Part shown: positions 1-64,000 of the stretch, one piece after another
Layout: every line of letters starts with the position of its first letter
How positions within the stretch are numbered: the stretch's first letter is position 1
Assembly (NCBI GenBank): GCA_965655095.1
Contig: OZ296649.1
Coordinates: 1,178,001-1,242,000 of the forward strand
DNA from: Haplodiscus bocki
Taxonomy: Eukaryota
Length of the DNA stretch: 64,000 bases
Direction: 5' to 3'
Position numbers and translations under genes: made by a program
Notes under the pieces: generated by a model
What the model saw: the letters and a program-made list of their open reading frames with translations, nothing else
Told to the model about the DNA's origin: nothing
Database searches by the model: none

Positions 1-3000
1 ACTTCATGGCGAATGAAAGAAAACATCTCGTTGACTTTAGAAACAAGGGTTTGAAAAAATATTCTACACGCAAATTTGATGCTGCCGCAAAACACACTAC
101 TTTCAAGGTTTCGATTCATGGGAAAAAATGAAATCTTTATCCAGTCTCACAAAAACAGCCAAGAAACACATCAGTCTTGCATTCAAAAGATTTCGAGAAA
201 AAGTGAACATGATCAGTCCATGTTAAATTTCACCACAAAATTATCAAATCTTAGCTTTAATGACCTTTGTCTGAGACCTAAGGTTATCCAAATAATGTGA
301 ATGAATAACGAAATGAAGTAATTTGAGATAAGAAATGAATTACGAGTTATCATGACAAAACAAGAGTTTACAAAAATCTTCTTAACCACATTCAATTCTC
401 TGGATAATTACGTTCTCTCTGTCTTTGATGTGGTCCAGAACGATGACTTTTAATTACGATGAAACGATCTATGTGTTTTTTGTAACAAGATATAACATAT
501 AACAACCAAAAGAGATTCATGAACTCCATTCACATAGTTCTCACGACATTTCGGAGTTAGAAGGAAGATTCAAAAAATGTAATTGAGTATTGAATTGACG
601 TTCTTTGGAAAAAAAGTCTTTTTTTGAAGTTCTTTGGAAAGAAGATATTACAAAAATACTTTTTTTACTCTCAATTTTTTGAATGATTACGTTATTTGTG
701 CCTGATTAGTTTCGGAACACTGACTGTTCTTCTGAAAGAGTTCTAACAAATGGGAGAGAGTCGTGCACTTCATTTACAGGGCTCTCATGCCTTTTTTGCT
801 CCTCATGAAGAGATTCTGGTAAATAATATAGGAGAATACCAACAACATCGAAAACTTTAACAAACTTTTTATCTACCTGAAGAGATTGAGACGCATAGAA
901 TTTAGCATTTTTTTGTTTTCATAGCTCTCAAAAAAATCTATCAATTTGCAAGCCTCAAAAGATTTCTTCCATCGTTATCAAGTTTTATGCGATCTTCAAA
1001 TGCACATTACCTTCAAAAGAAAAACGAAGGAAGCTTTGGTGCTTAAAAGCCACAATTTTCAACAAAGGCAACATCTAGAACAGCTAATCTTCAAACAAAG
1101 TTGAACATGTCGCAAAGCAAAGTAATTTTGGTTCGTGACAAATAGAACTATGAACCTCATTAAAACTCAAAATTGAGTTTTATTGACCGTCCGCTGAGCT
1201 CTAAGGTGTTTCAAGTAATGTGAATCAATATTGAAAGATGCTGTTTGAATGAAAGATTGCATCACAAAATATTGATAAAACAAAAGTAGATATAAAAAAA
1301 TTGAAAATTCTAACCTAAGTTTTTGGATGATTACGTTTTCTGTAATTGAATGAGTGTAAAACGTTGACTGGCATTTTTGTCGAATCAGTCTAGGTAAACC
1401 TTAAGAAACAACTTTAACAACTACAAGAGATTCATGAAGTTCAATTATAGAGATCTCACGACTCTTTCTTGCTCCTTTTGAACCGATTGCAGTGAATAAA
1501 ACTGAAGCTTACCGCAATCACCATCAAATTTGACAAAGTCTTTATCTTCCTTAAGAGATTGGCATACATGGAATATAACGAATTCATTATAAATTAATGG
1601 CTTGCAGAACAAAATTTCTATCAGTTTACAGAGATTCCTAAAACGCGCCATCATCAAAAAATACAACATAGTTTTCATCGTCTTGAAGGGAATGGGAATC
1701 AAAGAAGATAGCATCTTAACTAATATTCAACTTTTTTGATGCCTCTCCGGAAAAACTCTCTACCAGATTGAAAACATTCACTTGCAAACCCTTTTATACT
1801 CCATCATTTTTGAAGTTAATGTATTAACCAAGTGCCTTTCTCTCCTGAAATATTGAAGGAATTTTTGGTGATTGAAAGCCAACATTTTTACCGAAGCAAA
1901 AAGATGGAAAATTTATCTAAACGCAAATTTGATATTGCTGCAATAAAAACTAGTTTTGACGATTCGTTTTTTGGGAAAATACCAATAACCTTATTCAAAC
2001 AAAAAAACGGCCAATGAAACAAGTCATTCTGATTCTGCAATCGAAAGACATAGAAATATCGTGAACATGATTGGTCCATGTTCACCACGAAACCCTCAAA
2101 AAGTAGTTCAATTGACGTTTTTTGAGCCGCAAGGGTATTTTAAGTAATGTGAATGAAAAGTAAAACGATGTTATTCGAGATGAAAAAAGAATCGCGTGAT
2201 ATTATGACAAAAAAAAGAAAATTAGAGATTACAGAAAATTTTATGTATTCAATTCAAGTCTATGGATGATTACGTTCTCTTCGTAAATGATATGGTCTAA
2301 AACAAGGACTGGTAAATACGACAAAGGTATCCAGGTGTTTCTTGTGAAAAGTTATAACAACCAGAAGAGATTCATTCACTTCATTCACAGATCTCTCATA
2401 ACTGTTTCTGGAGCTTTGTGAAACAATTCCGGTAAATAGGATAAAGACACTATGACCATAAACTTTAACAAAGTCGTTATTGTTCTGGAAAGAATCGACA
2501 CATAGATTATGTAAATTTGTTGTTTTTTGAAAGCTTGCTGAAAATCATCTAAATCAGTTTGGAAGCAATCACTGGCAAACCTTTAAAAACGCATCAATAT
2601 TGGAGTTTAAAAATCAATCAAGGGCCATTTTCTACTACAGAGAAATTTAAAAACTTCATGGTGAATGAAAGAAAACAACTCGTTGACTTTAGAAACAAGG
2701 GTTTGAAAAATTATTCTACACGCAAATTTGATGCTGCCGCAAAACACACTACTTTCAAGGTTTCGATTCAGGGGAAAAAATGAAATCTTTATCCAGTCTC
2801 ACAAAAACAGCCAAGAAACACATCAGTCTTGCATTCAAAAGAATTCGAGAAAAAGTGAACATGATCAGTCCATGTTAAATTATACCACAAAATTATCAAA
2901 TCTTAGCTTTAATGACCTTTGTCTGAGACCTAAAGTTATCCAAATAATGTGAATGAATAACGAAATGATGTAATTTGAGATAAGAAATGAATTACGAGTT

Positions 3001-6000
3001 ATCATGACAAAACAAGAGTTTACAAAAATCTTCTTTACCACATTCAATTCTGTGGATAATTACGTTCTTTCTGTAATTGATGTGGTCCAGAACGATGACT
3101 TTTAATTACGATGAAACGATCTATGTGTTTCTTGTAACAAGATATAACATATAACAACCAAAAGAGATTCATGAACTCCATTCACATAGTTCTCACGACC
3201 TTTTGGAGTTAGAAGGAAGATTCAAAAAATGTAATTGAGTATTGAATTGACGTTCTTTGGAAAAAAAGTCTTTCACATGACATAGTGACAAAAGGAAAGA
3301 AGATATTACAAAAATACTTTTTTTACTTTCAATTTTTTGAATGATTACGTTATTTGTGCCTGATTAGTTTTGGAACACTGACTGGTCTTCTGAAAGAGTT
3401 CTAACAAATGGGAGAGAGTCGTGCACTTCGTTTACAGGGCTCTCATGCCTTTTTTTGCTCCTCATGAAGAGATTCTGGTAAACAATATAGGAGAATACCA
3501 ACAACATCGAAAACTTTAACAAAATTTTTATCTACCTGAAGAGATTGAGACGCATAGAATTTAGCATTTTTTTGTTTTCATAGCTCTCAAAAAAATCTAT
3601 CAATTTGCAAGCCTCAAAATATTTCTTCCACCGTTATCATGTTTTATGCGATATTCAAGTGCACTTTACATTCAATTGAAAAGCGAAGGAATATTTGGTG
3701 CTTAAAAGCCACAATTTTCAACCAAGGCAACATCTAGAACAGGTAATCTACACACAAAGTTGAACATGTCGCAAAGCAAAGTAATTTCTTTGTTTCAGTT
3801 AATGGAAAATAGAACTATGAACATCATTAAAACTCAAAAAAAATATTCAACGAATTGGGTCAATCTAATTCCACAATCAAAAGATAGAGATGATCTAAAC
3901 ATGGCTAATCCATGTAAAGGCCAAAAACAAAATAGCTCAAAATTGAGCTTTATTGACCGACCGTTGAGCACTAAGGTGTTTCAAGTAACGCGAATCAATA
4001 TTGAAAGACGCTAATTGAATGAAAGATTGCATCACAAGATATTGATAAAACAAAAGTAGATAAAAAAAAATTGAATATTCTAACCCAGGTTTTTTGGACG
4101 ATTACGTTCTCTGTAATAGAATGAGTGTAAAACGTTGACTGGCATTTTTGCCGAATCAGTCTAGGTAAACCTTGAGGAACAATTTTAACAATTAAGAAAG
4201 ATTCGTGCAATTCACTTATAGAAAACGCACGACTCTTTCCTGCTCTTTTTGAACCAATGGCAGCGAATAAAGTTGAAGCTTACCGCTATCACCATCAAAT
4301 TTGACAAAGTCTTTATCTTCCTTAAGAGATTGGGATGCATAGAATTTAGCATTTTTTTTATAATTTCATAGCCCTCAAAAACATCTTTCAATTTGCAAGC
4401 ATCAAAAGATTTCTTCCATCGTTATCAAGTTTTATGCGATCTTCAAGTGCACTTTACATTCAAATAAAAAACGAAGGAAGCTTTGGTGCTTAAAAGCCAC
4501 ACTTTTCAACAAAGGCAACATCTAGAACAGCTAATCTTCAAACAAAGTTGAACATGTCGCAAAGCAAAGTAATTTCGGTTCGTGACAAATAGAACTATGA
4601 ACCTCATTAAAACTCAAAATTGAGTTTTATTGACCGTCCGCTGAGCTCTAAGGTGTTTCAAAAAATGTGAATCAATATTGAAAGATGCTATTTGAATGAA
4701 AGATTGCATCACAAAATATTGATAAAACAAAAGTAGATATAAAAAAATTGAATATTCTAACCTAAGTTTTTTGGATGATTACGTTTTCTGTAATTGAATG
4801 AGTGTAAAACGTTGACTGGCATTTTTGTCGAATCAGTCTAGGTAAACCTTAAGAAACAACTGTAACAATTACAAGAGATTCATGCAGTTCAATTATAGAG
4901 ATCTCACGACTCTTTCTTGCTCCTTTTGAACCAATTGCAGTGAATAAAATTGAAGCTTACCGCTATCATCATCAAATTTGACAAAGTCTTTATCTTCCTT
5001 AAGAGATTGGGATGCATGGAGTATAACAAATTCATTATAAAATCATGGCTTCCAGAACAAAATTTCTATCAGTTTCCAGAGGTTCCTAAAACGCGCCGTC
5101 ATCGAAAACTACAAAAATGTCTTCATCGTCCTGAAGGGAATGGGACTCATAGAATATAGCAATTTAACTAATTTTCAACTTTTTTGATGTCTCTCAGGAA
5201 AAACTCTCTACCAGTTTGAAAACATTCACTGGCAAACATTTTTATCCTCCATCATTTTTGAAGTTAATGTATTAACCAAGTGCTTTTTTCTCCTGAAATA
5301 ATGAAGGAGTTTTTGGTGAGTGAAAGCCAACATTTTTACCGAAGCAAAAAGGTGGAAAATTTATCTAAACGCCAACTTGATATTGCTGCAGTAAAAACTA
5401 GTTTTGACGATTCGTTTTTTGGGAAAATACCAATAACCTTATTCAAACAAAGAAACGGCCCATGAAACAAGTCATTCTGATTCTGCAATCGAAAGACATA
5501 GAAATATCGTGAACATGATTGGTCCATGTTCACCACGAAACCCTCAAAAAGTAGTTCAATTGACGTTTTTTGAGCCGCAAGGGCATTTTAAGTAATGTGA
5601 ATAAAAAGTAAAACGATGTTATTCGAGATGAAAAAAGAATCGCGTGATATTATGACAAAAAAAAAGAAAATTAGAGATTACAAAAAAGTTTATTTATTCA
5701 ATTCAAGTCTATGGATGATTACGTTCTCTTCGTAAATGATATGGTCTAAAACAAGGACTGGTAAATACGACAAAGGTATCCAGGTGTTTCTTGTGAAAAG
5801 TTATAACAACCAGAAGAGATTCATTCACTTCATTCACAGATCTCTCATAACTGTTTCTGGAGCTTTGTGAAACAATTCCGGTAAATGGGATAAAGACACT
5901 ATGACCATAAACTTTAACAAAGTCGTTATTGTTCTGGAAAGAATCGACACATAGATTATGTAAATTTGTTGTTTTTTGAAAGCTTGCTGAAAATCATCTA

Positions 6001-9000
6001 AATCAGTTTGGAAGCAATCACTGGCAAACCTTTCAAAACACTTCAAAATTGGAGTTTAAAAATCAAGCAAGGGCCATTTTCTACGACAGAGAAATTTAAA
6101 AACTTCATGGTGAATGAAAGAAAACATCTCGTTGACTTTAGAAACAAGGGTTTGAAAAATTATTCTACACGCAAGTTTGATGCTGCCGCAAAACACACTA
6201 CTTTCAAGGTTTCGATTCATGGGAAAAAATGAAATCTTTATCCAGTCTCACGAAAACAGCCAAGAAACACATCGGTCTTGCATTCAAAAGAATTCGAGAA
6301 AAAGTGAAGTTGATCAGTCCATGTTAAATTTCACCACAAATTTATCAAATCTTAGCTTTAATGACCTTTGTCTGAGTCCTAAGGTTATCCAAATAATGTG
6401 AATGAAAAACGAAATGATGTAATTTGAGATAAGAAATGAAATACGAGTTATCATGACAAAACAAGAGTTTACAAAAATCTTCTTTACCACATTCAATTCT
6501 CTGGATAATTACGTTCTCTCTGTAATTGATGTGGTCCAGAACGATGACTTTTAATTACGATGAAACGATCTATGTGTTTCTTGTAACAAGATATAACATA
6601 TAACAACCAAAAGAGATTCATGAACTCCATTCACATAGTTCTCACGACCTTTTGGAGTTAGAAGGAAGATTCAAAAAATGTAATTGAGTATTGAATTGAC
6701 GTTCTTTGGAAAAAAGTCTTTCACATGACATAGTGACAAAAGGAAAGAAGATATTACAAAAATACTTTTTTTACTTTCAATTTTTTGAATGATTACGTTA
6801 TTTGTGCCTGATTAGTTTTGGAACACTGACTGGTCTTCTGAAAGAGTTCTAACAAATGGGAGAGAGTCGTGCACTTCGTTTACAGGGCTCTCATGCCTTT
6901 TTTTGCTCCTCATGAAGAGATTCTGGTAAACAATATAGGAGAATACCAACAACATCGAAAACTTTAACAAAATTTTTATCTACCTGAAGAGATTGAGACG
7001 CATAGAATTTAGCATTTTTTTGTTTTCATAGCTCTCAAAAAAATCTATCAATTTGCAAGCCTCAAAATATTTCTTCCACCGTTATCATGTTTTATGCGAT
7101 ATTCAAGTGCACTTTACATTCAAATGAAAAGCGAAGGAATCTTTGGTGCTTAAAAGCCACAATTTTCAACCAAAGCAACATCTAGAACAGGTAATCTACA
7201 CACAAAGTTGAACATGTCGCAAAGCAAAGTAATTTCATTGTTTCAGTTATTGGCAAATAGAACTAAAAACCTCATTAAAGCTCAAAAAAAAAATTCAACA
7301 AATTGGGTCAATCTAATTCCACAATCAAAAGATAGAGATGATCTAAACATGGCTAATCCATGTAAAGGCCAAAAACAAAATAGCTCAAAATTGAGCTTTA
7401 TTGACCGCCCGTTGAGCACTAAGGTGTTTCAAGTAATGCGAATCAATATTGAAAGATGCTATTTGAATGAGAGATCGCATCACAAGATATTGATAAAACA
7501 AAAGTAGCTAAAAAAAATTGAAGATTCTAACCTAAGTTTTTTGGATGATTACGTTTTCTGTAATTGAATGAGAGTAAAACGTTGACTGGCGTTTTTGCCG
7601 AATCAGTCTAGGTAAACCTTGAGAAACAACTTTAACAACTAGGAGAGATTCATGCAATTCAATTATAGAAAACTCACGACTCTTTCTTGCTCTTTTTGAG
7701 CCGATTGCACCGAATAAAATTGAAGCTTACCGCTATCACCATCAAATTTGACAAAGTCTTTATCTTCCTTAAGAGAGTGGGATGCATGTAGTATAACAAA
7801 TTTATTATAAATTCATGGCTTGCAGACCAAAATTTCTATCAATTTCCAGAGGTTCCTAAAACGCGCCATCATCGAAAAATACAAAAAGGTCTTCATCGTC
7901 CTGAAGGGAATGGGACTCATAGAATATAGCAATTTAACTAATTTTCAACTTTTTTGATGTCTCTCAGGAAAAACTCTCTACCAGTTTGAAAGCATTCACT
8001 GGCAAACATTTTTATCCTCCATCATTTCTGAAGTTAATGTATTAACCAAGTGTTTTTTTCTCCTGAAATAATGAAGGAATTTTTGGTGAGTGAAAGCCAA
8101 CATTTTCACCGAAACAAAAAGATGAAAAATTCATCTAAACGCAAATTTGATATTGCTGCAATAAAAACTAGTTTCGACGATTCGTTTTATGGGAAAATAC
8201 CAATAACCTTATTCAAACAAAAAAACGGCCAATGAAACAAGTCATTCTGATTCTGCAATCGGAAGACATAGAAATAATGTGAGCATGATTAGTCCATGTT
8301 CACCACGAAACCCTCAAAAAGTAGCTCAAATGAGCTTTTCTGGGCTGCGAGGGTATTTCAAGCAATGTGAATGAAAAGTAAAACGATGTTATTCGAGATA
8401 AAAAAAATGAATCGCGTGATATTATGACAAAAAAAAACAAATTTAGAGATTACAAGAAATTTTATTTATTCAATTCACGTCTATGGATGATTACGTTCTC
8501 TGTATATGATGTGGTCTAGAAAAAGCACTGGTAAATACGAAAAAGGGATCCAGGTGTTTCTTGTGAAAAGCTACAACAACCAAAGGAGATTCCTTCACTT
8601 CATTCACAGATCTAACATAACTTTTTCCGGAGCTTTCTGAAACAATTCCAGTAAGTAGGATAAAGACACTATGACCATAGAATTTAACAAAGTCTTTATT
8701 GTTCTGAAAAGAATTGACACATAGATTATGTAAATTTGTTGTTTTTTGAAAGCTTGCTGAAAATCATCTAAATCAGTTTGGAAGCAATCACTGGCAAACC
8801 TTTAAAAAATCCGTCAATCTTGGAGTTTAAAAATCAATCAAGTGCCTTTTTCCACTACAGACAAATTGAAAAACTTCATGGTGAATGAAAGAAAACATCC
8901 GGTTGATTTTAGAAACAAGGGTTTGAAAAATTAATCTACACGCAAATTTGATGCTGCAGCAAAACACACGAATTTCAAGGTTTCGATTCATGGGAAAAAA

Positions 9001-9400
9001 AGTGAAAACTTTATCTAGTCTCACAAAAGTAGCCCAAAAACACATCAGTCTTATCTTGCATTCAAAAGAAATCGAGATAAAGTAAACAAGATCAGTCCTT
9101 GTTAAACTTCACCATAAAATTATCAAATCTTAGCTCTAATGACCTTTGTCTGAGACCTAAGGTTATCCAAGTAAAATGAATGAATAATGAAAGGATGTAA
9201 TTTGAGATAAGAAAAGAATTACGAGTTGTCATGACAAAACAAGATTTTACAGAAATCTTCTTTTACCAAATTCAAGTCTATGGATCATTACGTTCTCTCT
9301 GTACTTGATGTGGTCCAGATCGATGACTTTTAATTACGATGAAACGATCTATGTGTTTCTTGCAAAAAGATATAACAACCAAAAAAGATTGAAGAACTTC
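1..9400 (+). repeat. HOR block 1: three related units of 2652, 3449 and ~2771 bp built from rearranged monomers
   Basis: Near-identical ORF translations start at 76/2728/6177 (spacings 2652, 3449), 1832/5280/8050 (3448, 2770) and 3760/7208 (3448). Private junctions such as ggagttagaaggaagattcaaaaaatg (~554, ~3205, ~6654) and ttcctaaaacgcgcc (~1635, ~5083, ~7853) are shared between units. Confidence 0.9.
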
Positions 9401-12400
9401 ATTCAAAGAGCTCTCATGACTACAACTTGAGTTTGTTTGAAAGTTTTCCGGTAAACAAAATGAAGACAAAATTACCATAAATGTTAACAGGATGTTTAAT
9501 GTTTATTGTACGGAAGAGAATGGACGCATATAAATTGTCCAATTTGCAAATTTTTGATAGCTTGCTGAAAACAAAGGTTTGAAAAGTTAGTCTACACGCA
9601 AATTTGATGCTGTTGCAAAGCACAATCGTTTCAAGGTTTCGATTTATGGGAAAAAACCAGAACCTTATCTAAACTCAAAAAGAAACAGCCGAAGAAACAA
9701 GTCATTCTGATTCTGAATCAAAAGACATAAAGGTAACACAAACTTGATTAGGCCATGTATATCTCGCCATAAAAACCTCAACAATTAGCCTCAAATACTA
9801 TTTGTTTGAACTCTATAAGTATTCCAAGTAAGGTCAAAGTATGTTGAAGAGACGTTAATTGATAAACTACATTGAATAACATGATAGTATGACAAAAGAA
9901 AAAAGATAATACAAAACTTTTCTAACCATTATCAAGTCTATGGACAATTATGTTCTCTTTCTAATTGACGTAGTCTAGAGCGGCGACTGGTAATTACGAT
10001 GAACCGATATAGGTGTTTCTTATGAAAAGTTATAAGAAACTGGAAACATTCCTGAGCTTCATCCACAGAGCTCTCATGACTACAACTCGAACTTTTTGAA
10101 AAAAACTCCAGCAAAAACGATAAAAACAAAATCATCATAAAAGGTACTAAGATCTTTTTTGTGCCGAAGAAAATGAACCTCTAGAAGATGTCAAAATTGA
10201 CTTTTTTCCATAGCTTGCTGAAAACATTCTTTATCATTTTAAAAACATTCACTGGCAAACTTTTAAATAATCCATCATTATCAATGTTTATGTATTAAAC
10301 AAGTACCCTTTTGTACTAATGAAAAATCGATGGAATTTTTGGTGAATGAAAGCCAATTATCTGTTCCCTTTAGATACAAAACTTCCAAAGGGCAGTATAG
10401 ACCCAAACTTGATTCTGCCGCAAAACAAACTAATTTCATCGTTTCAATTCAAGAAAAAAACCAATACCTTATCTAAACTCAAACAAAACAGCTGAAGGAA
10501 CAACTCATTCTGATTTGGAAGTCAAAAGACATAGAGATAACACAAACCTGATTATTGCATGTAAATTTCACCACAAAAAACTCAAAAGCAAGCTCTATTG
10601 ACCTTTCTCTGAGCTCTAGGAGTGTTTCACGTAATGTGAATGCATATTAAAATGATGGCATTTGAGATAGAAAATGAATCAGGTGATAATGTGACACAAA
10701 AAAACAGAGTTAACAAAAAAGTTTTTTACTAAACTCTGGACTATGGTTCAATACGTTCTTTTTGTAACTATTGTGATCTAGAACAATGAGTGGTAATTAC
10801 GATGAACCGAACCAGGTGTTTCCTGTGAAAAAGTTATAACAACCCGAATAGCTTCATGAACTTCATTCAAAGAGCTCCCTTGACTACTTTTCGATGTTTT
10901 TCAAAAAATTACGACAAATTGAATCAAGACAATATCACCAAAAAAACTAAAATTTTTATTGTTCTTAAAAGAATGGACGCATGGAATAAGCCAAAATTTT
11001 TGCTTTTCGATAACTTGCTGAAAAAAAAATCTATAACATTTTCAAAAATTCATTGGCAAATCATCAAAAAACTTTCTTTGATTTTGTATATTAGTCAATT
11101 CAATTTTCTTCCTTTGAGAAACTGAAGGATATTTTGGTGAATATTTTTCGAACAAAAACTTTCGAAGTAATAAAAAGGAAAAAATATCTACACGCAAATC
11201 TAAATATGCCGTAAAACAAACAATTTTCAAATTTTTTTCATGGGAACAAACAAACAAACCTTATCTAAACGAAAAAACAGCGGAAAAAACAAGTCATTCT
11301 GATTCTGCAATCAAAAGACATAGACATAATTAAACATGATAAGTCCTTGTGAGAGTTCACCACAAAAACCTCAAAAGATTGCTAGAATGAAGTTTGTCTG
11401 AGCGAGCTTTAAGGTTGTTTCAAGTAACTTGAAAGAAAAGTAAAATGATGTTATTTGAGAGAAAAATTGAATCACGCGACAGTATGACAACAAAAAAAAA
11501 GAAAAATGGAGTTTACACAAAAGTTTTTTTTACTAAATTCATTTTCTTGGATGACTACTTTCTCTCTGTATTTGACGTGGTCTAAAAAGATGACTGGTAA
11601 TTACGATGAACCGATCTAGGCGTTTCTTGTGAAAAGATATTGCAACCAAAGGAGATTCCTGAACTTGAATTACAGGGCTCTTATGACTACTTCTTCAGTT
11701 TCTTCGAAAGCTTCCGGTAATTAGGACAAAACACAGTATCATCCTGAAATCTAACAAGATCTTCACCGTCCTGAAGGTAATGCGAGTTGAAGAATTCAGC
11801 GATTTTACATTTTATTTTTTTCAATAGCTCGCCAAAGACAAATCGTTACCAATTTGAAAACATTCACTATTAAAATTTAAAAAGTTCAACTAGCTTTTAG
11901 TTTTAAATATTAGTCGATTGCATTTTTTGGAATGAAAAATCGAAGGAAAGTTTGGTGAACAAAGGCCAACATTCTCTTTAGAAGCAAGAAACAAACAAGA
12001 ATCACGAGATAATAAGACAAAAAAAAAGAGTTTATAAAAAAGTTATTTCACTAAATTCAAGATTGTGGATGATTAACTTCTCTTAGTAATTGATGTGGTC
12101 TAGAACGATGATTGTTATTTGCAACGAACCGAGCTAAATGTTTCGTGTGGAAAATTACAACAACCAGAAGAGATTCATCAAATTCATTCGCATAGCTCGC
12201 ATGAATGTATCTCCAACTTTTAAAAAAATCTGGTGAATAAGATAAAGACACTATCACCATAAAAGTTAACAATTTGTTTTCTATCGTCGAAGAGAATGGA
12301 CGCGCAGATTATGTCAAAAATAATATATCCTGATGGCTTGCTGAAAATAATCTGTATCTTTTTGAAAACATTCACTGGCAAATCTTTAAGCAATCCGTCA

Positions 12401-12860
12401 TCATTGAAGTTTATGTATTAGCCAAACGCCTTTTTCTAATAATGAAATATCGAAGGAATTTTTGATGAATAAAAGCCAATATTTTTTTCAGAAGCAATAA
12501 GATGAAAAAGTTATCTGCAGGCAAATTTGAATCTGCTGCAATGAAAAAAAAATTCAACGCATCGTTTTATGGGAAAAACCATTAAATCTTATAAAACCGA
12601 AAAAAAAGCCAAAGAAACAAGTCATTCTGTTTCTGCAACCGAAAGACATAAACATATTCTGAACATGATTAGTCCATGTAAATTTTCACAAAAAACCTCA
12701 AAACTTAGCTCTTATTACTTTTTGTTTCAGCTCTAAAAGTATTTCAAATAAGATGAAGGTATATTGAAGTGATGCTAGTTGAAAACTAAATTGAATCACA
12801 TGATTTTACGAAAAAAGAAAATAAGATATTACCAAAATGTTCAAACTATTATTAAGTCTA
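9400..12860 (+). repeat. Diverged monomeric layer containing two internally deleted monomers
   Basis: Landmarks at ~9595, 10400, 11190 and 12520 have no near-identical partner nearby. Spacings of 656 and 1330 bp imply deletions of ~150 bp (junction ~9570) and ~280 bp (junction ~11990). Confidence 0.8.
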
Positions 12861-15800
12861 CGGATGATTACGTTCTCTTTGTATTTGATGTGGTCTAAAA
12901 AGATGACTGGTAAATACGATCAACCAATATATGAGTTTTTTGAGAAAAATTACTAAATCCAGCAGCCGAAAACAATCTCTATCGTTTTTAACACATTCAA
13001 TGGCAAAATTTCAAAAAAAACTGATCATTATTCGGGTTTATACTTCAACCAAGTGCTTTTTTCTACTAATGAAAGGTTGAAGGAACTTTTGGTGAAAAAA
13101 GCCCTCATTCCGTTCCCTTTAGAAACAACAAATTGAAAAGCTTCTCAACACGCAAGTTTGATTCTACCGCAAAACAAACTAATTTCGTCGTTTCGTCTTC
13201 TGGCAAAAAGCTAATGACATTATCTGAACTCACAGGAACAGCCAAAGAGAAGGTTATTCTGATTTGTCATTCAAAAAGCATTAAAAAAATCTAAACATGA
13301 TTAGTCCATGTAAAAATTCACCACAAAAACCGAAATGGTAAACTCTTTTGAACTTTCTCTGAGCTTTATAGGTGTTTCAAGTGGTGTGAAGGTATACTGA
13401 TTTGATGTAATGTCAAAACTATGATGAACCATATGATGTTATGACAAAATAGAAAAAAATAATACAAAAACTTTCTGAACAATTTTCAATTCTATGGATG
13501 ATTTCGTTCTCTTTGTACAGGATGTGGTCCAAGACGATGACTTTTAAATACGACGAAACGATCTAGGTGTTTCTTGTAAAAAAGTAAAAAAAACCGGAAG
13601 AGATTCATGAACTATATTCATAGAGCTCTCATGACTACAATTCGTTTTTGCTTGGAAGTATTCCTGTAAATAAAATAAAGCCAAAATCACAATAACATTT
13701 AACAAGATGTTTAATGTTTATTGTCGTGAAGACAATGGACGCATAGAATATGTCGAATTTATAATTTTTTGATAGCTTGCTAAAAACAAACTATATCATT
13801 TCAGTAACCTTAACTGGCAAAACTTTATAAATTTCATCTTATTTCAAGTATATGTAATCACCAAACACTTTTTTCTGAAAACGCAAAAATGAAAGATTTT
13901 TCGTGAATCAAATTCAACATTCCGTTCTATTTAGAAACAAAAATTAGGAAGGGTAAACTGCTCGGAATCTTAATTCTCCTACAAAACAAACTATTTTCAA
14001 TGTTTCAATTTCTGGGACAAAAACTAACAACCTTATCTAAATCTAAACTCAATAAAAACAGCCAAACGAACAATTCATCCTGATTCTGCAATCAAAGAAC
14101 ACAGAAAAAACAAGCACTTGATCAGTTCATGTAAAATTACACCACAAAAACATCAAAACCTAGCTCTAATGACCTTTCTCTGAGATCTAAGATTATCCAA
14201 GTAATAAGAATAAAAAATAAAATGACGTTATTTGAGACAACACAGGATTCACGAATTATAATGACGATAAAAAAAAGAGTGTACAAAATTCTTCTTTTAC
14301 TAAAGTCAAGTCTACAGATGATTACGTCCTTCTTTTAGTTGATGTTGTCTATATCAAGGACTGGTAAATACAATCAACCGGACTTGGGGACTGTAGAGCC
14401 AAAATTCCAAAAACAGGAAGAGATTCATCCACTTCATCAAAAGAGCTCTCATGACTATTTCTTCAGAATTTCGAAGAGATTTAAAAAATGTTATAAAACA
14501 CTTTATCGTCACAAAAGAAACAAATTTTTCATCGTATTGAAGAGAATTCGACATATGGAAAGCATTAGTTTCACTATTTTTCATATTTCGATATCTCGCC
14601 AAAAAAATCCTTACCAGTTTGAAAACATTCACTAGCAAACCTTAGGAAAACTATCAGCATTTAATTTTACATACTAATCGATGGCATTTTTCTTTTTTCT
14701 GAAAAATCGAAGGAAACTCTGGTGAATAAAAGCCAACATCCCCTTTAGAAGCAATGGTCTGAAAAGACAATATGCACGTGAATTTGACTCTTGCGAAAAT
14801 CAAAGTGATTTAATTGTTTCGCTTTATGGGAAAAAATAACCTTATCTAAACTCACAAAAATAGCCAAAGAGAAAAGTTTTTCTGATTTTGCATTCAAAAG
14901 AAATAGTGATAACCTAAACATGATTAGTTCAAGTAGAAGATCACCACAAACACACCAAAAGTTAGCTCTACTGACCTTTGTCTGAGCTCTAAGTTCATTT
15001 CAAATAATTTGAAGGAATAGCGAAATGATGTTATTTGAGTTGAAAAGGAGTCACGTGATATTGTGAGAAAAAAACAAAATTGGAGTTTTTACAAAAATTC
15101 TTTCACTAGCTTGAATTATGACAAAAAAAAGATAAAATCAGAGTTTGCACAAAAACTTTTTACTAAATTTAATTTTTATGGACGATTACGTTCTCTTTGT
15201 ATTTGATGTGGTCTAGAAAGACGACTGGTAATTACGATCAACCAATCTATGTGTTTCTTGAGAAAAATTACTAAAACCAGCAGCCGAAAACAATCTCTAT
15301 CGTTTTCAACACATTCAATGGCAAACTTTTAAAAAAACTGATCATTATTCGGGTTTATACTTCAACCAAGTGCTTTTTTCTACTAACGAAAGGTTGAATG
15401 AACTTTTGGTGAAAAAAGGCATCATTCCGTTCCATTTAGAAACAATAAATTGAAAAGCTTCTCAACACGCAAGTTTGATTCTACCGCAAAACAAACTAAT
15501 TTCGTCGTTTCGTCTTCTGGCAAAAAGCTAATAACCTTATCTGAGCTCACAGGAACAGCCAAAAAGAAAGTTATTTCGATTCTTCATTCAAAAAGCAAAG
15601 AAAGAATCTAAACATGATTAGTCCCTGTAAAAATTCACCACAAAAACCGAAAATGTAAATTTTTCTGAACTTTCTCAGAGTTTTAAAGGTGTTTCAAGTG
15701 GTGTGAAGGTATACTGATTTGATGTAATTTCAAAAATATGATGAACCATATGAAGTTATGACAAAATAGAAAAAGAGAATACAAAATTTTTTGAACACTT

Positions 15801-18800
15801 TTCAATTCTATGCATGATTACGTTCTCTCTGTAAAGGATGTGGTCCAGAACGATGACTTTTTTTTACGATGAAACGATCTAGATGTTTCCTGTAAAAAAG
15901 TATAAAAACCGGAAGAGATTCATGAACTTCATTCATAGAGCTCTCATGACTACAAACCGTTTTTGCTTGGAAGTATTACTGTAAATAAAATAAAGACAAA
16001 ATCACAATAACATTTAACAAGATGTTTAATGTCTATTGTCCTGAAGACAATGGACGCATAGAATATGTCGAATTTATAATTTTTTGATAGCTTGCTAAAA
16101 ACAAAGTATATCATTTCAGTAACCTTAACTGGCAAAACTTTATAAATTTCATCATATTTCAAGTATATGTAATCACCAAACACTTTTTTCTGAAAACGCA
16201 AAAATGAAAGATTTTTCGTGAATCAAATTCAACATTCCTTTCTATTTAGAAACAAAAATTAGGAAGGGTAAACTGCACGGAATCTTGATTCTCCCACATA
16301 ACAAACTATTTTCAAAGTTTCAATTTCTGGGACAAAAACTAACAACCTTATCTAAACTCAAAAGAAAAACAATCAAACGAACAATTCATTCTGATTCTGC
16401 AATCAAAGAACATAGAAAAAACATAAACTTGATCAGTTCATGTAAAATTGCACCACAAAAACATCGAAACCTAGCTCTAATGACCTTTCTCTGAGATCTA
16501 AGATCATCCAAGTAATATGAATAAAAAATAAAATGACGTTATTTGAGACAAGACGTGATTCACGAATTATCATGACGATAAAAAAAGAGTTTACAAAATT
16601 CTTCTTTTACTAAAGTAAAGTCTACAGATGATTACGTTCTTTTTTCAGTTGTTGTGGTCTATATCAAGGACTGGTAAATACAATCAACCGGACTTGGGGA
16701 CTCTAGAGCCAAAATTTCAAAAATCGGAAGAGATTCATGCACTTCATCAAAAGAGCTCTTATGACTAATTCTTCAGAATTTCGAAGAGATTGTAAAAATG
16801 TTATAAAACACACTATCATCACAAAAGAAACAAGCTTTTCATCGTCTTGAAGGGAATTCGACATATGGAAAGCATTAGTTTCACTATTTTTCATATTTCG
16901 ATATCTCGCCAAAAAAATCCTTACCAGTTTGAAAACATTCACTAGCAAACCTTAGGAAAACTATCAGCATTTATTTTTACATTTTAATCGAGGGCATTTT
17001 TCTTTTTTTTTTGAAAAATCGAAGGAAACTCTGGTGAATAAAAGCCAACATCCCCTCTGGAAGCAATGGTCTGAAAAGCCAATATGCACGTGAGTTTGAT
17101 TCTTCCGAAAATCAAAGTGATTTCATTGTTTCGCTTTATGGGAAAAAATAACCTTATCTAAACTCACAAAAATAGCCAAAGAGAAAAGTTATTCTGATTT
17201 TGCATTCAAAAGAAATAGAGATAACCTAAACATGATTAGTTCAAGTAGAAGATCACCACAAACACATCAAAAGTTAGCTCTACCGACCTTTGTCTGAGCT
17301 CTAAGTTTATTTCAAATAATTTGAAGGAATAGCGAAATGATATTACTTGAGTTGAAAAAGAGTCACGTGATATTATGAGAAAAAATCAAAAATAGAGTTT
17401 ATACAAAAATTCATTCACTAGCTTGAATACTGCAAAAAAGAAAAAAAACAGATTTACACAAAAATTAATTACTAAATTTATTTTTATGGATGCTTACGTT
17501 CTCTTTGTTTTTGATGTGGTCTAGAAAGATGACTGGTAATTACGATCAACCAATCTATGTGTTTCTTGAGAAAAATCACTAAAACCAGCAGCTAAAAACA
17601 GTCTCTATCGTTTTCAACACATTCAATGGCAAACTTTAAAAAAACTGATCATCATTCGGATTTATATTTCAACCAAGTGCTTTTTTCTACTAATGAAAGG
17701 CTGAGGGAACTTTGGTGAAAAAAGGCATCATTCCGTTTCCTTTAGAAACACTAAATAAGAAACGCTTCTCCAAACGCAAGTTTGACTCTGCCGCAAAACA
17801 AACTAATTTCGTCGTTTCGTCTTCTGGCAAAAAGCTAAAAACCTTATCTGAACTCACAGGAACAGCCGAAGAAAAAGTTATTCTGACTCGTCATTCAAAA
17901 AGCATTAAAAAAATCTAAACATGATTAGTCCATGTAAAAATTCACCACAAAAACCGAAATGGTAAACTCTTTTGAACTTTCTCTGAGCTTTAAAGGTGTT
18001 TCAAGTGGTGTGACGGTATACTGATTTGATGTAATTTCAAAACGATGATGAATCTTATGATGTTATGACAAAATAGAAATAGATAATACAAAAACTTTCC
18101 GAACAATTTTCAAGTCTATGCATGAATACGTTCTCCTTTAAATAATAATGTCCAGAACGATGACCTTTAATTACGATGAAACGATCTAGGTGTTTCCTGT
18201 TAAAAGGTATAACAAGCGGAAGAGATTCATGAACTTCATTCACAGAGCTCTCTTGACTACATTCCGAGTTTGCTTGAAACTATTCCTGTAAATATAATAA
18301 AGACAAAATCACAATAACATTTAACAAGATGTTTAATGTTTATTGTCCTGAAGACAATGGACGCATAGACTATATCGAATTTATAAATTTTTGATGGCTT
18401 GCTAAAAACAAACTATATCAATTCAGTAACCTTAAGTGGCAAAACTTTATAAATTTCATCATTCTTCAAGTATATGTACTCACCAAACACTTTTTTCTAA
18501 AAATGCAAAAATGAAAGATTTTTTAGTGAATCAAAGTCAACCTTCCGTTCTATTTAGAAACAAAAATTAGGAAGGGTAAACTGCACGGAATCTTGATTCT
18601 CCCACAAAACAAACTATTTTTAATGTTTCAATTTCTGGGACAAAAACTAACAACCTTATCTAAACTCAATAAAAACAGCCAAACGAACAATTCATCCTGA
18701 TTCTGCAATCAAAGAACACAGAAAAAACAAGCACTTGATCAGTTCATGTAAAATTACACCACAAAAACATCAAAACCTAGCTCTAATGACCTTTCTCTGA

Positions 18801-21800
18801 GATCTAAGTTTATCCAAGTAAAAAGAATAAAAAATAAAATGACGTTATTTGAGACAAGACATGATTCACGAATTATCATGACGATAAAAAAAGGTTTACA
18901 AATTTCTTCTTTTACTAAAGTCAAGTCTACAGATGATTACGTTCTTTTTTTAGTTGATGTGGTCTATATCAAGGACTACTAAATACAATCAACCGGACTT
19001 GGGGACTCTAGAGCCAAAATTTCAAAAACCGGAAGAGATTCATGCACTTCATCAAAATAGCTCTTATGACTAATTCTTCAGAATTTCGAAGAGATTGTAA
19101 AAATGTTATAAAACACACTATCATCACAAAAGAAACAAATTTTTCATCGTCTTGAGGGGAATTCGACATATGGAAAGCAGTAGTTTCACTATTTTTCATA
19201 TTCCGATATCTCTCCAAAAAAATCCTTACCAGTTTGAAAACATTCACTAGCAAACCTTAGGTAAACTATCAGCATTTAATTTTACATACTAATCGAGGGC
19301 ATTTTTCTTTTTTGTTGAAAAATCGAAGGAAACTCTGGTGAATAAAAGCCAACATCCCCTTTGGAAGCAATGGTCTGAAAAGGCAATATGCATGTGAATT
19401 TGATTCTTCCGAAAACCAAACTGATTTCATTGTTTCGCTTTATGGGAAAAAATACCCTTATCTAAACTCACAAAAATAGCCAAAGAGAAAAGTTATTCTG
19501 ATCTTGCATTAAAAAGATAGAGATAACCTAAACATGATTAGTTCAAGTAGAAGATCACCACAAACACATCAAAAGTTAGCTCTACTTACCTTTGTATGAG
19601 CTCTAAGTTTATTTCAAATAATTTGAAGGAGTAGCGAAATGATGTTAATTGAGTTGAAAAAGAGTCACGTGATATTATGAGAAAAAATCAATAACAGAGT
19701 TTACACAAAAATTTTTTAATAAATTTAATTTTTATGGATGCTTACGTTCTCTGTGTATTTGATGTGGTCTAGAAAGATGACTGGTAATTACGATCAACCA
19801 ATCTATGTGTTTCTTGAGAAAAATCACTAAAACCAGCAACTAAAAACAATCTCTATCGTTTTCAACACAGTCAATGGCAAACTTTAAAAAAAACTGATCA
19901 TCATTCGGATTTATATTTCAACCAAGTGCTTTTTTCTACTAATGAAAGGCTGAAGGAAATTTGGTGAAAAAAGGCATCATTCCGTTTCCTTTAGAAACAC
20001 TAAATTGAAACGCCTCTCAAAACGCAAGTTTGACTCTGCCGCAAAACAAACTAATTTCGTCGTTTCGTCTTCTGGCAAAAAGCTAAAAACCTTATCTGAA
20101 CTCACAGGAACAGCCGAAGAAAATGTTATTCTGACTCGTCATTCAAAAAGCATTAAAAAAATCTAAACATGATTAGTCCATGTAAAAATTCACCACAAAA
20201 ACCGAAATGGTAAACTCTTTTGAACTTTCTCTGAGCTTTAAAGGTGTTTCAAGTGGTGTGACGGTATACTGATTTGATGTAATTTCAAAACGATGATGAA
20301 TCTTATGATGTTATGACAAAATAGAAATAGATAATACAAAAACTTTCCGAACAATTTTCAAGTCTATGCATGAATACGTTCTCCTTTAAATAATAATGTC
20401 CAGAACGATGACCTTTAATTACGATGAAACGATCTAGGTGTTTCCTGTTAAAAGGTATAACAAGCGGAAGAGATTCATGAACTTCATTCACAGAGCTCTC
20501 TTGACTACATTCCGAGTTTGCTTGAAACTATTCCTGTAAATATAATAAAGACAAAATCACAATAACATTTAACAAGATGTTTAATGTTTATTGTCCTGAA
20601 GACAATGGACGCATAGACTATATCGAATTTATAATTTTTCGACAGCTTGCTAAAAACAAACTATATCATTTCAGTAACCGTAAGTGGCAAAACTTTATAA
20701 ATTTCATCATTCTTCAAGTATATGTACTCACCAAACACTATTTTCTAAAAATGCAAAAATGAAAGATTTTGTAGTGAATCAAAGTCAACCTTCCGTTCTA
20801 TTTAAAAACAAAAATTAGGAAGGGTAAACTGCACGGAATCTTGATTCTCCCTCAAAACAATCTATTTTCAATGTTTCAATTTCTGGGACAAAAACTAACA
20901 ACCTTATCTAAACTCAAAAAAAAACAGCCAAAAGAACAATTCATCCTGATTCTGCAATCAACGAACACAGAAAAAACATGCACTTGATCAGTTCATGTAA
21001 AATTACACCACAAAAACATCAAAACCTAGCTCTAATGACCTTTCTCTGAGATCTAAGATTATCCAAGTAATAGGAATAAAAAATAAAATGACGTTATTTG
21101 AGACAAGACATGATTCACGAATTATCATGACAATAAAAGAAAGAGTTTACAAATTTCTTCTTTTACTAAAGTCAAGTCTACAGATGATTACGTTCTTTTT
21201 TTAATTGATGTGGTCTTTATCAAGGACTGGTAAATACAATCAACCGGACTTGGGGACTCTAGAGCCAAAATTCCAAAAACCGGAAGAGATTCATGCACTT
21301 CATCAAAAGAGCTCTTATGATTAATCCTTCAGAATTTCGAAGAGATTGCAAAAATGTTAGAAAACACTTTATCATCACAAAAGAAACAAATTTTTCATCG
21401 TCTTGAAGGGAATTCGACATATGGAAAGCAGTAGTTTCACTATTTTTCATATTTCGATATCTCGCCAAAAAAATCCTTACCAGTTTGAAAACATTCACTA
21501 GCAAACCTTAGGTAAACTATCAGCATTTAATTTTACATACTAATCGAGGGCATTTTTCTTTTTTTTGAAAAATCGAAGGAAACTCTGGTGAATAAAAGCC
21601 AACATCCCCTTTAGAAGCAATGGTCTGAAAAAGCAATATGCACGTAAATTTGATTCCTCCGAAAATCAAACTAATTTCATTGTTTCGCTTTATGGGAAAA
21701 AACAACCTTATATAAACTCACAAAAATAGCCAAAGAGAAACGTTATTCTGATTTTGCATTCAAAAGAAATAGAGATAACCTAAACATGATTAGTTCAAGT

Positions 21801-24800
21801 AGAAGATCACCACAAACACATCAAAAGTTAGCTCTACTTACCTTTGTATGAGCTCTAAGTTTATTTCAAATAATTTGAAGGAGTAGCGAAATGATGTTAA
21901 TTGAGTTGAAAAAGAGTCACGTGATATTATGAGAAAAAATCAATAACAGAGTTTACACAAAAATTTTTTAATAAATTTAATTTTTATGGATGCTTACGTT
22001 CTCTGTGTATTTGATGTAGTCTAGAAAGATGACTGGTAATTACGATCAACCAATCTATGTGTTTCTTGAGAAAAATTACTAAAACCAGCTGCCGAAAACA
22101 ATCTCTATCGTTTTCAACACATTCAATGGCAAACTTTTAAAAAAAACTGATCATTATTCGGGTTTATATTTCAAACAAATGCTTTTTTCTACTAATGAAA
22201 GGCTGAGTGAAATTTGGTGAAAAAAGGCATCATTCCGTTTCCTTTAGAAACACTAAATTGAAAAGCTTCTCAACACGCAAGTTTGACTCTGCCGCAAAAC
22301 AAACTAATTTCGTCGTTTCGTCTTCTGGCAAAAAGCTAATAACCTTATCTGAACTCACAGGAACAGCCAAAGAGAAGGTTATCCTGATTCTTCATTCAAA
22401 AAGCATAGAAATAAACTAAACATGATTAGTCCATGTAAAAATTCACCACAAAAACAAAAAAGGTAAACTCTTTTGAATTTTCTCTGAGCTTTAAAGGTGT
22501 TTGAAGTGGTGAGAAGGTATACTGATTTGATGTAATTTCAAAACTATGATGAATTTTATGATGTTATGACAAAATAGAAATAGATAATACAAAAATTTTC
22601 CGAACAGTTTTCAAGTACATGGATGAATACGTTCTCCTTTAAATAATAATGTCCAGAACGATGACCTTTAATTACGATGAAACGATCTAGGTGTTTCTTG
22701 TTAAAAGGTATAACAACCGGAAGAGATTCATGAACTTCATTCACAGAGCTCTCTTGACTACAATTCGAGTTTGCTTGAAAGAATTCCTGTAAATAAAACA
22801 AAGACAAAATCACAATAACATTTAACAAGATGTTTAAAGTTTATTGTCCTGAAGACAATGGACGCATAGAATATGTCGAATTTATAATTTTTTGATAGTT
22901 TGCTAAAAACAAACTATATCATTTCAGTAACCTTAATTGGCAAAACTTTATAAATTTCATCATTCTTCAAGTATATGTACTCACCAAACAATTTTTTCTA
23001 AAAATGCAAAAATGAAAGATTTTTTAAAGAATCAAAGTCAACATTCCGTTCTATTTAGAGACAAAAATTAGGAAGGGTAAACTGCACGGAATCTTGATTC
23101 TCCCTCAAAACAAACTATTTTCAATGTTTCAATTTCTGGGACAAAAACTAACAACCTTATCTAAACTCAAAAAAAAACAGCCAAAAGAACAATTCATCCT
23201 GATTCTGCAATCAAAGAACACAGAAAAAACATGCACTTGATCAGTTCATGTAAAATTACACCACAAAAACATCAAAACCTAGCTCTAATGACCTTTCTTT
23301 GAGATCTAAGATTATCCAAGTAATAAGAATAAAAAATAAAATGACGTTATTTGAGACAAGACATGATTCACGAATTATCATGAAGATAAAGGAAAGAGTT
23401 TACAAATTTCTTCTTCTACTAAAGTCAAGTCTACAGATGATTACGTTCTTTTTTTAGTTGATGTGGTTTATATCAAGGACTGGTAAATACAATCAACCGG
23501 ACTTGGGGACTCTAGAGCCAAAATTTCAAAAACCGGAAGAGATTCATGCACTTCATCAAAAGAGCTCGTATGACTAATTCCTCAGAATTTCGAAGAGATT
23601 TTTAAAATGTTAGAAAACACTTTATCATCACAAAAGAAACAAATTTTTCATCGTCTTGAAGGGAATTCGACATATGGAAAGCAGTAGTTTCACTATTTTT
23701 CATATTTCGGTATCTCGCCATATAAATCCTTACCAGTTTGAAAACATTCACTAGCAAACCTTAGGAAAACTATCAGCATTTAATTTTACATACTAATCGA
23801 GGGATTTTTTCTTTTTTTGAAAAATCGAAGGAAACTGGTGAATAAAAGCCAACATCCCCTTTAGAAGCAATGGTCTGAAAAAGCAATATGCACCTGAATT
23901 TGATTCTTCCGAAAACCAAACTGATTTCATTGTTTCGCTTTATGGGAAAAAATACCCTTATCTAAAATCACAAAAATAGCCAAAGAGAAACGTTATTCTG
24001 ATTTTGCATTCAAAAGAAATAGTGATAACCGAAACATGATTAGTTCAAGTAGAAGATCACCACAAACACATCAAAAGTTAGCTCTACTGACCTTTGTCTG
24101 AGCTCTAAGTTTATTTCAAATAATTTGAAGGGATAGCAAAATGATGTTATTGAGTTGAAAAAGAGTCACGTGATATTATGAGAAAAAATCAAAATAAGAG
24201 TTTATACAAAAATTCATTCAATAGCTTGAATACTGCAAAAAAAAGAAAAACAGATTTACACAAGTTATTTACTAATTTTAATTTTTATGGATGATTACAT
24301 TCTCTTTGTATTTGATGTTGTCTAGAAAGATGACTGGTAATCACGATCAACCAATCTATGTATTTCTTGAGAAAAATTACTAAAACCAGCAGCCGAAAAC
24401 CATCTCTATCGTTTTCAACACATTCAATGGCAAACTTTTAAAAAAAACTGATCAATATTCGGGTTTTTATTTCAACCAAGTGCTTTTTTATACTAATGAA
24501 AGGTTGAGGGAAATTTGGTGAAAAAAAGCACCATTCCGTTTCCTTTAGAAACACTAAATTGAAAAGCTTCTCAACACTCAAGTTTGATTCTGCCGAAAAA
24601 CAAACTAATTTCGTCGTTTCGTCTTCTGGCAAAAAGCTAATAACCTTATCTGAACTCACAGGAACAGCCAAAGAGAAGGTTATTCTGATTCTTCATTCAA
24701 AAAGCATAGAAATAAACTAAACATGATTAGTCCATGTAAAAATTCACCACAAAAACCGAAAAGGTAAACTCTTTTGAGTTTTCTCTGAGCCTTAAAAGTG

Positions 24801-24900
24801 TTTCAAGTGGTGTGAAGGTACACTGATTTGATGTAATTTCAAGACTATGATGAATCATATGATGTTATGACAAAGTAGAAATAGATAATACAAAAAAGTT
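12860..24900 (+). repeat. HOR block 2: 3-mer of ~2.25-2.32 kb, five full units plus a partial sixth
   Basis: The diagnostic deletion junction ccagcagccgaaaac (and variants) lies at 12961, 15279, 17587, 19835, 22087 and 24388 (spacings 2318, 2308, 2248, 2252, 2301). Repeated ORFs have right-hand ends at 14638/16948/19253/21504, and ORFs 18055 and 20303 are identical. Confidence 0.93.
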
Positions 24901-27900
24901 TAGAACAATTTTCAAGTCAATGGATGATTACTTTCTCTTTGTAATTGTTGTGGTCTACAACGAAGACCGGTATTACAATCAGCCGGTCTAGGTGATTCTT
25001 GTGGCAAAATTTTATCAACCTGAAGAGGTTCTTCCACTTCATCAACAGAGCTCTCATGACCAATTCTTCAGATTGTTGAAGAGATTGCGGTAAATTGGAT
25101 AAAATACACTATCTTGATAAAAGAAAACAATTTCCTCCTCATCCTGAAGGGAATGCGACGTAAAGAATACATCAATTTTACTAATTTTCCTTTTTCAATA
25201 TCTAGCCGCAAATGAACTTTTACCAGTTTGAAATCACTCACTGACAAACCTTTAAAAAAAACTATCGACATTTGATCTGTTATATTAGGCGAGCGTTTTC
25301 ATTCTATTGAGAAACCGAAGGAATTTTTGATGATTAAAAGGCAACATTCCCTTTAGAAGCAAAGGTCTAAAGAGGAAATATATAGGTGATTTCGAATCTG
25401 CCGCAAAAGAAACTAATTTCATTGCTTCAATTTAAGGAAGAAGAACTAATAACCTCAACCAATATCGAAAAAACAGCCAGAGAGAAAATTGGTTCTGATT
25501 TTGCATTCAAAACACATAGATATAACCTATACATGATTAGTACTTTTGAAATTTCACCGCAGAGACCTCAGAAGTTAGCTCTAAGGACCTTTTTTGAGCT
25601 ATAAGTTTATTTCAAGTAATTCGAACGAAACATAAAATGATGTTGTTTGAGATAATAAATGAATCAAGAGTTTTTATGACAAAAAAAGAGTGTACGAAAA
25701 ATTTCTTTCATTAAATTCGAGTCTATGGATAACTACGTTATCTTTGTGATTGACGTAGTCAAGCTTAACAAAATGTTTTGTCGCGAAGGGGAATGGACGC
25801 ATAAATTATGTCAAATTTGTCAGTTTCCGATAGCTTGCTGAAAACAATCTTTAGCATTTCGAAAACATTTACTGTCAAACTTTTGAAAAAAAAACCATCA
25901 TTTTTGAAAACACATATTGAACAAGTGTCTTTTTCTGCTAATGAAAAATTGACCAAAATTTTGGTGAATAAAAGCCAACATTCCGTTCCCTTTACAAACA
26001 ACAACTTCGAAAAGTAATCTACAAGCAAAATTGATTCTACCGAAAAAAATTCTTTCATTGTTTCGATTTATGGGAAAAAGCGAATAACCTTACCTAGAAT
26101 CACAAAAACAGCCAACGACAATGGGTGTTCTAACTTTTTGTTCAACAGACAAAGAGATAACCTAAACATGATTAGTCCAGGTAAAAGTTTACCACAAAAA
26201 CGACAAAATCACAAAATGAGCTCCATCGAAAGTTCTCAGAGCTTTAGGGTTGTTTCAAGTGGTGTGAATGTATACTGAGTTGATGTTATTTGGAAACTAT
26301 TTTGAAGCACCTGAAGCTATGACAAAAGAAAAGTTGATATTACAAATACTTTTTCAACTAATTTCAAAACATTGGATGATTACGTTCTCTTTGTAATTGA
26401 TGTGGTCTAGTACGATGACTAGTGATTAAAAGCAATCTGTCTAGGTGATTCTTTTGGTAAAAGTTTAACAACCTGAAGAGATTCTTGCACTTCATCGAAA
26501 GAACTCTCATGGAAAATCTTCACAATTTCGAAGAGATTGCAAAAAAGGGTATAAAACACACTTTTTCGACAAAATAAAACAACTTCCTCAACGTCCTGAA
26601 GGGAATGCGACCTTTAGAAAACAACAATTTCACCTATTTTTCATTTTTTGTTATCTCACCGGAAACAAATTCCGAATATTTTTGAATACACTCACTGGCA
26701 AATCTTTAAAAACTATCAGCTTTTAAAATTATGTATTAGTCCAGTGCAATTTTCTGTTTTAGAAAAATTGAAGGAAAATCTGATGAAAAAAATTCAACAT
26801 TCCCTTTAGAGTCAAAAGTTTGAAAGACAATACACACGCAAAGTTGATTCTGCCGCAAAACAAACTAACTTGGTTGCTTGGATTGATGGGAAAAGAACTA
26901 ATAACCTCAACCAAACTCGAAAGAGCAGCCAAAGATGAAAATGGTTCTGATTTTGCATTCAAAAGACATAGAGATAACGTAAACATGATTAGTCCATGTA
27001 AAAGTTTACCACAAAAACCTCAAAAAATAGCCCGAATGCTATTTGTTTGAGCCCTCAGGTTATTTCAAGTAACTTGGAAGAAAAAATGATTTTATTTGAG
27101 ATTGGATCACGCGAGATTATGACAAAAAACAGAGAAACAGAGTTTACACAAAAATTTTTTACTAAATTTATTTGTTATGGATGATTACGTTCTCTTTGTA
27201 TTTGTTGTAATCTAGAACAACAGAACGATGACTGGTGACGTGGCGACGATCAACCGATCTAGGTGTTTCCTATGAAAAACTATAACATTTAGAAGACATT
27301 CACGAAATTCATTTACAGAGCTCTCATGACTATTCCTCCAACTTTTTGAAAAAATTCCGGTAAATAAGATAAAGACACTATCCCAATAAAGTTTAACAAA
27401 AATTTTTGTCGTGAAAGAGAATGGTCGGATAGAAAATGTCAAATAAAGTGTTTTTCGATAGCTTGCTGAAAATAATCTTTATCATTTTGAAAATACTCAC
27501 TGGCCAACTTTCAGAAAAATCCATGAGTTTTGAAGTTATAAATTAACCAAGCGCTTTTTTCTACTAAAGAAAAATTGAATGAAATTTAAGTGAACATAAG
27601 CCAACATTCCGTACCTCTTAAAAGCAATAGTTTGAAAAGACGATATACACGCAAATTTGATTCTGCCTGAAAACAAACTACCTTCATTGTTTCTTTTCAT
27701 GGGAAAAAACAAATAACAATATCAAAACTCACAAAAATACCCGAAAGAAAAGCCAATCTGACTTTGCATTCAAAAGACATAGAGATAACTTAAGCATGAT
27801 TAGTCCATGTCGAAGTTCATCACAAAATACCGCATAGAATTTGCCAAACTAAATATTTTCCGATAGCTTGCTGAAGACAATCTTCATCATTCACTAGCAA

Positions 27901-30900
27901 ACCTTTAAAAAAAACATCAATATTGAAGTAAATACATTAACCAAGTGTTTTTTTCTACTAATAAAAAATTGAAAGAAATTTTTGTGAATAAAAGCCAACC
28001 TTTAGAAACAATAATTTGAAAACGAAATGTACACGCAAATTTAAATCTGCCGCAAAACAAACTAATTTCAATGTTTCGCTTTATGTGACAAAAACTAATA
28101 ACATTCTCCAAACTCACAAAAAATCAACCAAAGAAACAAGTCATTCTGATACTGCAATCAAGAGACATAGAGATAACGTAAACATTATCAGTTCAGGTAG
28201 AAGTTCACCACAAAAAGCGCAAAACAAGCTCAATTGGTTTTTCTCTGAGATTTAAGGGTACTTCAAGTGGTGTGAAGGGAAACCGAGTTGACGTTTTTTG
28301 AAAACAATATTGAATCACATGATGTTATGATAAAATAAAAAAGGTAGTACAAGATTTTTTTTGCACTTATTTGAAGTTTATGGATGATTGCGTTCTCTTT
28401 GTAATTCATGTGGTCTCAAACGATGAATGCTTATTACAATCAACCGGTCTACGTGATTCCCGTGGCAAAGTTTCAACAACCTGAAGAGATTCTTCCACTT
28501 CATCAACGGAGGCCTCATGACTAACTCTTCAGATTTTTTCAGAGATTGCGGTAAATGGGATAAAACACAATGTCTTGATAAAAGAAAAATATTACTTCAT
28601 CATCCTGGAGGGAATGCAACGTATAGAATACATCAATTTTACATTTTTTCGATTTTTTGACTTCTTGCCGCAAATGAATCTTTACCAGTTTGAAAACACT
28701 CTTTGGCAAACCTTAAAAAACTATCGACCTCTGATCTTTTATATTAGTCGAGCGCATTTTACTTTTTTTGAAAAATTGAAGGAAATTTTGATGAATAAAA
28801 GCCAAAATTCCTCTTAGAAGCAACGGTCTCAAAAGGCCATATGTATGTATGTTTGATTTTTCCGCAAAATAAAATAAATTAAATGTTTCGATTTTTGGGA
28901 AAAAAACTAAAACCTTGTCTACACTCACCAAAACAGCCAATGAGAGAAATTATTCTGATTTTGCATTCAAATGACATAGAGATAACCTATGCATAATTAG
29001 TACCTGTGAAAGTTCACCACAAAGACCTCAAAAGTTAGTTCTATTGATTTTTTTCTGAGCTATGGATTTATTTCAAGTAATTCCAATGAAAATTAAAAGG
29101 ATATTTTTTGAGATAATAAATGAATCACGAGTTATTATGACAAAAAAGGGTGTACCAAAAAATTTTTTCACTAAGTTCAAATGTACAGATAGCTACGTTC
29201 TCTTTGAGATTGATCGGGTTAAATTTAACAAACTGTTTTGTCGTGAAAGGGACTGGACGCAAAAAATGTCAAAATTTTCAGTTACCGTTAGCTTGCTGAA
29301 AACAAACTTTATCATTTTGAAAACATTCACTCGGAACCTTTTTAAAAATCCATTGTTTTTGAAGTTATATATTAACGAGGTGTCTTTCTCTACTAATGAA
29401 AAACTGAACGAAAATTTGGTGAATAAAAGCCAACATTCCGTTCCCTTTAGAAACAATAAACAAAAAGGTAATCTACACGCAAAAATGATTCTGCCTCAAA
29501 ACAAAATAATATCATTGGTTCGATTCATGGAAAGGAACTAATAACTTTATCTAGACTCAAAGAAATAGCCAAAGAGAAAAGTTTCCCTGATTCTTCGTTC
29601 AAAAGACATAGAAATAACATAAACATTATGAGTTCATGTAAAATTTCAGCACAAAGACCGCAAAAAAGATCTCTATTGAAATTAATTTGAGCTTCAGAGA
29701 TGTTTCGGGTGGTGTGGATGTATACTGAATTGATGTTATTTGAAAACTATAACGAGTCACATGATGTTATGACAAAAGAACTAGATGATACAAAAATTTT
29801 TCCGACTAATTTCAAGTCAATGGATGATTATGTTCTCTTTGTAATTGATGTGTTCTAGAACGAAGACTGGTGATTACAAGCAACCGGTCTAGGTGATTCT
29901 TGTGTCAAAAGTTTTAACAGCCTAAGCAGATTCTTGCACTTCACCAACAGACCTCTCATGACTATTTCTTCAACTTTTTTAGGACACTCCCGTAAATAAA
30001 ATAAAACACACAATCATCAGAAAATAAAGCAACTTCTTTATCGTCCTGAAGGGAATGAGACGCATAGAACATAGCAACTTTACTCTTTTTTCAATTTTTG
30101 ATATCTCACCGATAACGAATCTTTACCTGTTTGAATAAACTCACTGGCGAACCTTCGAAAAACTATCAGCATTTCTTTTTATGTAATACTCGAGTGCAAT
30201 CTTCTCTTTTAGAAATGTTAAAGGAAAACTTGATGAAAAAAATGCAAAATTTCCTTTAGAATCAAAAGTTTGAAAAGGCAATATAAAAGCAAAATTGATT
30301 CTCCCGCAAAACAAACTAATTTCATTGCTTCGATTTAAAGGAAAAAACTAAAAACCTCAACTGAACTGGAAAATATAACCAAAAGAGATAATTGATCCTA
30401 ATTTTGCATTCAAAAGACATATAGATAACGTAAACAAAATTAGTCCATGTAGAAGTTCACCACAAAAACCACAAAAGTTATCTCTGATGACCTTTGCCTG
30501 GACTGTACGTTTTTTCCAAGTAATCTGAATGAATAAGATTATGATTTTTTTGGAAAAAGAAATGAATCACGAGATATAATGACAAAAAAAGAAAATTGAG
30601 GTTACAAAAAGAGTCTTTCTCTGAATTCAATCCAGTGGATGATTACGTTCTGTTTGTATTTGATGAGGTCTAGAACGATGACTATTAATTTCGATCAACG
30701 GATCTAAGTGTTCATTTGAAAAAATACAACAACCAGAAGAGATTCAAGAAATTCATTCACAGAGCTCTCATGACCACTTCTCCAACTTTTTCAAAAAGTT
30801 CCGCTAAATAAGATAATGACACTATCACCATAAAAGATATAACAAATTGTTCCTTGTTGTGGAAAGAATGGACGCATGGAATATGTCAAACTAATTTTTT

Positions 30901-31860
30901 TCGATAGCTTGTTGAAAACAATCTACATCAACTTGAAAACATTCACTGACAAACCTATCAGAAATCCATCGTTAGTGAAGTTCATGTTTTCACCAATGCT
31001 TTTTTCTACCAATAAAAACTTGAAGAAATTTTTTAGAATAAACATCAACTATTCGTTCCGTTTGGAAACAAAAGTTTGGAAACGTTACCCACACGCAGAT
31101 TTGATTCTGCTTCAAAACGAAGTAATTTCAATGCTCGATTTATGGGACAAACACTATTAACCTTATATAAACTCAAAAAAAGCCAAAGAAACAAGTCATT
31201 CTGATTTTGCAACCAGAAGAGATGGAGATAACCTAAACAAGATTAATTCATGTAAAAATTCGCTCCACCAGCCCCAAAAATGACCTCTATGGACGTTTCT
31301 CGGGGGTGTAAGCGTCTTTTGACTGGTGTGAAGTAATACTGAAATGACGTTTTTTGAAAACAAAATTGAATCACATGATTTTGCTACAAAAGAAAAATAC
31401 CTATTGCAAAAGTTTTTTCTTTTATTCAAATCAATGGTTAATTACGTTCTCATTGTATTTATTGTAGTCTAGAACAAAGACTGATGAAATGAGCAACCGG
31501 TCTAGGTGCTTCTTGCGGCGAATTTCTAACAACCAGAAGAGATTCATGCACTTCAACATTAGAGCTCTCATGATTAATTCTATACAATTTTGAAGACACT
31601 AATGTAAAGGGAAGAAAACACACTATCATCATAAAAAATAACAAATTCTTCAACGTCTCGAAGTAGATGTGACGAAGAGAAGACAGCATATTTACTATTC
31701 TTCAGTTTTCAATACCTCGCCAGAAACAAATCCTTAACAATTTGAAAACGTTCACTGGCAAACCCTCAAAAAAAACTATCAGCATTTGATTTTACACTTT
31801 ATTCGAGTGCATTTTTCTCTTATTGAAAAATCGAAGCAGTTTTTGATGAGAAAAAGCCAA
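24900..31860 (+). repeat. Diverged layer with a decayed ~3.46-kb repeat and regular alternation of two monomer subfamilies
   Basis: The same ~175-bp deletion appears at ~25760 and ~29220. Landmark pairs 25385/28845, 26020/29476 and 26835/30287 are ~3.45-3.46 kb apart, but the copies differ at many positions. Confidence 0.75.
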
Positions 31861-34800
31861 CAATCACTTTGGAAGCAATAGTTTGAAAAGACAAAATACA
31901 TGCAACGTTGATTCTGCCTCAAAACAAACTAATTCCAATGTTTCGAGTTTTGGGAAAAAAACTAATAACCTTATCTTAAATCACAAAAAAGCCAAAGAAA
32001 CAAGTCTTTCTGACTCTGCAACAAATGACATGGAGAGATAACATAAACATGACTATGTCATGTAAAAGTTTACATGAAAAACGCGAAAACGAGCTCTATT
32101 GACCTTTCTTTGAGCTTTAAGTGTATTTCAAAGTGGTGTGAAAGTATTTTGAGAAGATGTAACTTGAAAAATAGGTGGAATCACATGATTTTTTGGCAAA
32201 AGCAAAATGGATGATTCAAAATTTTTTTCACTATTTTCAAATCTATGGTTGATTAGTTTCTCTTTGTAATTGATGCGGTATAGAACAATGACTGCTAATT
32301 ACGATCAACCGGTCTAGATTAAATTTGTCGCCAATTTTCACAACCAGGAGAGATTCATGCACTTGATCAACGGAAGTCTCATGAATATTTCTTTAGTTTC
32401 TTGAGGAGATTCCGGTAAATAGGATAAAACACAAAATCATCATTAAACATAACAAAATCTTCATCGTCCTGAAGGGAATGCGACGTATAAAAATTGTCAT
32501 TTTTACTATTATTCATTTTCGATATCTGACTGCAAACGAATCTTTACCAGTTTGAAAAAACTCACTGGCAAACCTCAAGAAAACTATCCGCACTTTATTT
32601 TAAATTTTAATCGAGTGCATTTTCCTGCAATTGGAAAATCGAAAGTGTTTTTGGTGAAAAAAAGCGAACATTCCCATCAGAAGCAATGGTTTGAAAAGAC
32701 ATTTTACACGCAAATTTATTTCTGCTGCACAACACACTAATTTCAAAGTTTTGAGTTTTTTGAAAAAACTGAAAACCTTATGATAACTCACAAAGTAGCC
32801 AACGAAACAAATCAATCTGATTTTCCAACAAAAAACATAGAGGTAACATAAACATGATCAGTCCATGTCAAATCTCACCACAAAAACCGCAAAAGTGAGC
32901 TCTATTGACCTTTCTTTGAGCTCTAAGTGTATTTCAAGTGGTTCGAAAGTATATTGAAAAGATGTGACATGCACATGAAAAATAAGAGGAATCAAATGAT
33001 ATTTTGACAAAAGTAAACTGGATGATGCAAAGTTGTTTTTACTATTTTCAAATCTATGGTTGATTAGGTTCTTTTTGTAATTGGTGCGGTCTACATCAAT
33101 GACTGCTGATAACGATCAACCTGTCTAAATTATTCTTGTGGCCAATTTCAGCAACCAGACAATATTCATGCACTTCATCAACCGAGCTCTGTTGACGAGT
33201 TCTTTAGTTCCTTGAAGAGATTCCGGTAAATAGGATAAGACACAATATCATCATTAAACATAACAATATCTTCATCGTCCTGGAAGGAACGCTACGTATA
33301 AAATATGTCAATTTTACTGTTTTTGAAATTTCGACATCTGGCCGCAAACAAATCTTTACAAGTTTGAAAACACAGACTGGCAAACCTTAAAAAAAATATC
33401 GATGTTTGATTTTATATTTTAATCGAGTGCATTTTCTATTGTTGAATAATCGAAGGAAGCTTTGGTGATTGAAAGCCAACATTACCTTTTGAAGCAATGT
33501 TCTGAAAAGGCAATATGTACGTAAATTTGATTCTGCCGCGCAACAAACAGATTTCATTATTTCGAGTAATTGGGAAACAACTAATAACTTCATCTCAACT
33601 CACAAAAACAGCCAAAGAAACAAGTCTTTCTGATTCTGCAACAAATGACATGGAGAGATAACATAAACATGACTATGTCATGTAAAAGTTTACATGAAAA
33701 CCGCGAAAACGAGCTCTATTGACCTTTCTTTGAGCTTTAAGCGTATTTCAAAGTGGTGTGAAAGTATTTTGAGAGGATGTAACTTGAAAAATACGTGGAA
33801 TCACATGATTCTTTGACAAAAGCAAATAGATGATTCAAATTTTTTTTCACTATTTTCAAATCTATGGTTGATTAGTTTCTCTTTGTAATTGATGCGGTCT
33901 AGATTAATGACTGCTAATTACGATCAACCGGTCTAGAATAAATTTGTCGCCAATTTTCACAACCAGAAGAGATTCATGCACTTGACCAACGGAGGTCTCA
34001 TGAAAATTTCTTTAGTTTCTTGAAGAGATTCCGGTAAATAGGATAAAACACAAAATCATCATTAAACATAACAAAATCTTCATCGTCCTGAAGGGAATGC
34101 GACGTATAAAAAATGTCAATTTTACTGTTTTTCAATTTTCGATATCTGGCCGCAAACAAATCTTTACAAGTTTGAAAACATTTACTGGCAAACCTTAAAA
34201 AAATTATCGATCTTTGATTTTATATTTTAATCGAGTGCATTTTCTATTGTTGAATAATCGAAGGAAGCTTTGGTGATTGAATGCCAACATTACCTTTTGA
34301 AGGAACGGTTCGAAAAGGCAATATGTACGTAAATTTGATTCTGCCGCGAAACAAACAGATTTCATTGTTTGGAGTAATTGGAAAACAACTAATAACTTTA
34401 TCTCAACTCACAAAAACAGCCAACGAAATAAGTCCGTCTGATTCTGCTACAAATGACATGGGGATAACATAAACATGACTATTCCATGTAAAGTTCACCA
34501 CAAAAACCTCAAAAGTTAGCTCTAATGACTTTTTCCTGAGCTCTAAGATTTAGTCAGGTAATTTGAATGATTATGGAAAAACGATGTTATTTGAGAAAAG
34601 AAATGAATCAAGTGATATTATGGCAAAAATCGAAAAATAGAGTTCACACGAGAACTCTTTTACTAAAATAAATTTTATGGATGATCACGTTCCCTTCGTA
34701 ATTAATCTGGTCTAGAACGATGAACGTTAATTAAATTAACCGATCTAGGTAATCCTTGGGAAAATTTACAAGAACCAAAAGAGGTTCATGTATTTCTTTC

Positions 34801-37800
34801 ACAGAGCATCCATGACTATTTGTCGAACTGCTTGAAAAAAATTCCGTGGAATATGATAGAAACACTATCACTAAAAAAATTAACAATTTGTGTTTCGTCG
34901 TGAAATAGAATGGGCGCATAGAATATGTCAAACCTAATATTTTTCGATAGCTTGATGAAAACAACCTATATCCTTCTGAAAATATTCGCTGCCAAACTCT
35001 TAAAAATTCATCATTTTTGAAGTTTTTTTATTAACTACAGTGCTTTTCTCTACTAATGGAAAACTGAACGAAATTTTTGTGAATAAAAGCCAACATTTAG
35101 AAACAATGGTTTGAAAATAAAATCTACACGCAAATTTGACTCTGCCGCAAAACAAACCAAAATCAATGTTTCGATTTATGGCACAAAAACTAAAAACATT
35201 ATCCAAACTCAAAAAAAATAGCCCAAAGAAACAAGTTGTAATGATACTGCAATCAAGAGACATAGAGATAACATAAACATGAGCAGTCCATGAAAAAGTT
35301 CACCACAAAAACCGCAATAAAAGCTATGTTGAACTTCCTTTGAGCTTTGAGGGTGTTTCATGTGGTGTGAAGGTATACTGAGTTGAGGTTTTTTGAAAAC
35401 TATATTGAATCACATGATGTTATGACAAAATAAAAAAACAATGAAACAAAATTTTTTTCAAATAAATTCAAGCCTATGGATGTTTCCGTTCTCTTTGTAA
35501 TTGATATGGTCTAAAAAGTTGACTGGTGTCTGCAATCAAACGGTTTCGGTGAATCTTGTGGCAAAGTTTTAACAACCTGAAGAAAATCTTGCACTTCATC
35601 AGCAGAGCTCTCAAGACTTATTTTTCGGCAAATTGGAGACAGTGCGAAAAATGGGATAAAACACACTATCGTGATAAAACAAAACAATTTCTTCATCGTC
35701 TTGAGGCAAATGCGACGTATAGAATACAACCATTGTACTTTTTTCATTCTTCGATATCTCACCGAAAACAAATTTTTACCAGTTTGAATACATTCACCGG
35801 CAAACTTTCAAAAAACTGGATTTAATTTCATATATTAGTCGAGTGCATTTTTCTCTTTTAAAAAACAGGAAAGAAAATTTGATTAAAAAAATGCAACGTT
35901 CCCTTTGAAAACAAATGTTTCAAAAAGCAATATACTCGCAAAGTTGATTCTGCTGCGAAACAAACTATTGTCATTGCTTCGCTTTGAGGGAAAAAAGTAA
36001 TAACCTCAATTAGACTCTACGAAACAGCCAAAAAGAAAAATTATTCTAATTTCGCATGCAACAGACATGGAGATAACCTAAACATGATTAGTTCAAGTAG
36101 AAGATCTCCATATAAATCTCAAAAGTTAGCTCTAATGTCCTTTGTCTGAGATCTAAGGTAATTTCGAACAATTTGAAGGAAGAGCGAAATAATATTATTT
36201 GAAATAAGAAATAAATCAAGTGAAATTATGATAAAAAAATCAAAAATAGAGTTCGCACGAAAATTCTTTTACTAAACTTAATTTTTGTGAATGATTACCT
36301 TCTCTTTGTTTTTGATGTTGTCTAGAATGAAGACTGGTAATCACAATCAACCGATCTAGCTGTTCCCCGTGAAAAAGCACAACCACTACAAGAGATTCAA
36401 GAAATTCATTCACAGAGCTCTCACGACTATTCCTCCAATTTTTTGAATAATATTCCGCTAAGATAAAGACACTATCACCATAAAAGTTAACAAACTTTTT
36501 TGTCGTGAAGGACAATGGACGCATAGAATATGTCAAAATTAATGTTCTTCGATATCTCGCTGAAAACAATCTTTACCTTTTTGAAAACAATCACCGGCAA
36601 ATCTTTAGGAAAGTCATCACTATTGAAGTTTATATATTAACCAAGTGCCCTTTTCTGTTAATGAGAAATTGAATGAAATTTTGGTGAACAAAAGCCAACA
36701 TTCCAATACTTTTACAAATAAGAGTCTGAAAAAATATTCTACACGCAAATTGGATTCTGCCGCAAAACAAATAATTTTCATTGTTTCGATTTTTGGGAAA
36801 AATCTAATAACCTTACCTAAACTCAAAAAAAGCCAAAGAAACCAGTCCTTCTGATTCTGCAACAAATGACATGGAGAGATAACATAAACATGACTATGTC
36901 ATGTAAAAGTTTACATGAAAACCGCGAAAACGAGCTCTATTGACCTTTCTTTGAGCTTTAAGCGTATTTCAAAGTGGTGTGAAAGTATTTTGAGAGGATG
37001 TAACTTGAAAAATACGTGGAATCACATGATTCTTTGACAAAAGCAAATAGATGATTCAAATTTTTTTTCACTATTTTCAAATCTATGGTTGATTAGTTTC
37101 TCTTTGTAATTGATGCGGTCTAGATTAATGACTGCTAATTACGATCAACCGGTCTAGAATAAATTTGTCGCCAATTTTCACAACCAGCAGAGATTCATGC
37201 ACTTGATCAACGGAAGTCTCATGAATATTTCTTTAGTTTCTTGAGGAGATTCCGGTAAATAGGATAAAACACAAAATCATCATTAAACATAACAAAATCT
37301 TCATCGTCCTGAAGGGAATGCGACGTATAAAAAATGTCATTTTTACTATTATTCATTTTCGATATCTGACTGCAAACGAATCTTTACCAGTTTGAAAAAA
37401 CTCACTGGCAAACCTCAAGAAAACTATCCGCACTTTATTTTAAATTTTAATCGAGTGCATTTTCCTGCAATTGGAAAATCGAAAGTGTTTTTGGTGAAAA
37501 AAAGCGAACATTCCCATCAGAAGCAATGGTTTGAAAAGACATTTTACACGCAAATTTATTTCTGCTGCACAACACACTAATTTCAAAGTTTTGAGTTTTT
37601 TGAAAAAACTGAAAACCTTATGATAACTCACAAAGTAGCCAACGAAACAAATCAATCTGATTTTCCAACAAAAGACATAGAGGTAACATAAACATGATCA
37701 GTCCATGTAAAATCTCGCCACAAAAACCGCAAAAGTGAGCTCTCTTGACCTTTCTTTGAGCTCTAAGTGTATTTCAAGTGGTGCGAAAGTATATTGAAAA

Positions 37801-40800
37801 GATGTTACATGCACATGAAAAACAAGAGGAATCAAATGATATTTTGACAAAAGTAAACTGGATGATACAAAGTTTTTTTATACTATTTTCAAATCTATGG
37901 TTGATTAGGTTCTTTTTGTAATTGGTGCGGTCTACATCAATGACTGCTGATAACGATCAACCTGTCTAAATTATTCTTGTGGCCAATTTCAGCAACCAGA
38001 CAATATTCATGCACTTCATCAACCGAGGTCTGTTGACGATTTCTTTAGTTCCTTGAAGAGATTCCGGTAAATAGGATAAGACACAATATCATCATTAAAC
38101 ATAACAATATCTTCATCGTCCTGGAAGGAACGCTACGTACAAAATATGTCAATTTTACTGTTTTTGAAATTTCGATATCTGGCCGCAAACAAATCTTTAC
38201 AAGTTTGAAAACACAGACTGGCAAACCTTAAAAAAATTATCGATGTTTGATTTTATATTTTAATCGAGTGCATTTTCTATTGTTGAATAATCGAAGGAAG
38301 CTTTGGTGATTGAAAGCCAACATTACCTTTTGAAGCAATGTTCTGAAAAGGCAATATGTACGTAAATTTGATTCTGCCGCGCAACAAACAGATTTCATTA
38401 TTTCGAGTAATTGGGAAACAACTAATAACTTCATCTCAACTCACAAAAACAGCCAAAGAAACAAGTCTTTCTGATTCTGCAACAAATGACATGGAGAGAT
38501 AACATAAACATGACTATGTCATGTAAAAGTTTACATGAAAACCGCGAAAACGAGCTCTATTGACCTTTCTTTGAGCTTTAAGCGTATTTCAAAGTGGTGT
38601 GAAAGTATTTTGAGAGGATGTAACTTGAAAAATACGTGGAATCACATGATTCTTTGACAAAAGCAAATAGATGATTCAAATTTTTTTTCACTATTTTCAA
38701 ATCTATGGTTGATTAGTTTCTCTTTGTAATTGATGCGGTCTAGATTAATGACTGCTAATTACGATCAACCGGTCTAGAATAAATTTGTCGCCAATTTTCA
38801 CAACCAGAAGAGATTCATGCACTTGACCAACGGAGGTCTCATGAAAATTTCTTTAGTTTCTTGAAGAGATTCCGGTAAATAGGATAAAACACAAAATCAT
38901 CATTAAACATAACAAAATCTTCATCGTCCTGAAGGGAATGCGACGTATAAAAAATGTCAATTTTACTGTTTTTCAATTTTCGATATCTGGCCGCAAACAA
39001 ATCTTTACAAGTTTGAAAACATTTACTGGCAAACCTTAAAAAAATTATCGATCTTTGATTTTATATTTTAATCGAGTGCATTTTCTATTGTTGAATAATC
39101 GAAGGAAGCTTTGGTGATTGAATGCCAACATTACCTTTTGAAGGAACGGTTCGAAAAGGCAATATGTACGTAAATTTGATTCTGCCGCGAAACAAACAGA
39201 TTTCATTGTTTGGAGTAATTGGAAAACAACTAATAACTTTATCTCAACTCACAAAAACAGCCAACGAAATAAGTCCGTCTGATTCTGCTACAAATGACAT
39301 GGGGATAACATAAACATGACTATTCCATGTAAAGTTCACCACAAAAACCTCAAAAGTTAGCTCTAATGACTTTTTCCTGAGCTCTAAGATTTAGTCAGGT
39401 AATTTGAATGATTATGGAAAAACGATGTTATTTGAGAAAAGAAATGAATCAAGTGATATTATGGCAAAAATCGAAAAATAGAGTTCACACGAGAACTCTT
39501 TTACTAAAATAAATTTTATGGATGATCACGTTCCCTTCGTAATTAGTCTGGTCTAGAACGATGAACGTTAATTACAATTAACCGATCTAGGTAATCCTTG
39601 GGAAAATTTACAAGAACCAAAAGAGGTTCATGTATTTCTTTCACAGAGCATCCATGACTATTTGTCGAACTGCTTGAAAAAAATTCCGTGGAATATGATA
39701 GAAACACTATCACTAAAAAAATTAACAATTTGTGTTTCGTCGTGAAATAGAATGGGCGCATAGAATATGTCAAACCTAATATTTTTCGATAGCTTGATGA
39801 AAACAACCTATATCCTTCTGAAAATATTCGCTGCCAAACTCTTAAAAATTCATCATTTTTGAAGTTTTTTTATTAACTACAGTGCTTTTCTCTACTAATG
39901 GAAAACTGAACGAAATTTTTGTGAATAAAAGCCAACATTTAGAAACAATGGTTTGAAAATAAAATCTACACGCAAATTTGACTCTGCCGCAAAACAAACC
40001 AAAATCAATGTTTCGATTTATGGCACAAAAACTAAAAACATTATCCAAACTCAAAAAAAATAGCCCAAAGAAACAAGTTGTAATGATACTGCAATCAAGA
40101 GACATAGAGATAACATAAACATGAGCAGTCCATGAAAAAGTTCACCACAAAAACCGCAATAAAAGCTATGTTGAACTTCCTTTGAGCTTTGAGGGTGTTT
40201 CATGTGGTGTGAAGGTATACTGAGTTGAGGTTTTTTGAAAACTTTATTGAATCACATGATGTTATAACAAAATAAAAAAAAAGATGAAACAAAAATTTTT
40301 TCAAATAATTTCAAGCCTATGGATGTTTCCGTTCTCTTTGTAATTGATATGGTCTAAAAAGTTGACTGGTGTCTGCAATCAAACGGTTTCGGTGAATCTT
40401 GTGGCAAAGTTTTAACAACCTGAAGAAAATCTTGCACTTCATCAGCAGAGCTCTCAAGACTTATTTTTCGGCAAATTGGAGACAGTGCGAAAAATGGGAT
40501 AAAACACACTATCGTGATAAAACAAAACAATTTCTTCATCGTCCTGAGGCAAATGCGACGTATAGAATACAACCATTGTACTTTTTTCATTCTTCGATAT
40601 CTCACCGAAAACAAATTTTTACCAGTTTGAATACATTCACCGGCAAACTTTCAACAAACTGGATTTAATTTCATATATTAGTCGAGTGCATTTTTTTCTT
40701 TTAAAAAACAGGAAAGAAAATTTGATAAATAAAATGCAACGTTCCCTTTGAAAACAAATGTTTCAAAAATCAATATACTCGCAAAGTTGATTCTGCTGCG

Positions 40801-43800
40801 AAACAAACTATTGTCATTGCTTCGCTTTGAGGAAAAAAAGTAATAACCTCAATTAGACTCTACGAAACAGCCAAAAAGAAAAATTATTCTTATTTTGCTT
40901 GCAACAGACATGGAGATAACCTAAACATGATTAGTTCAAGTAGAAGATCTCCACATAAATCTCAAAAGTTAGCTCTAATGTCCTTTGTCTGAGATCTAAG
41001 GTAATTTCGAACAATTTGAAGGAAGAGCGAAATAATATTATTTGAAATAAGAAATAAACCAAGTGAAATTATGATTAAAAAATCAAAAACAGAGTTCGCA
41101 CGAAAATTCTTTTACTAATTTTATTTTTTGTGAATGATTACCTTCCCTTTGTTTTTGATGTTGTCTAGAATGATGACTGGTAATTACGATCAATTGATCT
41201 AGCTGTTCCCCGTGAAAAAGCACAACAACTGCAAGAGATTCAAGAAATTCCTTCGCAGAGCTCTCATGAAAATTCCTCGAAAATTTTGAATAATATTCCG
41301 ATAAGATAAAGACACTATCACCATAAAAGTTAACAATTCTTTTTGTCGTGAAGGACAATGGACGCATAGAATATGTCAAACTTAATGTTCTTCGATAGCT
41401 TGCTGAAAACAATCTTTACCTTTTTAAAAACAATCACTGGCAAATCTTTAGGAAAGTCATCACTATTGAAGTTTACATATTAACCAAGTGCCCTTTTCTG
41501 TCAATGAGAAATTGAATGAAGTTTTGGTGAACAAAAGCCAACATTCCGATACTTTTACAAATAAGAGTCTAAAAATATAATCTACTCGCAAATTTGATTC
41601 TACCGCGAAACGAAAAAATTTCATTGTTTCGATTTCTGGGACAAATCTAATAACCTTACCTAAACTCAAAGAAAGCCAAAGAAACAAGTCATTCTGATTC
41701 TGCAATCAAAGGACAAAAAGATAACATAAACAATATTAGTCCATGTAGAGGTTCACCACAAAAGCCGCACAAGAGATCTATTGACATTTCACTGAGTTGT
41801 AGCAATCCTTCGAGTGGTGTCAAGCAAGATTGAAAAGAGGTTATTTGAAAACTAAACTGAATCACATGAAATATGAAAAAAATATATATTACTAAATTTC
41901 TTTACTACTTTCAAATTTATGATTGCTTACGTTCCACTTGTAATTGATGTAGTCTAGAACAAAGACTGGTAAATACGATCAACTGGTATAGGTAATTCCT
42001 TTGGCGAAATTTAACCAAGCAGAAGAAATTCATGCACTTCATCAGAAGAACTCTCAAGATTTTTTTAAAACCATTTTGAAGAGATTGCGGTAAATGGTAT
42101 AAATTACCTTATCACCATAAGTTATAACAAAGTTTTCGTTGTCCTCAAGGGAATGCAACGTACAGAGTGTAGCAGTTTTAATAATTTTCAAACTTCGATA
42201 TTTCGCGAAACTCAAATCTTTACCAGTTTGAAAACATTTACTGGCAAACCCTAATGAAATCTATCAGCATTTATTTTTATATAATAGTCGAAAGCATTTT
42301 TCTGTTTTCGAAATATTGAACGAATTTTTAATGAAAGAAGCCAACATTTGCTTTGTGAGCAATAGTTTGAACAGACAAAATACATGCAAATTTGATTCTG
42401 CCTCAAAACAAACTAATTCCAATGTTTCGAGTTTTGGGAAAAAAACTAATAACCTTATCTTAAGTCACAAAAAAGCCAAAGAAACAAGTCCTTCTGATTC
42501 TGCAACAAATGACATGGAGAGATAACATAAACATGACTATGTCATGTAAACGTTTACATGAAAAACGCAAAAACGAGCTCTATTGACCTTTCTTTGAGCT
42601 TTAAGTGTATTTCAAAGTGGTGTGAAAGTATTTTGAGAAGATGTAACTTGAAAAATAGGTGGAATCACCTGAGTTTTTGACAAAAGCAAAATGGATGATT
42701 CAAAATTTTTTTCACTATTTTCAAATCTATGGTTGATTAGTTTCTCTTCAAAATTAATGCGGTCTAGAACAATGACTGCTAATTACGATCAACCGGTCTA
42801 TATTAAAATTGTCGCCTATTTTCACAACCAGAAGAGATTCATGCACTTGATCAACGGAAGTCTCATGAATGTTTCCTTAGTTTCTTGAAAAGATTCCGGT
42901 AAATAGGACAAAACACAAAATCATCATTAAATATAACAAAATCTTCATCGTCCTGAAGGGAATGCGACGTATAAAAAATGTCATCTTTACTATTATTCAT
43001 TTTCGATATCTGACTGCAAACGAATCTTTACCAGTTTGAAAACACTCACTGGCAAACCTCAAGAAAACTATCCGCACTTTATTTTAAATTTTAATCGAGT
43101 GCATTTTCCTGCAATTGGAAAATCGAAAGTGTTTTTGGTGGAAAAAAAGCGAACATTCCCATTAGAATCAATGGTTTGAAAAGACATTTTACACGCAAAT
43201 TTATTTCTGCTGCACAACAGACTAATTTCAAAGTTTTGAGTTTTGTGAAAAATTTTAAAACCTTATGATAACTCACAAAGATAGCCAACGAAACAAATCC
43301 ATCTGGTTCTGCAACAAAAGACATAGAGGTAACATAAACATGATTAGTCCATGTAAAATGTCACCGCAAAAACCGCAAAAGTGAGCTCTATTGACCTTTC
43401 TTTGAGCTCTAAGTGTATTTCAAGTGGTTCGAAAGTATATTGAAAAGATGTTACATGAAAAATAAGAGGAATGAAATGATATTTTGACAAAAGTAAACTG
43501 GATGATACAAAGTTTTTTTACTATTTTAAAACTATGGTTGATTTGGTTCTTTTTGTAATTGATGCGGTCTACATCAAGGACTGCTAATTACAATCAACCT
43601 GTCTAAATTATTCTTGTGGCCAATTTTAGCAACCAGACAATATTCATGCACTTCATCAAGGGAGCTCTGTTGACGATTTCTTTAGTTCCTTGAAGAGATT
43701 CCGGTAAATAGGATAAGACACAATACCAACGTTAAACAAAACAAATTCTTCATCGTCCTGGAAGGAACGCTACGTATAAAAAATGTCAATTTTACTGCTT

Positions 43801-46800
43801 ATCAATTTTCGACATCTGGCCGCAAACAAATCTTTACAAGTTTGAAAACACACACTGGCAAACCTTAAAAAATTATCGATATTTGATTTTTTATTTTAGT
43901 CGAGTGCATCTTCTATTGTTGAATAATCGAAGGAAGCTTTGGTGATTGAATGCCAACATTACCTTTTGAAGCATTGGTTTGAAAAGGCAATATGTACGTA
44001 AATTTGATTCTGCCGCGAAACAAACAGATTTCATTGTTTCGAGTAATTGGAAAGCAACTAATAACTTTATCTCAACTCACAAAAACAGCCAACGAAACAA
44101 GTCCGTCTGATTCCGCTACAAATGACCTGGAGATAACACAAACATGACTATTCCATATAAAGTTCACCACAAAAACCTCAAAAATTAGCTCTAATGACTT
44201 TTTCCTGAGCTCTAAGATTTAGTAAAGTAATTTGAATTATTATGAAAAAATGATGTTATTTGAGAAAAGAAATGAATCAAGTGATATTATGACAAAAATC
44301 GAGAATTATAATTTACACGAAAACTCTTGTACTAAATTGAATTTTACGGATGATCACGTTCCCTTTGTAATTAGTCTGGTCTAGAACGACGAACGTTAAT
44401 TACAATCAACCGATCTAGGTAATCCTTGGGAAAAATTACAACAACCAAAAAAGATTCATGAATTTGTTTTACAGAGCATCCATGACTATTTGTCGAAATG
44501 CTTGAAAGAAATTCCGTGGAATATGATAGAAATACTATCACCAAAGAAATTAACAATTTGTAATTCGTCATGAAAGAGAATGGGCGCATAGAATATGTCA
44601 AACCTAATATTTTTCGATAGCTTGATGAAAACAACCTAAATCCTTCTGAAAATATTCGCTGCCAAACTCTTAAAAAATTCATCATTTTTGAAGTTTTTAT
44701 ATTAACTACAGTGCTTTTCTCTACTAATGGAAAATTGAACGAAATTTTTGTGAATAAAAGCCAACATTTAAAAACAATGGTTTGAAAATAAAATCTACAC
44801 GCAAATTTGACTCTGCCGCAAAACAAACCAAAATCAATGTTTCGATTTAGGGGACAACAACTAAAAACATTATCCAAACTCGAAAAAAAGATAGCCAGAA
44901 TAACAAGTCGTTATGATACTGCAATCAAGAGACATAGAGATAACATAAACATGATCAGCCCATGTAAAAGTTCACCACAAAAACCGCAATAAAAGCTATG
45001 TTGAACTTCTTTTGAGCTTTGAGGGTGTTTCATGTGGTGTGAAGGTATACTGAGTTGAGGTTTTTTGAAAACTATATTGAATCACATGATGTTATAACAA
45101 AATAAAAAAAGACAAAACAAAAATTTTTTCAAATAATTTCAAGCCTATGGATATTTCCGTTCTCTTTGTAAATGATGTGGTCTAGAACGATGACTGGTGT
45201 TTGCAATCAAACGGTTTCGGTGAATCTTGTATCAAAGTTTCAACAACCTGAAGAAAATCTTGCACTTCATCAGCAGAGCTCTCCAGACTTGTTTTTCGGG
45301 AAATTGGAGACAGTGCGAAAAATGGGATAAAACACACTATCGTGATAAAAGAAAACAATTTCTTCATCGTCCTGAGGCAAATGCGACGTATAGAATACAT
45401 CCATTTAACTTTTTCATTCTTCGATATCTCACCGAAAACAAACTTTTACCAGTTTGAATACATTCACCAGCAAACTTTCAAAAAACTGGCTTTAAATTCA
45501 CATATTAGTCGAGTCCAATTTTCTCTTTTAAAAAACTGGAAGGAAAATTTGATAAAAAAATGCAACGTTCCCTTGGAAAACAAAAGTTTTAAAAAGCAAT
45601 ATACTCGCAAAGTTGATTCTGCTGCGAAACAAACTATTGTCATTGCTTCGCTTTGAGGGAAAGAAGTAATAACCTCAATTAGACTCTACGAAATAGCCAA
45701 AAAGAAAAATTATTCTAATTTTGCTCTCAACAGACATGGAGATAACCTAAACATAATTAGTTCAAGTAGAAGATCACCACATAAACCTCAAAAGTTATCT
45801 CTAGTGTCCTTTGTCTGAGCTCTAAGGTAATTTCGAACAATTTGAAGGAAGAGCGAAATAATATTATTTGAAATAAGAAAAAAACCAAGTGAAATTATGA
45901 TTAAAAAATCAAAAACAGAGTTCGCACGAAAATTCTTTTACTAATTTTATTTTTTGTGAATGATTACTTTCCCTTTGTTTTTGATGTTGTCTAGAATGAT
46001 GACTGGTAATTACGATCAATTGATCTAGCTGTTCCCCGTGAAAAAGCACAACAACTACAAGAGATTCAAGAAATTCCTTCGCAGAGCTCTCATGAAAATT
46101 CCTCGAAAATTTTGAATAATATTCCGATAAGATAAAGACACTATCACCATAAAAGTTAACAATTCTTTTTGTCGTGAAGGACAATGGACGCATAGAATAT
46201 GTCAAACTTAATGTTCTTCGATAGCTTGCTGAAAACAATCTTTACCTTTTTAAAAACAATCACTGGCAAATCTTTAGGAAAGTCATCACTATTGAAGTTT
46301 ACATATTAACCAAGTGCCCTTTTCTGTTCATGAGAAATTGAATGAAATTTTGGTGAACAAAAGCCAACATTCCGATACTTTTACAAATAAGAGTCTAAAA
46401 ATATAATCTACACGCAAAATTGATTCTACCGCGAAACGAATAAATTTCATTGTTTCGATTTTTGGGACAAATCTAATAACCTTACCTAAACTCTAAAAAA
46501 GCCAAAGAAACAAGTCATTCTGATTCTGCAATCAAAAGACAAAAAGATAACATAAACAATATTAGTCCATGTTGAGGTTCACCACAAAAAACGCACAAGA
46601 GCTCTATTGAAATTTCACTGAGCTGTAACAATCCTTCGAGTGGTGTGAAGCAAGATTGAAAAGAGGTTATGTGAAAACTAAACTGAATCACATGAAAAAT
46701 GAAAAAAAATCAAAATACTAAATTTTTTTTACTACTTTCAAATCTATGGTTGATTACGTTCGACTTGTAAGTGATTCAGTCTAGAACAAAGACTGGTAAA

Positions 46801-47200
46801 AGCGATCAACTGGTTTAGGTAATTCCTTTGGCGAAATTTAACCAACCCGAAGAGATTCATGCACTTCATCAATAGAACTCTCAAGATTATTTCTAAACCG
46901 TTTTGAAGAGGTTGCGGTAAATGGTATAAAACACCTTATCACCATAAGTTATAACAAAGTTTTCGTCGTCTTCAAGGGAATGCAACGTACAGAGTGTAGC
47001 AGTTTTAATAATTTTCAAACTTCGATATTTCGCGAAACTCAAATCTTTACCAGTTTGAAAACATTTACTGGCAAACCCTAATGAAATCTATCAGCATTTA
47101 TTTTTATATAATAGTCGAAAGCGATTTTCTGTTTTCGAAATATTGAACGAATTTTTAATGAAAGAAGGCAACACTTGCCTTGTGAGCATTAGTTTGAACA
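31860..47200 (+). repeat. HOR block 3: 6-mer units of ~4.83-4.84 kb in two different monomer compositions
   Basis: ORF pairs 32552/37392, 34281/39122, 35000/39842 and 36240/41083 are 4840-4843 bp apart; pairs 41083/45909 and 42316/47143 are 4826-4827 bp apart. Monomer order from landmark variants is A-B-C'-C-D-E-F-B-C'-C-D-E-F-A-B-C-D-E-F. Confidence 0.92.
42542..42561. other. Perfect 20-bp palindrome tcatgtaaacgtttacatga, overlapping the 7-bp-arm inverted repeat acatgac-tat-gtcatgt (42531-42547)
   Basis: Read directly; the 20-mer equals its own reverse complement. Confidence 0.95.
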
Positions 47201-50200
47201 GACAAAATACATGCAAATTTGATTCTGCCTCAAAACAAACTAATTGCAATGTTTCGAGTTTCGGGAAAAAAATTAAAAACCGGATATTAAGTCACAAAAA
47301 AGCCAAAGAAACAAGTTCTTCTGATTCTGCAACAAATGACATGGAGAGATAACATAAACATGACTATGTCATGTAAAAGTTTACATGAAAACCGCGAAAA
47401 CGAGCTCTATTGACCTTTCTTTGAGCTTTAAGCGTATTTCAAAGTGGTGTGAAAGTATTTTGAGAGGATGTAACTTGAAAAATACGTGGAATCACATGAT
47501 TCTTTGACAAAAGCAAATAGATGATTCAAATTTTTTTTCACTATTTTCAAATCTATGGTTGATTAGTTTCTCTTTGTAATTGATGCGGTCTAGATTAATG
47601 ACTGCTAATTACGATCAACCGGTCTAGAATAAATTTGTCGCCAATTTTCACAACCAGCAGAGATTCATGCACTTGATCAACGGAGGTCTCATGAATATTT
47701 CTTTAGTTTCTTGAAGAGATCCCGGTAAATAGGATAAAATACAAAATCATCATTAAACATAACAAAATCTTCATCGTCCTGAAGGGAATGCGACGTATAA
47801 AAAATGTCAATTTTACTGTTTTTCAATTTTCGATATCTGGCCGCAAACAAATCTTTACAAGTTTGAAAACATTTACTGGCAAACCTTAAAAAAATTATCG
47901 ATCTTTGATTTTATATTTTAATCGAGTGCATTTTCTATTGTTGAATAATCGAAGGAAGCTTTGGTGATTGAATGCCAACATTACCTTTTGAAGGAACGGT
48001 TCGAAAAGGCAATATGTACGTAAATTTGATTCTGCCGCGAAACAAACAGGTTTCATTGTTTGCAGTAATTGGAAAACAACTAATACCTTTATCTCAACTA
48101 ACAAAAACAGCCAACGAAATAAGTCCGTCTGATTCTGCTACAAATGACATGGGGATAACATAAACATGACTATTCCATGTAAAGTTCACCACAAAAACCT
48201 CAAAAGTTAGCTCTAATGACTTTTTCCTGAGCTCTAAGATTTAGTCAGGTAATTTGAATGATTATGGAAAAACGATGATGTTATTTGAGAAAAGAAATGA
48301 ATCAAAAATTATTATGACAAAAATCGAGAAATAGAGTTTACACGAGAACTCTTTTACTAAAATAAATTTTATGGATGATCACGTTCCCTTTGTAATTAGT
48401 CTGGTCTAGAGCGATGAACGTTAATTACAATCAATCGATCTAGGTAATCCTTGGGAAAATTTACAATAACCAAAATAGGTTCATGTATTTCTTTCACAGA
48501 GCATCCATGAGTATTTGTCGAACTGCTTGAAAAAAATTCCGTGGAATATGATAGAAACACTATCACCAAAAAACTAACAATTCGTGTTTCGTCGTGAAAG
48601 AGAAAGGGCGCATAGAATATGTCAAACATATTTTTTTCGATAGCTTGATGAAAACAACGTATATCATTCTGAAAATTTTCACTGGCAAACTCTTAAAAAA
48701 TTCACCATTTTTGAAGTTTATATATTAACTGAGGGCTTTTCTCTACTAATGGAAAATTGAACGAAATTTTTGTGAATAAAAGTCAACATTTAGAAACAAT
48801 AGTTTAAAAATAAAAACTACACCGAAATTTGACTCTGCCGCAAAACAAACCAAAATCAATGTTTCGATTTAGGGGACAACAACTAAAAACATTATCCAAA
48901 CTCGAAAAAAAGATAGCCAGAATAACAAGTCGTTATGATACTGCAATCAGGAGACATAGAGATAACATAAACATGATCAGCCCATGTAAAAGTTCACCAC
49001 AAAAACCGCAATAAAAGCTATGTTGAACTTCTTTTGAGCTTTGAGGGTGTTTCATGTGGTGTGAAGGTATACTGAGTTGAGGTTTTTTGAAAACTATATT
49101 GAATCACATGATGTTATAACAAAATAAAAAAAAAGATGAAACAAAAATTTTTTCAAATAATTTCAAGCCTATGGATGTTTCCGTTGTCTTTGTAATTGAT
49201 GTGGTCTATAAAGTTGACTGGTGTCTGCAATCAAACGGTTTCGGTGAATCTTGTGACAAACTTTTAACAACCTGAAGAAAATCTTGCACTTCATCAGCAG
49301 AGCTCTCAAGACTTATTTTTCGGCAAATTGGAGACAGTGCGAAAAATGGGATAAAACACACTATCGTGATAAAAGAAAACAATTTCGTCATCGTCCTGAG
49401 GCAAATGCGACGTATAGAATACAACCATTGTACTTTTTTCATTCTTCGATATCTCACCGAAAACAAATTTTTACCAGTTTGAATACATTCACCGGCAAAC
49501 TTTCAAAAAACTGGATTTAATTTCATAAAATAGTCGAGTGCAATTTTCCCTTTTAAAAAACTAGAAGGAAAATTTGATAAACAAAATGCAACGTTCAGTT
49601 TGAAAACAAAAGTTTTAAAAAGCAATATACTCGCAAAGTTGATTCTGCTGCGAAACAAACTATTGTCATTGCTTCGCTTTGAGGGAAAAAATTAATAACC
49701 TCAATTAGACTTTACGAAATAGCCAAAAAGAAAAATTATTCTAAGTTTGCTTTCAACAGACATGGAGATAACCTAAACATGATTAGTTCAAGTAGAAGAT
49801 CACCACATAAACCTCAAAAGATAGCTCTAATGTCCTTTGTCTGAGCTCTAAGGTGAATTCGAACAATTTGAAGGAAGAGCGAAACAATATTATTTGAATT
49901 AAGAAACAAACCAAGTGAAATTATGATTAAAAAAACCAAAAAAAGAGTTCGCACGAAAATTCTTTTACTAAATTTATTTTTTGTGAATGATTACCTTCTC
50001 TTTGTTCTTGATGCTCTCTAGAATAATGACTGGTAATTACGATCAACCGATCTACCTGTTCCCCGTGAAAAAGCACAACAACTACAAGAGATTCAAGAAA
50101 TTCATTCACAGAGCTCTCATGAATATTCCTGCAATTTTTTGAATATTATTCCGATAAGATAAAGACACTATCACCATTAAAGTTAACAAATTTTTTGTCG

Positions 50201-53200
50201 TGAAGGACAATGGACGCATAGAGTATGTCAAATTTAATGTTCTTCGATATCTTGCTGAAAACAATCTTTACCTTTTTGAAAACAATCACCGGCAAATCTT
50301 TAGGAAAGTCATCACTATTGAAGTTTATATATTTACCAAGTGCCATTTTCTGTTAATGAGAAATTGAATGAAATTTTGGTGATCAAAAGCCAACATTCCG
50401 ATACTTTTACAAATAAGAGTCTGAAAATATAATCTACACGCAAATTTGATTCTGCCGCAAAACAAATAAATTTCATTGTTTCGATTTTTGGGACAAATCT
50501 AATAACCTTACCTAAACTCAAAAAAAGCCAAAGAAACAAGTCATTCTGATTCTGCAATCAAAAGACAAAAAGATAACATAAACAATATTAGTCCATGTTG
50601 AGGTTCACCACAAAAAACGCACAAGAGCTCTATTGAAATTTCACTGAGCTGTAACAATCCTTCGAGTGGTGTGAAGCAAGATTGAAAAGAGGTTATGTGA
50701 AAACTAAACTGAATCACATGAAAAATGAAAAAAAATCAAAATACTAAATTTTTTTTACTACTTTCAAATCTATGGTTGATTACGTTCGACTTGTAAGTGA
50801 TTCAGTCTAGAACAAAGACTGGTAAAAGCGATCAACTGGTTTAGGTAATTCCTTTGGCGAAATTTAACCAACCCGAAGAGATTCATGCACTTCATCAATA
50901 GAACTCTCAAGATTATTTCTAAACCATTTTGAAGAGGTTGCTGTAAATGGTATAAAACACCTTATCACCATAAGTTATAACAAAGTTTTCGTCGTCTTCA
51001 AGGGAATGCAACGTACAGAGTGTAGCAGTTTTAATAATTTTCAAACTTCGATATTTCGCGAAACTCAAATCTTTACCAGTTTGAAAACATTTACTGGCAA
51101 ACCCTAATGAAATCTATCAGCATTTATTTTTATATAATAGTCGAAAGCGATTTTCTGTTTTCGAAATATTGAACGAATTTTTAATGAAAGAAGGCAACAC
51201 TTGCCTTGTGAGCATTAGTTTGAACAGACAAAATACATGCAAATTTGATTCTGCCTCAAAACAAACTAATTGCAATGTTTCGAGTTTCGGGAAAAAAATT
51301 AAAAACCGGATATTAAGTCACAAAAAAGCCAAAGAAACAAGTTCTTCTGATTCTGCAACAAATGACATGGAGAGATAACATAAACATGACTATGTCATGT
51401 AAAAGTTTACATGAAAACCGCGAAAACGAGCTCTATTGACCTTTCTTTGAGCTTTAAGTGTATTTCAAAGTGGTGTGAAAGTATTTTGAGAGGATGTAAC
51501 TTGAAAAATAGGTGGAATCACAAGATTTTTTGACAAAAGCAAATAGATGATTCAAATTTTTTTCACTATTTTCAAATATATGGTTGATTAGTTTCTCTTT
51601 GTAAATGATGCGGTCTAGATTAATGACTGCTAATTACGATCAACCGGTCTAGAATAAATTTGTCGCCAATTTTCACAACCAGCAGAGATTCATGCACTTG
51701 ATCAACGGAGGTCTCATGAATATTTCTTTAGTTTCTTGAAGAGATCCCGGTAAATAGGATAAAATACAAAATCATCATTAAACATAACAAAATCTTCATC
51801 GTCCTGAAGGGAATGCGACGTATAAAAAATGTCAATTTTACTGTTTTTCAATTTTCGATATCTGGCCGCAAACAAATCTTTACAAGTTTGAAAACATTTA
51901 CTGGCAAACCTTAAAAAAATTATCGATCTTTGATTTTATATTTTAATCGAGTGCATTTTCTATTGTTGAATAATCGAAGGAAGCTTTGGTGATTGAATGC
52001 CAACATTACCTTTTGAAGGAACGGTTCGAAAAGGCAATATGTACGTAAATTTGATTCTGCCGCGAAACAAACAGATTTCATTGTTTGGAGTAATTGGAAA
52101 ACAACTAATAACTTTATCTCAACTCACAAAAACAGCCAACGAAATAAGTCCGTCTGATTCTGCTACAAATGACATGGGGATAACATAAACATGACTATTC
52201 CATGTAAAGTTCACCACAAAAACCTCAAAAGTTAGCTCTAATGACTTTTTCCTGAGCTCTAAGATTTAGTCAGGTAATTTGAATGATTATGGAAAAAGGA
52301 TGATGTTATTTGAGAAAAGAAATGAATCAAAAATTATTATGACAAAAATCGAGAAATAGAGTTTACACGAGAACTCTTTTACTAAAATAAATTTTATGGA
52401 TGATCACGTTCCCTTTGTAATTAGTCTGGTCTAGAGCGATGAACGTTAATTACAATCAATCGATCTAGGTAATCCTTGGGAAAATTTACAATAACCAAAA
52501 TAGGTTCATGTATTTCTTTCACAGAGCATCCATGAGTATTTGTCGAACTGCTTGAAAAAAATTCCGTGGAATATGATAGAAACACTATCACCAAAAAACT
52601 AACAATTCGTGTTTCGTCGTGAAAGAGAAAGGGCGCATAGAATATGTCAAACATATTTTTTTCGATAGCTTGATGAAAACAACGTATATTATTCTGAAAA
52701 TTTTCACTGGCAAACTCTTAAAAAATTCACCAATTTTGAAGTTTATATATTAACTAAGTGCTTTTCTCTACTAATGGAAAAATGAACGAAATTTTTGTGA
52801 ATAAAAGTCAACATTTAGAAACAATAGTTTAAAAATAAAAACTACACGCAAATTTGACTCTGCCGCAAAACAAACCAAAATCAATGTTTCGATTTAGGGG
52901 ACAACAACTAAAAACATTATCCAAACTCGAAAAAAAGATAGCCAGAATAACAAGTCGTTATGATACTGCAATCAGGAGACATAGAGATAACATAAACATG
53001 ATCAGCCCATGTAAAAGTTCACCACAAAAACCGCAATAAAAGCTATGTTGAACTTCTTTTGAGCTTTGAGGGTGTTTCATGTGGTGTGAAGGTATACTGA
53101 GTTGAGGTTTTTTGAAAACTATATTGAATCACATGATGTTATAACAAAATAAAAAAAAAGATGAAACAAAAATTTTTTCAAATAATTTCAAGCCTATGGA

Positions 53201-56200
53201 TGTTTCCGTTGTCTTTGTAATTGATGTGGTCTAAAAAGTTGACTGGTGTCTGCAATCAAACGGTTTCGGTGAATCTTGTGACAAAGTTTTAACAACCTGA
53301 AGAAAATCTTGCACTTCATCAGCAGAGCTCTCAAGACTTATTTTTCGGCAAATTGGAGACAGTGCGAAAAATGGGATAAAACACACTATCGTGATAAAAG
53401 AAAACAATTTCGTCATCGTCCTGAGGCAAATGCGACGTATAGAATACAACCATTGTACTTTTTTCATTCTTCGATATCTCACCGAAAACAAATTTTTACC
53501 AGTTTGAATACATTCACCGGCAAACTTTCAAAAAACTGGATTTAATTTCATAAAATAGTCGAGTGCAATTTTCCCTTTTAAAAAACTAGAAGGAAAATTT
53601 GATAAACAAAATGCAACGTTCAGTTTGAAAACAAAAGTTTTAAAAAGCAATATACTCGCAAAGTTGATTCTGCTGCGAAACAAACTATTGTCATTGCTTC
53701 GCTTTGAGGGAAAAAATTAATAACCTCAATTAGACTTTACGAAATAGCCAAAAAGAAAAATTATTCTAAGTTTGCTTTCAACAGACATGGAGATAACCTA
53801 AACATGATTAGTTCAAGTAGAAGATCACCACATAAACCTCAAAAGATAGCTCTAATGTCCTTTGTCTGAGCTCTAAGGTGAATTCGAACAATTTGAAGGA
53901 AGAGCGAAACAATATTATTTGAATTAAGAAACAAACCAAGTGAAATTATGATTAAAAAAACCAAAAAAAGAGTTCGCACGAAAATTCTTTTACTAAATTT
54001 ATTTTTTGTGAATGATTACCTTCTCTTTGTTCTTGATGCTCTCTAGAATAATGACTGGTAATTACGATCAACCGATCTACCTGTTCCCCGTGAAAAAGCA
54101 CAACAACTACAAGAGATTCAAGAAATTCATTCACAGAGCTCTCATGAATATTCCTGCAATTTTTTGAATATTATTCCGATAAGATAAAGACACTATCACC
54201 ATTAAAGTTAACAAATTTTTTGTCGTGAAGGACAATGGACGCATAGAGTATGTCAAATTTAATGTTCTTCGATATCTTGCTGAAAACAATCTTTACCTTT
54301 TTGAAAACAATCACCGGCAAATCTTTAGGAAAGTCATCACTATTGAAGTTTATATATTAACCAAGTGCCATTTTCTGTTAATGAGAAATTGAATGAAATT
54401 TTGGTGATCAAAAGCCAACATTCCGATACTTTTACAAATAAGAGTCTGAAAATATAATCTACACGCAAATTTGATTCTGCCGCAAAACAAATAAATTTCA
54501 TTGTTTCGATTTTTGGGACAAATCTAATAACCTTACCTAAACTCAAAAAAAGCCAAAGAAACAAGTCATTCTGATTCTGCAATCAAAAGACAAAAAGATA
54601 ACATAAACAATATTAGTCCATGTTGAGGTTCACCACAAAAGCCGCACAAGAGATCTATTGATATTTCACTAAGTTGTAGCAATCCTTCGAGTGGTGTCAA
54701 GCAAGATTGAAAAGATGTTATTTGAAAACTAAACTGAATCACATGAAATATGAAAAAAATATATATTACTAAATTTTTTTACTACTTTCAAATTTGTGAT
54801 TGATTACGTTCCACTTGTAATTGATGTAGTCTAGAACAAAGACTGGTAAATACGATCAACTGGTATAGGTAATTCCTTTGGCGAAATTTAACCAAGCAGA
54901 AGAGATTCATGCACTTCATCAGAAGAACTCTCAAGATTTTTTTAAAAGCATTTTGAAGAGATTGCGGTAAATGGTATAAAACACCTTATCACCATAAGTT
55001 ATAACAAAGTTTTCGTCGTCCTCAAGGGAATGCAACGTACAGAGTGTAGCAGTTTTAATAATTTTCAAACTTCGATATTTCGCGAAACTCAAATCTTTAC
55101 CAGTTTGAAAACATTTACTGGCAAACCCTAATGAAATCTATCAGCATTTATTTTTATATAATAGTCGAAAGCGATTTTCTGTTTTCGAAATATTGAACGA
55201 ATTTTTAATGAAAGAAGGCAACACTTGCCTTGTGAGCATTAGTTTGAACAGACAAAATACATGCAAATTTGATTCTGCCTCAAAACAAACTAATTGCAAT
55301 GTTTCGAGTTTCGGGAAAAAAATTAAAAACCGGATATTAAGTCACAAAAAAGCCAAAGAAACAAGTTCTTCTGATTCTGCAACAAATGACATGGAGAGAT
55401 AACATAAACATGACTATGTCATGTAAAAGTTTACATGAAAACCGCGAAAACGAGCTCTATTGACCTTTCTTTGAGCTTTAAGCGTATTTCAAAGTGGTGT
55501 GAAAGTATTTTGAGAGGATGTAACTTGAAAAATACGTGGAATCACATGATTCTTTGACAAAAGCAAATAGATGATTCAAATTTTTTTTCACTATTTTCAA
55601 ATCTATGGTTGATTAGTTTCTCTTTGTAATTGATGCGGTCTAGATTAATGACTGCTAATTACGATCAACCGGTCTAGAATAAATTTGTCGCCAATTTTCA
55701 CAACCAGCAGAGATTCATGCACTTGATCAACGGAGGTCTCATGAATATTTCTTTAGTTTCTTGAAGAGATCCCGGTAAATAGGATAAAATACAAAATCAT
55801 CATTAAACATAACAAAATCTTCATCGTCCTGAAGGGAATGCGACGTATAAAAATGTCAATTTTACTGTTTTTCAATTTTCGATATCTGGCCGCAAACAAA
55901 TCTTTACAAGTTTGAAAACATTTACTGGCAAACCTTAAAAAAATTATCGATCTTTGATTTTATATTTTAATCGAGTGCATTTTCTATTGTTGAATAATCG
56001 AAGGAAGCTTTGGTGATTGAATGCCAACATTACCTTTTGAAGGAACGGTTCGAAAAGGCAATATGTACGTAAATTTGATTCTGCCGCGAAACAAACAGGT
56101 TTCATTGTTTGCAGTAATTGGAAAACAACTAATACCTTTATCTCAACTAACAAAAACAGCCAACGAAATAAGTCCGTCTGATTCTGCTACAAATGACATG

Positions 56201-59200
56201 GGGATAACATAAACATGACTATTCCATGTAAAGTTCACCACAAAAACCTCAAAAGTTAGCTCTAATGACTTTTTCCTGAGCTCTAAGATTTAGTCAGGTA
56301 ATTTGAATGATTATGGAAAAACGATGATGTTATTTGAGAAAAGAAATGAATCAAAAATTATTATGACAAAAATCGAGAAATAGAGTTTACACGAGAACTC
56401 TTTTACTAAAATAAATTTTATGGATGATCACGTTCCCTTTGTAATTAGTCTGGTCTAGAGCGATGAACGTTAATTACAATCAATCGATCTAGGTAATCCT
56501 TGGGAAAATTTACAATAACCAAAATAGGTTCATGTATTTCTTTCACAGAGCATCCATGAGTATTTGTCGAACTGCTTGAAAAAAATTCCGTGGAATATGA
56601 TAGAAACACTATCACCAAAAAACTAACAATTCGTGTTTCGTCGTGAAAGAGAAAGGGCGCATAGAATATGTCAAACATATTTTTTTCGATAGCTTGATGA
56701 AAACAACGTATATCATTCTGAAAATTTTCACTGGCAAACTCTTAAAAAATTCACCATTTTTGAAGTTTATATATTAACTAAGGGCTTTTCTCTACTAATG
56801 GAAAATTGAACGAAATTTTTGTGAATAAAAGTCAACATTTAGAAACAATAGTTTAAAAATAAAAACTACACGCAAATTTGACTCTGCCGCAAAACAAACC
56901 AAAATCAATGTTTCGATTTAGGGGACAACAACTAAAAACATTATCCAAACTCGAAAAAAAGATAGCCAGAATAACAAGTCGTTATGATACTGCAATCAGG
57001 AGACATAGAGATAACATAAACATGATCAGCCCATGTAAAAGTTCACCACAAAAACCGCAATAAAAGCTATGTTGAACTTCTTTTGAGCTTTGAGGGTGTT
57101 TCATGTGGTGTGAAGGTATACTGAGTTGAGGTTTTTTGAAAACTATATTGAATCACATGATGTTATAACAAAATAAAAAAAAAGATGAAACAAAAATTTT
57201 TTCAAATAATTTCAAGCCTATGGATGTTTCCGTTGTCTTTGTAATTGATGTGGTCTAAAAAGTTGACTGGTGTCTGCAATCAAACGGTTTCGGTGAATCT
57301 TGTGACAAAGTTTTAACAACCTGAAGAAAATCTTGCACTTCATCAGCAGAGCTCTCAAGACTTATTTTTCGGCAAATTGGAGACAGTGCGAAAAATGGGA
57401 TAAAACACACTATCGTGATAAAAGAAAACAATTTCGTCATCGTCCTGAGGCAAATGCGACGTATAGAATACAACCATTGTACTTTTTTCATTCTTCGATA
57501 TCTCACCGAAAACAAATTTTTACCAGTTTGAATACATTCACCGGCAAACTTTCAAAAAACTGGATTTAATTTCATAAAATAGTCGAGTGCAATTTTCCCT
57601 TTTAAAAAACTAGAAGGAAAATTTGATAAACAAAATGCAACGTTCAGTTTGAAAACAAAAGTTTTAAAAAGCAATATACTCGCAAAGTTGATTCTGCTGC
57701 GAAACAAACTATTGTCATTGCTTCGCTTTGAGGGAAAAAATTAATAACCTCAATTAGACTTTACGAAATAGCCAAAAAGAAAAATTATTCTAAGTTTGCT
57801 TTCAACAGACATGGAGATAATCTAAACATGATTAGTTCAAGTAGAAGATCACCACATAAACCTCAAAAGATAGCTCTAATGTCCTTTGTCTGAGCTCTAA
57901 GGTGAATTCGAACAATTTGAAGGAAGAGCGAAACAATATTATTTGAATTAAGAAATAAACCAAGTGAAATTATGATTAAAAAAACCAAAAAAAGAGTTCG
58001 CACGAAAATTCTTTTACTAAATTTAATTTTTGTGAATGATTACCTTCTCTTTGTTCTTGATGCTCTCTAGAATAATGACTGGTAATTACGATCAACCGAT
58101 CTACCTGTTCCCCGTGAAAAAGCACAACAACTACAAGAGATTCAAGAAATTCATTCACAGAGCTCTCATGAATATTCCTGCAATTTTTTGAATATTATTC
58201 CGATAAGATAAAGACACTATCACCATTAAAGTTAACAAATTTTTTGTCGTGAAGGACAATGGACGCATAGAGTATGTCAAATTTAATGTTCTTCGATATC
58301 TTGCTGAAAACAATCTTTACCTTTTTGAAAACAATCACCGGCAAATCTTTAGGAAAGTCATCACTATTGAAGTTTATATATTAACCAAGTGCCATTTTCT
58401 GTTAATGAGAAATTGAATGAAATTTTGGTGATCAAAAGCCAACATTCCGATACTTTTACAAATAAGAGTCTGAAAATATAATCTACACGCAAATTTGATT
58501 CTGCCGCAAAACAAATAAATTTCATTGTTTCGATTTTTGGGACAAATCTAATAACCTTACCTAAACTCAAAAAAAGCCAAAGAAACAAGTCATTCTGATT
58601 CTGCAATCAAAAGACAAAAAGATAACATAAACAATATTAGTCCATGTTGAGGTTCACCACAAAAGCCGCACAAGAGATCTATTGATATTTCACTAAGTTG
58701 TAGCAATCCTTCGAGTGGTGTCAAGCAAGATTGAAAAGATGTTATTTGAAAACTAAACTGAATCACATGAAATATGAAAAAAATATATATTACTAAATTT
58801 TTTTACTACTTTCAAATTTGTGATTGATTACGTTCCACTTGTAATTGATGTAGTCTAGAACAAAGACTGGTAAATACGATCAACTGGTATAGGTAATTCC
58901 TTTGGCGAAATTTAACCAAGCAGAAGAGATTCATGCACTTCATCAGAAGAACTCTCAAGATTTTTTTAAAAGCATTTTGAAGAGATTGCGGTAAATGGTA
59001 TAAAACACCTTATCACCATAAGTTATAACAAAGTTTTCGTCGTCCTCAAGGGAATGCAACGTACAGAGTGTAGCAGTTTTAATAATTTTCAAACTTCGAT
59101 ATTTCGCAAAAATCAAATCTTTACCAGTTTGAAAACATTTACTGGCAAACCCTAATGAAATCTATCAGCATTTATTTTTATATAATAGTCGAAAGCATTT

Positions 59201-59400
59201 TTCTGTTTTCGAAATAATGAACGAATTTTTAATGAAAGAAGGCAACACTTGCCTTGTGAGCATTAGTTTGAACAGACAAAATTCATGCAATTTTGACTCT
59301 GCCTCAAAACAAACTAATTCCAATGTTTCGAGTTTCGGGAAAAACACTAATAACCTTATCTTAACTCACAAAAAAGCCAAAGAAACAAATCCTTCTGATT
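47200..59400 (+). repeat. HOR block 4: 5-mer (A-C-D-E-F) of 4024-4026 bp, three near-identical units
   Basis: ORF series 47143/51169/55193/59217, 47972/51997/56021 and 48829/52854/56878 have spacings of 4024-4026 bp and identical or near-identical translations. Identity to earlier units stops at ~59400 (ctggattctaaagatatagggg). Confidence 0.95.
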
Positions 59401-62400
59401 CTGGATTCTAAAGATATAGGGGTAAAGTAAACCAAATTTGACCATGTAAAACTTAACCACAGAAACTCAAAGGTTACCTCTAATGATGTTTGTCTGAGCT
59501 CAACGGTTTTTTTCAAGTAATTTGATTGAATAATGATAGGAAGTATTTTAAAAAAAGAAATGAATCACGAGATATTATGACAAAAAAATTAGAGTTTACA
59601 AAAAATTCCTTTCCTAAATTCAATTCTATGGATGATTACGTTCTGTTTGTATTTGATGAGGTCTGGAACGATGACTCGTAATTACGCTGAACAAATCTAG
59701 ATGTTGTTCATGAAAAAAAATGATAACCACAAGAGATTCATGAAATTCATTCACAGAGCTCTCTTTACTTTTTCTGGAAATTTGAAAAAGTTTCGGTAGA
59801 TGAGATGAAGATACTTCCACCATAACAATTACCAAATTATTTACTGTCCTGGAAAGTGGGCGCAGAGAATAAGTCGAATTTTTTTCCAAAATCTTGCTGA
59901 AAACAATCTAAATCAAAACTAAAACATTCACTGGCAAACTTTTTAAAAATCCATTTTTGTTGAAGTTTATGTGTTAACCAAGTGCTTTTTTCTGCTAAGG
60001 AAAAAGCAAAGCAATTTTTGGCTGAAAAAAACCAACATTCTGTTCCCTTTAGACATAATAGTTTGAAAAGGTCTCCTACACGCAGGTTTGATTCTGCCGC
60101 AAAACAAATTAGTTTCAATGTTTCGATTTATGGGACAAAAACTAGTAATTTAATATAAACGCAAAAAAAAACAGCTAAGGAAACAAATCATCTTGACTGC
60201 GCAATTAACAGACATACAAATGACATAGACATGATTATTGTATGTTAAAGTTCACCAAAAAATCTCAAAAAAAGCTCTGATGATATTCTGTTGGATCTCT
60301 AAGGTTATTTCAAGTAATGTGATTTAATAATAAAATGATATTATTTGAGATAAGGAATGAATCACGTAGTATTTTGACAGAAAAGTAGAGTTTACAAAAA
60401 AAACCTTTTAATAAGTTCAAGTCTATGGATCACTACGTTCTTTCTGTAATTGATGTGGTCTGAAATGATGACTAGTATTTACGACGAACCGATCTAGGTA
60501 TTTCTTGCGAAGCGTTATAACAACCAAAAGAGATTGATGAACTTCAATTTCAGAGCTTTAATGACTATTTTTCGAGTTTCTTTGAAAGAATTCCGGTAAA
60601 TAGGATAAAAACAGTGTCAACATAAAAGTTAATCTATTCTTTATTGCCCCGAAGTGAATGGACGCATAGAATATGTCAAATTTAATCTTCTTCAATAGCT
60701 TCTCGAAGACCATCAATACCTTTTTGGAAACATTCACCGGCAAACTTTAGAAAAAACCATCGATTTATAAGTTTATATTTCAATCAAGTGCCTCTTTCTA
60801 CCACTGAAAATCGGAAAGACTTTTTGGTGAATGCAAGCAAACATTCCGCTCACTATAGAAACAGTCGTTTGGAAAGGTAGTCTACACGCAAATTCGATCC
60901 TGCTGAAAAACAATCTGTTTTCAATGTTCCGATTTATGGGACAAAAACTAATAAAGTGAACTGAATTAAAAAAAACAGCCAAGGAAACAAGTCATTCTGA
61001 TTGTGCAATTAAAAGACATAGACATAACCTAAATATTAATAGTCCATGTGAAACTTAACCACAAATACTACAAAAGTGAGCTCTATTGATATTTTTCTGA
61101 GCTTTGAGTGTACTTCAAAGTGGTGTGAAAGTATTTTGAGAAGATGAAACTTGAAAAATCGGTAATCACATGATTTTTTCACAAAAGCAAAATGGTAGAT
61201 TCAAAAATTTTTTTACTACTTTCAAATCAATGGTTAAATATATTCTCCTTGTAATTGATGTAGTTTAAAACAAAGATTGGTAATTACGATCAGCCGGTCT
61301 AAGTGATTCCTTTGGCGAAACTCTAACCAGCAGAAGAGATTCATGAAATTCATTTAGAGAGCGCTCTTGACTTTTTCTGGAACTTTTTGTAAAAATTCCG
61401 GTAGATGAGAGAAAGACACTATCATCTTAAAGTTTAACAAATTGTTTTATGTCCTGAAGAGAATGGACGCGGAGAATATGTCAGTAAATTTTTTTCCGAA
61501 AGCTTGCCGAAAATCATCAATACCATTTTGAAAACATTCTCTGGCGAACTTTTAAAATATCCAAGAATATTGAAGTTATATATTAACCAAATGCTTTCTT
61601 CTACTACTGAAAAACTGAAAGACTTTTTCGTGAAAAGAAGCAAACATTCCGTTAATTTCAGAAAGAAGGGTTTGAAAAGGTAGTCTACACTCAAGTTTGA
61701 TTCTGCCGCAAAACAAAGTAACTTCAATGTTTCCATTTATGGGACAGAAACGAACAACCTTTTCTCAACTGACCAAATCAGCCAAATAAACCAGTCAATC
61801 TGATACCTCAAGCCGAAGACACAGAGGTATTCTAAATATGATTAGTCCATGTATATTTCACCAAAAAAACCTCAAAAAAAAGCTCTGATGACATTCTGTT
61901 GGATCTCTAAAGTTATTTCAAGTAATGTGAACGAATATTAAAATGATGTTATTTGAGATACAAACTGAATCACGTGATATTTTGTTAAAAAAAGAAGAAT
62001 AGAATTTACAAAAAAAATCTTTTACCAAAGTCAAGTCATTGGATGATTACGTGCTCTTTGTAAGTGATATGTTCTAGAACGATAATAGTGATTACGATCA
62101 ACTGGTCTACCTGACTCTTGTGTGAAAATTTCAAAAGCACAAGAGATCCGTGCACTTCAATGACAAAGCTTTTATGACTATTTTTTTTAGCTTTTCGAAG
62201 AGATTCTCGTAAAAAGGATAAAACACACTATCATCAAAGAAGATGGCAGCTTCTCTATCGTCCCGAAGGGAATGAGACGCATAGATTATCGCAATTTTAC
62301 TGTTTCGTATTTTTCGACAGCTTGCTGAAAACAATTTTTATCATTTTGAAAACATTTTCTGGCAAACCTTTAAAAAAACCATCAATATTGAAGTTACATA

Positions 62401-64000
62401 TTAACCAAGTGTCTTCGTTTAGTACTGAAAAACTGAAAAATTTTTTGGTGAATAAAAGCACACATTCCGTTCATTTTAGAAAGAAGGGTTTGAAAAGGTA
62501 GTCTACGCTCAAGTTTGATTCTGCCGCAAAATACAGTAACTTCATCGTTTCCATTTATGGGACAGAAACGAACAACCTTTTCTAAACTGACAAAATCAGC
62601 CAAGGAAACGAGTCAGTCTGGTTCCGCAAGCCAAAGACACAGAGAAAACCTAAACATGATTAGTCCATGTAAATTTCACCAAAAAAACCGCAAAAAATAG
62701 CTCTGATGACATTCTGTTGGATTTCTAAGGTTATTTCAAAAAACGTGAATGAATATTAAAATGATGTTATTTGAGATACAAAATGAAGCACTTGATAATA
62801 TTGTAATAAAAGGGGAATGGAAATTGCCAAAGAATCTTTCACTAAATTCAAGTCAATAGATGATTACGTGCTCTTTGTAAGTGATGTGGTCTAGAACGAT
62901 GAATAGTGATTATGATCAACTGGTCTGCGTGATTGTTGTGGGAAAATTTCAACAACTGCAAGAGATCCGTGCACTTCGATAACAGAGATTCCATGACTAT
63001 TTCCTTAGCTTTTCGAAGAGATTCCCGATAAAAAGATATCTCACACTATCATAAAAAAGAGCAACTTCTTTATCGTCCACAAGCGAAAGAGACGCAGAGA
63101 TTATCGCAATTTTATTATTTTTTATTCTTGGATGGCTTTCTGAAACAAAATTTTTGTCATTTTGAAAACAATCAGTGGTAATACCTAACAGAAACTACCA
63201 TCAATCAATTTTATCTAATAGTAAACTGCAAATTCTTTAAATGAGAAATTGAAGAAAAGTTGATGAACGAAAGCCAACAATCTTTTTAGAAGCAGTAGTT
63301 TGAAAAAACAATTTTGGCAAACCTTAAAAAATCCATCTTTTTTGGAACTTTTTATAATAAACAAGAGCTTTTTTCTACTGATGGAAGATTGAAGAAAATT
63401 TTGGTGAACAAAAACCATCGTTCCGTTTCATTTAGAAACAATAGTTTTAAAAGGTAACCTACACGCAAATTTGATTCTGCCGCAAAACAGACTAATCTCA
63501 TTTTCAATGTAGGGGAATAAACCCAATAATGTTATCTCAACGCCAAAAATTAGCCAACGAAACAGGTCATTCTTATTACGCATTCGAAAGGCATAAAGAT
63601 AGCCTAAACATGATTAGTCTATGTGAAAGTTTACCACAAAAACCTCAAAAAACAACTCTAAGGACCTTTTTTGAGCTCCTAAGATTTTTCAATTAATGTG
63701 AGTGAATATCAAGACGATAATATTTGAGTTGAAAAAACGAATCACGTGACATTAAAACAAAAAAGAGAGAAAAGGAGTTCACAAAAATATATTTTGCTAA
63801 AATCAAGTCTTTGGATGATTACGTTCTCTTTGTAATTGATGTAATCTAGAAAGTTGACTGGTATTTTCGATCAACCGGTTCAGTTGATTCTTGTGGCAAA
63901 GTTTTAACAACCAGAAGAGATTGATTCACTTCATTAGGAGAACTTTCTTTACAATTTCTTTTGCTTTTTGAAAAGATTTCGGTGAGTTGGATAAAACACA
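59400..64000 (+). repeat. Diverged monomeric layer with a one-monomer tandem duplication and an internal ~150-bp duplication
   Basis: Landmarks are at ~60078, 60884, 61687, 62505 and 63461. The monomers at ~61.7 and ~62.5 kb share private sequence (gtttccatttatgggacagaaacgaacaaccttt). The last spacing is ~956 bp. Confidence 0.8.

What the first reader, a model, noticed from the sequence alone, without database searches (positions are those of the whole stretch)
1..64000. Layered ~805-bp satellite with four different HOR architectures in 64 kb: candidate centromeric/pericentromeric array
Seen: one long monomer forms 3/4-mer, 3-mer, 6-mer and 5-mer HOR blocks with near-identical units. Much more diverged monomers lie between and beside the blocks, all co-oriented and with no insertions. 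Established: homogeneous HORs flanked by diverged monomeric layers is the organisation of primate alpha satellite (171-bp monomer). Inference: this is an analogous system with a much longer monomer, where several local amplifications sit side by side. I do not recognise the family, so it may be undescribed. Centromere function cannot be shown from sequence.
Basis: partly seen in the sequence, partly recalled or inferred. Interest (0 to 1): 0.7.

Follow-up and report, generated by a model that had tools for sequence, protein, structure and literature searches.

The report
Single-locus 805-bp higher-order satellite array
The whole window is non-coding tandem DNA made of very old ~805-base units that were later re-copied locally in blocks of three to six units; it occurs at one place in this 1.5-Gb animal genome, and nothing found here marks it as a centromere.

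Summary
All 64 kb are tiled head to tail, on one strand, by a ~805-bp AT-rich non-coding monomer. No foreign insert lies inside the window. Monomers are only about 64-70% alike. Multi-monomer units repeat at much higher identity:
- 3.45-kb and 2.65-kb units: 90-97%
- 2.3-kb unit (5 copies): 92.5-97.4%
- 4.84-kb 6-mer: 98.9%
- 4.02-kb 5-mer (3.2 copies): 98.1-98.7%
- a decayed 3.46-kb "ghost" unit: 77%

The window is part of a 247-kb array (about 200 kb of satellite) at 1.04-1.29 Mb of a 151.7-Mb scaffold. The array is a patchwork of many small blocks of 2-5 copies separated by old monomers. It has no large homogeneous core.

Exhaustive motif searches place the family at this locus only. The monomer has no sub-repeat, gene, RNA family, transposon likeness, conserved box or dyad symmetry. 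Mosaic monomers with sharp switch points point to out-of-register exchange.

Best reading: an old, locus-specific long-monomer satellite that grows by local unequal exchange. The alpha-satellite analogy holds for layout only, and a centromere role is unsupported. The scan has noted similar single-locus layered arrays elsewhere in this genome.

The parts
1..9310 (+). '3/4-mer' block. A 3.45-kb unit of about 4.3 monomer equivalents, several internally deleted, in about 2.7 copies. The first 621 bp also belong to a 2.65-kb variant that continues upstream of the window.
   Evidence: 852-4369 vs 4297-7816 is 95.5% identical; the third copy is about 90%; 1-621 vs 2653-3273 is 97.3%.
9311..12964 (+). 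Old diverged monomers (about 4.5), with no close partner.
   Evidence: the full-length monomers have best matches of 0.71-0.76; one 264-bp partial piece (9311-9574) reaches 0.84.
12965..24948 (+). '3-mer' block. A 2.25-2.32-kb unit of two full monomers plus one lacking profile positions about 86-257, in 5.2 copies.
   Evidence: pairwise unit identity is 92.5-97.4%.
24949..31460 (+). Decayed 'ghost' higher-order repeat: old monomers with a faint 3.46-kb period.
   Evidence: partners at about 3.46-kb offset are 0.77-0.81; the two units are 76.7% identical.
31461..41160 (+). 6-mer block: a 4.84-kb unit in 2 copies. The five-monomer core B-C-D-E-F is nearly identical; the first monomer differs between copies.
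   Evidence: core 98.9%, full units 95.9%; monomer partners 0.979-1.000.
41161..45986 (+). Variant 6-mer (4.83 kb) that bridges the 6-mer and the 5-mer. It contains a C/D hybrid monomer at 43565-44372.
   Evidence: 85-87% to the canonical 6-mers; the hybrid is C-like up to profile column about 500 and D-like after it.
45987..58850 (+). 5-mer block: a 4.02-kb unit in 3.2 copies. It is the youngest layer in the window.
   Evidence: 98.1-98.7% between units; monomer partners up to 1.000; 4024-4026 bp is the commonest k-mer spacing.
58851..64000 (+). Old diverged monomers (about 6.5). The array continues beyond the window end.
   Evidence: best matches are 0.74-0.86; the array runs on to scaffold position 1,288,079.

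Best explanation
This is an old, non-coding, locus-specific long-monomer satellite (a macrosatellite-type array), not a gene array and not recognisably a transposon derivative. A ~805-bp AT-rich unit was amplified long ago into an array that now holds about 200 kb of satellite. Its monomers have since drifted to about 64% identity.

Since then the array has turned over only locally. Out-of-register exchange between neighbouring monomers (unequal sister-chromatid or homologue crossing-over, or gene conversion) duplicated or deleted segments of 2-7 monomers. This made many small higher-order blocks of different unit length and age next to untouched old monomers.

Shown here: the tiling, the single orientation, the block structure and identities, the single locus, the mosaic monomers, and the later clean transposon insertions. 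Inferred: the exchange mechanism, the neutral or heterochromatic status, and that it is not the centromere.
For: Tiling and orientation:
- 105 pieces in the window and 338 in the whole array, all on +.

Non-coding:
- Stop codons occur at the density expected from composition in all six frames, and the longest consensus ORF is 109 aa.
- No Pfam match at E <= 0.1, no Rfam family, no tRNA.

Block identities:
- 76.7% to 98.9% in distinct age classes.

The whole array is a patchwork:
- Units of about 0.79, 1.58, 1.82, 2.07, 2.3, 2.36, 2.6, 3.05, 3.17, 3.45, 3.82, 3.98, 4.02, 4.84 and 6.1 kb, mostly 2-5 copies each.
- About 142 kb lies in young blocks and about 83 kb in old monomers, and the two alternate.

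Single locus:
- Two DNA searches of the 1.5-Gb genome hit only scaffold C2 at 1.04-1.29 Mb.
- Exhaustive 24-nt motif searches at up to 3 mismatches gave 96 of 96 and 65 of 68 matches inside the array, with reversed-pattern controls of 0-1.

Exchange:
- Monomer D equals B over its first ~200 columns (96-100%) and is C-like in the middle.
- The 3' half of the 5-mer's G monomer equals C at 98-100%.
- 43565-44372 is a C/D hybrid.

Presence in reads:
- Short contigs from four runs (two samples, one study) hold 71-82% of sampled words and tile 39001-45000. One contig joins 43829 back to 39001, as expected for a 4.83-kb tandem period.
Against: - No functional data of any kind exist: no RNA run, no chromatin data and no cytology.
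- A chromosome-specific centromere can be a single-locus long-monomer satellite, as in Vicia faba (PMC5895790). Single-locus status therefore does not exclude a centromere.
- The array lies near one end of a chromosome-scale scaffold, which would fit a telocentric chromosome.
- The origin of the monomer is unknown.
- The long-range assembly could not be checked with long reads. Only short contigs were available.
Confidence: 0.78

Rival explanations
1. The array is the functional, chromosome-specific centromere (or its immediate pericentromere) of a telocentric or acrocentric chromosome, and CENP-A nucleosomes sit on the youngest higher-order blocks.
For: - Higher-order blocks lie among older co-oriented monomers.
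- It is AT-rich at 32% GC.
- It lies at 0.7-0.85% of a 151.7-Mb scaffold.
- The surroundings are transposon- and repeat-rich, with no recognised host gene within 33 kb on either side.
- Single-locus long-monomer satellites are proven CenH3 sites in Vicia faba (PMC5895790).
Against: - There is no large homogeneous core. Blocks have 2-5 copies, and 64-75% old monomers are interleaved all along the array.
- It holds only about 200 kb of satellite on a 151.7-Mb scaffold.
- No conserved box survives re-phasing, and there is no dyad-symmetry excess (z = +1.7).
- Earlier unchecked notes of this scan list many comparable private arrays elsewhere in this genome, so the layout is not distinctive.
- The scaffold end carries no assembled telomere, so the true distance to the chromosome end is unknown.
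Confidence: 0.08
2. The monomer is a decayed piece of a mobile element, for example a Maverick/Polinton end or gene, amplified in place. Earlier notes report this for other arrays of this genome.
For: - Two Polinton/Maverick copies lie inside the array and a related one lies just left of it.
- Earlier notes describe Maverick-derived satellites elsewhere in this genome.
Against: - blastn (word size 9) and tblastx of the consensus dimer against all 114 kb of non-satellite sequence in the region found only the array's own left edge. The other tblastx hits, to a Polinton copy and to the left flank, were marginal (E about 0.002, 36% over 36 aa).
- The profile search found nothing in the inserts.
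- Genome-wide DNA searches found no dispersed copies.
- The three inserts each split one monomer cleanly, so they arrived after the array existed.
- No ORF of the monomer matches Pfam.
Confidence: 0.1
3. The block structure is an assembly artefact: a simpler array falsely expanded or shuffled.
For: Long satellites are error-prone to assemble. No long reads were available to span the blocks.
Against: - Copies differ by 1-8% with block-specific variants, and hybrid monomers form consistent junctions.
- Old unique monomers anchor every block.
- Contigs of a second sample match many pieces with 0-5 differences.
Confidence: 0.03

Closest known systems
Long-monomer satellites of Vicia faba (VfSat families, monomers 687-2033 bp; PMC5895790)
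   Same: AT-rich, non-coding, kilobase-scale monomer with no internal sub-repeats. No likeness to other genomic sequence. Mostly a single locus per family. Strand asymmetry in base composition occurs in some of those families and here (A 37.5% vs T 30.5%).
   Different: Those are plant repeats of megabase scale, described from consensus and FISH. Four of them are shown to bind CenH3. Here the array holds about 200 kb of satellite, its monomers are far more diverged, its fine structure is a patchwork of small higher-order blocks, and no chromatin or cytological data exist.
Primate alpha satellite higher-order repeat arrays
   Same: Head-to-tail co-oriented monomers that differ by 20-40% within a unit. 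Multi-monomer units 95-100% alike. Older monomeric DNA beside young blocks. Hybrid monomers from out-of-register exchange.
   Different: Alpha satellite has a 171-bp nucleosome-length monomer, megabase arrays of hundreds to thousands of units, one dominant active array per centromere with symmetric older layers, family members on all chromosomes and a CENP-B box. Here the monomer is 805 bp with no sub-period, there are 2-5 copies per block, old and young stretches alternate, there is one locus, and there is no conserved box.
Locus-specific macrosatellites (e.g. human DXZ4, D4Z4; from my own knowledge and the review PMC8122249)
   Same: Large repeat unit, one or few loci, an array of tens to hundreds of kb, and copy-number change by unequal exchange.
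   Different: The human examples are GC-rich, quite homogeneous, and often carry a gene or CTCF sites. This array is AT-rich, gene-less and extremely diverged at the monomer level.
Chromosome-specific centromeric satellites of potato and chicken (from my own knowledge; potato is cited within PMC5895790)
   Same: A private kilobase-unit satellite confined to one chromosome.
   Different: Those arrays are highly homogeneous, young, often retrotransposon-derived, and shown to bind CENH3/CENP-A. None of these holds or could be shown here.

Membership tests
Satellite DNA with higher-order repeat organisation | Long head-to-tail array of one monomer family in one orientation | tested here: met
   105 of 105 pieces in the window and 338 of 338 in the 247-kb array are on +; gaps are at most 20 bp inside the window.
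Satellite DNA with higher-order repeat organisation | Units of several monomers much more alike than the monomers within a unit | tested here: met
   Monomers are 0.60-0.70 alike; units are 92.5-98.9% alike.
Alpha-satellite-type centromeric array | Large homogeneous core of many unit copies flanked by progressively older layers | tested here: not met
   Blocks have 2-5 copies. Old (64-80%) and young stretches alternate along the whole array.
Alpha-satellite-type centromeric array | Nucleosome-length basic monomer | tested here: not met
   No internal period or self-similarity in the 808-bp consensus. The best self-hit is 14 bp at E = 0.22.
Centromeric satellite (any) | Association with CENP-A/CenH3 chromatin, or position at the primary constriction | not testable with these tools
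   No ChIP, CUT&RUN or cytological data are reachable. The runs found are DNA-type contigs only.
Centromeric satellite (any) | Conserved protein-binding box or excess dyad symmetry (frequent but not universal) | tested here: not met
   The box at the monomer junction seen disappears after re-phasing and independent alignment: maximum 0.832, equal to the 95th percentile of column permutations. The DNA fold z-score is +1.7.
Locus-specific long-monomer satellite / macrosatellite | Unit of about 0.7 kb or more, tandem, confined to one or few loci | tested here: met
   The unit is about 789-808 bp. All DNA-search hits, and 161 of 164 motif matches, lie at C2 1.04-1.29 Mb.
Transposon-derived satellite (e.g. 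Maverick/Polinton-derived arrays noted elsewhere in this genome) | Monomer alignable to part of a mobile element at DNA or protein level | tested here: not met
   blastn and tblastx against the inserted Polintons and the flanks gave nothing significant. Pfam gave nothing. No curated repeat library was available, so distant origins remain possible.
Tandem gene array (protein or RNA genes) | An intact or decayed gene in each unit | tested here: not met
   Stop density is random in six frames. There are 0 Rfam families and 0 tRNAs.

The most novel reading that the evidence does not exclude
This genome may use private, chromosome-specific long-monomer satellites as centromeres. On that reading, this 805-bp array would be the centromere of a telocentric chromosome, with kinetochore chromatin on its youngest 5-mer/6-mer or right-hand 2.3-6.1-kb blocks. 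It would be the first centromere sequence described for this little-studied animal lineage.
Probability: 0.08. Interest if true: 0.6.

Novelty: new member of a known kind. Interest (0 to 1): 0.3.

Why it matters
As it stands, this is a clean and unusually legible record of how a satellite evolves when homogenisation is weak. It holds very old monomers, a decayed ghost higher-order repeat, and at least four younger amplifications of different unit length, with mosaic monomers marking the exchange points. That is useful as a worked example, and for repeat annotation of an under-studied animal genome that seems rich in private macrosatellites. It would matter more only if chromatin or cytological data tied it to the centromere.

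Tried and rejected
- **Tandem Repeats Finder** found nothing because its longest period is 500 bp. I used k-mer spacing, lag identity and a profile instead.
- **Coding or RNA origin** is rejected. ORFs are few and short, Pfam is blank, stop density is random, and there is no Rfam or tRNA match.
- **Hidden short monomer** is rejected.
- **Maverick/Polinton or flank origin** is rejected at blastn and tblastx sensitivity.
- **A conserved box at the monomer junction** looked significant at first: 0.89 against a 99.9th percentile of 0.878. It was an artefact of local-alignment ends and of a short sequence overlap between the two ends of the profile. After re-phasing by 400 columns and MAFFT alignment, no window exceeds the 95th percentile.
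- **Dyad symmetry** is rejected.
- **An underlying dimer** (another first-reader note) is clear in the left sub-domain outside the window: identity 0.81 at lag 2 vs 0.71 at lag 1. It is only marginal in the domain that holds the window: 0.686 vs 0.662.
- **Relatives elsewhere**: exact-motif scans of the metagenome and viral collections gave 0.
- **Long-range assembly check** failed because only 150-580-bp contigs exist for the runs.
- **Organism**: I did not establish it myself. Earlier notes call it an acoel worm; one says coral.
Full report
**What is in the window**

The window is 32% G+C with a steady excess of A over T on the + strand. Tandem Repeats Finder reports nothing because its longest period is 500 bp. 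K-mer spacing and lag identity do show a base period of about 805-808 bp and strong spacings of 4024-4026, 4841, 3448 and 2248-2253 bp.

A profile built from 59 full-length copies tiles positions 4-64000 with 105 pieces. All are on the + strand, and no gap exceeds 20 bp. Only 25 of 63,986 15-mers have a reverse-complement partner.

**Higher-order structure**

On profile match columns, a monomer is typically 0.60-0.70 identical to the others. Partners at fixed multi-monomer offsets are far closer. I checked unit identities by global alignment or BLAST.

| Window span | Unit | Copies | Identity between units |
|---|---|---|---|
| 1-9310 | 3.45 kb (about 4.3 monomer equivalents, several internally deleted) | about 2.7 | 95.5%; third copy about 90% |
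| 1-621 (continues upstream) | 2.65-kb variant | - | 97% |
| 12965-24948 | 2.25-2.32 kb (one of three monomers lacks about 170 bp) | 5.2 | 92.5-97.4% |
| 24949-31460 | decayed 3.46-kb unit | 2 | 76.7% |
| 31461-41160 | 4.84-kb 6-mer | 2 | five-monomer core 98.9% |
| 41161-45986 | variant 6-mer | 1 | 85-87% to the canonical 6-mers |
| 45987-58850 | 4.02-kb 5-mer | 3.2 | 98.1-98.7% |

Old monomers with best matches of 0.72-0.81 fill 9311-12964 and most of 58851-64000. 'Near-identical' therefore holds for the 6-mer and 5-mer, and less so for the other two blocks.

**Evidence for exchange**

Monomer types are mosaics with sharp switch points:
- Type D equals type B over its first ~200 columns (96-100%) and is C-like in the middle.
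- The 5-mer's second monomer has a 3' half 98-100% identical to type C.
- 43565-44372 is C-like up to column about 500 and D-like after it.

These are the expected footprints of out-of-register crossing-over or conversion between neighbouring monomers. The exact path from 6-mer to 5-mer cannot be reconstructed uniquely.

**Not a gene, an RNA, a hidden short repeat or a recognisable transposon**

- Stop codons occur at the density expected from base composition in all six frames. The consensus has no ORF above 109 aa.
- The five longest ORFs have no Pfam match at E <= 0.1.
- No Rfam family or tRNA is present.
- The consensus has no internal period.
- blastn and tblastx of the consensus against all non-satellite DNA of the region found only the array's own edge.
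- A monomer folded as single-stranded DNA is no more structured than shuffles (z = +1.7).
- An apparently conserved ~40-bp box at the monomer junction vanished when monomers were re-cut 400 columns away and aligned independently. It was an alignment-edge artefact.

**Wider context**

The window is scaffold C2:1,178,001-1,242,000 of a 1.50-Gb assembly; C2 is 151.7 Mb long. I fetched 314 kb around it.

The array runs from about 1,041,250-1,041,400 to 1,288,079. That is 247 kb, of which about 200 kb is satellite, in 338 profile hits all on +. Three inserts of 18.3, 16.8 and 11.2 kb interrupt it. Each splits one monomer cleanly, since the two halves add up to one monomer.

Two of the inserts are Polinton/Maverick elements, with protein-primed polymerase B, rve integrase and a double-jelly-roll capsid protein. 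One of them has 1.3-kb terminal inverted repeats 99.8% alike and a 6-7-bp target duplication. They therefore arrived after the array existed.

The array has two sub-domains:
- Left, 1.041-1.121 Mb: 789-bp monomers, median identity 0.76, with a clear dimer signal.
- Right, 1.132-1.288 Mb (contains the window): 795-808-bp monomers, median identity 0.64.

Along the whole array, small blocks alternate with stretches of old monomers. Their unit lengths are about 0.79, 1.58, 1.82, 2.07, 2.3, 2.36, 2.6, 3.05, 3.17, 3.45, 3.82, 3.98, 4.02, 4.84 and 6.1 kb, mostly in 2-5 copies. About 142 kb is young and about 83 kb old. There is no single large homogeneous core. The largest related young domain is about 40 kb, at 1.247-1.287 Mb.

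**One locus only**

Two DNA searches of the whole genome hit only this locus. Exhaustive searches for two 24-nt monomer motifs with up to three mismatches gave 96 of 96 and 65 of 68 matches inside the array. All matches inside the array are on +, and reversed-pattern controls gave 0-1. Exact-motif scans of the metagenome and viral collections gave nothing.

**Position on the chromosome**

(TTAGGG)8 occurs at the start of scaffold C6. On C2 it occurs only interstitially, at 16.13 Mb. The ends of C2 are therefore not shown to be telomeres, and the true distance of the array from the chromosome end is unknown. The 33-kb flanks hold Polinton copies, an unidentified repeat and a 1.52-kb tandem repeat. 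They hold no recognisable host gene.

**Reads**

Four runs (two samples, one study) hold 71-82% of the sampled words of a 5-mer unit. Only short contigs of 150-580 bp are available. They tile 39001-45000, many with 0-5 differences, and one joins 43829 back to 39001, as expected for a 4.83-kb tandem period. This shows that the sequence exists in reads, including in a second sample. It cannot verify block order. No RNA run holds the stretch.

**Interpretation**

The best reading is an ancient, locus-specific, non-coding long-monomer satellite with weak homogenisation. It is reshaped by occasional local unequal exchanges that leave small higher-order blocks of different ages.

The closest described analogues are the AT-rich, mostly single-locus 0.7-2.0-kb satellites of Vicia faba. 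Those likewise have no sub-repeats and no likeness to other genomic sequence, and only four of the long-monomer families proved to be CenH3-bound (PMC5895790).

The alpha-satellite comparison holds for layout, not for scale, monomer size, distribution or layering. A centromere role is neither shown nor excluded, and I put it at about 8%.

Earlier unchecked notes of this scan describe several other private, layered macrosatellites in the same genome, some derived from Maverick pieces. I tested that origin for this array and did not find it. Those notes also call the organism an acoel worm (one says coral), which I did not test. Two literature searches on acoel satellites, karyotypes and centromeres listed no paper on such a family. 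Dfam, Repbase and nt were not available, so 'undescribed' remains likely but unproven.

Noticed in passing
L025/L013/L014 = scaffold C2:1,065,939-1,084,226 (outside the window): An 18.3-kb Polinton/Maverick sits inside the satellite. It has a 1071-aa protein-primed polymerase B, an rve integrase and a double-jelly-roll capsid protein. Its terminal inverted repeats are at least 1.3 kb long and 99.8% alike, and it has a 6-7-bp target duplication. It splits one monomer cleanly, so it is a very recent arrival.
   Followed up: partly
L026/L015 = C2:1,088,961-1,105,718, and L011/L023 = C2 about 1,019,000-1,037,000: A second related Polinton (16.8 kb, opposite orientation, inverted repeats about 89% alike) lies only 4.7 kb from the first. 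A third related copy lies just left of the array. That makes three copies of one family within 90 kb, which may reflect a liking for this satellite or region.
   Followed up: partly
L016/L028 = C2:1,121,064-1,132,220: An 11.2-kb insert (36.5% GC) splits a monomer cleanly but has no terminal inverted repeats and no Pfam match. It shares ORFs with DNA at C2:1,008,000-1,013,000, where one ORF weakly resembles the adenovirus-type protease (E = 0.0023, below the Pfam cut-off).
   Followed up: partly
L033/L022/L034 = C2 about 1,297,000 to beyond 1,322,000: A different tandem repeat with a 1.52-kb unit starts about 9 kb right of the array and runs for at least 25 kb. Its units carry recurring 100-178-aa ORF fragments with no Pfam match.
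   Followed up: partly
L012/L023 = C2 about 1,037,000-1,041,400: A 30-bp minisatellite lies directly left of the array. It reads as a 10-residue peptide repeat on the minus strand.
   Followed up: no
C2:1,041,404-1,121,063 (left sub-domain of the same array): A distinct subfamily with 789-bp monomers is more homogeneous (median identity 0.76) and shows a clear alternating dimer pattern: 0.81 at lag 2 vs 0.71 at lag 1. It carries a diagnostic G in place of A in the best-conserved motif.
   Followed up: partly
Genome-wide: C2:16,130,692 and the start of C6: TTAGGG-type telomere repeats begin scaffold C6. Scaffold C2 has no (TTAGGG)8 at either end, only an interstitial tract at 16.13 Mb.
   Followed up: no
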